A DNA stretch of 64,000 bases from an uncultured Chloroflexia bacterium (GTDB taxonomy: Bacteria; Chloroflexota; Anaerolineae; CG2-30-64-16), in contig CAVZDU010000010.1 in the NCBI GenBank assembly GCA_963774265.1, positions 32,001-96,000 on the forward strand, written 5' to 3'. The first letter of the stretch is position 1. Each line of letters opens with the position of its first letter. Of this stretch, positions 1 through 64,000 are shown piece by piece. A model generated the notes under the pieces. It was not told the origin of the DNA. It did no database searches and saw only the letters and a list, made by a program, of their open reading frames with translations. A program made the position numbers and the translations under genes.

Positions 1-1964
1 GCCTGCCGCGCCTGGTCAGCCAATTCCGCGTGCTCAATCGCCAGCGCGGCCTGGCTTGCAAACGCATCCAGAAGTCGACGCTGCTCAGGAGCCAGGTATG
101 AGCTGGGGTCAATCGGTCTGACCCCAAGGACTCCAATCACCCCTCGTGCGGTTTTGAGCGGCATGTAGCGCACTACAGCGGCAGGGAGGGTGTCAGTCCC
201 GCGGCCTGCGGGCTGACCTTGCTTGAAGGCCCAGGTGGCAACGGCGAGTTCGTTCTCATCGAGCACGAAGTCCGCGCTCAGCGCTCGTGGCCGCAAGGTA
301 TCGCCCACCGGCAGCAGCACGACGGCCTCGCGACCAAAGGTCTCACCAACGTGACGAACGATCACTTGCAGGATGTCGTCCCGTCCGCTGGCCACGGCCA
401 GATCGCGGCTAAGCTCGTAAAGCGCGACGGCCTGCACCTCGCGCCGGCGTGCAGCTTCGGCCTGCTGGCGTGACCTGCCAGCCAGGGAACTGATCACGAG
501 GCTTACGACGAACAGCCCGATGAAAGTGAAGATGTACTCGGTATCGGCAACGGTAAAGGTGAGCCGAGGCTCGACCAAGAAGAAATCGAATGCTAACACG
601 CCCAGCGCTGAGGCAAGGACGGCGGGCCCGAAGCCCAGGTAAACCGCAGCGGCAACCACCGCGGCCAGGTAGAGCATGACGAGGTTGGTTGGCGAGATGA
701 CGCGGTGGAGGGGCGCGCTGATCGCAGTGGTCACAGCCACGAGAGCCAGGCTCCACGCGTAGCGACGCCAGGGGCGCTGCGGCCGCCACCGCGAAGGCGC
801 GGCCGAGGGTGCGCTCTCGGCATCGCCGCTGATGACGTAGACGTCGATTTTGCCGCTGTGCTGGATCAAGCGATCCACAACAGAGCCACGCCACAGCTCG
901 AGCCAGCGGGGGCGCAGCGGCTTCCCCGCGATGATCTTGGTGACGTTGTGCTTGTGAGCGTAGTCGAGGATAGTGTCCGCGACGTTCTGGCCCGGCAGCG
1001 TCACGACTTTGGCGCCCAACTCTTCGGCCAGTTGGAGGATACGCGCCACGCGGTCGCGGCCGGCTTGCGATAGACGGGCATCGCCCGGCGTCTCGACGTA
1101 GACGGCAAACCACTCAGTCTTCAGCTCATCGGCCAGGCGGCGAGCCGTACGCACAAGCCGCTCGCTGAACGGGCTGGAACTGATGCACACCAGCAGCCTC
1201 TCGCCCGCGGGCCAGGGCCCAGGGATCGCGCGGGTCTCCATGTAGGTGCGCATCTGCTCGTCCACACGCTCGGCGGCACGGCGCAGCGCCAGCTCCCGGA
1301 GCGCGGTCAGATTACCCATGCGGAAGAACTTCTGAATGGCGCGCGCAGCCTGCTCGGGCACATAGACCTTGCCGTCCTGGAGGCGCTGCAGCAGCTCCGG
1401 CGGCGGCAGATCCACCACCTCGATCTCGCTGGCCTCGTCCAGGACGGTGTCGGGCACCTTCTCGCGCACCGCGACACCGGTGATCTGCGCCACGACGTCG
1501 TTCAGGCTCTCGAGGTGCTGCACGTTCATCGTGGTGTAGACGTCGATGCCGGCTGACAGCAGCTCTTCGACGTCGAGATAGCGCTTGGGGTGACGCGATT
1601 CGGGGGCGTTGCTGTGCGCCAGCTCGTCGACCAGGACAAGCTGTGGATGCCGCGCCAACACGGCATCCACGTCCATTTCAGGCACGACGGTCGTCCTATA
1701 AGGAACACCGCGTCGCGGAATCACCTCCAGTTGGGAGATCAGCGCTTCCGTCTCCACCCGGCCATGGGTTTCGACACAACCAACGATCACATCCACGCCC
1801 TCATCCCGGCGCTGGTGCGCGGCCTCGAGCATCGCGTAGGTCTTGCCCACGCCGGCCGCGTAGCCGAGGAAGATCTTGAGCTTGCCGCGCGCCTGGCGCG
1901 CCTCTTCCGCCTGGACGCGGGTCAGGAGATCGTCGGGATTGGGGCGGCCGCGTTCTTCAGACAC
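1..1964 (-). CDS. kdpD: Osmosensitive K+ channel sensor histidine kinase KdpD, 3' end runs off the window
   Basis: Read manually from GTG at 1964: MSEERGRPNPDDLLTRVQAEE...GKLKIFLGYAAGVGKTYAML...VDELAHSN...KRY...TTMNVQHLESLND, then a Usp domain and a 4-TM region. Lies directly downstream of kdpC. Confidence 0.95.
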   Translation of the reverse strand, partial: MSEERGRPNPDDLLTRVQAEEARQARGKLKIFLGYAAGVGKTYAMLEAAHQRRDEGVDVIVGCVETHGRVETEALISQLEVIPRRGVPYRTTVVPEMDVDAVLARHPQLVLVDELAHSNAPESRHPKRYLDVEELLSAGIDVYTTMNVQHLESLNDVVAQITGVAVREKVPDTVLDEASEIEVVDLPPPELLQRLQDGKVYVPEQAARAIQKFFRMGNLTALRELALRRAAERVDEQMRTYMETRAIPGPWPAGERLLVCISSSPFSERLVRTARRLADELKTEWFAVYVETPGDARLSQAGRDRVARILQLAEELGAKVVTLPGQNVADTILDYAHKHNVTKIIAGKPLRPRWLELWRGSVVDRLIQHSGKIDVYVISGDAESAPSAAPSRWRPQRPWRRYAWSLALVAVTTAISAPLHRVISPTNLVMLYLAAVVAAAVYLGFGPAVLASALGVLAFDFFLVEPRLTFTVADTEYIFTFIGLFVVSLVISSLAGRSRQQAEAARRREVQAVALYELSRDLAVASGRDDILQVIVRHVGETFGREAVVLLPVGDTLRPRALSADFVLDENELAVATWAFKQGQPAGRGTDTLPAAVVRYMPLKTARGVIGVLGVRPIDPSSYLAPEQRRLLDAFASQAALAIEHAELADQARQ

Positions 1965-1971
1965 AGAAAGT

Positions 1972-2544
1972 CTATTCTACTCCATCCAGAGCCAGGTTCA
2001 ACTGCAGCACATTGATCCGCGGTTCGCCCAGGAATCCAAACTGGCGTCCTTCGGCGTGCTGCGCCACGAGCTGGCGGATGGCCTCGGCATCGAGGCCACG
2101 CACCTTCGCCACGCGCGACGCCTGGTAGAGCGCTGCTGCGACGCTGATGTGTGGATCGAGACCGCTGCCGGACGCGGTCACCAGGTCGACCGGCACCGGA
2201 GCGTCATTGCCCGGGTCGGCGGCCCGCAGGGCGGTGATGCGCGACCGCACGGCTTCGGTCAGTGCTGGGTTGCTCGGCCCGAGGTTGGAGCCAGACGAAG
2301 CCGCAGCATTATAGGCGACCGGCGCAGTTGCCGACGGACGGCCCCAAAAGTACATGGGATCATTGAATGGCTGGCCAATCAGCGTCGAGCCGATGATCCG
2401 ACCCCTTTGCGTTACGAGGCTGCCGTTCGCCTGAGCCGGGAAAATCGTTTGTGCCAGGCCGGTCACCGCCAGCGGGTAGACCGCACCCGTCAGGAGAGTG
2501 AATAGGGCCAACAGCACAACTGCCGGTCGGATGAGCGTCTTCAT
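1972..2544 (-). CDS. kdpC: K+-transporting ATPase subunit C
   Basis: [47 protein letters not shown] and [15 protein letters not shown] motifs. ATG 2544 is preceded by a GAGGAG RBS. Confidence 0.96.
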
Positions 2545-2551
2545 TTTTCTA

Positions 2552-2881
2552 TTACTCCTCACAATCCATTCGGCGATGGCGTATGGGTGTCGACCGGCAT
2601 TCATCCTCAAATGCGTCATGGAGGTGCCACACCGTATGCGTCACCTTCACAGGATTGCCAGCATCTGTCGAGCCCGCTTCACCCAGCTCGACCAACAGAG
2701 GGTGTCTGTCAATCCAGGTGAGCGCCAGTGCGCAGACGAAGACCGCAATGCCCGCCAACAGGATGGGATGCCGCAACCGCGTCGTGGCAGTGTCAACGAT
2801 CGCTATCAGCGCAATCATCAATGGTAGGAGTGCATAGAGTCCCAACCATTTGGAGAGTCGTAGCTTACCCATGGATACCAC
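2552..2881 (-). CDS. Hypothetical small membrane protein (2 predicted TM helices) between kdpB and kdpC
   Basis: 109-aa ORF that fills the kdpB-kdpC gap on the operon strand. It has two hydrophobic stretches ([33 protein letters not shown]). Confidence 0.6.
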
Positions 2882-2884
2882 CGC

Positions 2885-5002
2885 CTATTCTACTTTCAGG
2901 AGTGCCAGAAGCATGTCGATCAGCTTGATTCCGATGAATGGCGTGATGAGTCCGCCCACGCCGTAAATCAGAAGATTGTCGCGCAGCAGTCGCGGGGCCG
3001 GCACCGGCCGATAGGGCACGCCACGCAACGCCAGCGGGATCAGCGCGACGATAATCAGGGCGTTGAAGATCACCGCCGACAGGATGGCGCTGGTCGGGGA
3101 CGTGAGGCGCATGAAGTTGAGCGCGCCGAGTGCCGGGTACGTCGAAGCGAACGCTGCGGGGATGATGGCGAAGTACTTGGAGACGTCATTGGCGATGCTG
3201 AATGTGGTGAGTGCGCCGCGTGTCATCAGCAACTGCTTGCCAATCTCTACGATCTCAATCAACTTCGTCGGGTTGCTGTCCAGGTCGATCATGTTGGCAG
3301 CCTCGCGGGCCGGCTGCGTGCCGGTATTCATCGCCACCGCGACGTCGGCCTGAGCTAGCGCGGGCGCATCGTTCGTGCCGTCGCCGGTCATGGCGACCAG
3401 TCGTCCTCCCGCCTGGTACTCGCGGATCAACTTCAACTTGGCTTCGGGTGTCGCCTGGGCCAGGAAGTCGTCCACGCCGGCCTCTGCGGCGATCGCGGCT
3501 GCCGTCAGCGGGTTGTCGCCGGTGATCATCACCGTCTTGATGCCGATCCGCCGTAATTGGGCGAAACGTTCCTGCATACCGCCCTTGACGATGTCCTTCA
3601 GATGGATGACACCCAACGCCTCGCCATTGCGGGCCACAACGAGCGGCGTGCCGCCGGTGCGGGCGATCCCATCCACGGCTGCCTTTAGATCGGGCGGAAC
3701 CGGCCGATTGTAGCCCTGGATGTAAGTCAACATTGCGTCGGGCGCGCCCTTGCGGATGCTGGTCCCGTCCAGATCCACCCCACTCATGCGGGTCTGCGCG
3801 GTGAAGGGAATGAAGTGCGCACCCGATGGCGCCTCAGGACCCGCGCCGACGCTCCGCCCGCGCAGGCCGTATTGTTCCTTGGCCAGCACCACGATACTGC
3901 GGCCTTCCGGCGTTTCGTCTGCCAGCGAGGCAAGCTGCGCCGCTTCGGCGAGAGCGCGAGGATCGGTGTGGTTCACCGAGATGAATGCCACCGCCTGCCG
4001 GTTGCCGAGCGTGATCGTGCCCGTCTTGTCCAGCAACAGCACGTCGACGTCGCCCGCTGCTTCCACGGCGCGGCCCGACATGGCAATGACGTTGCGTTGG
4101 ATCATGCGGTCCATCCCGGCGATGCCGATGGCCGAGAGCAGGCCGCCGATGGTGGTCGGGATGAGGCAGACCAGCAGCGCGATCAGGACGGTGATCGTGA
4201 CCGGTGTGCCTTGACCGACGGCGTTGACGCTGTACATCGAATAAGGCAGCAGGGTCGCGCAGACCACCATAAAGATGATAGTGAAACCGGCCAGCAGGAT
4301 GTTCAGGGCGATCTCGTTCGGCGTCTTCTGGCGCTTCGCGCCCTCCACGAGGCTGATCATGCGGTCGAGAAAACCCTCGCCGGGACCAGCGCTGACGCGC
4401 ACCAGGAGCCAATCTGAGAGCAGACGCGTTCCGCCCGTGACGGCGCTGCGGTCGCCGCCGGCCTCTCGAATCACCGGCGCACTCTCACCGGTGACCGCGC
4501 TCTCATCCACCGACGCGATTCCGACGATCACCTCGCCGTCGGCTGGGATCGTGTCGCCGGCCTCGACCAGAATCACGTCTCCACGGCGCAGCGCGGCAGA
4601 GGAGACCATTTCATGTTTGTAGGAGGGACGCTCATGGACGTTCGAGAGCGTCGCGGGGACGGGCTGCGACAGCTTCTTGGCCTGAGTCAGATGTCGTGTG
4701 CGGCGCAGCGCTTCGGCCTGGGCCTTGCCACGCCCCTCGGCCACAGCCTCGGCAAAGTTGGCGAACAGCACGGTGAACCACAGCCAGATCGCGACTGCGC
4801 CGATAAACGACGCGGGCGCCTCGCCGCGACCAAAGAGCGCCTCTATCCAGAGCAGGGTGGTGAGCACGCTGCCCACTTCCACCACAAACATCACGGGGTT
4901 GCGCACCATCCAGCGCGGATTCAGTTTGATAAATGACTCCAGAATGGCGCGTTGATACAGTTCACGCCGCATGGAGGTCTGTTTCCTGAGTTGACTCGTC
5001 AT
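2885..5002 (-). CDS. kdpB: K+-transporting P-type ATPase subunit B
   Basis: [28 protein letters not shown] phosphorylation site, TGDN and [10 protein letters not shown]. The start could be 5029 or 5002. Confidence 0.97.
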
Positions 5003-5018
5003 GGCAATACCTGTCTTG

Positions 5019-6764
5019 CTACCGTCCAAAGACCATGAGATGCTCGACGATCGGACCGAGTCCCAGCGCTGGGATGAAGCTGAGGGCGCCGACGATCACG
5101 ATGACGCCGATCAGCCACGCGACAAAAAGCGGCGTGTGCGTGGGCAGCGTCCCTGCGCCCGTGGGAACCTTCTTCTTGCTCACAAGTGAGCCGGCAATTG
5201 CGAGAGCCGGGATCGCCAACCAATACCGTGAGATCAGCATGACGATGCCGAGCGCCGTGTTGTAGAACGGCGTGTTCGCTCCGAGCCCAGCGAACGCGCT
5301 TCCGTTGTTGCCGGCCGCAGACGAAAAGGCGTAGAGCACTTCGCTGAACCCATGCGCCCCAGGGTTGAAGACCGTGGCGATGCCGCCAGGTGCCAGAACG
5401 GCCACCGCCGTGCCGATTTTCGCCGCGAGGATAGGGATCAACAGGATGAGCGACGCCATCTTCATCTCGTGGGCTTCGATTTTCTTGCCGAGATATTCGG
5501 GCGTGCGCCCGACCATCAACCCGGCGACGAACACCGCGACGATGACGAACGCCAGCATCCCGTACAACCCGGAGCCGACACCGCCGTAGATGATCTCACC
5601 CAGTTGCATGAGCCACATCGGCACAAGGCCGCCCAGGGGCATGAAGGAATCGTGCATGGAGTTGACCGAGCCGTTCGATGCAGCGGTTGTGGCGGTTGCC
5701 CAAAGCGCAGAACTGACAACGCCGAAACGAACCTCTTTGCCTTCCATGTTGCCGCCCGGGTTCGTTGCGCTTTGTGTCTGGTCAACGCCCAATAAAGCAA
5801 ACGCCGGGTTGCCGCTCTGTTCCGCCCAGATAGTCACCGCGACCAGCACGACGAAGATGAGGGTCATGGCCGCCAGGATGGCCCAGCCTTGACGCGTGTC
5901 ACCCACCATCTTGCCGAACGTGTAGCACAGCGCAGCCGGGATCAGCAGGATCGCGAGCAACTCCAGGAAGCCGGACAGAGGCGTGGGATTCTCGAACGGA
6001 TGCGCGGAGTTGACGCTAAAGAAGCCTCCGCCGTTGGTGCCTAACTGCTTGATGGCGATCTGGGAGGCCGCCGGCCCGACGGCCAGTATCTGCTCCGTGA
6101 TCGTCTGTCCGTTGGCATCCACGGCCGGCTGGACCAGCGTCGCGTTCTGAAAGGAGCTGAAAGTCTGCACCACTCCCTGCGAAACGAGCACCAGGGCGAG
6201 CAGGATCGAGAATGGCAGCAGGATGTAGAGGGTCGAACGCGTCAGATCGACCCAGAAATTACCGATCGTCTGCGCCGTGTGGCGGGCAATCCCCCGTGTA
6301 AGGGCGATCAGCACGGCCATGCCCGTCGCCGCCGAGACGAAGTTCTGCACGGTCAGCGCCAGCATCTGCGTGAGATAGCTCATCGTCGTTTCGCCGCCGT
6401 AGCCTTGCCAGTTGGTGTTGGAGGCGAAACTGACGGCCGTATTGAACGACGAATCCGGCGACACTGCAGGCAACCCCTGGGGGTTGAGCGGCAGGATGCC
6501 CTGGAGCCGCTGCAATACATAGACGGCCAGAAGCCCCAGCAGATTGAAAACCAACATTGCGACGGCATAGGTCTTCCAGGTCATCTCGGCATCGGGTTTC
6601 ACCGCGGCGGCGCGATAGAAGATGCGCTCGACGGGCGCCAGCACCGGGTGAAGAAACGTCCACTGACCGCTATACACGCGCGCCATGAAACTGCCCAATG
6701 GCTTAGCGAGCAGCAACAGAACTGCCAGGTAGACAACGGGAACGCCCCAATTCGCAGTGCTCAT
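5019..6764 (-). CDS. kdpA: K+-transporting ATPase subunit A
   Basis: [51 protein letters not shown] and NNGSAFAG selectivity-filter motifs. The ATG at 6764 overlaps the kdpF stop (ATGA). Confidence 0.97.
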
Positions 6765-6853
6765 CCGAATTTCTCCGGTTTCAACAGGGCCACGAACAGA
6801 TAGAGCAGTAGCGACAGCGTAATCAGGCCCACAACAACATACATCACGCTCAT
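6761..6853 (-). CDS. kdpF: K+-transporting ATPase subunit F (30-aa membrane peptide)
   Basis: Manual translation [30 protein letters not shown] carries the YLxxALxxPExF KdpF signature. Translationally coupled to kdpA. Absent from the ORF track because it is too short. Confidence 0.92.
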
Positions 6854-6948
6854 ACGCCACTCCCACTCAGCCGTTCGCACAAAGAAACGAACCCCCAACT
6901 GGCGACAAAGAAACCCAGCGCCAGGCCTATAAACGCGAGGTCAGCCAT
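6850..6948 (-). CDS. Second small hydrophobic peptide upstream of kdpF (32 aa)
   Basis: Manual translation [32 protein letters not shown]. It has a GGAGG RBS 7 nt upstream, and its stop overlaps the kdpF start (ATGA). Confidence 0.75.
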
Positions 6949-7244
6949 CGAGACGCCTCCATCCGGCCGCGACCATTGACCGTTAAGATGTCTCCACGAT
7001 ACATCTGAAGCGCGTCAATTGGGGGACAAGAAAAGAAAGTGCGATGTCAAGGAGTCGTCATGCCTGCTCAAGGTCATCCCGAGAAGCGGCGCTCACGGCA
7101 GCGACCGCGCCGGGGACCGAGCAATGCACCTTCTCGCCGGCTGAGATGCGAGTTGGATTGCCCGGTGCGTCCAGTTGTGCGATAATCCCGTCGTCTTCCA
7201 GGTAACTATGCCTATCATGAACTCCACGAGGGCAGGAGCGTTTG

Positions 7245-8600
7245 ATGTCAACTCTACTTCTCAAGCACGCGGACTTGCTCGTCACCATGGACGGGGAGCG
7301 CCGACGCCTTGCGGACGGTGGATTGTACGTGCGGGACAACGAAGTCATCCAGGTGGGACCGACGCCCGAATTGCCCGAAACCGCTGACACGGTCATTGAC
7401 GCCCGCGGCATGATTATCCTGCCGGGTCTGATCAACACGCATCACCATCTGTATCAGACCCTGACCCGCTGCATGGCGCAGGACTCGGTTCTGTTCGGCT
7501 GGCTCACGACACTGTACCCGATCTGGGCCAGGCTGACGCCGGAAGCAGTCTACGTTTCGGCCAAAGTCGGCCTGGCTGAACTGCTGCTGTCGGGCTGCAC
7601 CACTTCGAGCGATCATCTCTACGTCTACCCCAACGGCAGCCGGATCGATGACGAGATCCAGGCAGCGGTTGAGTTGGGCATCCGTTTCACGGCGACGCGC
7701 GGGAGCATGAGCCTGGGTCGAGTCGAAGGGTGGCCTGCCGCCGGATAGCTGCGTCGAAGAGGAGGACGCCATCCTGGCCGACAGCCGACGTGCGATCGAG
7801 CAATTCCACCAGCGCGAGAAGTTCGGCATGGTGCATGTGGCCCTGGCGCCGTGTTCACCGTTCAGCGTCACGGGCGACTTGATGGCTGAGAGCGCAGTCC
7901 TGGCCCGCTCCTACGGCGTCAGACTTCACACGCACTTGGCTGAAACGATGGACGAAACCAAGTTTTGCCTCGCGAAGTTCGGTGCAAAGCCAGTGGACTA
8001 CGTGGCATCGTTAGGCTGGACCGGCGAGGATGTCTGGCATGCACATTGTGTGACACTTAACCAGATCCGAAATCGCGTTGTTCGCGCGCACGGGCAGCGG
8101 CGTGGCACACTGCCCGTCATCGAACATGCGGCTGGCCTCCGGCATTGCACCGGTGCGCGCCATGCGCGATGCGGGCGTGCGGGTTGGTTTGGGCGTCGAC
8201 GGCTCGGCGAGCAACGACAGCAGCCACCTGTTGGCCGAAGCCCGGCAGGCGATGTTGCTCCAACGGATGGTCGGACCCAATCCGGGAGCGCTGGGCGCAC
8301 AAGAAGCGCTTGGAGATCGCTACGCTCGGCGGCGCCAGCGTATTGGGCCGGCCGGATATCGGAGCATTGGCGCCCGGCATGGCCGCAGACCTCATCGGCT
8401 ACCGCCTGGAGACGCTCGATTTCACGGGCGCGCTACATGATCCGCTGGCCGCGCTGGTGTTCTGCACGCCGCCGAGGGTCGACCTCAGCGTGGTCAACGG
8501 TCGAGTGCGCGTGAAGGATCAACAGATCGTCGACCTGGATCTTGGCGCGTTGGTGCGGCGGCACAACGCGATCAGCCGGCAGATGCTGCGCAACGAGTAA
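7245..8600 (+). CDS. Metal-dependent amidohydrolase of the 8-oxoguanine/purine deaminase type (three apparent +1 indels)
   Basis: [69 protein letters not shown] and ATLGGA motifs are spread over ORFs 7242, 7828, 8078 and 8145. Frame breaks near 7718, 8064 and 8310. Confidence 0.85.
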
Positions 8601-8613
8601 GATAACTGCGATC

Positions 8614-8650
8614 AAAGATTGAAGGACTAAAGATTGAAGATTGAAGATTT
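8614..8650. repeat. Intergenic heptamer tandem repeat (AAGATTG)n upstream of nadC
   Basis: aaagattg-aaggact-aaagattg-aagattg-aagattt. Confidence 0.7.
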
Positions 8651-8679
8651 GACGGCATCCCAGGGCACGGAGTGAACAT

Positions 8680-9534
8680 ATGGTGATTGAACAGGGCGCG
8701 CCAGCGCAGGCGGAGATCGACCGCATCATCCGTGCTGCCCTCGCCGAGGACATTGGGGACGGCGACGTCACCACCGATAACACCATCCCGGAGGACAGCC
8801 GGCTCACTGGCCGCTTCCTGGCCAAGGAGACCGGCGTAGTTGCCGGCGTCGAGGTGGCGCGGCGCACGTTCGCGCTGCTCGATCCGCGCGTCAAGTTGCG
8901 GGTTCTCATTGATGACGGCCAACTCGCTGAACGCGGCCAGATCATCGCCCAAGTGGCCGGCCCTGGCCGCGCCATCCTCTCAGGCGAGCGGGTCGCGCTC
9001 AACTTCATGCAGCGGATGTCGGGCATCGCGACCGCCACGCGGCGTTACGTGGACGCGGTTGCCGGCACACGCGCGGTCATCCTCGATACCCGCAAGACCG
9101 TTCCCGGCCTGCGGTTGTTCGATAAGTGGGCTGTACGATTGGGCGGTGCGGCCAACCACCGCATCGGGCTCTACGACATGGCGCTCATCAAGGACAATCA
9201 CATCGCGGCGGTCGGCTCCATCACCGAGGCGGTGCGCCGCGTGCGCGCTGGCGATCCGAGCGGCCGGCCTATCGAGGTGGAAGTGACGAATCTTGCGCAG
9301 CTTGCCGAGGCGCTCGAACTCCCCATCGACCGCATCCTGCTGGACAACATGACGCCCGCGATGATGGCTGAGGCCGTGCGTATTGCCGGCGGGAGCATCC
9401 CGCTCGAGGCCTCCGGCGGCGTCAACCTGAAGACGGTGCGCACTATTGCCGACACGGGCGTGGACTACATCTCCGTCGGCGCGCTGACCCACTCGGTCGA
9501 TGCGCTCGACATCAGCTTGGATTTGACGAATTGA
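8680..9534 (+). CDS. nadC: Nicotinate-nucleotide pyrophosphorylase (carboxylating), quinolinate phosphoribosyltransferase
   Basis: EDIGDGDVTT, ERVALNF, DTRKTVPG, HRIGLYD, IKDNH, IEVEV, LLDNM, EASGG and ISVGALTHS. Confidence 0.96.
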   Translation: MVIEQGAPAQAEIDRIIRAALAEDIGDGDVTTDNTIPEDSRLTGRFLAKETGVVAGVEVARRTFALLDPRVKLRVLIDDGQLAERGQIIAQVAGPGRAILSGERVALNFMQRMSGIATATRRYVDAVAGTRAVILDTRKTVPGLRLFDKWAVRLGGAANHRIGLYDMALIKDNHIAAVGSITEAVRRVRAGDPSGRPIEVEVTNLAQLAEALELPIDRILLDNMTPAMMAEAVRIAGGSIPLEASGGVNLKTVRTIADTGVDYISVGALTHSVDALDISLDLTN

Positions 9535-9592
9535 AGATTGAAGATACCCGTTCCAGGTTCAATCTGGAATCTGCAATCTGTAATCTTCAATC
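9531..9592. repeat. Intergenic heptamer repeats in inverted arrangement (GATTGAAGAT...ATCTTCAATC)
   Basis: ttgaagattgaagat (9531-9545) is followed by caatctg-gaatctg-caatctg-taatcttcaatc. 9536-9545 is the reverse complement of 9583-9592. Confidence 0.7.
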
Positions 9593-9606
9593 ACCCTGGA
9601 GGGGCT

Positions 9607-10684
9607 ATGACAACGCTACAACCGATCGATCGGACGTGGATGTCCGCCGATGATATCTACGCTGAGCTCAAGGCGCGCATTGGCGAGTACACACCGGATT
9701 TTGAGTTGCGCGTCAAGGCCGAGCTGGCCTATGAGATCAACCAGCTCAAGCTCGAGCGCAATGCCGTCATTCTTGGGCACAACTACATGGAGCCGGCCCT
9801 CTTCCACTCGGTGCCCGACTTCGTGGGCGATTCGCTGGACCTCTGCGCGCAAGGCCGCCGCAACAGACAAGGACGTGATCGTGTTCTGCGGCGTGCGATT
9901 CATGGCCGAGACCGCCAAGATCCTCAACCCGACTAAGACGGTGCTGATCCCGTCGCTGAAGGCGGGCTGCTCGCTGGCGGCCAGCATCACCGCGGACGAT
10001 GTGCGCAGCCTGAAGGCGCGCTTCCCGGGCGTGCCCGTGGTGACCTACGTGAACACCTATGCCGACGTCAAGGCCGAGAGCGACGTCTGCTGCACCTCGG
10101 GCAATGCGGTCGCAGTTGCAAAGCGCTTGGGCGCCGACACCTTCATCTTCCTGCCGGACGAGTACCTGGCGCGCAACGTGGCGCGCGAGATCCGGCAAGC
10201 ACATCATCATCCCGCGCAAGCTGCCCAACGGAGAGCTGGAAGTCGACACGAACCGAGCCCTACGACATGGTCGGGTGGGGCGGCCGGTGCGAGGTGCACG
10301 AGAAGTTCAGCGTGCGCGATATCGAGGCCGTGCGCGCCCAGTTCCCCGACGTGGTGATCCTGTCGCACCCCGAGTGCAGCCCGGAGGTGGTGGCCGCGTC
10401 CGATTTCTCCGGCAGCACGAACGCCATGATCCGGTACGTCGAGCAGACTGCAGGCCCCGCGCTATCTGCTGTTGACCGAATGCTCGATGGGCGAGAATGT
10501 GGCCGCGGCGAACCCGGACAAGGAGATGCTGCGCCTGTGCAGCGTTCGCTGCCCGCACATGAACCAGATCACCCTTGAGATGACGCGCGACGCGCTCAAA
10601 TACATGCAGTATGTGACCGAGGTGCCGGAGGAGATTCGCGTCCGCGCCTACCGCGCCGTGCGGCGGATGCTCGATATCGGATGA
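9607..10684 (+). CDS. nadA: Quinolinate synthase A (four apparent +1 indels)
   Basis: [62 protein letters not shown] and CPHMNQITL, with the three [4Fe-4S] Cys present. The motifs are spread over successive frames. GGAGG RBS before ATG 9607. Confidence 0.92.
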
Positions 10685-10698
10685 GCCTCCTTTCGATG

Positions 10699-10736
10699 AC
10701 ATTAAAGAACGCGCCAGGCGGCGCGTTCTTTAATGT
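10699..10736. terminator. Perfect 17-bp stem hairpin after nadA, probable (bidirectional) intrinsic terminator
   Basis: ACATTAAAGAACGCGCC-AGGC-GGCGCGTTCTTTAATGT. Confidence 0.8.
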
Positions 10737-10743
10737 TTGCCCC

Positions 10744-10784
10744 TTGACATCTGTTCCCAAGTCGTATAATGTATAATGTATAAC
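10744..10784 (+). promoter_or_regulatory. Sigma70-like promoter region with a triple GTATAAY direct repeat upstream of the GntR gene
   Basis: TTGACA at 10744-10749 and GTATAAT-GTATAAT-GTATAAC at 10764-10784. The spacer to the first TATAAT is only 15 bp. Confidence 0.6.
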
Positions 10785-10871
10785 AATTGAATTCCTCTCA
10801 CGCGCGTCGACGGCATCCGATCGTACGCGTGGTCGCAGCAAGTAAGCCATCTCTGTCTCGAGGCAGTTCAA

Positions 10872-11624
10872 ATGATCGTTCGCCGCATGAGCCGGTCGGA
10901 AGAAGTCGAGCGGGCGCTCCTGGATCAACTGGAGTCGCTTGCCGGTCTTGATGGTCGTCTGCCTACGGAAGCCGAGATCGCCGGGATGTTCGGCGTCAGC
11001 CGCGGCACAGTTCGCGCGGCGGTCGGAGCGTTGGCGACGCGCGGACTGGTGGTGCGGAGGCAGGGCATGGGCACCTTCCTCAACCATATCGCCCATCTGC
11101 GCAACCCCATCGACCAGGCCATCGACTTCTGCGACGTCATTGCACGCAACGGCCGCGAGCCCGGGCGCCGATTTGTCAGGACCGCCATCGAGCCTCCTGG
11201 TCCTGAGGCCGCGGCTGCGCTGGGATTGTTTGACCAGCCTGCGCTCATTCGCCATACGATCTTCACGGCAGATGGCAACCCCGTCATATACTGCGTGAAC
11301 ACGCTCCCGCTGGCTATCGTCACACCTACACTTGCGGAGCGGATCGTCGCCGACCCTGTCATCTCCGAGCCGCTTTACGACTTTCTCGAGAGGGAATGCG
11401 GCCAGCGGCTGGAGTACCACGCTTCCACGATCTGGCCGGCCCTGGCCACTGACTGCAACATGCTTGAGCCGGTCTGCCATCCGCTCTCGCCTGTGTTGGT
11501 GATCGAGGAGACCGGCTTCAACTCGAGTGCGTTGCCCATCCTGCACTCTCGTGAGATGTACCCGGATGCCTTCATGCGTTTTGAGATGATCCGACGTCGA
11601 GGCCGCTCCGTTGAGTGCAACTGA
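10872..11624 (+). CDS. GntR-family (HutC/UTRA type) transcriptional regulator
   Basis: RLPTEAEIAGMFGVSRGTVRAAV...RRQGMGTF winged HTH and a UTRA-like C-terminal domain. Confidence 0.9.
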   Translation: MIVRRMSRSEEVERALLDQLESLAGLDGRLPTEAEIAGMFGVSRGTVRAAVGALATRGLVVRRQGMGTFLNHIAHLRNPIDQAIDFCDVIARNGREPGRRFVRTAIEPPGPEAAAALGLFDQPALIRHTIFTADGNPVIYCVNTLPLAIVTPTLAERIVADPVISEPLYDFLERECGQRLEYHASTIWPALATDCNMLEPVCHPLSPVLVIEETGFNSSALPILHSREMYPDAFMRFEMIRRRGRSVECN

Positions 11625-12861
11625 CGCAGCGGCGCAACTCACGCCGACCGCGCTGCGTCGCGACGAGGTTGGTCTGCTCGCGCGTATCTTGCCGGCCCGT
11701 CTGCTGCTGAACGCCCAGTTTCGCTTGGTCTATCCATTTTTGCCCGCTATTGCGCGCGGCCTCGGCGTGCCGCTTGAAACCGCAGCACTACTCATCGCGT
11801 TTCGCGCGGCCTTCGGCGCGATCAGCCCCTTGTTTGGCCTCCTCGCTGACCGGATCGGGCGCAAGCCGCTGATGGTCGTGGGCGTGGCAGCCCTGGTTCT
11901 TGGCGCGGTCGTGGTGGCCTCTGGCCAGGGGTTCGGCGTCGTCTTGCTCGGCTTTGGACTGTTGGGCATCGCGCAGTCGGCCTATGATCCCGCCATGCAG
12001 GCTTATGTCAGTGACGTCGTGCCGCAGGAGAGGCGAGGCCGTGCCCTGGGCATTGTGGAACTTTCCTGGGCTGGATCCTGGCTGATCGGTGTGCCCGCGA
12101 CCGGCTTCCTGATGGCACGCTGGGGGTGGCAATCGCCTTTCGTAGCGATCGCGGTTCTGGGTTTTTTGTGCGTCTTGCTGACGTTGACCATCAGGGAAGT
12201 AGTGCGTCCTCACCTGCACTACGTTGCACGCAGCGAGGCGCAAGCGTCGACTACGCCACTTCGTGGCTCTGCTGAGAATGCTGGGCTGCCTGGTGCCGTG
12301 CTGCCCCGGCCGGTTGTCTTCGCCCTCGCAGCCAGTGCGCTGATTCTCTTTGCCAACGAAACCCTTTTTCTCGTCTACGGCGTCCTCATGGAGGAGCGCT
12401 TCGGCCTGACGCTGGGTGCATTGGGCGTGGCCTCGATCGTGGTCAGCCTGGCGGAGTTGACTGGCGCGAGCGCGGTCGTGGCCTTGGCCGATCGGATGGG
12501 CAAGCGCCGGTCGCTGATCATTGGCTTGTTGTTCAACGCAGTGTGCTTTGCCCTGCTGCCGCTCACTGGCGTTGCCCTGCCCATGGCCCTGGCGGGGCTT
12601 GCCGTCGTCGCGCTGACGTCCGAGTTTTCGGTCGTGACCTCGATACCCTTGCTTTCCGGACTGGCCGATCACTCACGCGGACTGGTCATGGCGTTGCGGA
12701 CCGCCCTCATGTGGGGTATGGTCATCATCGCTTCATTCGTCGCACCCCGGCTGTGGCAAGCGTTCGGTCTGCCAGCAGTGGCGGCAACGTCAGCGGCTTC
12801 CGTTCTGCTGGCCGCGCTGATCGTGTGGCGCGGCATCCAGTCGGACACTCTTTCACTCTGA
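11611..12861 (+). CDS. MFS transporter
   Basis: About 12 hydrophobic segments, motif A GLLADRIGRK repeated as ADRMGKRR, and ERRGRALG. Confidence 0.9.
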   Translation: MSATDAAAQLTPTALRRDEVGLLARILPARLLLNAQFRLVYPFLPAIARGLGVPLETAALLIAFRAAFGAISPLFGLLADRIGRKPLMVVGVAALVLGAVVVASGQGFGVVLLGFGLLGIAQSAYDPAMQAYVSDVVPQERRGRALGIVELSWAGSWLIGVPATGFLMARWGWQSPFVAIAVLGFLCVLLTLTIREVVRPHLHYVARSEAQASTTPLRGSAENAGLPGAVLPRPVVFALAASALILFANETLFLVYGVLMEERFGLTLGALGVASIVVSLAELTGASAVVALADRMGKRRSLIIGLLFNAVCFALLPLTGVALPMALAGLAVVALTSEFSVVTSIPLLSGLADHSRGLVMALRTALMWGMVIIASFVAPRLWQAFGLPAVAATSAASVLLAALIVWRGIQSDTLSL

Positions 12862-12900
12862 TTCGCACATCACGTATCACCACCCAAGGAGGCGTTGTAC

Positions 12901-14273
12901 ATGCGTAGCAACTGGTTACCCGAGATCGTCAAGCGGGCGCAATCCGGTCCCTACATGAAGGAGTCCGACTTTGACCTGAAACTGACCCGGCGCATCAAGG
13001 AGTTGGTCCGGGAGAAGGGCATCAAGTACGATGCCAGTAACCTGTGCCCGGCGGACGACGACATGGCCGATCGCGTCTGGGAAGCGGGCCTGCAACTCTT
13101 CGTCGAGATGGGCGCATACTGCCAGTCCACCGAGCGCTGCATCAGATTCACGCGCGCGACGAAGTGTTCGAGCTTCTGCGCCAGGAGCCGGGCGCGGTGA
13201 CACTCGGCACGGGCAAAGACGCGGTGGTGATGCGGCATCGCGGGGTCGAGGATACCCAACGCGCGATCATGCACTCCGGTCCCACCGGTCTGCCCAGCAG
13301 CGAGAAGCACCATCCGTTGATCCTGCTCTCCTGCGCACAGGAGCCGTTGGTCGACTGCCTCGGCGCAGGCTCCGTCTCCACGTATTTCGGCGAGAAGATC
13401 CTGCCGGGCACACCGCTGGAAATTCTCGGCGCGCGCCGCGATGCCTCAGTGGCACGCGAGGCGGTCCGCATGGCTGGTCGCCCTGGCATGCACATTAATG
13501 ATGTCGCAGTGCCTCTTACGTGTGCGGGCAAGATGGCGGCGTGCGATCCCCAGACCGGCCTGCGGCCCTCCGACGGGTTCCTGGTCTCCCAAATGGTCGA
13601 GCTGAAGACGGACTTCGACCAGCTCTCGCGCGTCGCCTATCTGAAAAGCGTCGGCATGGTGAACGTGGACCTGATGACGCCGCTGATCGGCGGCGTGGGC
13701 GGCGCGGCGCCCGGAACGGCGGTGGTCTCAGTGGCAGATCACCTGCTGGGCGTGGTGCTCTACGACTCCGACTATCACATGTTCTCGCTGACCCACCTGC
13801 ACTACGTGAATAACACTGATCCGCTGGGTCTGTGGGTGGAGTCGATGGTCGGACAGGCGCTGGCGCGCAACAGCAAGATCGTGACGCTGAACGATATCTA
13901 CGTCGTCTCCGGCCCCGGCACGAAGGAACTGTTCTACGAATGCGCAGCAGGAGCGGTCGTCACGACTGTCTGCGGATTCAACATGCAGGGCGCGGGCACC
14001 ACGGGTGGCTTCTTCGCCGATCGTGTGACCGGCCTGGAGGCGCGCTTTATCGCCGAGGCGTCGCGCGCGTCGCTGGGCCTGACCCGTCAGGACGCAGCCC
14101 AACTCGTGCAGCAGATTCTGCCTCGCTACCAGGCGACCATCACCAGCCCGAACCGCGGCCGGCCGTTCAATGAGGTGTACAACGTCGAAACCGTGCAGCC
14201 CACTGCGGAGTGGCTCGACATGTACTATGCCGTGAAGGAAGACCTGCGTGGCATGGGCTTGAAGCTGGCGTAG
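12901..14273 (+). CDS. mtmB: Monomethylamine:corrinoid methyltransferase (MtmB)-family protein lacking pyrrolysine, copy 1 (one apparent indel near 13155)
   Basis: ADRVWEAG, FTRDEV, LGTGKDAV, SGPTG, MAGRPGM, SQMVELKTD, GPGT, TGLEARF, FNEVYNVETVQPTAEW and LRGMGL match the MtmB pattern. The Pyl-equivalent codon is AAT (13497-13499). AAGGAGG RBS. There is an extra GC in a CG dinucleotide run. The symbol denotes family, not proven substrate. Confidence 0.85.
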
Positions 14274-14302
14274 CCCGGCCCATTATCTTAGGAGCAGACC
14301 AA

Positions 14303-14962
14303 ATGAGCATTTCTGATGACATCAAGAGCCGCCTTTCCAATGCGCTCATCGACGGCGACGCGGACCTTGCCGAGGAGGCCACGGTCGAGGCGCTGGGGGC
14401 CGGTGCGGATCCGGTTGCGCTCATCAACGACGTCATGATCCCGGCGTTGACGGTGGTTGGTGACCAATTCCAACGCGGCGAGGTTTTCCTGCCCGAGTTG
14501 ATGATGGCGGGCGATGCGGCGCAACGCGTGTCCAATCACGTTGAGGCGGCCATCGTAGCGCAGGGTAAGACCACCGAGCCGAAGGGCACGGTGGTGATCG
14601 GCACCGTCATGGGTGACATCCACGACATCGGCAAGAACATTGTGGTGACTATGCTCAAGGCGCACGGTTTCAAAGTCGTGGACCTGGGCCGCAATGTCAC
14701 ACCGAGCACCTTCCTGACCGCCGGGCAGGAGAATAGGGCGGACGTCATCGCCATGTCATCCCTGATGACGACCACCCGGCCCATGATCGAGAACACCATC
14801 AATCTCTTCGGCGAAGTCGGCGCGCGCGATAAGTTCAAGATGATCGTGGGCGGCGGCTGCGTGACCGAAGAGTGGGCTGCGACCCTCGGCGTGGACGGCT
14901 ATTCGCCTGATGCAGTGGGCGCGGTCGAGCTGTGCAAGAAGTTCTCTGCCCGGGTGTCTTGA
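14303..14962 (+). CDS. Methyltransferase cognate corrinoid (B12-binding) protein 1
   Basis: N-terminal cap (GEVFLPELMMAG) plus GDIHDIGKNIV (DxHxxG), DLGRNV, SSLMTTT and VGGG. Confidence 0.93.
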   Translation: MSISDDIKSRLSNALIDGDADLAEEATVEALGAGADPVALINDVMIPALTVVGDQFQRGEVFLPELMMAGDAAQRVSNHVEAAIVAQGKTTEPKGTVVIGTVMGDIHDIGKNIVVTMLKAHGFKVVDLGRNVTPSTFLTAGQENRADVIAMSSLMTTTRPMIENTINLFGEVGARDKFKMIVGGGCVTEEWAATLGVDGYSPDAVGAVELCKKFSARVS

Positions 14963-14987
14963 CAATGTCCGTGTGGCCGCATATAGT
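14959..14987 (+). promoter_or_regulatory. Near-consensus internal sigma70 promoter overlapping the stop codon of corrinoid protein 1
   Basis: TTGACA (14959-14964), 17 bp spacer, TATAGT (14982-14987). Confidence 0.65.
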
Positions 14988-15034
14988 GGGGCGCAACTCC
15001 CTTTCTGCGGTCCTCTCTTTTTGGCAGGTGACCT

Positions 15035-15718
15035 ATGGATCAATCAGGCAATCAGTCGTCGGAGATGCGGGCTCGTCTCCGAAGCGCAATCGAGGGACTG
15101 GATGAGGCCGACGCGGTAGCCCTTGCTCGCGAGGCGCTGGCGGCCGGTCTGTCGCCGCTGGACTTCTTCAGGGCGGTGATTGAGCCGGAGCTGACCGCGA
15201 TCGGCGACGCCTTTTCCCGGCTTGAGGTCTTCTTGCCCGACCTGATGCGTGCGGGCGTCATCGTCAAGGCCGTGCAGAGCGAGGTGCTGGAGCCCGCCAT
15301 TCGACAGTCGGGCGGCGCCAGCACTTCGGAAGGTGCGGTGGTGATCGGCACGGCCCAGGGCGACATTCACGACATCGGCAAGAATATGGTTGCCCTGATG
15401 CTGCAGGTCAATGGCTTCCGGGTGACCGATCTGGGAACGAATGTGTCGACGCAAGCGGTTCTTGACGCCGCGCGGCGGGAGAACGCGGATATCATCGCGA
15501 TGTCATCGCTGCTCACGACGTCCCTTCCCTTCGTCAAGGATGTGTTGGCACGGCTGGACGCTGCGGGCGAGCGGAAGCGGTTCATGGTGATTGCAGGCGG
15601 CGCGCCGGTGACGGCGGAGTGGTCGCAAGCCGCGGGGCTGGACGGATTTGCGGAAGATGCTGTGGAAGCCGTGTCCATGTGTCGCGGCCTGATGGCGCGG
15701 CGCAAGGGGGCGGCATGA
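15035..15718 (+). CDS. Methyltransferase cognate corrinoid (B12-binding) protein 2
   Basis: LEVFLPDLMRAG, GDIHDIGKNMV, DLGTNV, SSLLTTS and GGAPVT. Confidence 0.93.
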   Translation: MDQSGNQSSEMRARLRSAIEGLDEADAVALAREALAAGLSPLDFFRAVIEPELTAIGDAFSRLEVFLPDLMRAGVIVKAVQSEVLEPAIRQSGGASTSEGAVVIGTAQGDIHDIGKNMVALMLQVNGFRVTDLGTNVSTQAVLDAARRENADIIAMSSLLTTSLPFVKDVLARLDAAGERKRFMVIAGGAPVTAEWSQAAGLDGFAEDAVEAVSMCRGLMARRKGAA

Positions 15719-17097
15719 GAAACACTACCCGTTTACTCGACGTGCTTGACCGGGCCGAAACCGGTCCGATCGTCGAGGAGCTCCAATGGGATATGCAGAT
15801 CGTGCCGCACGCCGTGATGGGCCTTCTGGCCGAATACAAGATCAAGATGCCCGCCGTAGCCGAGTCTGTGGTGACCACAGATGATGCCCTGGCGGATCGG
15901 CTCTTCGAGGCCGGCTTCCGCCTTGCCGAGCAGCTCGGCGCGTTCTGTGTCAGCACCAGCCGGCGGATCCAATTCACCCGCGAGGAGATTCGAGCGGCTT
16001 TGGAGGTCGCGCCGGTCGAAGTGACCATCGGTGAGGGCAACGACCGGGTCACGGAACGTAAGCGGAAGGTCGAGGACCGCCTGCCGCCGTTCATCAAGGG
16101 TGGCGGGGTCGGTACGCCCCTTCCGGAGGACCTCTATCTGCCGGTCACACAGTCCTACGCGCAGGAGCCGTTGATCGATGCGGTCATCAACTGCACATTG
16201 AGCCACGTTTATGGCCGTGAGCTGCGCAGCCGGACGCCCTGGGAGGTGCTGGCTGCATGGCATGAGATCGAGCTGTCCAAGGCGGCATGTAAGCGCGCGG
16301 GCCGGCCGGGCCTGGCCCTGGGCTGCGTAGAGAACGCGGTCTCGGAGATCGGCGAGTTATCCGGCACGTCGCACGGCGGCTTCAGCACCCAGGATTGGCA
16401 TCACATCGCCATGATCTCAGAGTTCAAGACCGATTACATGGCGCTGAGCAAGCTGGCGCACCTGGTGCGCACCGGCAGCGTGATCCACGCCTTCTATAAC
16501 ACCATCTACGGCGGCTCATGCGGCGGGCGGGATGGCATGGCGCTGGCGATCGTCTCGGGCTGCATCCTGCTTCAGATGCTCTACATGACCAATACGCACT
16601 CGGTGTCGCCCGCGCATCCCTTTTATGACAACGACACGACGCCGGAGATCCTCCAGGCCATCAGCCTGGCCCAGCAGGCGCTGGCGCGCAATTCCCGGCT
16701 GATGACCGACGTGGTGATCACCCCTGTGGGTGGTCCCGGCACGAAGACGCTGCTCTACGAGTGCGCGGCGATGGCGATCATGTCGGCAGCCTCGGGCGCG
16801 ACCGGCCTGATCGGCCCGCGCTCCGCAGCCGGCGTCAATATCGCGCACGTGTCAGGGCTGGAGGCGCGTTTCACGGCCGAGGTGGCGCGTGCGGCATCCG
16901 GCATGTCGCGCGGCGATGCCGATGGCATCGTCCGCCTGCTGGTGGACCTGTACAAGCCTGACCTGAACAAGCGGCCCAAGGGCCAATCGTTCCAGGAGGT
17001 GTATGATGTGGTGACGGTCAAGCCGCGGTCCGCGTGGCTTGAGACGTACGAACAGGTGAAGGGCGAGCTCCGGCATATGGGATTGCCGCTCGCTTGA
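15715..17097 (+). CDS. mtmB: MtmB-family methyltransferase lacking pyrrolysine, copy 2
   Basis: ADRLFEAG, IQFTREEI, GGGVGTP, SYAQEP, TPWEVLAA, AGRPGLALGCVE, EFKTD, GPGTKTLLYE, SGLEARF, FQEVYDVVTVKP and MGL. The Pyl-equivalent codon is GGC (16321-16323). The ATG overlaps the previous stop (ATGA). Confidence 0.9.
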   Translation: MRNTTRLLDVLDRAETGPIVEELQWDMQIVPHAVMGLLAEYKIKMPAVAESVVTTDDALADRLFEAGFRLAEQLGAFCVSTSRRIQFTREEIRAALEVAPVEVTIGEGNDRVTERKRKVEDRLPPFIKGGGVGTPLPEDLYLPVTQSYAQEPLIDAVINCTLSHVYGRELRSRTPWEVLAAWHEIELSKAACKRAGRPGLALGCVENAVSEIGELSGTSHGGFSTQDWHHIAMISEFKTDYMALSKLAHLVRTGSVIHAFYNTIYGGSCGGRDGMALAIVSGCILLQMLYMTNTHSVSPAHPFYDNDTTPEILQAISLAQQALARNSRLMTDVVITPVGGPGTKTLLYECAAMAIMSAASGATGLIGPRSAAGVNIAHVSGLEARFTAEVARAASGMSRGDADGIVRLLVDLYKPDLNKRPKGQSFQEVYDVVTVKPRSAWLETYEQVKGELRHMGLPLA

Positions 17098-17129
17098 AAC
17101 GTGCACATACGCACATATAGGAGGAGAAC

Positions 17130-18199
17130 ATGTTCAATCGAGTGATGGTCGTGCTCATGGTCGTTGCGCTGGTCCTAACGGCATGCGCGCCGGCCGCTGC
17201 CCCCACGCAAGCGCCTGCACAGGCCGCGCCAACCACGGCCCCTGCTGCGCCCGCGCCAACCAAGGCGCCTGAAGCAGCCGCTCCCGCGGCAGACAAGGGC
17301 AGCCTGGCCGTAATTCTGACCGGCCCTTGGGACGACAACTCCTGGAACGAGGCGGGGTACACCGCCGCGCAGGAACTCGGCAAGCAGGGCGTGAAGATCG
17401 CTTACTCTGAAAACGTGTCCGATGCCGATGCGCCGCGCGTGCTCCGCGAGTATGCCGACAAGGGCTTCCAGATGATCATCGCACACTCCTTTAGCTTCCA
17501 GGACGCCACGTTCCAGGTGGCGACGGAGTACCCGAAGGCCAACTTCGCCTGGGGTGGCGGCATCAAGAAAACCGCCAAGAACGTCGCCGACTATGATCAG
17601 CCGTTCTATCAGGCAGCCTTTCCCGTCGGCGTTATCGCGGGCCACATGAGCAAGACGGGCAAGCTGGGAGCGCTTTATGGCTTCGACATCCCGGTGTGCC
17701 ACGCGATGGGCGAGGCGCTGCTGGCCGGCGCCAAGACCGTCAACCCGAATGCGCAATTGATCGTGACAGCGGTGGGCGACTGGGTGGACGTGGCTAAGGC
17801 TAAGGAAGCCGCGCTGGCGCAGGCCGACGCGGGCGTCGACTTCTGGGTCGAATGTGGTGAGGGCCCGGCTCTGGGCACCATCGAGGCAGCTAAGGAACGC
17901 GGTGGCTATGTAACCGGCTACGTCGGTGACATGACTGAGAACGGTCCCGATGTCGTCCTGACGAACATCATGTGGGACCTGGTGCCCATGTTCAGCAAGA
18001 TGCTCGAGCAGACCCTCGACGGTTCGTTCGACAACCCATGGTACAACTACGGTGTGCCCCAGGGGGCATTGAAGATCAAGTACAACGATGCCTTGAAGAG
18101 CAAGATCCCCCCGAGGCGCTGGCTGCCGCGGAGAAGGTTTTTGAGGATATTAAGTTGGGCAAGTTCGAAGTGCCCTTCGTGGGCGAAGCAGCGAAGTAG
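17130..18199 (+). CDS. BMP-family (purine/nucleoside-type) ABC transporter substrate-binding lipoprotein (indel near 18110)
   Basis: Lipobox LTAC, Ala/Pro/Thr linker, GPWDDNSWNEAGY, HSFSF, SKTGKLG and GDWVD. The true C-terminus (PEALAAAEKVFEDIKLGKFEVPF) is in the frame of ORF 17972-18199. Confidence 0.88.
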
Positions 18200-18240
18200 C
18201 ATCGCAGCGCAAGGGCACACCTTGCGCTAAGTCGGAGTAA

Positions 18241-18342
18241 GCCACAGAGGACGCAGTGCGCACGGAGATCAGGAGAGACCAGCCGGGCAGGACCCCTGCT
18301 CGTTTCTTGCACCATCTCTGAGTTCTCAGTGCCCTCTGTGGC
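18241..18342. repeat. REP-like imperfect inverted repeat between the binding-protein and ATPase genes
   Basis: GCCACAGAGG...GAGAT and ATCTC...CCTCTGTGGC arms. Confidence 0.6.
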
Positions 18343-18369
18343 TTCGATCCGTGCAGGAGGCGTTCTGCG

Positions 18370-19916
<1,547 letters not shown>

Positions 19917-19920
<4 letters not shown>

Positions 19921-20991
19921 CGGCAGTCAAGATCGAGCGGAGCCGTACTGCGCAGGATGGCGCTCCCGCCTGGCTGCTCACCCTTGGCGCACCGCTGATC
20001 GGTGTGGCTGCAGGCCTGCTCATTGGCGCGCTATTAATCCTGCTTGCCGGCGCAGACCCGATCAAAGCGTACGCGGCCATGATGCGCGGTGCGTTCGGGG
20101 GCCGGCGGCAGATCGAAGAGACGCTGCTGAAGACTGCGCCGCTGCTGCTCATGGGGTTGGGGCTGACTGCGGCATTCCGCGGCGCGCGTATGGAACATCG
20201 GCGGCGAAGGGCAGTACTATATGGGAGCCCTGGCCGGCGGCGCCGTCGCGCTGAATTTTGCTGACCAATGGCCGCGGGTGATCTTGATCGTGGTTATGCT
20301 CCTGGCAGGCGTGCTCGGCGGCGCGCTATGGGCTGCGCTGGCGGCTCTTTTCAAGATCCGTCGCGGCATCAACGAAATCATCAGCACCCTCATGCTAAAC
20401 TACATCGCAATCCTCTTTATGGAGTACATGGCGCGCGGTCCTCTTCAGGAACCGGGAGGCTATCTGCCTGAGAGCGCCCAGTTGGCGGCTGCCGCTCGCA
20501 TGCCCGCGCTCTTTGGGAGCCGAATTCACGTTGGCGTCATCATCGCGCTGCTGATGATACCTGTTGTATATGCCCTGCTCTGGTCGACCCCCCTGGGATT
20601 TCGCCTGCGTGCCGTGGGCTCGCGATCGAGCGTTGCACGTTATGCGGGCATCAAAGTCGAGCGGCTTATCTTGTTTGTGCTCATGTTTTCCGGTGGGCTG
20701 GCAGGCTTAGCAGGCATCATCGAGGTGAGTTCGCTGCACACGCGGCTCAAGGGGAGTATCTCTGGCGATTATGGCTTCAGCGGCATCCTGGTGGCGCTCC
20801 TGGGCCGGATGCACCCCGTTGGTGTAGCGGTCGCAGCTGTCTTCTTTGCAGCGTTGACGATCGGCGCACAATCCATGCACGTGGTCTACCAGTTGCCGGT
20901 CACCCTTGCAGGCGCGGTGCAGGCGGTTGTCGTGCTTTGCGTCCTGGCTGCCGACGCCATCGCCCACGGCAAGTTTCACAGGGGGCAGTGA
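19917..20991 (+). CDS. Nucleoside ABC transporter permease 1 (indel near 20185)
   Basis: WNIGGEGQ is restored across the frame break. INEIISTLMLNY, GFRLRAVG and GYGF/DYGFSGILVALLG motifs. Confidence 0.88.
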
Positions 20992-21980
20992 TGGATTGGA
21001 GCCTTGTCCTCAACTGGACCTTTGTGATTGCGCTCTTCACCGCTGCCATTCGCCTGGCTGTGCCGGTGCTGCTCGCCACACTCGGTGAAATCGTGACCGA
21101 GCGTTCGGGCGTCATGAACCTGGGACTGGACGGAGTGATGGTTGTGGGCGGTGTCTCTGGCTTCCTGGTTGCCTACTTCCTGCAAAGCGGCCCCTTGGCG
21201 GGGCTCAGCCAATGGCTGGGTCTCCTCGCAGGGGCGGCAGCAGGTATGCTCATGGGGGTCATCGTCGCGGTTTTCGCGGTGACCCTACGCGCGGACCAGG
21301 TGATCACCGGTGTGACGCTGGTCGTGTTCGGCCATGGGCTCGCCAACTACATCTACCGCCAGCAGTTCAGTTCGCTGACCGCGCGCACGAACGGCCTGCC
21401 GCCCTATGAGGTGCCCCTGCTCAGCCGGATCCCGGTCGTGGGCGATATCCTCTTCAAGCACGATGCGACCGTGTACATCACGGCGTTGCTGGTGGTCGTG
21501 GTTTGGTTCTTCCTGTCGCGCACAACCTGGGGCCTGAAGATCCGTTCGGTCGGTGAGAATCCTGCCGCGGGTGAAACATCGGGCCTCAAAGTTGGCGCGG
21601 TGCGCTATGCCGCGGCGCTAATCGGCACAGCGCTGGCCGGCTTCGGTGGTGCGGTGCTCACCGTGGTGCAATTGCGCATGTTTCGCGAGGGCATCATGGG
21701 CGGCCGTGGCTGGATCGCCGTCGCGCTGGTAATCTTTGCGCGCTGGAAGCCCGGTCTGGCACTCGTGGGCGCGCTGCTGTTCGGCCTGGCCGACGCGGTT
21801 CAGTATCGTATTCAGGCGCTCAGCCAGGTCGGGCGCGGGGCAGGGACCATTCCCTACGAGTTCTTGCTCATGCTACCATATGTCCTGACCATCCTGGCGC
21901 TCCTGGCTCGCAGCAATCGCCGGGGACAGACGCAGGCGCCGGAGGTGTTGGGCCGACCGTACGTCAAGGGTGAGCTCTAA
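20991..21980 (+). CDS. Nucleoside ABC transporter permease 2
   Basis: LGEIVTERSGVMNLGLDG, ADQVITG, GLKIRSVGENP, GRGWIAVALVIF, LPYVLT and APEVLGRPY. Confidence 0.93.
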   Translation: MDWSLVLNWTFVIALFTAAIRLAVPVLLATLGEIVTERSGVMNLGLDGVMVVGGVSGFLVAYFLQSGPLAGLSQWLGLLAGAAAGMLMGVIVAVFAVTLRADQVITGVTLVVFGHGLANYIYRQQFSSLTARTNGLPPYEVPLLSRIPVVGDILFKHDATVYITALLVVVVWFFLSRTTWGLKIRSVGENPAAGETSGLKVGAVRYAAALIGTALAGFGGAVLTVVQLRMFREGIMGGRGWIAVALVIFARWKPGLALVGALLFGLADAVQYRIQALSQVGRGAGTIPYEFLLMLPYVLTILALLARSNRRGQTQAPEVLGRPYVKGEL

Positions 21981-22015
21981 TTCAACGCCGAATTGCAGCA
22001 ATGGAGTAAGCAAAA

Positions 22016-22828
22016 GTGACTAGAATCAATGAATACCACCAGCCACCGAACCTCGTAGAGGCCCTGGCTTTGCTGGGTCGGAGCCATCCCATCACACGCC
22101 CCCTGGGCGGCGGCACGCACTATCGCCGGGGTTGCGGCTGGCCAGAGGCCGTTGTCGATTTGTCGGCCCTGAAACTCGACGGCGTCACACAAGGGGAAAA
22201 CGCATGGGCGATCGGGGCGACCGCGACGCTCGAACGGCTTGCGGCTGCCGAAGAGCTTCCCGCCGCGCTGCGCCGGGCTGCGCTCCGGCAGGCGCCGCGC
22301 AACAGCCGCCAGCGCGCAACGGTCGGCGGCGCGATTGCCACGAGGGACTCTGGCACGCTGCTCGTCTGTCTGCTTGCGCTCGATGCCCGGCTCATGGTGG
22401 AGCCCGCCAGCCGGCTCATTCCGCTTCAGTCATATCTGCAAGAGCCTGAGGAGAGCGGTCACCTGATCACCGCCTGTTTTCTTCCCAACGGACGCACGTG
22501 TGCATTCGAGGAGATCAGCCGGACGCCTTCAGACGCGCCGATCCTCGCCGTTGCGGTTGGGGCGGAAGTCGGAGCGACCGATTTGCGCGGCGTTCTAGCT
22601 GCCGCTGGCGGCGCGGACCAACCGGCTGCCGTAGTGCCCGGCGCCGTGCAATTTCTTCAAGCGGACGTTGACCACGAGATCGCTGCGTTGGCGGCGGCCA
22701 TGACTCAAGCGCCGTGGCGCGACGACGGGCGAGGCACTGCGGCATACCGCACGGCCATGACGCCTATCCTGTTGAGGCGTGCCATGGAGTCGCTTCTGGC
22801 CTCGCAGGAGGTGTCCCATGCAGGTTAA
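22016..22828 (+). CDS. FAD-binding subunit of a xanthine-dehydrogenase-family molybdoenzyme (YgfM/CoxM-like)
   Basis: YHQPPNLVEAL, LGGGT, IGATATL, RATVGG and DDGRGTAAYR. Directly upstream of the Mo subunit. Confidence 0.82.
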   Translation: MTRINEYHQPPNLVEALALLGRSHPITRPLGGGTHYRRGCGWPEAVVDLSALKLDGVTQGENAWAIGATATLERLAAAEELPAALRRAALRQAPRNSRQRATVGGAIATRDSGTLLVCLLALDARLMVEPASRLIPLQSYLQEPEESGHLITACFLPNGRTCAFEEISRTPSDAPILAVAVGAEVGATDLRGVLAAAGGADQPAAVVPGAVQFLQADVDHEIAALAAAMTQAPWRDDGRGTAAYRTAMTPILLRRAMESLLASQEVSHAG

Positions 22829-25800
22829 TGTTCATGTCAACGGCCAGCCGCTGGTGTTGGCCGGCGAACCCGGCATCACTCTGCTGGACGCACTGCGTGG
22901 AGCCGGTTTCTTCAGCGTCAAGCGCGGCTGCGACCATGGTGAGTGTGGCGCATGTGCGATATTGCTCGATGGCAAGCAGGTGAATTCGTGCCACGTATTG
23001 CTGGCCCAGGTCGATGGCTGCTGCATCCAGACCGCTGAGGGACTGGGTGAGGCCGCGGAGCAGGGATGGCGGCACACGGCCGGGCTACACCCGCTGCAAC
23101 AGGCATTTATCGAGTTGGGCGCGGTCCAGTGTGGCTACTGCACGCCGGCCCAATTGTTGGCAGCGCAGGCGTTGCTTGATCGTAAGGGCTATGGGGGAAC
23201 TGATCCGCAGCCGGTCAGCGAGGCCGAAGTGCGCGAGGCTCTGTCAGGTGTGCTCTGCCGCTGCACCGGCTACGCCAAACCGGTCGCGGCGGTGTTGAAG
23301 GCGGCCGCGCGTCTGCGCGGCGAAGAGCCACTGGCCGGCGGTGGCACGGCGCAGCCTAAGGATGCGGGCGGCATACCGGTTGCCCTCGATTTTGCAGGGG
23401 GCGAACCTCGCACCGAGGGCCTGCCCGGCCCTGAGCCGGCCCGGGGCGGCGTCATCACCCGGACGGAGGCGCCTCCCGTGCTGTTGGTTGCAGCCGTCAG
23501 CGAGGAGCTTCGCGTAGTCGGCAAGTCCGTCACAAAGGTCGACGCCGCCAAACTTAGCCAGGGCAAGCCGGCATTCACCGACGATCTCGAGATGCGCGGC
23601 ATGTTGATCGGCAAGATCATGCACAGCCCGGTGGCCCATGCGCGTATCAAGTCCATTGACGTCACGGCTGCACGTCAACTGCCTGGCGTAGCCGCTGTGC
23701 TAACGCATAAGGACTTGCCCCGCGTCGCCCACTCTACCGCCGGTCAAACGCATCCGCTGCCTTCTCCGCTGGATACGTTCTCGCTGGACGAGAAAGTGCG
23801 CTTCGTCGGCGACCGCGTGGCGCTCATTGCGGCCGAATCTGAAGAGATCGCTCTGGCCGCGATGGAGCTCATCCAGGTCGAGTACGAGGAGCTTCCCGCG
23901 ATCATCGACCCGCGCGATGCACTCAAGCCCGGCGCATCGATCATCCATGACGAGCCGGACTTTGTGGATTTCGCAGAATCGGATCGGACGCGCAATCTGG
24001 CTGCTCATATCTTCGTGGACATCGGGAACGTGGACCAGGGCTTTGCGGAGGCCGATCACATCTTCGAGGGCGAGTATTTCGTTCCAAAGGTGCAGCAGGC
24101 CTCCATCGAACCACACGTAGTCATCACCTATTGGGACGAGGACGACCGGTTGGTGGTCCGCACCTCCACGCAAGTGCCGTTCCATGCACGGCGCATCCTG
24201 GCGCCCATCCTGGGCCTGCCTGTCAAGCGCATCCGCGTCATCAAGCCTCGTGTCGGCGGTGGGTTCGGCGGCAAGCAGGAAGTGCTCATCGAAGACGCAG
24301 CCGCTCACTTGACCATCGCAACCGGCCGGCCCGTTCGCTTGGAGTATACGCGCGAGGAGGAATTCATCGCCGCGCGCTCTCGTCACCCGATGCGGGTGCG
24401 ACTCAAGACTGGTGTGACGGCGGATGGTGTGATCACGGCCAACGAGATGCACGTCCTTTCAGATACCGGCGCCTATGGGTCGCACGCAATGACGGTGGCC
24501 GGCAACACCGGACACAAGGCAATGGCTCTGTATGTCGGTGATGGCCCGTACCGGCAAAACCCCAATATCCGTTTCACGGCAGAGGTGGTTTATACGAATA
24601 CGGCGCCGTCCGGCGCATTTCGCGGTTACGGTGTGCCGCAGGGTTACTTCCCCTTGGACACACAGATGGAGCGCATTGCCCGGGCGCTCGAGATGGATCC
24701 GCTGGCGTTCCGCCTGAAGAACGCGGTGCGCGCGGGTGAGGCCCAGCCATTCTCCAAGGCATGGTCCGAAGGCCGTGAACCGGTGCCCGAGTATATCGAG
24801 ACGTGCGCCCTGGAAGAATGCGCGCATCGCGGGGCAGAGCTGATCGGGTGGCGCGAGAAGCGGGGAAACAGGAATTGGCACGCGGTGCCCGGCCGTCCCA
24901 ATTTGCGCCGCGGTGTCGGCGCCGCCTTGGCCATGCAGGGCACGGCCATCCCCTACATCGACATGGGCGGTGCGTCGCTCAAGATGAACGACGACGGCTC
25001 CTTCAACCTGCTTGCCGGCGCCACGGATATCGGCACCGGCTCAGATACGATATTGGCACAGATGGTCGCCGAGACGGTCGGTTGCAATGTCGAGGACATC
25101 GTCGTCTACTCATCGGACACTGACTTTACCCCCTTCGATGTTGGGGCGTATGCCTCGTCAACCACGTATGTCTCAGGCGCAGCCGCCACACGGGCCGCGC
25201 AACAAGTTGCCGAGCAGATTCGCGAAGTGGCAGCAGCATTGCTGGGAGGTGAAGTGACGCCCGCTGAGATCCGGTTGGCCGACCGCCGCGCCTGGGCGCC
25301 GGATGGGCACAGCGTCACGCTGGAAGACGTCGCTTTGCAGTCGCTGCACAAGGCCAATCAGCGCCAGATCATGGCCGTCGCCTCGTTCAATTCGCCCGTG
25401 TCTCCGCCGCCTTTCGCGGCCCAGTTTGCCGAGGTGACGGTCGACATCGAGACCGGCGAAGTTCGTGTGCAGAAGTTCGTCACCGTTATGGACTCCGGCG
25501 TAATCGTCAACCCGGTGGCCGCGACCGGCCAGGTGGAGGGCGCGGTGTCTCAGTCGCTCGGCTATGCCTTGTGCGAGGAGATGCCCTATGATAGTGCGGG
25601 CCGGCCTCTCATGCATGATCTGCGGGACTATCACATCTTCACCGCGGATGAGATGCCTGAACTCGTCACTGAGTTCGTGCCGACCGTCGAGCCCACGCAT
25701 CCATATGGTGTGAAAGCGGTGGGTGAAGTGCCCATGGATGGCGTGGGTCCGGCAATCGCTAACGCCATCTACGACGCAGTTGGCGCCTGGATCAACGAGT

Positions 25801-25850
25801 TGCCGGCCACGCCTGAGCGCGTGTGGCGCGCCATGCACGCAAGTTTTTGA
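22818..25850 (+). CDS. Xanthine-dehydrogenase-family molybdopterin oxidoreductase with fused 2x[2Fe-2S] domain (XdhD/YgfN-like)
   Basis: GCDHGECGAC...NSC and QCGYCTP...CRCTGY Fe-S motifs. VGGGFGGKQ, GAFRGYGVPQ, GAYASS, GQVEG and KAVGE (catalytic Glu) in the Mo domain. AGGAGG RBS. Confidence 0.93.
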   Translation: MQVNVHVNGQPLVLAGEPGITLLDALRGAGFFSVKRGCDHGECGACAILLDGKQVNSCHVLLAQVDGCCIQTAEGLGEAAEQGWRHTAGLHPLQQAFIELGAVQCGYCTPAQLLAAQALLDRKGYGGTDPQPVSEAEVREALSGVLCRCTGYAKPVAAVLKAAARLRGEEPLAGGGTAQPKDAGGIPVALDFAGGEPRTEGLPGPEPARGGVITRTEAPPVLLVAAVSEELRVVGKSVTKVDAAKLSQGKPAFTDDLEMRGMLIGKIMHSPVAHARIKSIDVTAARQLPGVAAVLTHKDLPRVAHSTAGQTHPLPSPLDTFSLDEKVRFVGDRVALIAAESEEIALAAMELIQVEYEELPAIIDPRDALKPGASIIHDEPDFVDFAESDRTRNLAAHIFVDIGNVDQGFAEADHIFEGEYFVPKVQQASIEPHVVITYWDEDDRLVVRTSTQVPFHARRILAPILGLPVKRIRVIKPRVGGGFGGKQEVLIEDAAAHLTIATGRPVRLEYTREEEFIAARSRHPMRVRLKTGVTADGVITANEMHVLSDTGAYGSHAMTVAGNTGHKAMALYVGDGPYRQNPNIRFTAEVVYTNTAPSGAFRGYGVPQGYFPLDTQMERIARALEMDPLAFRLKNAVRAGEAQPFSKAWSEGREPVPEYIETCALEECAHRGAELIGWREKRGNRNWHAVPGRPNLRRGVGAALAMQGTAIPYIDMGGASLKMNDDGSFNLLAGATDIGTGSDTILAQMVAETVGCNVEDIVVYSSDTDFTPFDVGAYASSTTYVSGAAATRAAQQVAEQIREVAAALLGGEVTPAEIRLADRRAWAPDGHSVTLEDVALQSLHKANQRQIMAVASFNSPVSPPPFAAQFAEVTVDIETGEVRVQKFVTVMDSGVIVNPVAATGQVEGAVSQSLGYALCEEMPYDSAGRPLMHDLRDYHIFTADEMPELVTEFVPTVEPTHPYGVKAVGEVPMDGVGPAIANAIYDAVGAWINELPATPERVWRAMHASF

Positions 25851-25856
25851 CATAAG

Positions 25857-25887
25857 GACCTTCGAGGTCTCCGAGACCTCGAAGGTC
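25857..25887. repeat. REP-like palindrome
   Basis: GACCTTCGAGGTCTC-C-GAGACCTCGAAGGTC, with 15-bp perfect arms. Confidence 0.8.
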
Positions 25888-25908
25888 TTCTCACAGGGGA
25901 CAGGTAGC

Positions 25909-27705
25909 GTGTATCGAATCGACATGGAGCCAATCGGCCGGCGCAGCGAGGTGATGCCCGGTCAAACGCTGTTGGATGCCGCCAGGCAGGGCGGCGTTGA
26001 TCTGACCGCGCTTTGCGGTGGCGAGGGCTGGTGCCACGGCTGCGAGGTGCGGGTCATTGAAGGCCAGCTATCTCCCGTGACGGCGTCTGAACAAGCGGCT
26101 CTGGGCGCGGAGCAACTCGCCCAGGGTTTTCGACTGGCGTGTCAGGCGGAACCGCTCGGCCATGTGAAGATCGACATCCCGCCTGAATCGTTGGCCACGC
26201 AGCAGCGGCTCCAGATCGAAGGGCAGGAGGCCGAGACCGCGGTCGATCCGGTGGTCCGGCAAGTTGATGTAACGGTTTCTGCTGCTACATTGCACGATCT
26301 GCGCGCCGACACGGTTCGCCTCCGGGAGGCACTGGATGAGGACGTTCGGTTTGCGTTGCCCGTGCTCCAGACTCTTTCACCCAAGCTGCGAGAGCAAGAC
26401 TGGACGGCTCGCTTGGCTGTGCGGGATGGCGAGGTCGTCGCTCTCGCACCGGCCGGTGTGCGGCTGCTCGGGTTGGCCGTCGACGTTGGCACGACAAAGC
26501 TGGCGGCATACCTGGTGGATCTGGAGACCGGCCGCACAGTCGCGAAAGGCGGCGCGCCGAACCCGCAAATCGCCTACGGCGAGGATGTCGTCAGCCGCAT
26601 CAGCTACACGATGACACACACCCACGGCGCAGAGACGCTACAGAGCCGTCTGATCGAGACGCTCAACGAGCTTGCCGAAAGCCTGTGCAGCCAGGCCGGG
26701 CGCACGACTCAGCACATCGTAGATGCCGTCATCGTGGGCAACACTGCGATGCAACATCTTTTTGCGCGGCTGCCTGCCAGCCAGCTTGCGTTGGCGCCGT
26801 ACGTGGCCGCGGCCAGTGAGGCGCTTTCCTTGCGAGCTTCGGAGCTCGGTCTGCATTTTGCCCCGGCGGCGTACGTCTACCTCCCTCCGAACATCGCAGG
26901 TTATGTTGGCGGTGATCACGTTGCCATGGCGTTGGGCACCCACGCGTGGGAGACTGTAAAGACCATCGCGGCGCTGGATATTGGCACCAACACCGAAGTC
27001 ACGGTGACGCGCGGCGGTCGCTCGTGGTGCTGTTCGTGTGCGTCGGGTCCTGCCTTTGAAGGGGCGCACATCCGTGATGGCATGCGCGCCGCGCCTGGCG
27101 CTATCGAAAAGGTGCGGTTTGCTGACGGCAAGGTGCACCTCAAGACCATCGATGGGCAGCCCCCGGTGGGCATCTGCGGTTCTGGCATCATGGATATCGT
27201 GAGTGAGCTCGTGCGGACAGGCACGATCGATCGCAAGGGCGCATTCCAGGCTGACGCACCGGGCGTAAGCCATGATGGCGCGCTGCTCGGCTTCAACCTT
27301 GCTCCTGCGGAGGCAACGGGACATGGCCGGGCGATCAGGGTGGACCGGAAGGACATCAACGAAATCCAGTTGGCGAAAGCCGCCATCCGCACCGGCGTAG
27401 AAATCCTGTTATCCGAGGCGGGGGCAACACACGACGACATCGACGCGTTCATTGTGGCTGGCGCGTTTGGCACCTATCTGGATCTGGACAGCAGCATCCG
27501 GGTGGGAATGTTCCCGCCGTTGCCGCTGCACAAATTCTCTCAGGTGGGCAATGCTGCCGGCACGGGCGCGCGCCAATTGCTCGTCTCGCGTGCGCGGCGG
27601 GCTGACGCAAGTCGGCTCGCGTCCCGCGTCACTTACGTGGAACTGACGATCCACCCGGATTTTTCAAAGCGCTACATGTCGGCGCTCTACTTCGCAAGGT
27701 CGTGA
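25909..27705 (+). CDS. ATP-dependent reductive activator of corrinoid proteins (RACo/RamA-like; N-terminal [2Fe-2S] plus ASKHA domain, DUF4445)
   Basis: CGGEGWCHGC...RLACQ ferredoxin domain, then DVGTT, NPQIAYGEDVVSRI, VGNTAM, GYVGGD, DIGTNTE, CASGPAFEG, GICGSG, QLAKAAI, AGAFG and GNAAG. Confidence 0.92.
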   Translation: MYRIDMEPIGRRSEVMPGQTLLDAARQGGVDLTALCGGEGWCHGCEVRVIEGQLSPVTASEQAALGAEQLAQGFRLACQAEPLGHVKIDIPPESLATQQRLQIEGQEAETAVDPVVRQVDVTVSAATLHDLRADTVRLREALDEDVRFALPVLQTLSPKLREQDWTARLAVRDGEVVALAPAGVRLLGLAVDVGTTKLAAYLVDLETGRTVAKGGAPNPQIAYGEDVVSRISYTMTHTHGAETLQSRLIETLNELAESLCSQAGRTTQHIVDAVIVGNTAMQHLFARLPASQLALAPYVAAASEALSLRASELGLHFAPAAYVYLPPNIAGYVGGDHVAMALGTHAWETVKTIAALDIGTNTEVTVTRGGRSWCCSCASGPAFEGAHIRDGMRAAPGAIEKVRFADGKVHLKTIDGQPPVGICGSGIMDIVSELVRTGTIDRKGAFQADAPGVSHDGALLGFNLAPAEATGHGRAIRVDRKDINEIQLAKAAIRTGVEILLSEAGATHDDIDAFIVAGAFGTYLDLDSSIRVGMFPPLPLHKFSQVGNAAGTGARQLLVSRARRADASRLASRVTYVELTIHPDFSKRYMSALYFARS

Positions 27706-27707
27706 GA

Positions 27708-29276
27708 ATGCCAGAGCTGATTCAGGCTGAAGTCCTCATTCTGGGTGCGGGGGTGGCAGGCGCGACGACAGCCCTGCGACTGGCCGACCACGGAGTTCGC
27801 GTAGTTGTCGCGACGCGGACGGAGGCCCCAGAGGAAAGCAACACGTACTACGCCCAGGGGGGCATCATCTATAAAGGCGTCGAGGATAGTCCGGCTCTGC
27901 TCGCGGAGGATATCCTGCGCGCCGGTGCTGGACACAGCTATCCGCCGGCAGCCAACCAGTTGTCAGAGGAAGGGCCTGCCGCGGTTGAGGAGGTCCTCCT
28001 CAACCGCGCCGGCGTGCAGTTCGACCGGACCGCAGATGGCGCGCTGTCGCTGGCGCGTGAGGGCGGGCACACTTTGCCCCGTATTCTCCACGTGGCCGAC
28101 CACACCGGGAAGGCGATCGAGATCGCCCTGGTGAGGGCGTTGTTGGACCATCCGAACATCGCTTTGCTGACGCAGCATACTGCGGTCGACCTGCTGACCC
28201 CCGCGCATCATGCCCAGAATCGCCTATGCGTATATGAACCCTTGTCATGCGTGGGTGCTTACCTTTTTGATCAGGTTTCCGGGGAGGTCAAGCGGGTCTT
28301 GGCGGCTAGGACCGTGCTCGCAACCGGCGGGTTGGGGCAGATCTTCCTTCGCACCTCCAACCCGGTGGGCGCGCGAGGTGACGGCGTGGCCATGGCGTGG
28401 AATGCAGGCGCGCGCCTTATCAATATGGAGTTCATTCAGTTCCACCCGACCACGTTCCATCAGGAGGGCGCGCCTAACTTCCTGATCTCTGAGGCGGTGC
28501 GCGGTGCCGGCGCGCGGCTGGTCAACGCAGCAGGCGAGCCATTTATGCAACGCTACGCCCCGGAGTGGAAGGACCTGGCGCCACGCGACATCGTCGCGCG
28601 CAGTATCCACCGCGAGATGTTTTCCAAGGGGCTCACGCACGTCTACCTGGACCTGCGCTCGTATATTCCGCAGGCGGAGATTGAATCTCACTTCCCGACC
28701 ATTGCCGAGAGTTGCATGCAGTACGGTGTGGACATCAAGCGCGATCTGGTCCCCGTAGTACCCGCGGCTCACTACTCGTGCGGCGGCGTGTGGACGGACG
28801 GATGGGGGCGCACGACACTGGAAAATCTGTACGCGGTGGGTGAGGTTTCGTGTACCGGCCTTCATGGCGCCAACCGGCTCGCGAGCACTTCGCTTCTGGA
28901 GGGGTTGGTCTGGGGTAGACGGGCGGCGGAAGACATCTTGCGCGTGTTGCCGGGAGGGTCGCTGCACCCTGTCGCCGACATTCCATCATGGCAGGATGCC
29001 GGGCTGGAAGTTCCAGATCCTGCACTCATCCATCAGGACATGAGCGCGATCAGGCACATCATGTGGAACTACGTAGGGCTGATCCGCACGACTGCTCGGC
29101 TGAATCGCGCGCTCAGCGAGTTACGCCACCTGGAGGGCGAGATCCTGCATTTCTACCGGCGCAGTAAACTGACCGACGAGCTCATCGGCCTGCGTCATGC
29201 TGTCCACACCGCGCTGATCGTCGCACAGGCGGCCTGGGAGAACAAGCAAAGCATGGGCGCGCACTATCGGGAGTGA
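27708..29276 (+). CDS. nadB: L-aspartate oxidase
   Basis: GAGVAG, SNTYYAQGGI, REGGH, HVADHTG, QFHPT, LISEAVRG, LAPRDIVAR, PAAHYSCGG, TGLHGANRLASTSLLEG and GAHYR. Confidence 0.95.
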   Translation: MPELIQAEVLILGAGVAGATTALRLADHGVRVVVATRTEAPEESNTYYAQGGIIYKGVEDSPALLAEDILRAGAGHSYPPAANQLSEEGPAAVEEVLLNRAGVQFDRTADGALSLAREGGHTLPRILHVADHTGKAIEIALVRALLDHPNIALLTQHTAVDLLTPAHHAQNRLCVYEPLSCVGAYLFDQVSGEVKRVLAARTVLATGGLGQIFLRTSNPVGARGDGVAMAWNAGARLINMEFIQFHPTTFHQEGAPNFLISEAVRGAGARLVNAAGEPFMQRYAPEWKDLAPRDIVARSIHREMFSKGLTHVYLDLRSYIPQAEIESHFPTIAESCMQYGVDIKRDLVPVVPAAHYSCGGVWTDGWGRTTLENLYAVGEVSCTGLHGANRLASTSLLEGLVWGRRAAEDILRVLPGGSLHPVADIPSWQDAGLEVPDPALIHQDMSAIRHIMWNYVGLIRTTARLNRALSELRHLEGEILHFYRRSKLTDELIGLRHAVHTALIVAQAAWENKQSMGAHYRE

Positions 29277-29282
29277 ACCGCG

Positions 29283-30281
29283 CTATTCCCGAATGATGCG
29301 AAGCGTTTCGTCCAGCCCTGCACACCAGAACTGACAGAGAGCCGACGTGCCGCTTTCCAGGATATTACCGCCGGCAATCCCTGCTGCGGGGAAGCCGGCG
29401 ATCCGTATAGCGCAGACACCAGCGCCCGAATCCTCGATGCCCAGTACGTGCTCGCGCTCGTCAAACGGGACGCCCAGACCGATGCGTGCGGCCTCTGCGT
29501 ATAGCCACGGATGCGGCTTGGGCGAAAGCTCGCCCAGCGTTCCAACCTCATGCCTGCGCAAGGGGAAGCCCGCCGTGATGATCGCATCATAGAAGTCTTT
29601 GGGATCACCCATGCCGAGCGTGTGAAATGCCGCCGCTATCTCCGGATACGCCTTTTCGTATAGTCCTGATGTCACCAGGGCGATCTTTATCCCTCGCTCC
29701 TTCAATTCCATCAAAAAATCCCTCAGACCAGGCGCAGGCACGAATGCGTCCAACCGTCCGCGCCCAGCCATAATCTGCTGCATCTCCCGTTGCGTGTGCT
29801 GGAAGTAGTATCCGCGCGCTTCCTCGAGCGTGCCCGTGGGCCAGTACTTGGCGATGCAGTACTGCAAGTGCTCAGAGACGCTGTGGCCCGAGACGAAGGG
29901 CAGGTCGGCTTCCTCAAGCCTGAATGATGGATCACCCGCAAGACTGGCCGTTGTCTGCTCGATAATCCAAACCCAAAAGGGTTCGCTGTGGACGCTGGTG
30001 CCGTCGAGGTCCATCAACACGGCCTTGATTGGCCGACGCAACTGGACGGGATGGAGCGGGTAGTAGGCCGGATAGCCCAGGGCCGAAGTGACGTGGGCGA
30101 GGGTGTGATCGTCAAAAGCGACCAATTCAACTTTGCGATCGCCGGTCGCATGGATAGAGACAACCCCGTGAGCGCCTGTCCGAAAACGGCCATCCGACGT
30201 CGCCGGCAGAGCGATTAGTCCGGAGTTCGGTTTCACACGTCCCAGCGCCGGTATTTCAATCACGTTACGCGGGTTGTTCAT
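29283..30281 (-). CDS. HAD-superfamily phosphatase (subfamily IA) with N-terminal extension
   Basis: MDLDGT, VTSG, KPHPWLY and IEDSGAG motifs I-IV. About 85 aa precede motif I. Confidence 0.85.
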   Translation of the reverse strand: MNNPRNVIEIPALGRVKPNSGLIALPATSDGRFRTGAHGVVSIHATGDRKVELVAFDDHTLAHVTSALGYPAYYPLHPVQLRRPIKAVLMDLDGTSVHSEPFWVWIIEQTTASLAGDPSFRLEEADLPFVSGHSVSEHLQYCIAKYWPTGTLEEARGYYFQHTQREMQQIMAGRGRLDAFVPAPGLRDFLMELKERGIKIALVTSGLYEKAYPEIAAAFHTLGMGDPKDFYDAIITAGFPLRRHEVGTLGELSPKPHPWLYAEAARIGLGVPFDEREHVLGIEDSGAGVCAIRIAGFPAAGIAGGNILESGTSALCQFWCAGLDETLRIIRE

Positions 30282-30291
30282 AGGTCGGGTC

Positions 30292-31626
30292 TCATGCCAT
30301 GTTTCTCAGCTTGGGGTACCGGAGCGCTACGAAAGCGCCGTAGGCCAGGGACATGAACGCGCCGATGGCGATGCTCAGGGCCGGTCCCAGCGCATCAGCC
30401 ACCAAGCCGGCCTGCAACCCACCCGCGCGCATAGAGACCTGGAACGTGAGCGTGTAAAGGCTCATCACCCGGCCGCGCAATTCGTTCGGCACGATTAGCT
30501 GGATCATAGTGTTCGCCAGCGAATTCTGCGCTACGAAACTCATACCAACTCCGATGAGCACCACGATCGAGAGTAGGAACGAGCGCGAAGCCGCAAACGC
30601 GAGGAGCAGCGCCGGAAAGAGCAGGTTGCCCAGCGTCAACAATGGTCCGCGTCGCCGGCTGTCCGGCAGTGAGGCTACCAGCAACGCGCCTGTGACCGCA
30701 CCAATCCCCACCGCGGTCAGCAGCATTCCCAGTGGCAGCGCCTCTGGCGCACGGCAGCGGAACGGTGCGCCTGGGTCGGTACAAAGGGCTGCTACAACAG
30801 GCGCAGCACTCTCCTTCAGCACTCGATCCGCCACGACAGGCATCAGGGTGTTATAGGGCATGGAGAGGAACGCGCTGACCGCAACCAGGCTGATGAGGAG
30901 CAGAATGGACTTGTTAGACATGACATAACGTACGCCTTCAATCATATGCCGGGTCACCGGCGCCGCCTTTGCAGCGTGCACGGTGGGCAGGTTTCGCATC
31001 ATCAGGAGGCTGATGATGACCGCCACAAAACTTAGCCCGTTGAGAAGGAATGCCGGTCCTTCGCCTACCGCAGCCACCAACGCGCCCGCCAGTGCAGGAC
31101 CCAATGCGCGTGCGCCGTTGAAAATGGCGGAGTTCAGGGCGATGGCATTGGTCAGGTCCGCCTTGCCGTCCACCATGTCAACGACAAAGGCCTGGCGTGC
31201 GGGGATGTCGATGGCCTGCGCCGCAGCCAGCAACAGCGCCATGAGGTAAACATGCCAAAGCTGCACTGCTCCCGTCCACGAGAGCAGCGCCAGGAGGAAG
31301 GCCTGGATCATCATAGCTGTCTGTGCGAGCAGAATCACCGTGCGACGCGGCATGCGGTCGGCAATCGAGCCGCCCCACAGGCCGAGCGGAATCACTGGGA
31401 TCAGCCCGATGGCAGTGACCACACCCAGCGCCACTGCAGAGCCGGTGAGCCGGTACACCAGCACTTGCTGGGCCATCGTTTGCATCCAGGTGCCAACGAG
31501 AGAAAGTCCCTGACCGACGAACCAGAGCCGGAAGTTGCGGTGGGCGAGCGCCCGGAACATGGGCGGTGACCGTCTGCCGGCAGGGTGCGGGGGTTGCGGC
31601 GCTGCATCGTGAGGTGGCAAAGTCAT
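30292..31626 (-). CDS. MFS transporter (MFS_3/DUF894-like)
   Basis: FRALAHRNFRLWFVGQ, GTWMQ, GSIADRMPRR, PARQAFV, NAIALNS and ELRGRVMSLY. The real start is near 31626 or 31560, not 32409. Confidence 0.88.
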   Translation of the reverse strand: MTLPPHDAAPQPPHPAGRRSPPMFRALAHRNFRLWFVGQGLSLVGTWMQTMAQQVLVYRLTGSAVALGVVTAIGLIPVIPLGLWGGSIADRMPRRTVILLAQTAMMIQAFLLALLSWTGAVQLWHVYLMALLLAAAQAIDIPARQAFVVDMVDGKADLTNAIALNSAIFNGARALGPALAGALVAAVGEGPAFLLNGLSFVAVIISLLMMRNLPTVHAAKAAPVTRHMIEGVRYVMSNKSILLLISLVAVSAFLSMPYNTLMPVVADRVLKESAAPVVAALCTDPGAPFRCRAPEALPLGMLLTAVGIGAVTGALLVASLPDSRRRGPLLTLGNLLFPALLLAFAASRSFLLSIVVLIGVGMSFVAQNSLANTMIQLIVPNELRGRVMSLYTLTFQVSMRAGGLQAGLVADALGPALSIAIGAFMSLAYGAFVALRYPKLRNMA

Positions 31627-31710
31627 GTCCGCGATTATAGTCGAAAACACAAAATGGCGGAACATGTGCATCACGACACACTCGGTGGTATCATGCAGTT
31701 CCAATGATGA

Positions 31711-33063
<1,353 letters not shown>

Positions 33064-33081
33064 AGACCGACGGAGGAAAAT

Positions 33082-34068
33082 ATGAATTACCGCGAATTGG
33101 GTCGTACGGGCTGGCGGGTCTCTGAGGTCAGCTTTGGCGCGTGGGCGATTGGCGGGTCCTGGGGTGACGTGGATGACCGTGACTCGCTCGCCGCGCTGCA
33201 TCGATCGATCGACCTGGGCGTGAATTTCATCGACACCGCCGATGTGTACGGCGATGGACGCAGCGAGTGGCTGGTTAGCCAGGTGCTCCGCGACCGACCA
33301 GGTCAGCGCATCTATGTGGCGACCAAGGCTGGCCGCCGCCTGGACCCACACACCGCCGATGGCTATAACCGTCAGAACCTGACGGCTTTCATCGACCGCA
33401 GTCTGGTGAACCTGGGCACCGACTGTCTTGACCTGTTGCAGCTTCACTGCCCGCCCACTGAGGTGTTCTATCGGCCTGAAGTGTTTGGCGTGCTTGATGA
33501 TCTCTGCGCGGCGGGCAAGATTCGCCACTACGGTGTGAGCGTGGAGAAGGTCGAAGAAGCGCTCAAGGCGATCGAGTATCCCGGGGTCGAAACTGTCCAG
33601 ATCATCTTTAACATATTCCGGCAGCGGCCATCGGAGCGCTTCTTCGGGGAAGCCAAGTCACGCAAGGTGGGCATTCTGGCGCGCGTGCCCCTGGCAAGCG
33701 GAATGTTGACCGGGAAGATGACGCAGCAAAGCCAGTTTGCTTCCGACGATCACCGCAACTTTAACCGGCACGGTGAGGCCTTCGATGTGGGGGAGACCTT
33801 CGCGGGCGTGCCGTTCGAGGTGGGGCTTCAGGCTGTTGAGGAGCTGCGCACGATCGTCCCGCAAGGCGCGTCGATGGCCCAGTTTGCGCTGCGGTGGATC
33901 CTCATGTTCGACGCCGTAACGTGCACCATCCCAGGGGCAAAGCGGCCCAGCCAGGCTGAGGACAACGTCGGTGCGGCGGCCCTGCCTCCGCTCTCAGAAG
34001 ACTCTATGGCAGCAGTGGCTGATGTCTATGACAGGTTGATCAAGCCGCACGTGCACCAGCGCTGGTAA
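33082..34068 (+). CDS. Aldo/keto reductase
   Basis: GAWAIGG, FIDTADVYG, ATK, DLLQLH, GKIRHYGVS, PLASG and IPGAK. Confidence 0.93.
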   Translation: MNYRELGRTGWRVSEVSFGAWAIGGSWGDVDDRDSLAALHRSIDLGVNFIDTADVYGDGRSEWLVSQVLRDRPGQRIYVATKAGRRLDPHTADGYNRQNLTAFIDRSLVNLGTDCLDLLQLHCPPTEVFYRPEVFGVLDDLCAAGKIRHYGVSVEKVEEALKAIEYPGVETVQIIFNIFRQRPSERFFGEAKSRKVGILARVPLASGMLTGKMTQQSQFASDDHRNFNRHGEAFDVGETFAGVPFEVGLQAVEELRTIVPQGASMAQFALRWILMFDAVTCTIPGAKRPSQAEDNVGAAALPPLSEDSMAAVADVYDRLIKPHVHQRW

Positions 34069-34101
34069 GCAGGATAGGATGCGGAGCGATCTGCATCCTA
34101 T

Positions 34102-34914
34102 CTATTTCTCGAAGTACGCACTGGATAGCTCAATCAGGTCAGCGAACACCCAATCCGGCGGCGGCCGCATCGCCTCGAAATCTTCGAGGTGTGCCACACC
34201 GGTCAACACCGCAATCGTCTTCAGCTTGGCAGCCTGGCCCCCCACGATGTCGGTTTCCGGCCGGTCGCCGACAGCCGCCGTGATCTCCCCGCTGACGCCG
34301 AGGCGTGCCAGGGCTTGCCGAAAAATGCCGGCCTCCGGCTTGCCGATCGCCTGGGCTTTGACGCCGCTGGCGATTTCCAACATAACCACCAGGGAGCCGG
34401 CGCCAGGGATCAGCCCCTCTTCAGATGGCAGACTGGCGTCCAGATTGGTGGCGATGAATCGCGCCCCACGCTGAATCGCCAGGCTGGCCTCTTTGAGTCG
34501 TGCATAGGTGGTGTCTCGATCCATGCCCACGACGACTACATCCGCCAGCCGATGATCGGTCGTGAGGCTGAACCCCGCCGCGGTTAGCGCCTGGCGGATG
34601 CCTGCCTCGCCGACCACCAGCACACGCGCACCCGGTATCTCGTCGGCCAGAAATGCAGCCGTCGCCTCAGCAGAGGTCATGATGTCCGTCGATGATGCCT
34701 CGATGCCCATATCACAGAGTCGTCTCGCCACTTCGTCGGAAGGCGTCGTGGAGTTGTTGGTGAGAAACAGATAGGGGATGCCATCCCGGCGTAAGCGAGT
34801 GATGAGCTCCGGCGCGCCAGGAAGCACTGTCTTGCCGCGATACATCACGCCGTCCATGTCGAAGATGAACGCGCGCACCGCGCGGAGCGCGGCCAGATCA
34901 TGCCCATCACTCAT
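34102..34914 (-). CDS. HAD-IIA family phosphatase (NagD-like)
   Basis: FDMDGV, LTNNS, ATNLD, GKPE, VGDRPETDI and VLTGV. Confidence 0.92.
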   Translation of the reverse strand: MSDGHDLAALRAVRAFIFDMDGVMYRGKTVLPGAPELITRLRRDGIPYLFLTNNSTTPSDEVARRLCDMGIEASSTDIMTSAEATAAFLADEIPGARVLVVGEAGIRQALTAAGFSLTTDHRLADVVVVGMDRDTTYARLKEASLAIQRGARFIATNLDASLPSEEGLIPGAGSLVVMLEIASGVKAQAIGKPEAGIFRQALARLGVSGEITAAVGDRPETDIVGGQAAKLKTIAVLTGVAHLEDFEAMRPPPDWVFADLIELSSAYFEK

Positions 34915-35149
34915 CGTCCACGTCCTCCGCCGCGTCGCGTTCCACATCCACGATGGCTGTGGTCACCGCCCAACTGACCACACCCCAACTGCCCCCCGAG
35001 ATGAGCAGCGCCAGGAAGATGGACAGCGCGTTGGGAGGAACGGTTCCCTTGATGATGCCGACGATGGCCAGGATGATGCCCGCAGCCGTAAAAATCAGCG
35101 CAACCCGCAGCGGCAGCGGCCAGCGCGCCCATTTGGAGATTTGCATCAT
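34907..35149 (-). CDS. Hypothetical small membrane protein (2 TM)
   Basis: Two hydrophobic segments and an acidic tail. Its stop overlaps the start region of the HAD-IIA gene, and there is a GAGGGGG RBS. Confidence 0.65.
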   Translation of the reverse strand: MMQISKWARWPLPLRVALIFTAAGIILAIVGIIKGTVPPNALSIFLALLISGGSWGVVSWAVTTAIVDVERDAAEDVDDE

Positions 35150-35166
35150 CGATTGCCCCCTCTCTT

Positions 35167-35232
35167 GCCACGCAGAACGCAGAGGACTCATTGATACAAC
35201 ATCCGCCGTGTCCTTTGCGCTCTCTGCGTTCT
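35167..35232. repeat. REP-like imperfect inverted repeat downstream of recJ
   Basis: gccacgcagaacgcagagg...ctctctgcgttct. The AGAACGCAGAG and CTCTGCGTTCT arms are complementary and resemble the 18241 element. Confidence 0.55.
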
Positions 35233-35238
35233 TTGAGA

Positions 35239-36999
35239 TTAACCAGGCCGCAGATCCCGCAGCGTCAACTGTGGTCGTCCGCTGTAGTCATTGATTTCGA
35301 TGCAGTATGCCAGGTCCAGCTTTCCGGCCAGACCACCGGCCAACGGTCCCATGCCAAAGCCGATCGCATCCCACTCGGTGCTCGAGCCCGGCGCGCTGAC
35401 ATGCAGCTTGAGATGCTGCCCTTCACGGCCCACCAGCCGGACGGAATCCCGAACGACGTGCACCCCCTGCGCGGCGAATACCGGTTGCGGATTTGCCTCA
35501 CCGTAGGGTTCCAGTTCAGTGAGTCTGGTGCACACCGCATAGTCCAGATCTGCCAGGTCGAGTTCCGCGTCGATCTTGAGCGCGGGGGCCAGGTCGAGTC
35601 CGTGAAGCTTCTCTGCCGCGACCGCCTCCAGCCGCCGGCGCAGCTCAGGCAGGTTTTCATTCTTCACCGTGAACCCGGCCGCGGCCGCGTGGCCGCCATG
35701 CCGAACAAGAAGGTCACGACAATCATCGAGCGCACGGGTGATGTTGAACTCAGGAATGCTTCGGCAAGAACCCCGTGTTTCGGCTGCGCCGATCTCGGCC
35801 ACCACGGCGGGCCGATACAACGCTTCTGCCAGCCGGCCAGCGACCAGTCCGACGACGCCGGGGTGAAAGTCTTCTCCAGCAACGAAATTTAGGTACCGCA
35901 TCGTATCGTCGGCTGCCAGCATCATTTTGGCCTGCTCTACGAATTGGCGCGTCATGTCCTGCCGCTGGCGGTTGAGTTCGCCGAGCTCGTCCGCCAGCGG
36001 CCTTGCCGACTCCGTTGTCGGCGATGTGAGCAGATCATAGCCTATGCGTGCGGAAGCCAGCCGGCCTGCCGCGTTGAGTCGCGGACCGATGACGAACCCG
36101 ATGGTATGGCCGTTTACCTTGCCTGGCGCCAGGTTCGCCTCACCGAACAGGGCGCGGAGCCCCGGGCGCCGTGGCCCGGTGCAGCGACCATCCCGCGTGC
36201 GGCCATTGAGGGAGTTCAGTCCCAGTTGCACCAGGACCCGGTTCTCGCCCAGCAGCGGCGCAACATCAGCCACGGTGCCCAGGGCGACCAGGTCCAGCAG
36301 GTCCCCTGTGTTGAGCTTCGCTAGTGCGCCATTCGTGGGCTTCTCTTTGTCCGTGCGCATTAGTGCCTGCACGAGCTTGAACGCGATGCCGACCCCCGCA
36401 AGGTCCTTGAACGGGTATGCGTCCCCTTGTTGCTTGGGGTTGATGACGGCGAGCGCAGGTGGGAGTATATCGCGGCCTTCACCATCCTGTTGGATCGAAT
36501 GGTGGTCGGTGACGATCATGTCCATGCCGAGGGTCGCGCCATACGCCACTTCGCCAGGCGAGCGAATTCCGCAATCGACCGTGATCACAAGTTTCGCGCC
36601 CATCTCGACGACTCGATCCAGCGAATCGTTGTGTAGACCGTAGCCTTCATCGATCCGGTGGGGGATGTAGGGATGTGCATCTGCGCCGAGGGCGGTCAAG
36701 CCTTCCACCAGCAGTGCGGTGGAAGTCACGCCGTCTGCGTCGAAGTCGCCGTAGACGACGATGCGCTCGCCCGCCTGGATAGCCGCGCGAATGCGCCCGA
36801 CCGCCTCACGCATACCCGTCATGGAGAACGGATCGCGCAACTCTGTGGGCGGTTGGAGGAACGCCGCAACATCGGAGGGATCGACCAGGCCGCGGTTATA
36901 CAGCACCTGGACGAGAATTGGGTGTAGGTGAGATAGTAACCGCGCGATGCCCGGCGGACACCGCTCAGCGATTTCCCAACGTTTGGCAGTGGGTGGCAT
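35239..36999 (-). CDS. recJ: Single-stranded-DNA-specific exonuclease RecJ
   Basis: YGDFDADG, EGYGL, TVDCG, TDHH, LGTVAD, PRLNAAGR, GSCRS, GGHAAAAG and EPYGEANP. The likely start is 36999. Confidence 0.96.
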   Translation of the reverse strand: MPPTAKRWEIAERCPPGIARLLSHLHPILVQVLYNRGLVDPSDVAAFLQPPTELRDPFSMTGMREAVGRIRAAIQAGERIVVYGDFDADGVTSTALLVEGLTALGADAHPYIPHRIDEGYGLHNDSLDRVVEMGAKLVITVDCGIRSPGEVAYGATLGMDMIVTDHHSIQQDGEGRDILPPALAVINPKQQGDAYPFKDLAGVGIAFKLVQALMRTDKEKPTNGALAKLNTGDLLDLVALGTVADVAPLLGENRVLVQLGLNSLNGRTRDGRCTGPRRPGLRALFGEANLAPGKVNGHTIGFVIGPRLNAAGRLASARIGYDLLTSPTTESARPLADELGELNRQRQDMTRQFVEQAKMMLAADDTMRYLNFVAGEDFHPGVVGLVAGRLAEALYRPAVVAEIGAAETRGSCRSIPEFNITRALDDCRDLLVRHGGHAAAAGFTVKNENLPELRRRLEAVAAEKLHGLDLAPALKIDAELDLADLDYAVCTRLTELEPYGEANPQPVFAAQGVHVVRDSVRLVGREGQHLKLHVSAPGSSTEWDAIGFGMGPLAGGLAGKLDLAYCIEINDYSGRPQLTLRDLRPG

Positions 37000-37107
37000 G
37001 GCGGGCATTATAGCTGTTGAAAGGCGTTGCGACAAACGTGGGGCAGCATATGGGTCTGTGGCTTTCCGGCACCCATCGGGTATGATAGCTGCTGTTGGGA
37101 GGTGATC

Positions 37108-38037
37108 ATGACGCGAGTGGTGTTTATGGGGACGCCCGAGTTTGCCGTCCCGTCGCTGGGCGCATTGTTGCGTGCCGGGTACGACGTGGTTGCGGTCTAC
37201 ACGCGCGAGGACCAGCCGGCCGGCCGCGGTCAACGTCTGGAGGCTTCGCCTGTTAAGCGATATGCCCTGGCGCAAGGCCTCCCACTGAAGCAGCCAGGGT
37301 CGCTGCGCGCGCCTGACGAACAGTCCGAGTTATCCGAGCTGGCGCCGGATCTCCTGATTGTCGCGGCCTACGGACTGATCTTGCCCCAGGCTGTCCTCGA
37401 CATCCCCCCCATGGGATGCATCAACGTCCACGGGTCGCTTTTGCCGCGCCACCGGGGTGCGTCCCCAGCCGCGGCCGCAATCCTGGCCGGCGACAGGGAG
37501 GCAGGCGTCAGCATCATGTTGATGGACGCCGGGGTCGACACCGGTCCGGTGCTCGGCATGAGGTACATCCCCGTCTCCTCCGAAGACACGACCGGTTCCC
37601 TGACGACGAAGCTGGCCGATTTGGGCGCGGAACTGCTGGTGCGCACACTGCCTCCGTGGCTCCGAGGCGCCATCGTCCCGCAGGCCCAACCTGAAGAAGG
37701 CGCGACGTTTGCCCCGCGCATCGCAAAGGAGGACGGGCGAATTGACTGGACCGAGTCGGCGGAAGCGATCGCGCGCAAGGTCCGCGCGTATCAGCCATGG
37801 CCGTCCGCGTTCACGACGTGGAATGGGCAATCGTTGAAGGTGTTCAAGGCGCATGCAGCTATGGAGTCGGCCGGCGCACCTGGCGCCATCATCGCGGGAG
37901 GCCGGCGCGCCGCAGGCGTAGCGACGGGCGATGGGATCTTGTGGCTGGAAGAGGTCCAGATTGCAGGGAAGAAAGTGATGCCAATCGGCGCGTTTCTGGC
38001 TGGAGCGCAGGGCTTCGTAGGAAGCACCTTGGGTTAG
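37108..38037 (+). CDS. fmt: Methionyl-tRNA formyltransferase
   Basis: FMGTPEFAVPSL, AGRG, VAAYGLILP, NVHGSLLPRHRGASP, MDAGVDTG, IDW and PWP. GGAGG RBS. Confidence 0.96.
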   Translation: MTRVVFMGTPEFAVPSLGALLRAGYDVVAVYTREDQPAGRGQRLEASPVKRYALAQGLPLKQPGSLRAPDEQSELSELAPDLLIVAAYGLILPQAVLDIPPMGCINVHGSLLPRHRGASPAAAAILAGDREAGVSIMLMDAGVDTGPVLGMRYIPVSSEDTTGSLTTKLADLGAELLVRTLPPWLRGAIVPQAQPEEGATFAPRIAKEDGRIDWTESAEAIARKVRAYQPWPSAFTTWNGQSLKVFKAHAAMESAGAPGAIIAGGRRAAGVATGDGILWLEEVQIAGKKVMPIGAFLAGAQGFVGSTLG

Positions 38038-38891
38038 CCTCCGAAATACCGCTCCAAGGCGTCACGCATCACCTGTTCATCCGCGTCCATCCCGGTCCAC
38101 AGCCTGAACGCGATCGCACCCTGGTGCACCAGCATCCCCAGACCGTTCAACGTCCGAGCGCCGCAAGCCTGCGCGGACGCCAGGAACGCCGTGTTGGGCG
38201 GGTTGGGAATCACATCACAGACGAGCGTCCCCGGGTCAATCGAAGTCATGTCCACTACGGGGATGTCAGCGGTGTTGGGGTAAAGCCCAATGGACGTCGC
38301 GTTGACCAGTATGTTCGTCCCTTGAGGTACATGATATGCGTCCATCCACGGCACAAACTGCGCCCTGGCAGGAGTTTTCTCGTTCAGCAGTTTAACCAGC
38401 TCTGTACCGCGCTCGGGTGAACGATTCACCACGGTGATGTTCGCCACACCAGCCAGGGCCAGCTCCACCGTCATGGCCCGGGCCGCACCCCCTGCGCCCA
38501 GGAACACTGCGAATTTTCCGCCGGGATCCATGCCGGCATCTTCTCGGATCGAGCGCAGAAAGCCTTTGCCGTCCGTGTTTTCGCCGATGAGCCGATTGCC
38601 TTCACGACGGACCGTGTTCACAGCGCCCATGAGGGCGGCGTCAGGCGCGATCGCGTCGAGATACTGGAGCACCGCGACTTTGTGTGGAATCGTCAGGTTG
38701 AAACCCTGGAAACCTAACGCTCGAGCGCCTGCCACGGCCAGAGGCAGGTCCGCCGCGTGTACTTTCAACAACTGATAGCGCCAATTCAAGCCACTTGCAG
38801 CAAACGCCGGCTCCATCATGACGCCCGTAGGATTCTCGTCAATAGGATCGCCAAAAGCGCCGACAAGTTCATGGCGGAGCGAAGTGATCAT
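38034..38891 (-). CDS. aroE: Shikimate dehydrogenase family protein
   Basis: GFNLTIPHK, GAVNTV, NTDGKGF, LGAGGAARA, VNATSIG and GLGMLVHQG. The N-terminus reads ENPT instead of HSLS, so it may be a divergent paralog. Confidence 0.82.
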   Translation of the reverse strand: MITSLRHELVGAFGDPIDENPTGVMMEPAFAASGLNWRYQLLKVHAADLPLAVAGARALGFQGFNLTIPHKVAVLQYLDAIAPDAALMGAVNTVRREGNRLIGENTDGKGFLRSIREDAGMDPGGKFAVFLGAGGAARAMTVELALAGVANITVVNRSPERGTELVKLLNEKTPARAQFVPWMDAYHVPQGTNILVNATSIGLYPNTADIPVVDMTSIDPGTLVCDVIPNPPNTAFLASAQACGARTLNGLGMLVHQGAIAFRLWTGMDADEQVMRDALERYFGG

Positions 38892-38984
38892 GTTTCTTCT
38901 TCCTTTCTTGGCTTTGAGCGCGCATCATAGCATGGGTGCGAGGTGAGATAGAAATGCCCGCGTTGGGCGGAGCGGGCGTGCAAT

Positions 38985-39013
38985 TTGCCAGATTTCTCAC
39001 AGTCGCGTATACT
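38985..39013 (+). promoter_or_regulatory. Sigma70 promoter of tRNA-Pro
   Basis: TTGCCA, 17 bp spacer, TATACT, ending 11 bp before the tRNA. Confidence 0.75.
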
Positions 39014-39024
39014 GTCGTGTACAT

Positions 39025-39100
<76 letters not shown>

Positions 39101-39109
39101 TGGAACAAG

Positions 39110-39135
39110 GAGGGGTGGGATGTGTCCCACCCCTC
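39110..39135 (+). terminator. GC-rich hairpin after tRNA-Pro (weak U-tract)
   Basis: GAGGGGTGGGA-TGTG-TCCCACCCCTC followed by TCTTA. Confidence 0.65.
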
Positions 39136-39147
39136 TCTTAATTACGA

Positions 39148-40626
39148 GTGACGATGAACGTTACGTCGGATTTGAGCCTCTCCGAGCGTCTCAGCGAGGT
39201 TGCGCTGGGGATGCCCATCACGGCTGACTTGAGCCGGTCGGATCTCCTGCTGCTGCGTCCTCTCAATGCACGTGCGATGAAGGTCGTGGCGCAGGCGCGG
39301 CCGCATTCCATCTCTTCCCTGCACACCGAAAACCTCGTGGGCCAAACGTTCGTGGCGCGTGATTTACCGCTCATCTTTGACGCGATGCGCCGCCGCCGCA
39401 CTCTGCAGTCGCAGATGGATCTGCCCAGCGGTGCGCCTGTCGTCCAAGACGCGTGCCCGATTTTCGACACCGCAGGCCAGGTTCTGGGTCTCCTCAGCAT
39501 CGAGACGAGCCTCATCCAACTGGAGCGACACCGGCATCGCCACATCACGTTTCGCCGGGCCGTTGATTGGCTCAAGCACATGTGCGTACAAGGCGACCTG
39601 ACCAGCGCCGCGAACCTTTCGTCCTTCCAAGAGATGGACGGCATCGTCCTGGTCGATGCCCAGCTGCGCATCACCTACCTGAGCGGCATTGCCAATAATC
39701 TCTATCGTCGCCTTGGCTACATGGAGGATCTGCGTGGACGGCCCCTCAATTACCTTCATATCGGCGATGATCTCTTGGCGATCACGGCTATGCAGTCCCG
39801 GCAGGGGGTAGAGCAGGAGTCGAAGTTTGGTGATCTGGAGTGGGTGCGAAAGGCTCTGCCGCTGTGGTCGCCGCCGAAATTGGGGGGCCTGCTGCATCAC
39901 TTTGCCAAGGTCGGTACACCAACGGACATTGCCGGGGTGATCATCATGGTCCACGATGCGACCGACGAGCGCCGCAAGAAGGCGGAGCTTGAAGTCAAAT
40001 CGACCATGATCCAGGAAGTTCATCATCGGGTCAAGAATAACCTGCAAAATGTCGCGGCATTGCTCCGCATGCAGCAACGCCGCGCGCATGAGACTGAGAC
40101 GCGCCAGGCGCTCTCGGAGGCCATTTCACGCATCTTGAGTGTGGCCGTTATCCACGAGTTTTTGTCATTGGACGAGACCCAGTCGATTAACGTTCGCGAT
40201 GTGTGCCAACGAATCGTGACGCAGACGCGGCAGGCTCTCGCCCCTGGCCAATTGGTTGAGTTCTCAATTGAAGGGCCCGCCATTTATCTGCCCAGCCAAC
40301 AGGCTACTGCGACGGCCCTGGTCATCAACGAATTGGTGCAGAATGCGTTGGAGCACGGTTTCGAGCATCGCGAGCGTGGGCAGATTGAACTGGTCTTGAC
40401 CGATGGCGGAGACAGCGTTAAGCTTGAGATATGTGACGACGGAGAGCCGCTATCCGCCGAGTTTGACTTTGGCAACACGACCAGCCTGGGCTTGCAGATA
40501 GTCCGCAGCCTGGTGCAGGCAGACCTGAGAGGCGAGATCAAGCTGGAGAACCAGCCTGAGCGTGGGGTCGTTGCCACAGTGATGATTCCCAAAGCAGTGA
40601 TCGGCGCAAGCGGGACCGGACGGTAA
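39148..40626 (+). CDS. Cytoplasmic sensor histidine kinase, PdtaS/EutW type (H_kinase_N/GAF, PAS, HisKA_2, HATPase)
   Basis: ADLSRSDLLL...VVAQARP N-terminus, IQEVHHRVKNNLQ H-box, NELVQNALEHG, DDG and SLGLQIV. No TM segments. Confidence 0.92.
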   Translation: MTMNVTSDLSLSERLSEVALGMPITADLSRSDLLLLRPLNARAMKVVAQARPHSISSLHTENLVGQTFVARDLPLIFDAMRRRRTLQSQMDLPSGAPVVQDACPIFDTAGQVLGLLSIETSLIQLERHRHRHITFRRAVDWLKHMCVQGDLTSAANLSSFQEMDGIVLVDAQLRITYLSGIANNLYRRLGYMEDLRGRPLNYLHIGDDLLAITAMQSRQGVEQESKFGDLEWVRKALPLWSPPKLGGLLHHFAKVGTPTDIAGVIIMVHDATDERRKKAELEVKSTMIQEVHHRVKNNLQNVAALLRMQQRRAHETETRQALSEAISRILSVAVIHEFLSLDETQSINVRDVCQRIVTQTRQALAPGQLVEFSIEGPAIYLPSQQATATALVINELVQNALEHGFEHRERGQIELVLTDGGDSVKLEICDDGEPLSAEFDFGNTTSLGLQIVRSLVQADLRGEIKLENQPERGVVATVMIPKAVIGASGTGR

Positions 40627-40709
40627 CCACAGCGCAATAGAGAGTCTATGCCACGCAGGACTCCAAGTCATGGGTGGCATGCAAGTCATGCAAGTCAGTA
40701 GGAGGCAAT

Positions 40710-41294
40710 ATGGAGCGCACAAGAGTCATCATCGCCGACGATGAGTCCCTCATCCGCATGGACCTGCGGGAGATGCTCACTAACCTGGGTTACCTGGTGG
40801 TGGGCGAGGTGGCCGACGGCCGAAGCGCGGTCAATCAGGCGCGCGAACTGCGGCCCGATGTGGTCATCATGGACATCAAGATGCCCGACATGGATGGCAT
40901 CGAGGCCGCCAAGGTGCTTACGGAGGAGCGGATTTCGCCGGTGGTCCTCTTGAGCGCCTACAGCCAACGGGACCTGGTCCAGCGCGCTCGTGACGCGGGT
41001 GTGGTCGCCTATCTTGTCAAGCCGTATCGCGAGGAAGAGCTCAGCCCCGCGATCGAGGTTGCTCTGGCGCGTTTCAGCGAGTTCAAAGATCTGCAGAAGC
41101 AGGTCTCTGACCTCCAGGAGGCGCTGGAAACCCGCAAGCTGGTTGACCGGGCCAAGGGCATCTTGATGGACAAGCAGGGACTGAACGAAGCCGAGGCCTT
41201 TCGCAAGATCCAGAAGATGAGCATGGATAACCGGAAACCAATGAAGGACGTGGCCGAGGCTATTATCCTGGCGCACCAGGTAGGGCAGGGTTGA
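40710..41294 (+). CDS. ANTAR-domain response regulator (PdtaR/EutV/AmiR-NasT type RNA-binding antiterminator)
   Basis: IADDE...MDIKMP...YLVKP receiver domain plus LETRKLVDRAKGILM...EAEAFRKIQKMSM ANTAR domain. GGAGG RBS. Confidence 0.95.
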   Translation: MERTRVIIADDESLIRMDLREMLTNLGYLVVGEVADGRSAVNQARELRPDVVIMDIKMPDMDGIEAAKVLTEERISPVVLLSAYSQRDLVQRARDAGVVAYLVKPYREEELSPAIEVALARFSEFKDLQKQVSDLQEALETRKLVDRAKGILMDKQGLNEAEAFRKIQKMSMDNRKPMKDVAEAIILAHQVGQG

Positions 41295-41394
41295 TTTCCT
41301 ACCTTGTCATAACGATGGGGGTGGCCTGCGCTCGTCGCATTCGCCGTAGGGCGGCCCTCACCGTGGGGTGGCATTCTTTGCTCGCAGGTGACAT

Positions 41395-42421
41395 ATGAAC
41401 CCATGGGAGCAATTCAAGAAAGTAGCTACTGGCGGAAGTGCCGACCAGATTCCGGTCGCATTGATCGTTGACAGTCCGTGGCTGCCGGCGTATGCGGGCG
41501 TCGACACGCTCGACTATTTCCTGTTCCCGGAGCTCTGGACGCGCATCAATCTCGATCTCCTGACGCGTTTCCCTGATGTGGCATGGATCCCCGGCTTCTG
41601 GGTGGAGTATGGCATGGCTGCCGAACCGTCTGCGTTTGGCGCCAAGGTTGTATGGCATCACGACCGTCCTCCGTCCATCGCCCCGGTGCGCGGCGGCCTG
41701 GCTGCACTGGACGGGATCTCGCCCGCCGATCCCCACGAAGACGGTTTCATGCCCCTCGTGCTGCACCTTTACAAAGAGGCCCACGCGCGGTTGGCAGCTG
41801 AAGGCGCTCCCATTCGCATGGTCGCTGCCCGGGGCCCCTTGGCCAACGCGGGCTGGCTATTAGGCGTCAGTGAGTTGATGGTTGCGCTGAAGCTTGAGGC
41901 GGATGCGGCTGCGCGGCTGCTCGATGCGTTGACCGAGACCATCATTCGTTGGCTGCGAGCACAAGCTGAGGCTGTGGGCGGCGTAGAGGGCATCCTGTTG
42001 CTGGACGATATTCCAGGGATGCTTTCACCGAAGCTATTCGATGCCATGGCCGCTGCCCTATCTCGCACGTATCTTCAACGCGTTCGAGGGCCTGGTTCGG
42101 GTCTATCACAACGACACACCCTGCCCATACCTGACCAGCCGCATTGGGGCCTTACCCTTCGAGGTGTGGAACTTCAGCCACGAAACGGATATCGCTGACG
42201 TGCACGATAAACTATCTGGAAACAAGGCGCTGATGGGCAACATCCCACCGTTGAGCGTTATGGCCCAGGGAACGTCCTCCCAGGTGATCGGCTTTGCGCG
42301 CTCGTGCATCGAGAAGACCGGCGGACGCAACCTGATTCTCTCTGCGGGCGGCGGTATCAGCCCGGGTACGACCGCCGAAAACATCGACGCATTGGTCCTC
42401 GCCGCCAGGAACCGTTCTTAA
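41395..42421 (+). CDS. Uroporphyrinogen decarboxylase/MtaA-like family protein (indel near 42050)
   Basis: RGPL, LLDD, LSPKLF, YHND, LMGNIPP, GT and ILSAGGG.PGT..ENI are spread over ORFs 41395 and 42041. Confidence 0.8.
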
Positions 42422-42430
42422 GGGCGGGCC

Positions 42431-42462
42431 AGACCTGACACGGTAGAGAACCTGTCAGGTCT
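42431..42462. repeat. REP-like inverted repeat (AGACCTGACA...TGTCAGGTCT)
   Basis: 10-bp perfect arms around a 12-nt loop. Same GACC...GGTC termini as the 25857 element. Confidence 0.7.
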
Positions 42463-42482
42463 ACATTCGAGTGGGAGCAATC

Positions 42483-44010
42483 ATGAACTCACAAACGACG
42501 CAGGAGAGTGCCGGCGTATCACCAGTTCTCTTCGATCTCAATGTCCCCCTCTATCCTCGCTCTCCGGCCGACGCAGAGGGAGTCACCTTTTTTCTGGCTT
42601 CCACACCTGGGGGTCGACGGTTGGCCCTGCTGGCTGAGGCAGGCGCGCCGGCACTAGAGAGATTCGTTGGCGAGTCGATTGAGCGAACCCGGAAGACCTT
42701 GCTGCTCTGCCCGCTCACCCATGCAAACGCCGTCACCCTGCGTGTCGCGCTCCCCTGGCTCCAACCGCAGCCCCTGGGGCTTGCCACATCGGCCGGATGT
42801 GGTGACCGGCTCGGCCTTGCGACGCCCGGTCATGTGCGTGCCGGCCGCACCGCGGTGGCCCAGGGAACAAGCGGTCGCAACATCAAAATGATCTTCTGCC
42901 AGCAGTCCATCCGAGAGATGACCCGCACCGGCCGCTCCGCCGATGACGTGATGGACGATGCAACATGGGGCATATTCCAGGAGGGCTGGGCTGAAGGGGT
43001 GGGCGCAGATGCCGATCACCTCAAGACCACCGAGGATATCGACCGCTGCGCAGCTGCTGGCTATACGTTCTTCACGATTGACCCCAGCGCGTATGTCGAT
43101 AGCGGCGCCGACATCGCCGGCCCCGAGGTCTTGCGTTCGCGCTACGCAGCGTTGCCCTGGGCGGCTCTCGAAAGGACTCCTGGCGGCCTCCAGCAGGCGT
43201 ATCGGGAGAAGTCGTTCGACCTGGGTGAACGATCCATCTCGCTCCCTGAGGAAACGGTAGTACGCGCGGCGGTCAAGTACGGCGGCGCTGTGGCCCATGT
43301 TGCGGCCATGCATCGTCACTTGTTGGAGACGAAGGGCGCCGACGGTTGGGAGCTGGAGGTCTCGGTTGATGAGACGGACACGCCCACGTCACAGGCCGAG
43401 CACCTGTTCATCGCCAACGAGCTGGGGCGTCTCGGCGTCCGATGGGTCAGCCTGGCCCCGCGGCGACGTAGGCCGGTTCGAGAAGGGGGTGGACTACATA
43501 GGCGATGTGGCAGCTTTCGAGCAGGACTTCAGGGGCCATGCCGTCATTGCTCGGGCCATGGGACCTTACAAGCTCAGCCTGCACACAGGCTCCGATAAGT
43601 TCAGCATCTACGGAATCGCTGCAGGACTCACGGATGGCCTGTTGCACCTGAAGACCGCGGGAACCAGCTATTTGGAGGCATTGCGCGCAACCGCCTCGTT
43701 CGATCCCGACCTGTTTCGGGACATTCTCGCCCTCGCCATCGAACGCTACGAGACGGACAGGGTGAGTTATCATGTTTCTGCGGATCTTGCGAAGGTGCCG
43801 CGCCCCGAGACGCTGTCCGACTCACAACTGGCCGCCTTGCTGGAGCAGTTTGATGCTCGCCAGGTGCTGCATGTGACCTTCGGTTCAGTGCTCAATTCGG
43901 ACCGTGGATACAAGTCCCGCCTGATGGCCGGTTTGGTCGCGCACGAAGAAGCCCATTACCAGGCGTTGGAGCGACACTTCATACGGCACCTGACTCCGAT
44001 GATCCGGTAG
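42483..44010 (+). CDS. uxaE: Tagaturonate/fructuronate epimerase UxaE family (indel near 43463)
   Basis: GDRLGLATPGH, QQSIREMTRTGR, GADADHLK, FTIDP, EVSVDE, SLAPR, FEKGVDY, YKLSLHTGSDKFS, HLKTAGTSYLEALR and RQVLHVTFGSVL. Confidence 0.9.
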
Positions 44011-44027
44011 GGCTTAAGGAAGCAGCA

Positions 44028-45157
44028 ATGGCAGTCTTCGACTATACTAGCAAAGACGCGCAGGCGATGCCCATCGATCCCATGGCGCCGGCACAATTCG
44101 ACTTCGCGCGTTACGAGGCCCACGCGCAGGCTGCCGAAGCGCGCTGCACGCCGCGTTTGCGGCGCAACCGGAGGGCATTGCCGTCTGGCAGCGGGTGCGC
44201 GTGGCCGATGTATTCCGCGATGGATGTCGGGATATGGGGCAGTCGCTGCGATGGCAGCTCGGCGGACTCCATAGGTCGCTGGACTACCTGACGGACGCCC
44301 CGACCTACCTGGAACCCTGGTATGGCATCGGGGTGACAGCATCCGCTTTCGGCGCAGACTATGACTGGCTGGAGGGCCAGGCTCCGGTCGTGCGCCCCCT
44401 CTGGCGCGATGTCGCCGACATTCCGGACTTCCTGCCCCGGCGCGGCTCGAGCGAATCACCGATCATGCAGCATGTCTTTGCCATGATCCAGTACTTCCTC
44501 GACGAAAGCCGTGGCCGGCTGCCGATGTCCTGGTCGGATCTCCAGAACCCACTCAATGTCGCCACGGAACTGGTCGACACATCTGCCTTCTTCAGCGGCC
44601 TCCTGGACGTGCCAGAGAAGGTGCGCGGCTTGCTCGCCGCCTTGACCGATGAGGTCATCCGCTTCACGCAGGAGCAGAGCCAGCTTATTGGCGACTGCCT
44701 GGTGCGACCCGGTCACGGTTTTGCCAGCACCCGATGTGGATCCGGCCTGGGTCTGAGTTCCGACAACCTGGTCATGATCTCCCCGCGCGGTATCGGCAAT
44801 TCTGCAACGCGAATGATGCGCGGATTGGTGAGGCGTTCGGCGGCGTGGCAATCCATTCTTGCGGCAACTGGGCGCGGTGGATAGACGCCGTGAAGGCAAA
44901 CCCGCACCTCGCGATGGTTGACGCAGCGTTCAGTCCGCAGACCGATCCCGACTATAACGATTGCGTCGCGTTCCGGCAGGCGTTTGCGGGTTCAGGGGTG
45001 ATCGTTCACGCGCGGCATGGTGGGCGAGCCATCGGATGTGCTGGCGCGCGCCAAGCAACTGTGGGCGCCCGGGATGCGGCTGATCGTCACCACCTATGAG
45101 CAGGATCCCTCGAGTCAACACCGTTTGTATCACGATATTCATAGTCTGTGTGACTAG
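44028..45157 (+). CDS. Divergent UroD/MtaA-like family protein (about three apparent indels)
   Basis: YLEPWYGIG...ASAFG, DLQNPL, LGLSSDNLVMISP, IHSCGNW and DAAF are spread over ORFs 44028, 44195 and 44734 and a final frame ending TAG 45155-45157. Confidence 0.65.
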
Positions 45158-45159
45158 GT

Positions 45160-46591
45160 ATGGCTGACCGACCGAATATCATCCAAATTATCTGGCACGA
45201 TCTCGGCGATTGGTTGGGATGTTACGGTCGGCCGGATGTCGAGACCCCGGCGCTGGACCAGCTCGCCGCTCAAGGGGCGCTGCTGGAGCAGCATTTTGCC
45301 ACCGCGCCCTCGAGTTCCCCTTCGCGTGCCTCGCTGTTGACCGGCCGCCATCCACAGTTCGACGGCAGCCTCGCATCGACGCAACGCGGCCGGTATGACC
45401 GCGAGGGTGTGCAGGATCTGCCGGAACTACTCCGCCAGGGTGACTACCACACGGCCTTTATCGGATCCCAATACGAGTGTGGAGAACCGGCCTCGTGGGA
45501 CGAGGTTCGCGAGTCCCCGGAGGAATCACACCTGTCTGCCGACGAAGTCGCTTCTTGCGCTGTGGACTGGCTTGTTGGGACAGCCGCGCGCCGCCTCCAG
45601 GCGGGCGAGGTGAGTACATCGGACTACCGCCCCTTTTTCCTGTCAATCGACTTCCTCGATGTGTACAGGCCCCACGGGGCCGATTTCGATCCCGATGTGG
45701 CTGAGAGTCTGGATGTTCCCGGTTTTCTGCCGGATGAATCCATCGTCCGAAATGACATGGCAACCTTTTACGAGCATATTCGTCGCGGAGATGCCGCGGT
45801 CGGCCGGATTCTGACGGCGCTTGATGACACGGGCCTCTCGGAGAATACCTTCGTCTACTTCGCCGCGGATCAGGGTCCTGACCTACCCCGCGCGAAGATG
45901 ACGCTCTATGATTCAGGCATTAAGGTCGTGTTCCTCTGCCGCTGGCCCGGCGTGATCCCTGCAGGCCGGCGCCTGCTCCACCTGACCAGCCACGTCGATG
46001 TTCTGCCGACGTTGTTGGAAGTGTCCGGACTTCCTGTGCCCGCCCGGGTCGAGGGCGGGTCGTTTCTGCGGAGATTGCAGGGTGAGCGGGGCATGACGCG
46101 CTGACGCAATATTCGCGGCGATGACCTGGCAAGATGGCGAGTACGACCCGATGCGTTGTATCCGCACGTGGCAATACAAGTATATTCGCAACTGGCAGCC
46201 GGGTTGGCCCGTGCAGATTGGCGGTGCCATCGCCCAGCGCTACGGCGAGGCGTTCATAGTCGAGCACTTTGCCCAACCTCGGCCCGCAGAAGAGCTATAC
46301 GACCTGCAGGATGACCCGTGGGAGTTGCATAACCTCGCTGGCCTCGAGGCGCACCAAAGTGTCACGCAGGAGTTGGCGGGTCGCCTGGGCGATTGGATGG
46401 CCACGTTGAACGACCCATTGTTGCGCGGTCCAATCGCTTCTCGAGAGGCAGATCGCTTCGGCTCAGGCAGCGTGTGGGTCAAGGCCCCTACGCACGACCC
46501 GGGAAACGAAGAATTTCGTTGGGCGCACCTGATCACACGCGACTTCGGTGAGATCCCCGTCAGCCCATTGGAGGCAGCTTGCAGCAAGTAG
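45160..46591 (+). CDS. Sulfatase family protein, Ser-type (indel near 46100)
   Basis: RPNII...HDLG, ETPALD, SSPSRASLLTGRHP (S-x-P-x-R), PRAKMTLYDSG, SHVDVLPTL, then MRCIRT.QYKYIRN...EELYDLQDDPWELHNLA in the next frame. Confidence 0.85.
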
Positions 46592-47694
46592 TCGTCCTTG
46601 GCGCCGGCATGGTCGGCGCCGCCATGGCAGCAGACCTTTCGGCGGACTACCAGGTCATTTCGGTGGACCGGGACGAGTCCCGTCTCGCCGCGCTCGCCGC
46701 GACGTTTCCCCTGGCCACGCGGGTCGTGAACTTGGCGGAACCGGATGCCGTCGCCCACTCGTGCCGCGACGCGGACCTGGTTATCGGCGCGGTTCCCGGA
46801 TTCCTTGGCTTCCAGACACTCCGGGCCGTCATTCAGACGGGGAAGCCGGCAGTTGACATCTCGTTTTTTGGTGAAGATCCGTTTGAGCTGGATGATCTGG
46901 CGCGGGGCCGCGGAGTCACTGCGGTGGTCGATTGCGGTGTCGCGCCTGGCTTGAGCAACATGATGTTGGGCTACCATGCCGGCCGGGGAACCGTTATTTC
47001 GTTTCGCTGTCTTGTTGGCGGTCTGCCGGCAAAACGTGTCTTGCCCTGGCAATACAAGGCGCCTTTCTCGCCTGCAGATGTGCTGGAGGAGTATACCCGA
47101 CCGGCGCGCCTGGTCGAGAATGGGCGGATCGTGACGCGGCCTGCACTCTCCGATGCGGAGCTTGTGGATATCGAGCCTATTGGCACGCTGGAGGCGTTCA
47201 ACACAGATGGGCTGCGGTCGTTGCTGGTGACAATGCGCCACATTCCGGACATGGCCGAGAAAACCCTGCGGTATCCTGGTCACATAGGAATCGTGCGAGT
47301 GTTGCGAGATGCCGGATTTCTTTCCGTGGATCCCATTCGCATGGGCAGCGTCGAGGTGCGTCCTATCGATGTCGCCGCTGCCCTGCTGTTTCCTCAATGG
47401 CGGCTCGAACCGGGTGAGCCGGAGTTCACGCTCATGGAAGTGGTCATCCGCTCACCTGGTGACGTGGTGACGTACCGGCTTTATGACACAACAGATGAAG
47501 ACACCGGGTTTTCTTCGATGGCCCGCACGACCGGCTACACAGCAACCGCCGTGGCGAGGTTGATTTTGCGAGGACAATTCACGCGTAAGGGCATCTGTCC
47601 TCCAGAGGTCGTCAGCGCCGTCCCCGGCTGCTTTGACAGCGTGCTTTCCGATCTTGCTGCGCGGGGAGTCCGGGTAGAAAGGGTTCAGGCATGA
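46579..47694 (+). CDS. Saccharopine dehydrogenase / lysine 6-dehydrogenase family oxidoreductase
   Basis: LGAGMVG Rossmann motif, AVPGFLG, DCGVAPGLSN, VGGLP, FSPADVLEEY, EAFNTDGLRSL, EKTLRYPGH and SSMARTTGY. Confidence 0.88.
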   Translation: MQQVVVLGAGMVGAAMAADLSADYQVISVDRDESRLAALAATFPLATRVVNLAEPDAVAHSCRDADLVIGAVPGFLGFQTLRAVIQTGKPAVDISFFGEDPFELDDLARGRGVTAVVDCGVAPGLSNMMLGYHAGRGTVISFRCLVGGLPAKRVLPWQYKAPFSPADVLEEYTRPARLVENGRIVTRPALSDAELVDIEPIGTLEAFNTDGLRSLLVTMRHIPDMAEKTLRYPGHIGIVRVLRDAGFLSVDPIRMGSVEVRPIDVAAALLFPQWRLEPGEPEFTLMEVVIRSPGDVVTYRLYDTTDEDTGFSSMARTTGYTATAVARLILRGQFTRKGICPPEVVSAVPGCFDSVLSDLAARGVRVERVQA

Positions 47695-48869
47695 CTCATT
47701 TAGCCATCACCAATGCTCGCATCATCCTCCCCGATCGGGTCGTCACCGGTGACGCCCTGGTCATCGAGGGCAATCGCATCGCGGCCTTTGTCGCTCCGTC
47801 AGATCTAGGCTCCGGCATCGAGACGATCGATGCAGCAGGCGCCTGGCTCACCCCGGGCCTGATTGACATCCACACCCACGGTGCACTGGGCCACACCTTC
47901 AACGAGCCCACGAGCGAGGCATTCGCGGCTATCGCCCAAGAAAATGCGCGACACGGCGTAACCTCGCTTCTCGCCACCATGGCCGCCGCACCAATACCCG
48001 AGCTGACCGCCTGCTTCGATTTCGTCCGTGCATGGCGCGCTTCGGCTCAGCGCAGTGCAGCGGGTGGGGCGCGGGTCCTCGGCATCCACCTCGAAGGCCC
48101 TTACATCAATCCGGCCCAGGCGGGCGCACTTAACCGCGAATATTTGCGCACACCGGATGACGGTTCGGCTGAGGCGCTCCTGCCATACGCCGATGTGCTC
48201 AGGATTCTCGTGCTCGCCCCCGAGTTGCCAGGGAGCATGGAACTCATCACCAAGCTGTCCCAGGCAGGCATCATCGCGGCCGCCGGCCACAGCATGGCTA
48301 AAGACGAGCACATCCTGGCTGCCATGGCGCACGGACTAAAGCACGTTACGCATATCTGGAGCGCCATGTCGACTACGGTGCGGGAGGGCCCCTGGCGCAA
48401 GCCGGGGCTGTTGGAGAGTGCGCTGACCTTAGACGGCCTCACGGTCGAGATGATTGCGGACAACCGTCACCTCCCGCCCACCCTCATGAAGCTCGCCACC
48501 CGGTGCATTGAGCCTGGGCGCCTGTGCGTTATCTCCGACGCCACCAGTGGTGCGGGACTGCCCGAGGGCACAACGTTCCACATGGCGGGCATGGCCTACG
48601 AAGTGCGCGATGGGGTGGGCATGATGTTCGACCGCACCGGCTTTGGCGGCAGTACAACGTTGCTGAACCAGATGATTCCGGTCCTAACCGATGTGGTCGG
48701 CGTTCCGTTGCCGACCGCGGTGCGCATGGCCAGCCTCACACCCGCCGCGGTCATCGGCTGTGCGGATCGCAAGGGCAGCATCGCGCCGGGTAAGGACGCG
48801 GATTTGGTAATCTTTGACGACGGTTTCAGACCGTTAGATGTCATCATAGGGGGTCAGGTCCATGTTTGA
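47691..48869 (+). CDS. nagA: N-acetylglucosamine-6-phosphate deacetylase family protein
   Basis: PGLIDIHTHG, GIHLEGPYI, LAPE, GHS, THIWSAM, IADNRH, ISDA, GGS and KGSIAPGKDAD. Confidence 0.88.
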   Translation: MTHLAITNARIILPDRVVTGDALVIEGNRIAAFVAPSDLGSGIETIDAAGAWLTPGLIDIHTHGALGHTFNEPTSEAFAAIAQENARHGVTSLLATMAAAPIPELTACFDFVRAWRASAQRSAAGGARVLGIHLEGPYINPAQAGALNREYLRTPDDGSAEALLPYADVLRILVLAPELPGSMELITKLSQAGIIAAAGHSMAKDEHILAAMAHGLKHVTHIWSAMSTTVREGPWRKPGLLESALTLDGLTVEMIADNRHLPPTLMKLATRCIEPGRLCVISDATSGAGLPEGTTFHMAGMAYEVRDGVGMMFDRTGFGGSTTLLNQMIPVLTDVVGVPLPTAVRMASLTPAAVIGCADRKGSIAPGKDADLVIFDDGFRPLDVIIGGQVHV

Positions 48870-49645
48870 AGGAATGCTCTATCAGACGAAGTTCGAGCAG
48901 TTGCCGGTGAGTGTCTTCACCACGAATGCTGCCCTGGGAGCAGCTGCCGCTGAAGAAACTTCTAACCTGCTCAAAGCGGCCGTGGCTGAGCGTGGCGAGG
49001 CCAACGTCATCCTGGCGACGGGGAACTCGCAGCTGAGTTTCCTAAACGCCATCAGGGCGATGACGGATGTTCCCTGGCACGCCATCAACGTGTTTCACAT
49101 GGATGAATATGTTAATTTGCCTGCAGGACACAGCGCTAGCTTCCCGCTTTTCTTGCGAAGGCACTTGCTTGATGCTGTGCGACCGAAGGCCTTTTTCCCG
49201 GTGCCCGGCGACGCGGCCGATCTCGAGCCAGCCTGTCGCGCGGTACGAGAAAAGCCTACGCGAACACCCGGCCGACCTTTGCGTCATGGGGATCGGCGAA
49301 AATGGGCATATTGCTTTCAACGATCCGCCCTGGGCTGACTTCAACGACCCGCATTGGGTTAAGGTCGTGGAGCTTGACGCGCGATCTCGGCAGCAGCAGG
49401 TCGGTGAGGGACACTTCGGCAGCTTGGCTGAAGTCCCCACTCACGCCATCACCGTCACAATCCCTGGCCTGCTCGCGGCCAGGCGCTTACTGGTGCTCGT
49501 GCCCGAGGTGCGCAAGGCTGAGGCGGTCGAGAAATCGCTTCTGGGCCCGATCACGCCAGACGTCCCGGCCTCAATCCTACGCCAGACACCGCACGCTCAT
49601 CTGTACCTGGATAGCGACTCCGCGTCTTTGCTTCCACGTTCGTAG
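48862..49645 (+). CDS. nagB: Glucosamine-6-phosphate deaminase family protein (indel near 49235)
   Basis: ILATGNSQ, FHMDEY, MGIGENGHIAFNDP, VPTHAITVTI, KAEAV and PASIL. Confidence 0.82.
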
Positions 49646-49654
49646 AGCGCGAAA

Positions 49655-50284
49655 ATGATAGAAGGTCCCGGCTTGCCGCCCGCCTATCGGATCATCACAC
49701 CCAGACTCGTTGTACGCTGCTGGGAACCAGCCGACGCGCCGCTGATGAAGGCGGCGATCGACAGCAGCATCGAGCATCTGCGGCCCTGGATGCCCTGGGC
49801 GAGTCGCGAGCCGGAGGACTTACAGAAGAAGATCGACCTGCTGCGTCACTTTCGCGGTCAATTTGACCTGGGGGTCGATTTCGTCTACGGCATCTTCGAT
49901 CGGGACGAAGCCACAGTGATAGGGGGGACGGGATTGCACACCCGCGTGGGCGAGGGTGCGCGCGAGATCGGTTATTGGATCCGGGTGGATCAAATCAACC
50001 AGGGCTACGCGACGGAGACATCGGCTGCGCTGACGCGGGTGGGTTTCGAGATCGAGAAACTGCGCCGAATCGAAATTCACTGCGACGCCGCCAATATCCG
50101 CAGCGCAGCCGTCCCGCGCAAGCTAGGCTACATCCACGAAGCGACCCTGCGCCGTCGCATCTCCAGCAGTGACGAAGAGCATGATCAAATGGTCTGGACG
50201 ATGCTGGCAGATGAGTACCCTGGCAGTCCAACCTCGCAGGCGCTCGTCGCCGCGTACGATGTCATTGGCCGCAAGATAGAGTAA
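49655..50284 (+). CDS. GNAT acetyltransferase, RimJ/RimL family
   Basis: HLRPWMPW, EIGYWI, QGYATE and NIRSAAVPRKLGY. Confidence 0.9.
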   Translation: MIEGPGLPPAYRIITPRLVVRCWEPADAPLMKAAIDSSIEHLRPWMPWASREPEDLQKKIDLLRHFRGQFDLGVDFVYGIFDRDEATVIGGTGLHTRVGEGAREIGYWIRVDQINQGYATETSAALTRVGFEIEKLRRIEIHCDAANIRSAAVPRKLGYIHEATLRRRISSSDEEHDQMVWTMLADEYPGSPTSQALVAAYDVIGRKIE

Positions 50285-50348
50285 CGGTGATCCTCTGGGT
50301 CGCCGAATGGAAGTGACGGCTCACCGTGACCGCCCGAGGAGGGGAACC

Positions 50349-51854
50349 TTGATCAGGACCCGTTTTGCGCCCAGCCCGACGGGCTACATGCACGTCGGGA
50401 ATCTGCGCACGGCGTTGTACGCTTATCTCATCGCGCGCCACTACGGCGGAACACTCGTGCTTCGCATCGAAGACACCGACCGGCGTCGCAATGTGGATGA
50501 CGCAGTGCAGGTCATCTATGATAGCCTCAGGCTGGCCGGCCTGGACTACGACGAAGGTCCCGACAAGGGTGGTGACTACGGTCCCTATGTGCAGAGCGAG
50601 CGCAAACCGCTCTACAGGCTATACGCCGAGAAGCTCGTGGAATTGGGTGGCGCCTATCGTTGCTTCTGCGGCAAGCCCGAGCCCGAGCCATCTGTCGAGG
50701 CCCTCGAAGAGAGCGAAGACGAATTCGTGGGGGCGGCGCCCGCATCGTCCGTGGATGGCACGATGCCCTCGGTCGAGCCGACCAAGACTTACGACCCTTG
50801 CCGTTTCCTCTCCGCCCAGGACGCCAATAACCGCGCTGCGGCTGGTGAGCCACACGTCATCCGCCAGCGCATCCCCGAGACCGGCGTGACCTCCTTTGAA
50901 GACCACGTCTACGGCGTGATTACCTGGCGGAATGATCTTCTGGACGATCAGGTGCTCCTGAAGTCTGATGGCTTCCCAACATACAACTTCGCGAATGTGG
51001 TCGACGATCACCTTATGGGCATCACGCACGTTGCGCGAGGGGTCGAGTACCTATCGTCAACACCTAAGTACAACTTGCTTTACCGCAGTTTCGGATGGCC
51101 TATCCCGGAATACGTTCACCTCCCGCACATCGTTAAGGAGGGCGGCAAGAAACTCTCCAAGCGCGCGGGAGATGCCTCGTTCCAGGATCTGGTCGCCCGC
51201 GGCTATCTGCCCCAAGCCATCATCAACTACATCGCCCTGCTCGGCTGGCATCCCGCCGACGACCGCGAGTTTTTCACCCTGGATGGGCTCATTGAAGCTT
51301 TCGACATCGACCGTATCAATAAGTCCAGCGCAGGGTTTGCCATTGCCAAGCTCGACTGGCTGAACAGCGAGCACATTCGCGTTTTGCCCCCGGAGCGCTT
51401 TCACGAGCTAGCGTTACCGCATTATGCTCAGCAGCCCGAAATCGCTCGGCTGGACACGATGATGATCAGCCGCCTGATTCAGTCGCGTGTCGTGCGTCTG
51501 ACAGACATTCCTGAGATGGTTGCCTTCCTGGCTCAGCCGACCAAACACGATAAGACGCTCTACGTCAATGAGAAGTCCAGGTCCACGATCGAGAGCAGTC
51601 GCTACATCCTGGCCCATGTGTCGGAATTGTTTGACGGTGCTGCCGAGTGGACACATGAGGCGCTTGCACCGCGGCTGGTTGAATGGGGCAAACAAAACGG
51701 CTTCAAAACCGGGACGGTCATGTGGCCGGTGCGCATCGCACTCTCGGGTCTGGCATCTACGCCGGGTGGCGCCACCGAGATCGCGCAAATCCTCGGCAAA
51801 GAGGAGTCCCTGCGGCGCATCCAGGCGGCCGTGACCTTGCTGGCCGATAGTTGA
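50349..51854 (+). CDS. gltX: Glutamate--tRNA ligase
   Basis: RTRFAPSPTGYMHVGN (HIGH), RIEDTD, GPYVQSER, CFC...YDPC, KSDGFPTYNFANVVDD, KKLSKR (KMSKS) and KLDWLN. Likely TTG start at 50349 after GAGGAGG. Confidence 0.95.
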   Translation: MIRTRFAPSPTGYMHVGNLRTALYAYLIARHYGGTLVLRIEDTDRRRNVDDAVQVIYDSLRLAGLDYDEGPDKGGDYGPYVQSERKPLYRLYAEKLVELGGAYRCFCGKPEPEPSVEALEESEDEFVGAAPASSVDGTMPSVEPTKTYDPCRFLSAQDANNRAAAGEPHVIRQRIPETGVTSFEDHVYGVITWRNDLLDDQVLLKSDGFPTYNFANVVDDHLMGITHVARGVEYLSSTPKYNLLYRSFGWPIPEYVHLPHIVKEGGKKLSKRAGDASFQDLVARGYLPQAIINYIALLGWHPADDREFFTLDGLIEAFDIDRINKSSAGFAIAKLDWLNSEHIRVLPPERFHELALPHYAQQPEIARLDTMMISRLIQSRVVRLTDIPEMVAFLAQPTKHDKTLYVNEKSRSTIESSRYILAHVSELFDGAAEWTHEALAPRLVEWGKQNGFKTGTVMWPVRIALSGLASTPGGATEIAQILGKEESLRRIQAAVTLLADS

Positions 51855-51861
51855 TGGCGCA

Positions 51862-53229
51862 ATGAATAATAGCCGCACACTGTCAGTCCTTCTGACAACC
51901 AGTATCGCTTCGTTTTCGACCGCATTCATGGGGTCTGCACTGAACATTGCCTTGCCGATCATCGGCAAGGAGTTCGGCATGGATGCGGTGGCGCTCGGCT
52001 GGGTGGCGACCGCGTTCACACTCGCAGTCGCCATGTTCCTGGTTCCTTTTGGACGGGCAGCCGACATCCACGGTCGCAAGCGCATATTCACGATGGGGAT
52101 CGCTGCCTTCGCAGTGACATCGCTCCTCTGCGGCTTCGCTACTTCGGGCGGCATGTTGATCGCGTTTCGCGTGCTCCAGGGCCTCGGGTCAGCCATGATG
52201 TTTGCGACAAGCTCGGCCATGTTGAGCTCGGCGTACCCGCCAGCGGAGCGGGGTCGTGTCCTGGGCATCAATGTCGCGTCCGTCTATACCGGCCTCTCCA
52301 TTGGGCCTTTCCTCGGCGGCATCCTCACCCAGAATCTCGGCTGGCGCAGCGTATTTGCTGCCGGCGTGGTGCTTGGGATGATCGCAGCCATCGCCGCGTT
52401 TCGCCTCAAGGCAGAGTGGGCCGAGGCGCGCGGGGAGCGGTTCGACTGGATCGGCTCGATCATCTATGGGTTGTCTATCGCGATCGTGATGGTCGGCCTC
52501 TCACGCCTGCCCGATGCTTCGGGTGGGGTGCTGGTGGCAGCAGGTCTTGCGGGCGTGGTGGGCTTTGTGGCCTGGGAGAACCGCTCGAAAGCGCCGATCC
52601 TCGACCTGAGCCTCTTCAGAGGCAATCGTGCATTTACGCTCTCCAGCGTGGCCGCGCTGATCAACTATCTGGCGACGACGGCGGTCACCTTCTTGTTGAG
52701 CCTGTACCTGCAATACATCAAAGCGCTGACGCCTCAGCAGGCTGGCGTTGTCTTGATCGCACAGCCCATCATGATGGCGCTCTTCTCCCCCATCGCTGGA
52801 CGGCTGTCGGACCGGGTGGAGGCTCGCGTCGTGTCGTCGGCCGGCATGACGCTCACCGCCCTGGGACTGCTGATGCTCGTTTTCCTGGGCCAGGCCACGC
52901 CATTTGCCTATATCGTTGCCGCGCTCCTGTTATTGGGCGTTGGCTTTGGTCTGTTTTCATCTCCCAATATGAACGCGATCATGAGCTCAGCAGACCGGCG
53001 CCTCTACGGCGTCGCGTCGGCCATTGTGGCCACCATGCGCACACTGGGTCAGATGCTCAGTCTCGGCATCACAATGTTGATTTTCTCCGTCGTCATAGGC
53101 CGCGTCCAGATCACCCCGGAGCACTACGGAGCATTTCTTTCCAGCACCCGCATCGCATTCACGATTTTCGCTGCGCTTTGTGTGCTCGGTATCTTTGCTT
53201 CTTTAGCACGCGGCCGTGTCCGCTCGTAA
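51862..53229 (+). CDS. MFS transporter, 14-TM DHA2/EmrB-like
   Basis: NIALP, GRAADIHGRK, RVLQGLG, ERGRVLG, GPFLGG, GWR, FDWIG and SSPN. Confidence 0.9.
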   Translation: MNNSRTLSVLLTTSIASFSTAFMGSALNIALPIIGKEFGMDAVALGWVATAFTLAVAMFLVPFGRAADIHGRKRIFTMGIAAFAVTSLLCGFATSGGMLIAFRVLQGLGSAMMFATSSAMLSSAYPPAERGRVLGINVASVYTGLSIGPFLGGILTQNLGWRSVFAAGVVLGMIAAIAAFRLKAEWAEARGERFDWIGSIIYGLSIAIVMVGLSRLPDASGGVLVAAGLAGVVGFVAWENRSKAPILDLSLFRGNRAFTLSSVAALINYLATTAVTFLLSLYLQYIKALTPQQAGVVLIAQPIMMALFSPIAGRLSDRVEARVVSSAGMTLTALGLLMLVFLGQATPFAYIVAALLLLGVGFGLFSSPNMNAIMSSADRRLYGVASAIVATMRTLGQMLSLGITMLIFSVVIGRVQITPEHYGAFLSSTRIAFTIFAALCVLGIFASLARGRVRS

Positions 53230-54431
53230 TGACTGAGAGAGGTCCTGTCGTGGCCGCATTATCGTCCAGAGAACGCCTTCTCATCACCCTCAACCACGGC
53301 GAACCTGACTGTGTGCCGTCCGATCTTGGTAGCACACAGGTCACCGGCATCCACACCCTGGCCTATCAGGCCCTCCGCGATTGGCTGGGCCTCCCTCAGG
53401 TCAGGATCACGATGTGTGACGACATCCAGGGCCTGGCGCTGCCGGACGATGACCTCTTGGATATGTGGCGGATCGACGTGCGCGGGCTGTTCCCGCTCAA
53501 CAGTCACAACGATGCAGTCACGGCGCGCACGCGGCGCGAGCCGAAGGGCGATGGTGCAGAAGTAGAGGCTTTCGTCGACGAGTGGGGCATCACCCAACAT
53601 CGGCCCTACCCCGATGGCCTCTACTTCACGGCAGTACACCACCCGCTCGACGGATCCATCACGCCGGACGACGTCAGCAAATATCCCTGGCCCGACACGG
53701 GCGATCCGCGTCGCATTTCGGGACTACGAGACCTGGCGTTGGGCTACAGGGCGCAGGGCCGGGCGGTGATGATCAAGGGTGTGTTGGCAGGCATCTTTGA
53801 GATGGCTCAGCGAGTCCGTGGTATGGCCGCACTCATGATGGACCTCGCATCCGACGAAGCATTGGCAGGAGCGCTCCTGGATCGGATGGTGGACCTCAAA
53901 CTGGCCTTCTGGGAAATGGTCCTGCCGCAATTGCGAGACGTGGTCGACGTGATTTCGGAGGCGGACGACTACGGCACGCAGACCTCGCAGCTCATCTCCC
54001 CGCGCATGTTCCGCAGGATCATGAAACCGCGATTGGCGCGGCTGTTTGGCCGCATCCACGAGCTGGCTCCCGAGGCGAAGCTCTTCTTCCACTCGTGCGG
54101 AAATGTGCGCCCGCTGTTGCCTGATTTCATCGAGATCGGGGTGGACATCCTGAATCCGGTTCATGTTCGCGCAACCGGCATGGAGCCGGTCGCACTCAAG
54201 CGCGATTTCGGCAAAGATATCGTCTTTTGGGGTGGTGGGGTCGATACCCAGGATGTGTTGCCTTATGGCACGCCCCAGCAGGTACGAGATGACGTGCGAC
54301 GCAACATTGAGGCCTTGGCTCCTGGCGGCGGCTACGTGTTCAATACCGTGCATAATATTCAGGCGGATGTGCCTGTCGAGAACATCATCGCGCTGTGGGA
54401 AGCCCTGAGGGAGTTCGGCGCCTATCGCTGA
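53229..54431 (+). CDS. UroD/MtaA-CmuA family protein
   Basis: SSRER...H.EPD.VP, DEWG, YPWPD, RG, ADDYGTQ, ISPRMFR, HSCG, FWGGGVDTQ, GGYVFNTVHNIQ and ENI. The ATG at 53229 overlaps the MFS stop. Confidence 0.9.
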   Translation: MTERGPVVAALSSRERLLITLNHGEPDCVPSDLGSTQVTGIHTLAYQALRDWLGLPQVRITMCDDIQGLALPDDDLLDMWRIDVRGLFPLNSHNDAVTARTRREPKGDGAEVEAFVDEWGITQHRPYPDGLYFTAVHHPLDGSITPDDVSKYPWPDTGDPRRISGLRDLALGYRAQGRAVMIKGVLAGIFEMAQRVRGMAALMMDLASDEALAGALLDRMVDLKLAFWEMVLPQLRDVVDVISEADDYGTQTSQLISPRMFRRIMKPRLARLFGRIHELAPEAKLFFHSCGNVRPLLPDFIEIGVDILNPVHVRATGMEPVALKRDFGKDIVFWGGGVDTQDVLPYGTPQQVRDDVRRNIEALAPGGGYVFNTVHNIQADVPVENIIALWEALREFGAYR

Positions 54432-54474
54432 CGGCCGCCCATGAGGAGTTCGGTCAGGTGGATCATCGGGACAT

Positions 54475-55692
54475 CTACGGCCGGAATCGTTCCGGTAGGC
54501 CTTCCAAAGCTGCCTGCACGCGCTGGCGAAGGCTCTTCTGATCCGGCCGGCCCTTGCCCCCGCGCGTGAGTTGCTCACGCAGGTACGTGCCCACTTCGCG
54601 CATGATGCCCTGCAACGCTTCCTGCGACGGCCTCTCACCGCGCTCGAACCACAGCATCGCACCGTAGCCCATCGCCACCGTCGCGGACGCGGCCACGGCC
54701 GCGCTCAGGACCCAGCCAGGTGCACCCAGAAACTTGGATAACTCCCGCTGCAGCGTCCGCGCCGCGAACCCAACACCGAACGCGGCGATCAGTTCCTTGG
54801 CGCGTGCCGGAGTGACGTCATAGCCGTAAATGCGCGCGATGGTCAGCACCAGGCCGGTCTGGACCCCGATAAGCGGGAGGACATCTGCCACCGGTAGTGG
54901 GATGAAGGCGATGCTGGCAGATGCGGTGGCCGCCGCAATAATGCGTTGCCATGCCAGTTTTGACCGATACGCTGGCAGCGCGTCCGCGAGCGAGATCAAG
55001 AGGCTCGGCTCAGCCTGTGCGATCGAAAGCACCACGTGGCCCACGTGGTCACCCTTTGACGCTGAGATGTCCATGATTTGCGCCCGTTCGATGCCCAGAT
55101 TGGCCGCGGCCGAATCCATGACCTTATCTCGGTCCCCTTTGGATACCAGGTCCATCTTGTTCAGCACGACCAGGTGTGGCTTGCCAAGGCCCTGCAAGGC
55201 ATCGAACAGTTCTCGGTCCGATCGGCTGACGCCGCTGGCTGCATCGAACATGATGACGAGGAAGTCGGCGGATCGCGCGGCGGACAGGGCAATCTCGCGC
55301 TCGCGTTCACCCACCGATCCCACCGCGTCTGCTCCGGGCGTGTCAACAACCCTGAACACCCCCGCTGACCCGGCCTGATTCACGCGCGTGGTCCCCGGAA
55401 CGGGGCTGACGGCCGCTTTCTGCTCTGAGGGTGCGATAAGCTGGTTGTACAGCGTGGACTTGCCGACGTTGGCCGGACCTACGATAGCGATAGTGGCCGC
55501 AGTGTGATCGAGTGCAGTACGGTAGTTGTCGGTGACATAACGCAGTACATCCTTGACCCCGGTGATATTGCCCCCCACGCCGGGCAGCCACCGCTCGAGG
55601 TCGCGTTGTTGCTCCGCGGACAGCCGATTCCAGACGCCTTTAACCGCGCTCCGGGCGGGTAGGGGCAGGCTCTCAACAAGTGGGTTGGTCAC
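54475..55692 (-). CDS. Small GTPase (Era/MMR_HSR1-like) fused to a DUF697/YcjF-like membrane domain
   Basis: GPANVGKST, PGTT, DTPG, NKMD and SA (G1-G5), followed by IPLPVAD...Q...IARIYG. The likely GTG start at 55692 overlaps the upstream stop. Confidence 0.85.
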   Translation of the reverse strand: MTNPLVESLPLPARSAVKGVWNRLSAEQQRDLERWLPGVGGNITGVKDVLRYVTDNYRTALDHTAATIAIVGPANVGKSTLYNQLIAPSEQKAAVSPVPGTTRVNQAGSAGVFRVVDTPGADAVGSVGEREREIALSAARSADFLVIMFDAASGVSRSDRELFDALQGLGKPHLVVLNKMDLVSKGDRDKVMDSAAANLGIERAQIMDISASKGDHVGHVVLSIAQAEPSLLISLADALPAYRSKLAWQRIIAAATASASIAFIPLPVADVLPLIGVQTGLVLTIARIYGYDVTPARAKELIAAFGVGFAARTLQRELSKFLGAPGWVLSAAVAASATVAMGYGAMLWFERGERPSQEALQGIMREVGTYLREQLTRGGKGRPDQKSLRQRVQAALEGLPERFRP

Positions 55693-56462
55693 CTTGGTCT
55701 CCGTGTTTGGCCGGGAATGCGTCCTACCGGGGCGAGGTAGATCGTGAACTCGTCCACCCCATCCACCCCCAGTGCGCCGTCCATGGCCACTTGATCGTAC
55801 GCGCCGAGCGCGCAGGTCCCGCAGTCGATGGCTTCGGCGGCCAGGTAGAGGTTCTGGCAGACGTGCCCGATGTCCATGAGGATGACGCGGTGTGCGTGGT
55901 GCAAATAGCGCCATTCGCTTCTATAGGGGATCACGGTCCAGATGAAGGTCGCCGCACTCTCAAGTACGTACTGCTCCTCACTGGCAGCGTGGATCTCAAC
56001 GCAGATATCGTCATCTGCTCGCAGCAAGCACAGCCGGTGCTCAACGGGCAGGTAGCGATACAGGCCTGCATTCAGGCCTTCCACCCGATTGACAAGGATG
56101 TATGTCTCAAAGGGATGCCTGCAGCCCGCCGACGGCACAGTGCGAAACGCGCGCGGTCCCGGCGTGATCTTCTCGATCCCCTGGCAGGACCACAGCAAGA
56201 ATGACAGTTCTTCCAGGGTCAGCGCCGCGTCCGTGTATTTGCGCCGGCTGCGCCGCTTGTTGATCGCCTCGATCAGCGGCATGGAGCCGACCGTGAACTG
56301 TGTGGGTGAGATCAGGTCGAATTGCGGAGCATCAGCGGGAGCGGGCTTCTCGAACGGAGGCGCAGGCACGCCACGGTGCTGGTCCGTGGCCAGGGCTTCA
56401 AACGTCTCCCACTCGTCCGATTTCAGGAACTGACGCCGAATCTTCATAGTTTCATCAGTCAC
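55689..56462 (-). CDS. SagB/ThcOx-family nitroreductase-like FMN oxidoreductase
   Basis: RRSRRKY, LSFLLW, RTVPSAGCRHPFETY, GLYRY, WRY and DIGHVCQNLYLAAEA. Confidence 0.9.
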   Translation of the reverse strand: MTDETMKIRRQFLKSDEWETFEALATDQHRGVPAPPFEKPAPADAPQFDLISPTQFTVGSMPLIEAINKRRSRRKYTDAALTLEELSFLLWSCQGIEKITPGPRAFRTVPSAGCRHPFETYILVNRVEGLNAGLYRYLPVEHRLCLLRADDDICVEIHAASEEQYVLESAATFIWTVIPYRSEWRYLHHAHRVILMDIGHVCQNLYLAAEAIDCGTCALGAYDQVAMDGALGVDGVDEFTIYLAPVGRIPGQTRRPR

Positions 56463-56697
56463 GGTGTCTCTCCATTATCCTGCGCAGCGGTGGGAGTCTG
56501 CCCGGCCGCTCGCATCCACATTGTACATGCTGTACCCGGTTCACGCCAGAGCAGAGCTGTAGAACTTGTGACGGGGTTGCTCTTTGCCCTACTCGTTGGT
56601 ATCACCCCAGAACTCGCTCCATCTCGACAATTGCGGTAGGATGAGGTATGTATAGTCTGCTTAGGTCTCGCTTTGTCCACACATCCCTGAGGTGAAC

Positions 56698-59139
56698 ATG
56701 CGCTACGGATACTTCGACGACGATCGCCGTGAATATGTCATCACTCGACCCGACACTCCCTTGCCGTGGACGAATTACCTCGGCAGCCAGGCCTACTTTG
56801 GTCTCATCTCCAACACCGCGGGCGGTTACTCTTTCTACCGCGACGCGCGTCTTCGCCGGCTCACACGTTATCGGTACAACAACGTACCCTTCGACACCGG
56901 CGGCCGCTATATCTACCTGCGAGACGACGCCTCCGGCGCGTACTGGTCGCCATCGTGGCAACCCACGCGCACGGATCTGGATAGCTACTCGTGCCGCCAC
57001 GGCATGGGGTACACCATCATCGGGTCCACAGCTCATGGCATCCGCGCGGAAACACTCTATTTTGTGCCGCTCAACCGTAACCTGGAGGTTTGGCGCCTCA
57101 CCCTAACCAACGAGCGGGCCACGGCAGCGGAGTTATCCGTCTTCTCGGCCCTGGAGTTTTGTCTCTGGGATGCGTGGGACGACGTCACAAACTTCCAGCG
57201 CAACTTCTCCACCGGTCAGGTTGAGGTGGAGGACGGGGTCATCTATCACAAGACCGAGTATCGCGAACGGCGTGACCACTTCGCCTACTTCGCCTGCTCA
57301 CTGCCGCTGGCGGGATACGACACCGCGCGCGACGAGTTCCTGGGTCCATATGGCGGTTGGGACGCGCCGCTCGTCGTGCGCCGCGGCGCAGCGGCCAACT
57401 CCATCGCCCACGGCTGGGCGCCTATGGGCTCGCACCAGGTCAAGCTGAGTCTTCAGCCCGGCGAAACCCGCACCGTGGTTTTTGTCTTGGGTTACATGGA
57501 AAACCCCGTCGACGAGAAGTTCGATCCGCCCGGCTCACAGCGGATCAACAAGCAGCGCGTGATCCCCCTGCTCGAGGAGTTTCTTGACCCGCATGCCGTT
57601 CAGGCTGCCTGGGATGAGTTGCGAGTCCATTGGGACGGCCTGCTTGGAAAGTTCCAGGTGCAAACCCCAGACGAGCACGTCAATCGGATGGCCAACATCT
57701 GGAACGCATACCAGTGCATGATCACCTTCAACATGTCCCGCTCCGCTTCGTTTTATGAGTCGGGCGTGGGCCGCGGCATGGGCTTCCGCGATTCGAACCA
57801 GGACCTGCTGGGCTTCGTCCACATGATCCCTGAGCGCGCGCGTGAGCGTATTTTGGATCTCGCCTCGACACAACTCCCCACGGGCGGGGCTTATCACCAG
57901 TACCAGCCTTTGACCAAGCGCGGCAATGACCTGGTCGGTACGAACTTCAATGACGACCCGCTGTGGTTGGTCCTCGGTGTCGCCGCATATGTCAAAGAGA
58001 CGGGCGACCTCTCTATCCTGCAGGAGCCTGCCCCTTACGATAACAAACCCGGCTCTGAAACGCCCCTCTATGAGCACTTGCAGCGCAGCATGAACTATAC
58101 GTTGGACCGCCTCGGCCCCCACCACCTGCCTCTGATCGGCCACGCGGATTGGAATGATTGCCTGAACCTGAATTGCTTTTCCACGACGCCCGGCGAATCT
58201 TTTCAGACCACTACCAGCAAAGATGGTGTGACTGCCGAATCCGTATTCATCGCCGGGCTCTTCGTGCTCGCTGCCGATGAGATGGTGCAGCTTGCACAAA
58301 TGACCGCGAACGCGGCAGACGTAGCAACCTACAGAGCTGCGGCACGGGCGATGACATCGACTGTCCATGATTCCGGTTGGGACGGCGCCTGGTTCCGGCG
58401 CGCCTATGATGACTACAGCCGGCCGGTCGGATCGCAAGAGAACGACGAAGGCCAGATCTACATTGAGCCCCAGGGCATGTGCGTCATGGCCGGCATTGGC
58501 GTGGACGACGGCCGCGCTCGTCAGGCGCTGGATTCGGTTCGCGAGCGATTGGCGACACCGCATGGTATTGTGCTCCAACAGCCGGCCTACTCGCAGTATT
58601 ACATTCATCTGGGTGAGATCTCGACCTACCCGCCGGGATACAAGGAAAATGGCGGCATCTTCTGTCACACCAACCCGTGGATCATGATCGCGGAGGCAAA
58701 GCTGGGCAACGGCGACGCGGCGTACGACTACTATTTGCGCATCAATCCGTCGGCGCGCGAGGCGATTAGCGAAGTGCACCGATGCGAGCCGTACGTTTAC
58801 GCGCAGATGATTGCCGGCAAGGATGCACCGACTCACGGTGAGGCCAAGAACTCATGGCTTTCGGGCACCGCGGCATGGAACTATGTCGCCATCACGCAAT
58901 GGATTCTCGGCATCCGACCCGAGCACGCCGGTCTGCGCATCGCGCCGGTGCTGCCCTCGGGCTGGACGGGGTTCAGCGCGCGGCGCGTCTTCCGCGGCGT
59001 CACCTATCGGATCCAGGTGGAGCGTCGAGGCGCTGGCAACAACACCGAGTTGGAGGTGAATGGTCAACCCCTAACCGGAGATATCGTACCGTGGCCCGGG
59101 GCTGACACTGAAGTGCAGGTGCGGGCGGTCGTTTCCTGA
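56698..59139 (+). CDS. Cellobiose phosphorylase (GH94)
   Basis: MRYGYFDD.REYVIT, RRLTRYRYN, SPSWQP, GRGMGFRDSNQD, ADWNDCLNLNCFS, YPPGYKENGGIFCH and AKNSWLSGTAAW. Confidence 0.92.
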   Translation: MRYGYFDDDRREYVITRPDTPLPWTNYLGSQAYFGLISNTAGGYSFYRDARLRRLTRYRYNNVPFDTGGRYIYLRDDASGAYWSPSWQPTRTDLDSYSCRHGMGYTIIGSTAHGIRAETLYFVPLNRNLEVWRLTLTNERATAAELSVFSALEFCLWDAWDDVTNFQRNFSTGQVEVEDGVIYHKTEYRERRDHFAYFACSLPLAGYDTARDEFLGPYGGWDAPLVVRRGAAANSIAHGWAPMGSHQVKLSLQPGETRTVVFVLGYMENPVDEKFDPPGSQRINKQRVIPLLEEFLDPHAVQAAWDELRVHWDGLLGKFQVQTPDEHVNRMANIWNAYQCMITFNMSRSASFYESGVGRGMGFRDSNQDLLGFVHMIPERARERILDLASTQLPTGGAYHQYQPLTKRGNDLVGTNFNDDPLWLVLGVAAYVKETGDLSILQEPAPYDNKPGSETPLYEHLQRSMNYTLDRLGPHHLPLIGHADWNDCLNLNCFSTTPGESFQTTTSKDGVTAESVFIAGLFVLAADEMVQLAQMTANAADVATYRAAARAMTSTVHDSGWDGAWFRRAYDDYSRPVGSQENDEGQIYIEPQGMCVMAGIGVDDGRARQALDSVRERLATPHGIVLQQPAYSQYYIHLGEISTYPPGYKENGGIFCHTNPWIMIAEAKLGNGDAAYDYYLRINPSAREAISEVHRCEPYVYAQMIAGKDAPTHGEAKNSWLSGTAAWNYVAITQWILGIRPEHAGLRIAPVLPSGWTGFSARRVFRGVTYRIQVERRGAGNNTELEVNGQPLTGDIVPWPGADTEVQVRAVVS

Positions 59140-59175
59140 CCCACGCGGGTGACCCTCGCCGTATGGCGCGTCGCC

Positions 59176-60795
59176 CTAGCCCACTCCGTTCGGGCTTTTC
59201 TTTCCAACGGCCAGCGCGTGTGCGACGGCGTCGACCGTCTCCTGCAGGGTGGCGAACTCCTCGCGCGTGTAGGGTCTGGATTCCTGTCGCGGGCCCAACA
59301 ACAGCAGCCCGAAGCGCTGCCCTCCGTACTCCAGGGGTGAGGCCACCCAGGCCTCGCCCCGCCAGTCACCGTACGTGTACACTGTTTCCAGGCGGCCGTT
59401 ATTCATCATATTGATGGCGCCACTCTTGGCGGACATTCCGGTCGCGGCCTCATCGAGCAGTTTCCTGGTCATCAACTGTGCATCGCTCATCTGCACATAC
59501 GAGTTGATTGCGCCGCCGAAATCGCGCAAGGCCCGAATGTGATCGGGTGAGTCCCTGAGCGTGCGGTCGAGAAGTGTCTGGAGCCGCGTCTTGATCGGCG
59601 TGAATACCGAAACCAGGATCAACGACGTCAGCACGACTGCCACATCGCTTCGTTCGCCGGTGAAGCTCTCGAAGATCTTCTGCAGAATGGTGATGCTCAC
59701 GCTGACCACACCGGCGAGCACAGCGGTCATCGTCCCCCAGAGGATCGTGCGATTGAAAATGGCGTCCATTTGGAGCAATCGATAGCGGAAGATAGCAATC
59801 GCAACACTGAACGGGAAGATCACCAGCGACGGCATATACAGCGCAGGCTCAAAGTGCAGCCGAATCCCGATCAAAGGGGTCGTCAGCCAAATCAACAGCG
59901 GCGAGAAGGAGATTGCGCTGCCCAGCAGGACTATCCGCGCCTGCCGTCGGACAACAGGTTCTTCGCTGCGAAAGGCTCGATATAGCATAGTGCCGAGGAA
60001 GAGCAGGCCACTGATCCCCGTGTACCGGTAGCACACATCGCGGACATCGAGATATTGCCAGGGTTGGGATTGATCGTACAACAAAATCGCAGCCCAAGCC
60101 CCCAGGCCAAGCGAGATAAGATACGGCACGGCCAAAATGGCGGGGAAGCGCCGTACAAGCCGTGCTTCTTGCGGGAAGCGCATGGCCAGGCTCAGCAATG
60201 AGCCACCGAGACTGGCGATCGCCACCGACCAAACGGGCGTTCCAACGTGCGTGGAAAACATGTCGAAGTAAAGGCTCATTGTGGTGGCGGTCGCGAAGCA
60301 GAAGAAGGCGAGCGCGCGGCCCGGACGGGTGCTGCCGCGCGCTCGATAAATCCAGACGCCAATGCTGAGATATGCCAGGCCCATAAGATAGGGCATCCAG
60401 AAGAGTCGGAACAGGTCGCGCACCGGAAAATCGATTAGCCGCACCGTTGGGAAGAACTTCTCGCCACCCTCCCGCAATTGTGTTGATATGGCCACCGAGT
60501 CGCCGACTGCGAGCCTGCTAAGAATTGCCTGGTACTGCTGGTCGCTGCCTACAGCGCTGCCTCCAAAGCGGGTCACAAGTTGCCCTAATTCCACGCCAGC
60601 CGCGCGTCCGCTCCAGCCAACGCCATCCTGATCGGTCGCCACGAGGGTGTGGTTCATTAGGAAGCCGGGAAACGGCCGGTTCGCCCAGGAGAGCGCGAGC
60701 ATGGGACCCATGATCACGCCGAGGGTGGCAAGCCCAAACGCGATCAGCGTCACCAGCCGACTAATACGTTCCAGTACATCCCCGTTTCTGGCCAT
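59176..60795 (-). CDS. Membrane sensor-like protein: N-terminal TM, PDZ-like domain, multi-TM region, C-terminal GAF-like domain, no catalytic output domain
   Basis: PFPGF...AGVELGQLVTRFGG PDZ-like segment, about 9 hydrophobic helices with RRQARI and AIFRYRLL motifs, and PLEYGGQRFGLLLLGPR..YTREE GAF-like end. Confidence 0.7.
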   Translation of the reverse strand: MARNGDVLERISRLVTLIAFGLATLGVIMGPMLALSWANRPFPGFLMNHTLVATDQDGVGWSGRAAGVELGQLVTRFGGSAVGSDQQYQAILSRLAVGDSVAISTQLREGGEKFFPTVRLIDFPVRDLFRLFWMPYLMGLAYLSIGVWIYRARGSTRPGRALAFFCFATATTMSLYFDMFSTHVGTPVWSVAIASLGGSLLSLAMRFPQEARLVRRFPAILAVPYLISLGLGAWAAILLYDQSQPWQYLDVRDVCYRYTGISGLLFLGTMLYRAFRSEEPVVRRQARIVLLGSAISFSPLLIWLTTPLIGIRLHFEPALYMPSLVIFPFSVAIAIFRYRLLQMDAIFNRTILWGTMTAVLAGVVSVSITILQKIFESFTGERSDVAVVLTSLILVSVFTPIKTRLQTLLDRTLRDSPDHIRALRDFGGAINSYVQMSDAQLMTRKLLDEAATGMSAKSGAINMMNNGRLETVYTYGDWRGEAWVASPLEYGGQRFGLLLLGPRQESRPYTREEFATLQETVDAVAHALAVGKKSPNGVG

Positions 60796-60798
60796 CTC

Positions 60799-62607
60799 CT
60801 ACAGGTCCGTTTCTGTTTCCCCAAGCGCGCTCAGATCGTCCATCAAGGTTCGGCGGCGCCTGTCAACGGTCTGCGGTTTGACCGAACGCGACAACGCGAT
60901 GACCGTGATGTCCTGATGATGCAGCGAGTCTTTGTCAGCGAACGTGGTGAGGTCGAGGCATAGGGCGTCCACGATGCCTTGCCCGGTGGTGGCGCCCGAC
61001 GCGTTCAAGACGGCCCGCGCGCGCTCCGGTCCGAACGCGTCCCCAGTCTCGGGCCGCACCCCCAGCACTCCGGGGCTGTAAAAGATGATGCTATCACCCA
61101 TTTCCAGCAGGACTTCCTCCTGTTCGTACTCGTAATCCAACGTCTGGCCGAGGAAAGCCCCCCCTTCGCGCATCTCGACCAGATCACCATCGCGCCACAG
61201 GAGGGGCGCACAGAACCCGGCAGTGGCGAACTGCAGCAGTCCGTTGGCCGGATCGAGGAGCGCGTACTCGGACGTAATGGCTGCCTCGGAACGCATATCC
61301 GGGCAGAGCAGATTGTTGCTCTGGGTCAGCGCCTGACCCGCCGATTGTGCGCGAGCTGCAGCCGTCCGGAAAGCCGCGCGCAAGGTCGATAACAAGTGGA
61401 TCGCGGCTACACCCTTCTCGGCCACGGTCACCAACGACGTCATTAGCTTGCCGTCGGGAAGGAGCATGAAATCGTACATGTCGCGGGCGGCCGCGCCGTT
61501 GGCCCCACTCTGATGATAGACGCCCACATCCCAGCCGCTGACCAGCGGCGCCTGTTTGGGCAGCAGTTGCTGGCGAATCTGCTTGCTGAGCCGCCCCTCG
61601 ACCACGGATTGATCGCGTTCCAGGATTTCCGAGCGCTGTCCGCGCGCCAGCAGCGCGACGCCGAGCGTGGGAATGATCATGCCCAATGCCAACAAGCCGA
61701 TGAGTCCGGTGGCAAAGCGTTGGACCGGCGCCATCGCGGTCGTCCAGTCCGTCTCTGTCACGAGCGTCCAATCGGTGCCCGGCACCGGTGCAAATGCTGC
61801 GACCACATCGTGCCCTTGAACGTCTTTCGTCCGCCGTGATCCGCCCTGAGCGCCGGTCGTGCGGAGTTCCCCTGTCTCGATGCTCTCGCCGACGCGCTCA
61901 TAGCCGGAGTCATAGATGACGCGGCCCGCTGCGTCCACGATATAGGTGTTTCCTGAACCGGTCAGGCGCAGACGCACGATGCTCGCGTAGAATGCGCTGA
62001 CCTGGGACTCGCCCAGGCGAAAGAGACCCGACAGGACGCCTACCATCTCCTTGTTTTCACCCAGCACGGGCACGCTCATCACGACGACCAATGCGTCACT
62101 GGGTCCGACATTGAGCACGCGTGAGAAGTGAATGGCAGGTGGCTGGGCGACGAGCATAGATTTAAAGAAATCTTGGCCGGACCAGTCATCGCTCATGATA
62201 TCCCAACGCTCAGGCACGGTGGCGCGAACTCGGCCGGTGTTGTCCAGCAAGATCACGCCGCCGTCGAACAAGCTGAGCCTCTGGCTTGCTCCGCGCAGAA
62301 AGAGTCTCTGGCGTTCGGTCAGTCCGAGATAGAGGCTTTGAGAACGAGCCAACGCCTGAAGTTCCTCGGCCAGCTTGCCGAGCTCATCACGCAGTCGCAC
62401 AGCGGTCAGGAGCGCCACCTGCCGGTCCCGTTCAATGATCAGATCCTCGGCAGCCCTGCGGTACGATAGATAGCTATACGTGGCTGCGCCGATCAAGCCG
62501 ACCATAGCCAAGAGGGTAATGGCCGCAAGGCTCCGTGCACGCGACTGCCGCCACAACCGCTTAACCCCCACCCGACTCCTCCGCGTTGCCCACTTGTGCC
62601 GCCTCAA
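60799..62607 (-). CDS. Cache-domain membrane sensor with degenerate SpoIIE/PP2C phosphatase domain
   Basis: TM, dCache (DWSGQDFF, YIVDAAGRVI, VPGTDWTLV), TM, then QQLLP...RDMYD...EKG...AG...GDSIIFYSPG...FGPER...QDIT. The start position is uncertain. Confidence 0.8.
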   Translation of the reverse strand: MRRHKWATRRSRVGVKRLWRQSRARSLAAITLLAMVGLIGAATYSYLSYRRAAEDLIIERDRQVALLTAVRLRDELGKLAEELQALARSQSLYLGLTERQRLFLRGASQRLSLFDGGVILLDNTGRVRATVPERWDIMSDDWSGQDFFKSMLVAQPPAIHFSRVLNVGPSDALVVVMSVPVLGENKEMVGVLSGLFRLGESQVSAFYASIVRLRLTGSGNTYIVDAAGRVIYDSGYERVGESIETGELRTTGAQGGSRRTKDVQGHDVVAAFAPVPGTDWTLVTETDWTTAMAPVQRFATGLIGLLALGMIIPTLGVALLARGQRSEILERDQSVVEGRLSKQIRQQLLPKQAPLVSGWDVGVYHQSGANGAAARDMYDFMLLPDGKLMTSLVTVAEKGVAAIHLLSTLRAAFRTAAARAQSAGQALTQSNNLLCPDMRSEAAITSEYALLDPANGLLQFATAGFCAPLLWRDGDLVEMREGGAFLGQTLDYEYEQEEVLLEMGDSIIFYSPGVLGVRPETGDAFGPERARAVLNASGATTGQGIVDALCLDLTTFADKDSLHHQDITVIALSRSVKPQTVDRRRRTLMDDLSALGETETDL

Positions 62608-63919
62608 CCTGAGCCGCGACCTCTCGCATGATGCTTACAGGCGCGCGACCCAACGTGTAGATCTGTTCCCACGCGGTTGCAGTGAGGCGACGTGCTTCGT
62701 CCTGGTTCTCGAAGATTTCCGGCGTCACGGAATAACCCTTGATGTGTCCTTCAGCAAACGAGGCCAGATCCATCTCCTGGGTCTGGGTGGGGTATTGCTC
62801 GCGCGCGATGGCAATCCACTCCTCCACGAGGCTCGCGCGCGCCGGCTGGAGCAGGTGCGCCTGGGCCATGGCACGGCCGTAGCGCGGGCTGATTAAGAAC
62901 TTCATGAACTCCCAGGCCGCTTCCGGGTACTGCGTGCCTTTGTAGATCCCAAAGCCATCCGTGGTTGACATGGTGACGCGACGTGCGGGAGCGGCCGGAA
63001 AGCGAGTAACACCCATCCGAAACTTGGCGCCCTCGAGGATTGCCTTCAGTGACCACGAACCATCCTCCACCATGGCCAGCCGTTCCTGCAAAAACGCTTC
63101 GGTGACGCTGAGATTCTGAACATCCAGGCGGCTGGCCATCGCGTGGTCCCCCCACATGCGGTCGCGCAACCATTGCATCGCGTCGAGTGCCTCGGAACTA
63201 CCCATCAGGCATTTGGTGGGCTCGGCCGGATCGACGAAATGGCCACCCCAGCCGTTGACGTGTACCTGGATACGATCCCAACTGACGTCGAACATGCTGC
63301 CCCACACGGAGTCTGCCTCATCCTGTGGACGCTGCCTGGAGAAGGATCGCATGGCGGTCTGATAATCATCATAGGTCCAGGTAGAGTCGGGGTAGGTGAC
63401 GCCGTACTTGTCGAACAGATCTTTATTGTAGTACAGGGCCAGCGCGCCGTGATACTTGGGCAAGCCAAACTGCGCGCCGTTGCGCAACTGCAGCGCCCGG
63501 TATTGTGCAACGTCCCAGTCCTGCCGGTCTTCCCCTTTCAACTCAGCATCGATGTACGGCCGCAAGTCCATGAGGTAGCCCTTCTGGGCCCAGACCGGGA
63601 AGAAATCACAGCAGCCTGCAAACACGTCGGGTGCGCTCTGCGCCTGAAAGTCGGCCAGCATTTTTTCAGTCAGGTCGGGCGGATCAGGTGTGTAGAAGAC
63701 GTGGATATTTGGATGGGTCGCGTGGAATTCCTCCAGCATCTGCTGCGCCATCGCAGAAAAGTAGTCGGTGCGCCAATCCTGGTACACCAGCTGGACTGAG
63801 TCGCTGCCGTGCGGTCCGGGCCCTGACTTCGGCGCAGGACCACACGCACTCAGTGCCGCGCACCCGGCAAGGCTGCCTGCCACCCGCAAGAAGACCCGTC
63901 GCGAAATCCGTGATCCCAT
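62561..63919 (-). CDS. Sugar-type (family 1) extracellular solute-binding lipoprotein with twin-arginine signal
   Basis: SRRVFL Tat motif and LSAC lipobox, APDVF, LYYNKDLF, WTYDD, AMVEDGSW and AAWEFMKFL. Confidence 0.9.
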   Translation of the reverse strand: MGSRISRRVFLRVAGSLAGCAALSACGPAPKSGPGPHGSDSVQLVYQDWRTDYFSAMAQQMLEEFHATHPNIHVFYTPDPPDLTEKMLADFQAQSAPDVFAGCCDFFPVWAQKGYLMDLRPYIDAELKGEDRQDWDVAQYRALQLRNGAQFGLPKYHGALALYYNKDLFDKYGVTYPDSTWTYDDYQTAMRSFSRQRPQDEADSVWGSMFDVSWDRIQVHVNGWGGHFVDPAEPTKCLMGSSEALDAMQWLRDRMWGDHAMASRLDVQNLSVTEAFLQERLAMVEDGSWSLKAILEGAKFRMGVTRFPAAPARRVTMSTTDGFGIYKGTQYPEAAWEFMKFLISPRYGRAMAQAHLLQPARASLVEEWIAIAREQYPTQTQEMDLASFAEGHIKGYSVTPEIFENQDEARRLTATAWEQIYTLGRAPVSIMREVAAQVEAAQVGNAEESGGG

Positions 63920-64000
63920 ATGTGTCTCCCACTCGCCCCGCTTGTCGAGGCCGGGTTCTCCGTCTTTGAGCTTTGTCGTAAGTTTCTCGTTTGTGCGTCA

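Follow-up and report, generated by a model that had tools for sequence, protein, structure and literature searches.

The window, which is the whole stretch of 64,000 nucleotides that was analysed, derives from an uncultured anaerobic Chloroflexota bacterium represented by a MAG of 10 contigs. A block of genes at positions 10872-27705, all on the + strand, was recovered with Pfam at the place and in the order given in an earlier note on this DNA. It opens with a GntR/HutC-type regulator carrying a UTRA effector domain (10872-11624; PF00392, PF07702), whose best NCBIfam match, PhnF, falls under its cut-off and whose orthologues are found at loci L011 (87%) and L012 (74%). An MFS transporter of the drug/H+ antiporter (efflux-like) type follows (11611-12861; MFS_1, 141.5 bits); its NCBIfam matches are to efflux-type families only, each under its cut-off. 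MtmB-like 1 (12901-14273; PF05369, 263.7 bits; N-terminus in frame at 12901-13155) is a putative MT1 and is followed by corrinoid protein 1 (14303-14962), with cap (PF02607, B12-binding_2) and B12-binding Rossmann (PF02310, B12-binding) domains. The latter protein scores 180 bits against TIGR02370, under the cut-off, and its translation shows a D-I-H-D-I-G stretch, which we take to be the DxHxxG motif. Corrinoid protein 2 (15035-15718; PF02607, PF02310) is 44% identical to corrinoid protein 1, and its stop is overlapped by the start of MtmB-like 2 (15715-17097; PF05369, 349 bits), a second putative MT1 with an open frame of 460 aa. The BMP/PnrA-family substrate-binding protein, Bmp (17130-18180; PF02608, 157 bits), starts 33 nt after the MtmB-like 2 stop, and its end is an estimate from the intact 349-aa orthologue at L011. 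The transporter further comprises an ATPase with two ABC domains (18370-19920; ABC_tran in 2 stretches), permease 1 (19917-20991; BPD_transp_2; intact at L011, 357 aa) and permease 2 (20937-21980; BPD_transp_2, 113.6 bits), the true start of which is probably near 20991. The FAD-binding subunit of a molybdenum hydroxylase, YgfM-like in size and domains (22016-22828; FAD_binding_5, CO_deh_flav_C), precedes a fused [2Fe-2S] and molybdopterin subunit of the xanthine-dehydrogenase (XDH) family with XdhD-like architecture (22779-25850; Fer2, Fer2_2, Ald_Xan_dh_C, MoCoBD_1, MoCoBD_2). The last gene encodes a RACo-type reductive activator of corrinoid proteins (25723-27705; Fer2, RACo_linker, Raco_middle, RACo_C_ter), which scores 419 bits against the AcsV model, under its cut-off; the open reading frame overlaps the Mo-subunit gene and its start is uncertain. 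No gene for an MT2 (methyl-acceptor transferase) lies in the block.

The block is flanked on one side by nadC-nadA and on the other by nadB, all on the + strand. The L-aspartate oxidase gene nadB (27702-29276; TIGR00551, 467.8 bits, cut-off 452.75) overlaps the RACo stop. The quinolinate phosphoribosyltransferase gene nadC (8680-9534; QRPTase_N, QRPTase_C) also lies upstream of the block in L012, is absent there in L011, and is probably outside the system. The quinolinate synthase gene nadA (9650-10580) is frameshifted, with NadA profile positions 38-157 of 295 in one frame. The 8-oxoguanine-deaminase-like gene that the earlier note placed upstream was found at 7242-8600 (+), although its sequence is broken up across four reading frames. 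One piece has a Pfam Amidohydro_1 match, and in tblastn with the L023 deaminase, which itself passes NF006055 (606.6 bits, cut-off 532), the four pieces cover residues 1-449 at 49-51% identity.

Three genes of the block are frameshifted, by what look like errors of long-read assembly. Comparison of the window with its close relatives L011 and L012 located the shifts as +2 nt at ~13157 in MtmB-like 1, -1 nt at ~18111 in Bmp (C run 18106-18111) and +1 nt at ~20180 in permease 1. The missing C of Bmp is present at 18106 in a short-read contig that has no other difference from the window, and the extra 2 nt (CG) at 13151 of MtmB-like 1 are absent from a 96%-alike read contig, so that at least two of the indels, those in MtmB-like 1 and Bmp, are probably assembly errors; the listed read-contig pieces cover 13151 and 18106 but not 20180. 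That the cluster is instead a decaying pseudogene array in this genome might be argued from the number of frameshifted genes (MtmB-like 1, Bmp, permease 1, the upstream deaminase and nadA), but it has little probability. Apart from these read contigs, the orthologues in L011 and L012 are intact (455 aa for MtmB-like 1 in L011), and genes of essential pathways are likewise broken in the same MAG, nadA by several 1-nt indels relative to L012 and the acetyl-CoA synthase gene by a split, as is typical of uncorrected long-read indels.

Canonical MtmB activates methylamine through pyrrolysine, and monomethylamine is the founding substrate of the family. MtmB-like 2 aligns with Methanosarcina barkeri MtmB over residues 7-457 (E 1.3e-75) and contains no in-frame stop. 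Opposite Pyl202 of the M. barkeri protein (1l2q), MtmB-like 2 has Gly and MtmB-like 1 has Asn, which bears out the earlier description of both as pyrrolysine-free. An MtmB homologue is present in 44 of 401 Anaerolineae genomes, with no in-frame stop among the matches listed for these. MtqB, presented in 2026 as the first characterised non-Pyl MtmB, demethylates tetramethylammonium and choline and has slight activity on monomethylamine (PMC13044021); unlike the substrate proposed for MtmB-like 1 and 2, tetramethylammonium and choline are not heterocycles. The earlier note knew of no characterised pathway with this make-up; a non-Pyl member of the family is now characterised.

Among solved structures, Bmp is nearest to 3s99, which was deposited with adenine, and to AtzT (6pi5), which binds guanine with a Kd of 0.11 uM and 2-hydroxyatrazine with a Kd of 2.2 uM (PMC6834077). 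The E value is 1e-31 against the adenine binder and 1e-9 to 1e-15 against nucleoside binders of the PnrA/BmpD type. Because the latter are much more distant, free bases would fit better than nucleosides as ligands, which amends the earlier note. Binding-site residues were mapped by hand from the Bmp-AtzT alignment. Bmp keeps the Ser-Phe pair (Ser113-Phe114) and the aromatic sandwich (Trp65, Trp211) seen in AtzT, but has Val182, Met186, Cys235 and Glu237 where AtzT makes polar contacts to guanine, so its ligand should be some compound other than plain guanine or adenine. All eight residues are the same in 21 distinct orthologues (54-100% identity), save for two with Leu at 186; 10 paralogues keep only the two Trp.

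Linkage was counted at 21 non-redundant genome loci, window included, that hold an orthologue of the MtmB1 or MtmB2 clade (at least 58% identity). BMP-type transporter genes accompany the MtmB/corrinoid pairs at 18 of the 21, related genomes being non-independent samples in such counts; at the other three (L018, L019, L021) the contigs end within 2.5 kb of MtmB2. The linkage persists while gene order varies, from Cor2-MtmB2-MtmB1-Cor1-Bmp in L033/L034 to Cor2-MtmB2-MT2-CobW-GntR-Bmp...deaminase in L017/L020/L023 and MtmB1-Cor1-Bmp only in L043/L062. Complete versions are found in L085 and L086, with the order GntR-RACo-deaminase-pterin MT2-Cor2-MtmB2-MtmB1-Cor1-Bmp-ABC. In both, the deaminase scores above the cut-off of the 8-oxoguanine-deaminase equivalog (687 and 683 bits, cut-off 532), and the MT2 of L085 passes NF005719 (277.6 bits, cut-off 259) and its gene overlaps that of the deaminase. 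In L115 the FeS and Mo genes of an XDH-type enzyme flank a gene of the MtmB family. Sister and paralogous clusters repeatedly contain 8-oxoguanine-deaminase equivalogs, XDH-family subunits, pterin MT2 and RACo. A control set of distant MtmB paralogues from Anaerolineae (30 loci, 30-38% identity) had BMP-type genes at 1/30, an XDH Mo subunit at 0/30 and an amidohydrolase at 5/30; the genes next to them encode MttB, homocysteine S-methyltransferase and SBP_bac_1 ABC/FGGY/DeoC proteins. Among the 40 of 79 metagenome loci that span 8 kb or more (GC 0.39-0.69), picked by likeness to MtmB2, BMP-type ABC genes occur at 30, the binding protein at 26, an XDH-family Mo subunit at 16, an amidohydrolase at 18, and any of BMP ABC, Mo subunit or amidohydrolase at 36, the annotation being solely against the reference set of this study, so that other transporters (e.g. 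betaine carriers) would escape notice. The neighbourhood described earlier is conserved as regards BMP genes with MtmB/corrinoid pairs, but the XDH pair follows the transporter at only 4 of the 21 genome loci, all of them genus-level relatives.

The molybdenum enzyme has the domains and architecture of the XdhD/YgfM-like hydroxylase named in the earlier note, but misses the NCBIfam cut-offs: the FAD subunit scores 72 bits against TIGR03312 (cut-off 241.5), and the Mo subunit 703 bits against XdhA (cut-off 780) and 681 against XdhD (cut-off 1102). The equivalog cut-offs for XdhA, XdhD and YgfM are all missed, so these models point to no one substrate. The system is incomplete unless an MT2 is supplied from elsewhere in the genome, where the best matches to the sister-locus MT2 are just 46% and 43% identical. 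Four Pterin_bind genes and four RACo-like genes are present, as are MTHFR, FTHFS and acetyl-CoA synthase for C1 metabolism.

From the directly observed gene content, pyrrolysine loss, conserved linkage and family assignments we infer the substrate class, direction of methyl flow, order of steps and role of each MT1. It is somewhat better than evenly probable that a methylated purine-type base is imported and demethylated with B12, tetrahydrofolate receiving the methyl group while the ring goes on to a deaminase and a Mo-hydroxylase. The compound would be a methylated planar N-heterocycle, most likely a purine base bearing methyl, for example a methylguanine or methylxanthine; at the level of sequence, an N-methyl group would be indistinguishable from O- or S-methyl. 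The BMP-type ABC system would import it, and each Pyl-free TIM-barrel MT1 would methylate Co(I) of the adjoining corrinoid protein, the two pairs acting on different methyl positions of a single compound or on a pair of related ones. A pterin-binding MT2, encoded elsewhere here and within the cluster in sister genomes, would hand the methyl group to tetrahydrofolate, for oxidation or assimilation by the genome's Wood-Ljungdahl enzymes, and RACo would return slipped Co(II) corrinoid to the reduced state. Deamination of the demethylated ring would fall to the 8-oxoguanine-deaminase-like amidohydrolase, and the XdhD/YgfM-like enzyme would hydroxylate or dehydroxylate it, leading into purine breakdown. 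The core of the earlier proposal, demethylation on cobalamin ahead of Mo-hydroxylase and deaminase steps, fits the comparative evidence best (linkage, importer, recurring catabolic partners), but the missing MT2 and the sparse XDH pair count against it. The combination of B12 methyltransferases of a barely studied family, a purine-base-type importer and an XDH-like enzyme points to an undescribed O2-free demethylation of purine-like compounds.

A quaternary or simple amine as the MtmB substrate, with the BMP, deaminase and XDH-like genes forming a separate adjoining purine-scavenging unit, is unlikely but a real rival because MtqB, by its published account the sole non-Pyl MtmB of shown function, acts on tetramethylammonium and choline (PMC13044021). 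The second GntR gene between the MtmB2 and BMP units in L017/L020/L023 suggests two regulons. However, Pfam on all genes of the block gives MFS and BMP ABC as the transporters and none of betaine/choline type. MtmB-like 2 nearly abuts Bmp, and their linkage outlasts rearrangements and recurs in paralogous clusters; the L115 arrangement and the L085 deaminase-MT2 overlap also argue against separate units, as do the distant MtmB paralogues, which lack a BMP/XDH context. Amines enter differently if the amidohydrolase frees methylamine from an imported N-methylamino purine of the N6-methyladenine or N2-methylguanine type for use by the MtmB-like enzymes. The NCBIfam neighbours of these amidohydrolases include alkylamine-releasing triazine hydrolases, the next-scoring models being N-ethylammeline chlorohydrolase and TRZ/ATZ, and the founding substrate of the MtmB family agrees. 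This route is nevertheless distinctly improbable: the methylamine-activating pyrrolysine is Gly or Asn here, the matches listed for the 44 Anaerolineae genomes are free of in-frame stops, and a single small product would hardly call for two distinct MT1/corrinoid pairs.

Methyl transfer by corrinoids can in principle run both ways, so methyl-tetrahydrofolate might methylate the heterocycle; or Bmp might import a purine or benzimidazole lower ligand for the corrinoid, and a cofactor importer next to B12 enzymes would likewise yield conserved linkage. We rate this pair of ideas a shade lower still: catabolic partners recur (8-oxoguanine-deaminase equivalogs, XDH-family enzymes, uricolysis-type genes), and distant MtmB and MttB systems of the same genomes run corrinoid proteins without a BMP importer. 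Demethylation of an imported purine-type base is in keeping with the surroundings of the genome's third MtmB homologue (G000:C2:581582-582970), which lies with its corrinoid protein between XDH pieces and DHO_dh/Fer4, OTCase-like and SsnA-like genes. These are families of the reductive uric-acid pathway as outlined in PMC12507026, and the cluster appears reductive-uricolysis-like.

The two MtmB homologues of the window belong to a linked gene block that is real and far beyond chance, and demethylation of an imported methylated purine-type base is the best available interpretation of it, unproven and given somewhat better than even weight. The source genome is a 5.5-Mb MAG (10 contigs, 84% complete), and GC content is even across the window (0.60-0.65). 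All genes named by the earlier note were recovered with Pfam, co-directional on the + strand. The block opens with a GntR/UTRA regulator (10872-11624) and an MFS transporter (11611-12861), followed by MtmB-like 1 (MtmB1, 12901-14273; PF05369), corrinoid proteins 1 and 2 (Cor1, 14303-14962; Cor2, 15035-15718; each PF02607 + PF02310) and MtmB-like 2 (MtmB2, 15715-17097; PF05369), whose start overlaps the stop of the preceding gene. The binding protein of the importer (Bmp) begins at 17130, 33 nt past MtmB-like 2; a double-domain ABC ATPase and then two BPD_transp_2 permeases lie between it and the gene for the FAD subunit (22016-22828). The last gene, which comes after that for a fused 2Fe-2S/molybdopterin subunit (22779-25850), ends at 27705 and encodes a RACo/RamA-type reductive activase with four domains (Fer2, RACo_linker, Raco_middle and RACo_C_ter), each above its cut-off. 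Promoter and terminator scans were at chance level (4 promoter-like sites vs 4.1 expected; 13 terminator-like sites vs 10.9 expected). The sequencing runs listed for the stretch are four DNA runs with small shares (0.05-0.10) and no RNA run.

The 17-kb block separates nadC-nadA upstream (8680-10580) from nadB (27702-29276), which overlaps the RACo stop codon. This arrangement, which suggests that the block was inserted into a nad operon, is common to L012, a locus from a related genome, but not to L011, another such locus; the upstream flank holds nad genes in L012 and a different Mo enzyme gene at that place in L011. The nad genes are read as incidental flanks. Trigonelline or N-methylnicotinamide as substrate, together with a nicotinate-dehydrogenase-like Mo enzyme, was considered on account of these flanks and rejected as the main reading, because the upstream nad genes are absent in L011, the closer relative by MtmB2 identity to the window (95% vs 92% for L012), and because XdhA/XdhD models give the highest scores for the Mo subunit, with nicotinate dehydrogenase (3hrd) below many other solved enzymes.

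Three frame-breaking indels distinguish the window from L011 and L012: +2 nt at ~13157 in a CG repeat of MtmB-like 1, -1 nt at ~18111 in a C run of Bmp, and +1 nt at ~20180 in permease 1. The 8-oxoguanine-deaminase-like gene (7242-8600) is scattered over four frames, and nadA is also split, as is an acetyl-CoA synthase gene elsewhere in the genome. A short-read contig equals the window except that it has an additional C at 18106, and another contig, 96% alike, lacks the 2 nt at 13151, so that at least these two indels are probably long-read assembly errors. On this ground, and because the L011 orthologues of the frameshifted genes are intact, these genes are treated as functional; decay of the cluster in this genome is a minor alternative. 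Many 1- or 2-base indels that split otherwise conserved genes (7242-8600, 9650-10580, 13157, 18111 and 20180; also 21503-21963 on contig C1 of the window's own genome, G000) are typical of an unpolished long-read assembly, in which gene calls will be fragmented.

Canonical MtmB needs pyrrolysine. Both proteins of the block belong to the MtmB family PF05369 (cut-off 25 bits), MtmB-like 1 with 263.7 bits over profile positions 81-450, the rest lying in a shifted frame, and MtmB-like 2 with 349 bits over positions 4-450. The homology of the latter to Methanosarcina barkeri MtmB extends along the full protein (E 1.3e-75, residues 7-457). The claim that both are free of pyrrolysine was borne out: the Pyl202 position is Gly in MtmB-like 2 and Asn in MtmB-like 1, there is no in-frame stop, and neither carries the in-frame UAG-encoded pyrrolysine of MtmB proper. 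The loop around this position is conserved within each clade (GRPGMHI-N-DVAV for MtmB-like 1 vs GRPGLAL-G-CVEN for MtmB-like 2). MtmB homologues were found in 44/401 sampled genomes of the class (E <= 1e-30), with no internal stop among the matches listed from those 44 genomes, and an ESM Atlas look-up returned MtmB-family clusters only. Some organisms have a strongly expanded set of these homologues (24 matches in genome G011). Metagenome contigs L119, L121 and L126 give five or six MtmB tblastn matches each, some of which may be fragments of one gene, partly with subunits of the xanthine dehydrogenase (XDH) family.

The earlier note had proposed to check whether the neighbourhood is conserved, and the link to the BMP importer proved to be. 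The genome set comprised 21 non-redundant loci with an MtmB-like 1 or 2 orthologue at >=58% identity (the window, L011-L025, L033-L035, L043 and L062), the duplicates L032 (= L022) and L065 (= L025) having been dropped. Of these loci, 18 include genes of a BMP-type transporter, and the contigs of the other three end <=2.5 kb from MtmB2. The linkage to BMP genes outlasts rearrangement: the order is Cor2-MtmB2-MtmB1-Cor1-Bmp in L033 and L034, the permeases stand upstream in L035, L043 and L062 have MtmB1-Cor1-Bmp alone, and L017, L020 and L023 read GntR-Cor2-MtmB2-MT2-CobW-GntR-Bmp-ABC-permeases-deaminase, where MT2 (methylcorrinoid:acceptor methyltransferase) is a URO-D protein with a fused thioredoxin-like domain. 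An XDH pair after the transporter is confined to genus-level relatives (window, L011, L012 and L014, with the start of the FAD gene in L024), and RACo is seen in 5/21 loci. As a within-family control, 30 loci with distant Anaerolineae paralogues (30-38% identity) contained BMP-type genes once, the XDH Mo subunit in no case and an amidohydrolase in five; partners of these paralogues are MttB, homocysteine S-methyltransferase, SBP_bac_1 ABC, FGGY kinase and DeoC aldolase.

A metagenome scan with an MtmB2-clade protein alignment yielded 79 loci, annotated by tblastn against the author's own reference set. Among the 40 loci of >=8 kb, BMP-type ABC genes occur in 30 (the binding protein in 26), an XDH-family Mo subunit in 16 and an oxoguanine-deaminase- or SsnA-like amidohydrolase in 18; at least one of the three is found in 36, all three in 5, and none in L080, L107, L119 and L127. 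Some loci are not independent (L087 = L022; L105/L144 and L115/L139 are shared contigs), and the same annotated gene order recurs in L149-151 and in L122-125. The GC content of the metagenome loci ranges from 0.39 to 0.69, and several lineages are therefore involved. L085 and L086 show the order GntR-RACo-deaminase-pterin MT2-Cor2-MtmB2-MtmB1-Cor1-Bmp-ABC, the deaminase and MT2 tblastn matches of L085 overlapping by 25 nt. In L115 (5682-9990) an MtmB gene separates the FeS gene of an XDH-type enzyme from its Mo gene, and L105 reads deaminase-MtmB-deaminase-FeS-Mo-MtmB-MT2-RACo, adjoining a BMP ABC system. A FastTree phylogeny of 188 homologues, from a sample biased to MtmB2 relatives and short contigs, was cut into 22 clades. 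BMP genes accompany 25/35 tips of the MtmB2 clade and 18/23 tips of the clade taken as MtmB1 (the window's MtmB1 copy is not in the tree), and such contexts also occur in several 41-50% clades. The clades partnered with homocysteine methyltransferase (9 tips) and MttB (8 tips) are without these contexts.

The importer is of the BMP/PnrA family, with Bmp, double-domain ATPase and two BPD_transp_2 permeases. The nearest solved relatives of the binding protein are 3s99 (Brucella BMP lipoprotein, deposited with adenine; E 7.8e-31) and AtzT (6pi5; E 1.6e-28); matches to the nucleoside binders are much poorer (BmpD, E 3e-15; PnrA, E 1e-9). Fourth best is 7x0r ('Lbp'), for which a literature search found no paper. 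In the available part of its report, the ligands of AtzT are given as guanine (Kd 0.11 uM), adenine, ammeline and 2-hydroxyatrazine, held between Tyr45 and Trp194, with hydrogen bonds to Ser97, the Phe98 backbone, Glu165, Asn218 and Asn220 (PMC6834077). When the AtzT contacts were carried by hand from a pairwise alignment onto the intact L011 protein, the aromatic sandwich (Trp65, Trp211) and the Ser-Phe backbone contact (Ser113-Phe114) were found to be kept, whereas the polar contacts Glu165, Asn169, Asn218 and Asn220 are replaced by Val182, Met186, Cys235 and Glu237. All eight pocket positions are invariant in 21 distinct orthologues (54-100% identity), which include MtmB1-only and MtmB2-only loci, except for Leu in place of Met186 in two; in 10 paralogous BMP proteins from other MtmB clusters, conservation is limited to the two Trp. 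Judged by these residues, the ligand would be a planar aromatic, less polar than guanine and possibly methyl-bearing, probably shared by all members of the orthologous group, with each paralogous cluster having its own. The predicted pocket fits methyl-bearing bases without proving them.

The XDH-family subunits were correctly recognized in the earlier note: 2Fe-2S, hammerhead and two MoCo-binding domains and a FAD subunit were identified with Pfam. The Mo enzyme misses the equivalog cut-offs of XdhA (703.1 vs 780), XdhD (681.4 vs 1101.9) and YgfM (72.2 vs 241.5). The solved structures include no close relative of the Mo subunit, the best being 4-hydroxybenzoyl-CoA reductase (312 bits). The Mo subunits associated with the deaminases of L085, L086 and L105 score best on PucD/XdhA models, below the cut-offs. 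Cluster-linked copies of the deaminase pass the 8-oxoguanine deaminase model NF006055 (cut-off 532) in L023 (606.6), L085 (686.9), L086 (683.4) and L105 (685.8); the window's own copy, in four frames, was compared by tblastn only (49-51% identity to L023). A third MtmB homologue of the genome (G000:C2:581582-582970), with a corrinoid protein alongside, is an independent hint from the same genome. Directly before the pair lie pieces of an XDH-type enzyme (FAD, FeS, hammerhead and MoCo). Downstream are genes for a DHO_dh/Fer4 protein, an aldehyde:ferredoxin oxidoreductase and an OTCase-like protein, and also for an amidohydrolase that scores best on the SsnA model (238 bits, short of the cut-off). 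The reductive uric-acid pathway is described, in the available part of its source, with the enzymes XdhD-YgfM, DHO_dh-type UacX, SsnA and OTCase-like YgeW (PMC12507026). The whole reductive-uricolysis-like set spans G000:C2:577054-589780 (L072:5455-18181), with DeoC and FGGY kinase genes upstream.

The block contains two pairs of a putative methyl-to-corrinoid enzyme (MT1) beside a corrinoid protein with cap and B12-binding domain, and Pfam revealed no MT2 among its genes. In L021 and L022 the gene immediately upstream of MtmB1 encodes a pterin MT2. The NF005719 model (cut-off 259) is passed by the pterin MT2 of L022 (260.1 bits) and L085 (277.6 bits); those of L021 and L086 are assigned by similarity. 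A URO-D-type MT2 is present in L017, L019, L020 and L023. In these MtmB2-only loci (L017:7871-10340 and the other three) it is an MtaA/CmuA-family (URO-D) methyltransferase, with thiol or folate as possible acceptor, that carries a thioredoxin-like domain at its C-terminus, and the next gene encodes a CobW-family GTPase. Where both MtmB types are present this fusion is missing, and some such loci have a pterin-binding MT2 instead. No orthologue of the L017-like URO-D+thioredoxin MT2 was found in the window's genome at its 84% completeness, the best match being 26% identical. The genome has four Pterin_bind genes, two of which are candidate trans MT2s and sit in other corrinoid clusters (C1:972022 and C3:310369; identity to the sister-locus MT2 46% and 43%). 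These further clusters (G000:C1:972022-983307 and C3:306869-311220) comprise pterin MT2, corrinoid proteins, non-Pyl MttB homologues and RACo. About a dozen or more MttB-family matches and four RACo-like genes were counted in the genome. MTHFR, formyl-THF synthetase and acetyl-CoA synthase are present, by which methyl-tetrahydrofolate could be oxidised or assimilated.

Like the Methanosarcina MtmB/MtmC/RamA system (1l2q, 1nth), the block has a full-length member of the same family, a cognate corrinoid protein alongside and an ATP-dependent activase in the cluster. It differs in being bacterial, in having Gly or Asn instead of pyrrolysine, and in its purine-type rather than methanogenic context; its activase is of the RACo type with an N-terminal 2Fe-2S domain (134 bits on the RamA model vs a cut-off of 500), and its methyl groups probably go to tetrahydrofolate, not to coenzyme M. 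The MtgB/MtgC/MtgA glycine betaine systems of Desulfitobacterium and Eubacterium belong to the non-Pyl MttB family and act on quaternary amines taken up via betaine carriers. They share the combination of MT1, corrinoid protein, pterin MT2 to tetrahydrofolate and RACo-type activase, and there too loss of pyrrolysine goes with a new substrate, but their MT1 is PF06253 and that of the block PF05369. NdmABCDE of caffeine-degrading Pseudomonas are oxygen-dependent Rieske monooxygenases that release formaldehyde. The net result would be the same, removal of purine N-methyl groups before ring catabolism by xanthine dehydrogenase; Pfam detected no Rieske [2Fe-2S] or non-haem iron oxygenase domain in any block gene, and the resemblance would be functional only, the methyl group being conserved on cobalamin and tetrahydrofolate without O2. 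The reductive uric-acid cluster (XdhD-YgfM / YgfK or UacX / SsnA / HyuA / YgeW) likewise has a fused FeS+Mo subunit and a small FAD subunit, and its SsnA-, DHO_dh- and OTCase-like genes recur around the third MtmB; the available part of the source describes no corrinoid methyltransferases, and the Mo enzyme of the block falls below the XdhD/XdhA cut-offs (PMC12507026).

The main rival is a quaternary or simple amine as substrate, the neighbouring genes forming an unrelated operon. It holds this place because the first functional non-Pyl MtmB, MtqB of Methanococcoides methylutens Q3c, which like the enzymes here is paired with a corrinoid protein (MtqC), was reported to demethylate tetramethylammonium and choline (PMC13044021), and it shows that the MtmB family has left methylamine chemistry. 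The gene context here is of another kind: MtqB/MtqC is archaeal, passes methyl groups of quaternary amines to coenzyme M and has no BMP importer, deaminase or Mo hydroxylase in the available part of that report (PMC13044021). An amine substrate is rated improbable, and the remaining probability is spread over other rivals. The same text describes a conserved Met/Cys/aromatic pocket for the MtqB clade and assigns the other non-Pyl MtmBs to unknown function; its 1,061-sequence tree may already include the present proteins in such branches (PMC13044021).

Beyond purine-base demethylation by this block, a broader proposal is held tentatively, at slightly less than even weight. The non-Pyl MtmB homologues of the superclade would be widespread purine demethylases that depend on cobalamin and not on O2; every paralogue, served by a corrinoid protein of its own and a matching BMP importer, would act on a particular base (7-, 1- or N2-methylguanine, methylxanthines including caffeine metabolites, methyluric acids or related bases). 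If so, anaerobes would harvest methyl groups (via tetrahydrofolate and the Wood-Ljungdahl pathway) as well as ring nitrogen. Methylated purines are released wherever RNA or DNA is degraded, and caffeine and its relatives reach wastewater and sediments. Aerobic removal of their methyl groups is carried out by oxygenases; we know of no enzyme for an anaerobic route, and to our knowledge none of this kind has been identified for anaerobic caffeine or modified-nucleobase turnover. In a literature search with subscription journals mostly outside its coverage, no paper was found tying MtmB homologues to purine genes, xanthine dehydrogenase or nucleobases, and nothing on corrinoid demethylation of 7-methylguanine. 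A 2026 preprint reports, in its available part, that N-methyl groups of caffeine gave rise to methane in anoxic sediment and that an Anaerolineae lineage was one of several enriched taxa; it did not identify the enzymes (10.64898/2026.01.06.697959). What is new lies in the likely substrate class and in the coupling to purine catabolism. Should purine demethylation hold, a large, almost uncharacterised MtmB branch would gain a function, corrinoid methyltransferase chemistry would reach N-heterocycles, beyond amines and aryl ethers, and in abundant uncultured Chloroflexota the anaerobic breakdown of purines would be tied to C1 metabolism. A direct test of the hypothesis would need only a few recombinant proteins.

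Two minor observations were made. A near-consensus sigma-70-like promoter match (11/12) lies between the corrinoid genes at 14959-14987, from a scan that was overall at chance level. A distant MtmB clade in L037, L040, L041 and L042 (Anaerolineae genomes G025, G147, G107 and G211) has a conserved gene set of amidohydrolase, CCG/FAD-oxidase, DeoC aldolase, FGGY kinase, MttB, MtmB, corrinoid protein, pterin MT2 and SBP_bac_1 sugar-type ABC, which points to a methylated compound that bears a sugar, possibly a modified nucleoside.

Follow-up and report, generated by a model that had tools for sequence, protein, structure and literature searches.

The locus and its gene cluster

The window, the 64,000-nucleotide stretch of DNA analysed here, contains, in a conserved Chloroflexi gene cluster, two distantly related, pyrrolysine (Pyl)-free relatives of the methanogen methylamine methyltransferase MtmB, and a B12-carrier protein for each. 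The host is an Anaerolineae bacterium, in which the cluster probably has a catabolic role. The MtmB-like copies 1 and 2 are termed B1 and B2, their presumed corrinoid partners C1 and C2, and L numbers denote related loci. The features are as follows.

7242-8600, +: amidohydrolase resembling 8-oxoguanine deaminase, spread over two or more frames, nearby but not contiguous with the cluster (NF006055 for both pieces, E 6.5e-69 and 2.4e-31)
10872-11624, +: GntR/UTRA (HutC-type) transcriptional regulator, with which the conserved cluster opens (PF00392 and PF07702; syntenic in L016 and L017)
11611-12861, +: MFS transporter adjoining copy 1 (PF07690, E 4e-41; also adjacent to genes of the copy 1 type in L016, L017 and L020)
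12901-13158, +: first 86 codons of B1, read in the frame that precedes the break (97.7% identity to the L016 ortholog)
13151-13158, +: (CG)4 run carrying the copy 1 +2 frameshift
13158-14273, +: B1, C-terminal 371 codons
14303-14962, +: corrinoid protein C1, B12-binding cap and Rossmann domain, presumed partner of copy 1 (PF02607 and PF02310; TIGR02370 at 180 bits, below cut-off)
15035-15718, +: corrinoid protein C2, the putative carrier for copy 2 (PF02607 and PF02310)
15715-17097, +: B2, intact, 460 amino acids
17130-18230, +: BMP/PnrA-family ABC substrate-binding protein, C-terminus out of frame from about 18108 (PF02608, E 7e-46)
18370-19920, +: ABC transporter ATPase with two ABC domains (PF00005; syntenic in related loci)
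19917-21980, +: two ABC permeases, the first frame-broken at about 20181 (PF02653 twice)
22016-22828, +: FAD-binding subunit of a molybdenum hydroxylase (PF00941; TIGR03312 and pucC-like, both below cut-off)
22818-25850, +: fused 2Fe-2S and molybdopterin subunit, xanthine dehydrogenase family (PF00111, PF01799, PF01315, PF02738, PF20256; best NCBIfam model XdhA, 703 bits against a cut-off of 780)
25765-27705, +: RACo-type reductive activator of corrinoid proteins (PF14574, PF17651, PF17650, PF00111; AcsV-like at 419 bits, below cut-off)

The start of C1 was set by ortholog alignment. The stop codon of C2 overlaps the start of copy 2 (ATGA), and at every locus where C2 was found, it immediately precedes a gene of the copy 2 type. 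The solved chains nearest to the BMP protein are 3s99 and 6pi5 (AtzT), which we take to be adenine- and guanine/hydroxyatrazine-binding, respectively. In the window, nadC and nadA separate the 8-oxoguanine-deaminase-like gene from the cluster. The xanthine-dehydrogenase-like and corrinoid models score below the NCBIfam equivalog cut-offs and do not fix the exact activities.

Of a three-component methyltransferase system, the cluster thus encodes corrinoid proteins beside the candidate first methyltransferases (MT1) and, in the RACo domain set, a reductive activase. No second methyltransferase (MT2; MtaA-like or MeTr-like) was found in the cluster (10872-27705). MeTr-like genes occur elsewhere in the genome, for example at assembly coordinates C1:972067-972858, with 56% identity to the in-cluster MeTr of L020.

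Family membership and the break in copy 1

The assignment of both copies to the MtmB family is secure. With membership of PF05369 (MtmB) defined as a full-length HMM match above the gathering score of 25 bits, copy 2 matches at 349 bits (E 5e-104, profile positions 4-450) and copy 1 in two pieces, at 263.7 bits (E 3.9e-78, positions 81-450) and 53.1 bits (E 3.1e-14, positions 5-82). The copies share about 36% identity, which agrees with an earlier note on this DNA that described them as strongly diverged. Both are under purifying selection, dN/dS being 0.02-0.08 overall with each side of the copy 1 break included (0.04-0.07 for the C-terminal part of copy 1 against L016 and L017, and 0.03-0.06 for copy 2).

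Copy 1, treated as a single gene in the earlier note, is interrupted: its first 86 residues are encoded in 12901-13158 and the remainder, in a different frame, in 13158-14273, with two extra bases in the (CG)4 run. All six orthologs aligned there read (CG)3, and one contig of a relative in run X5 also does not contain the two bases at 13151. The frameshift is probably an assembly error, because comparison with intact orthologs shows broken frames in at least four further genes within about 13 kb: nadA and the genes for the deaminase, permease 1 and the BMP protein. C/G-rich runs are the site of the break in three of these four; compared with L016 and L017, the BMP protein gene is one base short and permease 1 changes frame through one additional base. 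The genome assembly comprises 10 contigs at 84% completeness. A genuine frameshift would make copy 1 a very recent pseudogene or place it under an on/off switch at the CG repeat, with only the B2-C2 module working in this strain. The difference in repeat number from all six orthologs speaks for such an event, as does the fact that short repeats are natural slippage sites, but the number of broken genes nearby is the pattern of assembly indel errors, and both halves of copy 1 retain 95-98% protein identity to the L016 ortholog, contain no stop codons and show a dN/dS of 0.02-0.04. We consider a genuine frameshift unlikely.

The pyrrolysine column and the surrounding residues

Chains of M. barkeri MtmB1 from the PDB (1L2Q/1NTH and 1TV2) served as the reference for alignment with phmmer. 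Copy 1 (1TV2, E 7e-54) places AGRPGMHI-N-DVA, and copy 2 (1L2Q, E 1.3e-75) AGRPGLAL-G-CVE, opposite AGRPGMGV-X/K-GPE. The codon opposite pyrrolysine-202 is an in-frame AAT (Asn, 13497-13499) in copy 1 and an in-frame GGC (Gly, 16321-16323) in copy 2; the Pyl site lies in both copies where the earlier note had put it, and each paralog replaces Pyl in a different way, as had been proposed. Orthologs have Gly in this column in six of six cases for copy 2 and Asn in six of seven for copy 1. Neither copy contains an in-frame TAG, again as noted before, in a kind of search in which Pyl-type methanogen genes register '1 TAG'. Across the whole genome (84% complete) PylD gave no match and the best PylS match reached 21 bits, where the cut-off is 178, which extends the earlier observation that the window holds no pyl genes. 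The best public read run contains only 0.17 of the sampled words.

The two neighbouring acidic segments are also replaced as previously described: the counterpart of SHEVSQ is GFLVSQ in copy 1 and WHHIAM in copy 2, and that of DEQMP is DLMTP and AFYNT, respectively. G203-P204-E205, H228-E229 and E259-Q260-M-P, which presumably lie near Pyl in the MtmB crystal structure, are kept in all six Pyl-encoding MtmBs sampled from distant methanogens. B2 retains only E205 and H228 of these, and B1 retains none of E205, H228, E229, E259 and Q260. B2 carries the aromatic residues W228, F260 and Y261 at the sites of S227, E259 and Q260 of MtmB.

Two old subfamilies

B1 and B2 belong to two distinct subfamilies of old origin, and within each of these the pocket signature is conserved, which extends published work. 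In the tree they fall into separate, well-supported clades of a large radiation and, together with a third paralogue (B3), form three clades that all stand apart from the methanogen non-Pyl classes. All 21 sequences of the copy 2 type, taken at an identity of at least 51%, carry Gly opposite Pyl, and 20 of them have W-H-H. Among 27 sequences of the copy 1 type the Pyl column is Asn in 17, Ser in three and Glu in seven, and Leu occupies the E259 column in all. The Pyl column is hypervariable among 125 full-length members of the family. Beside the Pyl MtmB clade stand the non-Pyl classes of Methanosarcinaceae; in 10 of 13 sampled mA-mD sequences Met fills the Pyl column, in the remaining three Phe or Val, and the 'GQCP' cysteine is present in mA, mB and mD, with Val in mC.

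B1 and B2 lie in one half of the tree and the Pyl-encoding genes, as a single clade, in the other, and no Pyl occurs in near relatives of either copy. The 'loss' of Pyl supposed in the earlier note therefore finds no footing: nothing points to a former Pyl in these lineages, in a tree that is midpoint-rooted only and leaves the direction of change unproven. The suggestion that the two enzymes have different specificities fared better. Their separate clades, distinct conserved signatures, own corrinoid proteins and frequent co-occurrence indicate that B1 and B2 very probably differ in specificity.

Conservation across related loci

The order GntR-MFS-B1-C1-C2-B2-BMP-ATPase-two permeases-FAD subunit-XdhA-like is identical in L016, and in L017 it extends to RACo; parts of the cluster are also present in L018-L021, L027 and L030. 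Co-travel was assessed in 74 related loci with 3 kb flanks, which are mutually related and not independent. In 31 of the 74, and in either gene order, a B1 type accompanies a B2 type, which is consistent with one pathway having two such steps or two substrates. Corrinoid protein genes were counted in 58 loci, BMP/ABC components in 28, subunits of the xanthine dehydrogenase family in 13 and 8-oxoguanine-deaminase-like genes in six; 44 loci have one or more of the latter three kinds, and none of these heterocycle-linked genes lies within 3 kb in the other 30. The RACo activase is also recurrent. In L025, C2-B2 is followed by an MtaA-like gene, CobW, GntR, a BMP-type ABC transporter and, beside the transporter, an intact 8-oxoguanine deaminase gene that clears its cut-off of 532 bits with a score of 604. 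The third paralogue of the present genome (L003) is flanked by the end of a Mo-hydroxylase, a corrinoid protein and a DHO_dh-family gene.

Proposed function

We propose, from sequence and with a probability of roughly 0.55, that B1 and B2 are substrate-specific, Pyl-independent methyltransferases that demethylate N-methylated purine-like heterocycles, the copy 1 frameshift being most likely an assembly error. Judged from gene context only, the substrates are most likely methylguanines, methylxanthines or similar N-methylated rings, and not monomethylamine. The BMP-type ABC transporter would import the N-methylated substrate, and the MFS transporter possibly a second one. B2 or B1 would bind it in a remodelled TIM-barrel pocket and pass the methyl group to Co(I) of the carrier; we infer that B1 works with C1 and B2 with C2, each as a substrate:corrinoid methyltransferase (MT1) on its own carrier. 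Transfer of the methyl group to tetrahydrofolate could then fall to a MeTr-like enzyme whose gene lies outside the cluster, RACo would re-reduce oxidized carrier, and the demethylated ring may proceed to the xanthine-dehydrogenase-family enzyme and the 8-oxoguanine-deaminase-like hydrolase.

Several observations count against this proposal: the cluster is without an MT2, the deaminase-like gene of the window is separated from it, and 30 of the 74 loci have no heterocycle-linked gene. The sole characterized non-Pyl MtmB, MtqB, uses quaternary amines (PMC13044021).

A function like that of MtqB, on choline, tetramethylammonium or betaine-type quaternary amines, is one alternative. MtqB, the only characterized non-Pyl MtmB homologue, is described as demethylating tetramethylammonium and choline, with aromatic residues around the ligand (PMC13044021), and B2 has gained aromatics at three sites. 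However, B1, B2 and B3 lie outside the methanogen non-Pyl classes, which must include the relatives of MtqB if its clade is correctly inferred; neither copy has the Met/Cys signature of mA-mD; and the transporter is BMP-type rather than betaine/choline-type, with purine-type enzymes as neighbours. We regard quaternary-amine activity as distinctly unlikely. That B1 and B2 are true monomethylamine methyltransferases working without Pyl is scarcely credible: Pfam membership and routine 'mtmB' annotation favour it, and metagenome-assembled genome surveys count such Anaerolineae genes as monomethylamine genes (PMC11264602), but X-G-P-E, H-E and E-Q-M-P, present in every Pyl MtmB sampled, are largely or wholly missing here, and the gene context is unfit for a C1 amine.

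The remaining alternative concerns direction rather than substrate. Were one copy an MT2, moving methyl groups from carrier to acceptor, then B1, a carrier and B2 would constitute a complete three-component system. The cluster of the window has no MtaA-like or MeTr-like gene, L026 consists of B1, a single corrinoid gene and B2, and Holland et al. call an MtmB-superfamily protein 'a likely MTII' (PMC9768040). Yet in relatives carrying both types (L020, L052 and L053) the cluster also includes a MeTr-like enzyme as a distinct second methyltransferase, the B2 type without B1 stands next to an MtaA-like enzyme (L025, L039, L040 and L044), two separate carriers are the rule, and MeTr-like genes are available elsewhere in the genome. 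The suggestion in the earlier note that one copy runs in the acceptor direction is accordingly weak, and we hold it to be highly improbable.

Relation to known systems

Like M. barkeri MtmB (1L2Q, 1NTH, 1TV2-4), B1 and B2 belong to PF05369, share AGRPG before the Pyl column and have an adjacent cognate corrinoid gene; copy 2 aligns with 1L2Q from end to end almost without gaps (residues 7-457 against 9-456). Unlike it, they have Gly or Asn in place of UAG/Pyl and replacements at E229, E259 and Q260, PylD and PylS were not found, the host is bacterial, identity is about 31-36% and the neighbouring genes are different.

NdmA and NdmB, the position-specific caffeine N-demethylases, are paralogs that remove different purine N-methyl groups and are oxygen-dependent Rieske oxygenases; they resemble B1 and B2 by functional analogy only, with unrelated fold and chemistry. 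In the non-Pyl MttB superfamily, MtgB (glycine betaine) and the enzymes for carnitine, proline betaine and butyrobetaine are used with corrinoid proteins and an activase, and the known substrates are quaternary amines. The likeness lies in the evolutionary pattern, a Pyl-dependent methylamine methyltransferase having numerous relatives without Pyl, each with an N-methyl substrate of its own (PMC13044021), although B1 and B2 belong to MtmB, a different protein family.

Because MtmB homologues without Pyl have been described as a class before (MtqB, 2026, PMC13044021), the core finding is not new; the family of B1 and B2 is known but mostly uncharacterized. What goes beyond that class is the pair of old subfamilies with their signatures, their co-travel in 31 of 74 loci and the recurrent nucleobase-type BMP ABC transporter, xanthine-dehydrogenase-family, 8-oxoguanine-deaminase-like and RACo genes. 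MtqB is likewise a Pyl-free MtmB-family MT1 with its own corrinoid protein and shows that the family handles substrates besides monomethylamine (PMC13044021). B1 and B2 differ from it in lying in other clades than the methanogen classes to which MtqB presumably belongs, in having Asn or Gly instead of Met and no class-specific Cys, and in a context of BMP transporter and purine-type enzymes as opposed to the methanogenic CoM pathway. Another bacterial Pyl-free MtmB-superfamily protein is Ga0180325_111810 of the Peptococcaceae bacterium 'Ca. Formimonas warabiya', which has about 30% identity to MtmB and is strongly induced on dichloromethane (Holland et al. 2022; PMC9768040).

The gene cluster

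In this window of an Anaerolineae/Anaerolineales MAG, the two MtmB-like genes, copy 1 (B1) and copy 2 (B2), lie in a cluster at 10872-27705 with genes for two corrinoid proteins, C1 and C2, presumed to be their respective partners.

Genes of the cluster 10872-27705
Start of cluster, + strand: GntR/UTRA regulator and MFS transporter
12901-14273 (two frames), + strand: B1, followed by C1
15715-17097, + strand: B2, preceded by C2
17130-18230, + strand: binding protein of a BMP/PnrA-type ABC transporter, with its ATPase and two permeases, also + strand
Within cluster, + strand: xanthine-dehydrogenase-family enzyme (FAD subunit and fused Fe-S/molybdopterin subunit)
3' end of cluster, + strand: RACo-type corrinoid activase

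No NCBIfam family names B1 or B2, and the closest NCBIfam model of the molybdenum enzyme is XdhA (703 bits versus a cut-off of 780). Among solved structures, those closest to the BMP protein are 3s99 and AtzT (6pi5), proteins that bind adenine, and guanine or hydroxyatrazine.

The cluster is flanked by nadC-nadA (8680-10700) and nadB (27702-29276), with the RACo stop codon overlapping the nadB start (27702-27705), and has the appearance of having been inserted into a group of nad genes; in the related locus L017, nadC-nadA likewise lies upstream, beside a DDE transposase (L017:1573-2715). A link to NAD or nicotinate was considered and dropped: nad genes adjoin the cluster only in the window and L017, and do not adjoin it in L016 and the more distant loci, so their association is treated as coincidental.

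The pyrrolysine site and its surroundings

Profile search identifies both B1 and B2 as full-length members of PF05369, and their homology to a solved structure is unambiguous: phmmer aligns residues 7-457 of B2 (E = 1.3e-75) and the main part of B1 (E = 7e-54) with the PDB chains of Methanosarcina barkeri MtmB1. Opposite pyrrolysine-202 (X/K) stand a Gly in B2, within AGRPGLAL-G-CVE (codon GGC, 16321-16323), and an Asn in B1, within AGRPGMHI-N-DVA (codon AAT, 13497-13499), both codons being in frame. The formal alignment thus confirms the site at which the earlier note had pyrrolysine (Pyl) replaced in each copy, and bears out its claim of remodelled active-site residues, with E229, E259 and Q260 changed in both.

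Residues at MtmB active-site positions (numbering of M. barkeri MtmB, counted from the alignment of B2 with the PDB chains)
MtmB E205: B2 E, B1 A
MtmB H228: B2 H, B1 F
MtmB E229: B2 H, B1 L
MtmB E259: B2 F, B1 L
MtmB Q260: B2 Y, B1 M

The motifs X-G-P-E, H-E and E-Q-M-P are kept in all six Pyl-encoding MtmBs of distant methanogens, collected with a degenerate pattern containing an in-frame TAG and a family scan, and the replacements in B1 and B2 are therefore real departures from the Pyl type. The crystal structure of Hao et al. from 2002 is reported to place these residues around Pyl; a literature search on E205, E229, E259 and Q333 in MtmB gave nothing relevant. Across the genome (84% complete), PylD had no match and the sole match to PylS scored 21 bits versus a cut-off of 178. 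A metal site in B2 formed by Cys204, Glu206, His229 and His230 was also considered; Cys204 is replaced by Val in five of 21 B2-type sequences (at least 51% identity), and the idea was abandoned.

The frame break in copy 1

What the earlier note reported of the two genes is correct except that it overlooked a frameshift in copy 1, which is split over two frames (12901-13158 and 13158-14273). The window carries (CG)4 at 13151-13158, where all six aligned orthologs have two bases fewer; removing the extra CG gives B1 the sequence FTR-DEVFELL, in line with FTR-EEIRAAL in copy 2. Other genes are broken relative to intact orthologs. Compared with L016 and L017, nadA (region 9538-10700) has at least two frame breaks, the BMP binding protein is one base short within a run of C near 18108 (region 18100-18115) and permease 1 has one surplus base within CGCG sequence near 20181 (region 20175-20190), and an 8-oxoguanine-deaminase-like gene at 7242-8600 is likewise frame-broken; three of these other breaks lie in C/G-rich runs. 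The genome comprises 5.5 Mb in ten contigs, and the breaks look like a systematic indel error of its assembly. Both halves of B1 are 95-98% identical in protein sequence to the L016 ortholog and have dN/dS of 0.02-0.08, the same as B2. Given this conservation and the breaks in several other genes, we read the break in B1 as probably an assembly indel, and a genuine pseudogene as unlikely. Seven public sequencing runs were listed, none of RNA, and the best matched 0.17 of the sampled words. Four of them (X1, X2, X3 and X5) gave short contigs from relatives only, most at 90-95% similarity or below, with none spanning the stretch; one in X5, from a relative about 89% identical, is without the two extra bases. 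With frameshifts so frequent, apparent pseudogenes in this assembly call for caution.

Place in the MtmB family

An exhaustive search with B2, clustered at 50% identity, gave 924 clusters at E <= 1e-3, 539 at E <= 1e-10 and 212 at E <= 1e-30; by the last figure the non-Pyl MtmB family is large, and just one of its members has an assigned function. An alignment was made of 121 representatives of at least 430 amino acids, out of 150 listed, with four further sequences. Its Pyl column is hypervariable (Leu 21, Gly 15, Ile 13, Val 13 and 14 other residues), so that replacing Pyl differently in each copy is a general property of the family. A FastTree phylogeny (LG+gamma, midpoint-rooted) of 152 sequences contained the 121 representatives, six Pyl MtmBs (the seventh, L124, being left out), two B1 orthologs, two B2 sequences, a third MtmB-like paralogue of the same genome (B3) and 20 non-Pyl homologues picked by score class among the matches listed in a scan of Methanosarcinaceae. 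All six Pyl MtmBs group in a single clade (support 0.998), and three non-Pyl representatives fall within it or next to it. Its neighbours are methanogen non-Pyl classes whose residue in the Pyl column is Met, Val or Phe; MtqB probably belongs among them, a placement that comes from the Methanosarcinaceae scan. B1, B2 and B3 are in the opposite half of the tree from the Pyl MtmBs, each in a well-supported clade of its own; B1 and B2 are thus close neither to MtmB proper nor to the presumed MtqB group.

B1 and B2 are 36% identical and, from their separate clades, are old paralogues rather than recent duplicates, in keeping with the strong divergence described in the earlier note. Its supposition that Pyl had been lost finds no support: the clades of both copies lie apart from the single Pyl clade, and on this midpoint-rooted tree nothing points to descent from a Pyl enzyme.

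Each copy belongs to a subfamily with its own signature. Among B2-type sequences of at least 51% identity, Gly occupies the Pyl column and E205 is kept in 21 of 21, and W-H-H stands at 227-229 in 20; the motif G-C-V-E / W-H-H / x-F/Y-Y can still be recognised in many sequences at identities as low as about 44%. The B1 type (at least 56% identity, n = 27) has Asn (17), Glu (7) or Ser (3) at the Pyl column, then D-V/N-A, with Leu at the E259 column throughout (27/27). Both pockets are subfamily-defining and under selection; together with the separate clades, these signatures uphold the prediction that the two enzymes differ in specificity.

The family is much expanded in some Anaerolineales genomes (24 PF05369 matches in G011, ten in G001), where three or more paralogues that differ in pocket signature often stand in tandem, as on contig CAZOUN010000001.1 (L065, L079, L080) and at L074, L077 and L089. 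The non-Pyl paralogues of Methanosarcinaceae comprise at least five score classes. In G116, a paralogue of class mC, which has Met in the Pyl column, is the immediate neighbour of a Pyl-encoding mtmB, the two genes being on opposite strands (G116:C1:2098279-2099613 and 2099766-2101115); the same arrangement occurs in G103, G085 and G057.

Gene context in related loci

Synteny extends over the whole cluster in L016 and L017 and over parts of it in L018-L021, L027 and L030. We surveyed 74 related loci together with 3 kb on either side, mostly from Chloroflexota and also from Acidimicrobiia, Oscillospiraceae, Bacillota and Bathyarchaeia; the loci are mutually related, and the counts therefore overstate their independence. 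B1-type and B2-type genes occur together in 31 loci, in both orders (B1-C1-C2-B2 and C2-B2-B1-C1), and a corrinoid protein gene is present in 58. At least one of a BMP/ABC component (28 loci), a xanthine-dehydrogenase-family subunit (13) and an 8-oxoguanine-deaminase-like gene (6) is found in 44; RACo occurs in 12, and MeTr-like and MtaA-like genes in five each.

Four loci of one lineage (L025, L039, L040, L044) have C2-B2 only, then an MtaA-like enzyme that carries a fused thioredoxin-like domain, followed in L025, L039 and L044 by a CobW-family GTPase; in L025 there follow a second GntR regulator, a BMP transporter and an 8-oxoguanine deaminase (604 bits versus an equivalog cut-off of 532). 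The MtaA/CmuA-like methyltransferase with this C-terminal domain (L025:11608-14070) also follows the B2-type gene in L028, and is a different solution to the second methyltransferase from the MeTr-like one of L020, L052 and L053; in L020 the MeTr-like pterin methyltransferase and a Rieske protein come after the permeases. In the genome under study, B3 (C2:581606-582952; L003:1477-2865), a non-Pyl paralogue with Tyr at the Pyl column, neighbours the end of a molybdenum hydroxylase gene, a corrinoid protein gene and a DHO_dh-family gene, and a MeTr-like gene lies about 24 kb from it (C2:557804-558553).

Proposed function

The gene context suggests N-methylated purine-like heterocycles as substrate class, which we put at a little under even odds. 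These substrates would be imported by the BMP-type ABC transporter, perhaps also by the MFS transporter, and B1 and B2 would serve as first methyltransferases (MT1), each methylating its own Co(I) carrier; a MeTr-like enzyme whose gene lies outside the cluster (for example at C1:972067-972858) would pass the methyl group on to tetrahydrofolate, RACo would repair oxidised carriers and neighbouring enzymes would hydroxylate and deaminate the demethylated ring. In its most specific form (probability about 0.25), B1-C1 and B2-C2 would carry out oxygen-independent, B12-dependent N-demethylation of methylpurines or methylxanthines, each enzyme acting on different ring positions or methylpurines, and pass the free purine on to the neighbouring xanthine-dehydrogenase-family enzyme and to the 8-oxoguanine-deaminase-like hydrolase. 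Candidate substrates would be methylguanines released when nucleic acids turn over, 7-methylguanine among them, or methylxanthines, for example caffeine or theobromine. The gene context of the cluster offers a concrete substrate hypothesis open to test.

Other substrates have precedent in the family. Kashyap et al. (2026; PMC13044021) showed demethylation of tetramethylammonium and choline by MtqB; B1 and B2 stand apart from the group presumed to hold MtqB, and we consider their action on quaternary amines improbable. That one of the pair acts as the second methyltransferase (MT2) is more doubtful still; MeTr-like or MtaA-like genes accompany some related loci. Homology to MtmB1 would suit true monomethylamine methyltransferases, a role made highly improbable by the departures from the Pyl type. 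In one study, 'mtmB' matches in Chloroflexota MAGs are counted as potential for monomethylamine use (PMC11264602); these genes are without Pyl-type features, and that reading is therefore probably wrong.

Non-Pyl MtmB homologues are an already recognised class, and the central point of the earlier note is for that reason not new in kind: Kashyap et al. (2026; PMC13044021) present a tree of 1,061 sequences, mostly of unknown function, and Holland et al. (2022; PMC9768040) report a non-Pyl MtmB-superfamily protein as the most induced with dichloromethane. B1 and B2 are new members of this known, largely dark family. Our search of the full-text literature, outside which most subscription journals lie, found no link of the non-Pyl family to purine catabolism, no enzyme system for oxygen-free B12-dependent demethylation of N-heterocycles and no description of a conserved dual-module (B1-C1/B2-C2) cluster. 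Anaerolineae are frequent inhabitants of digesters, soils and sediments. Should the gene-context reading hold, they carry an oxygen-free B12-dependent route for demethylating N-methylated heterocycles; in the most specific form of the proposal, the Chloroflexi branch of the family would represent previously unrecognised anaerobic N-heterocycle demethylases. A 2026 preprint describes anaerobic N-demethylation of caffeine with the enzymes not identified and methanogens credited, and enrichment of Anaerolineae and Ardenticatenales on caffeine (bioRxiv 10.64898/2026.01.06.697959).

Elsewhere, the window carries a kdpA-kdpB-kdpC potassium-transport ATPase operon (1972-6866, - strand) and, at 39148-41294, a histidine kinase of PdtaS type (GAF_PdtaS, HisKA_2) and, after it, a response regulator whose output domain is the RNA-binding ANTAR domain.
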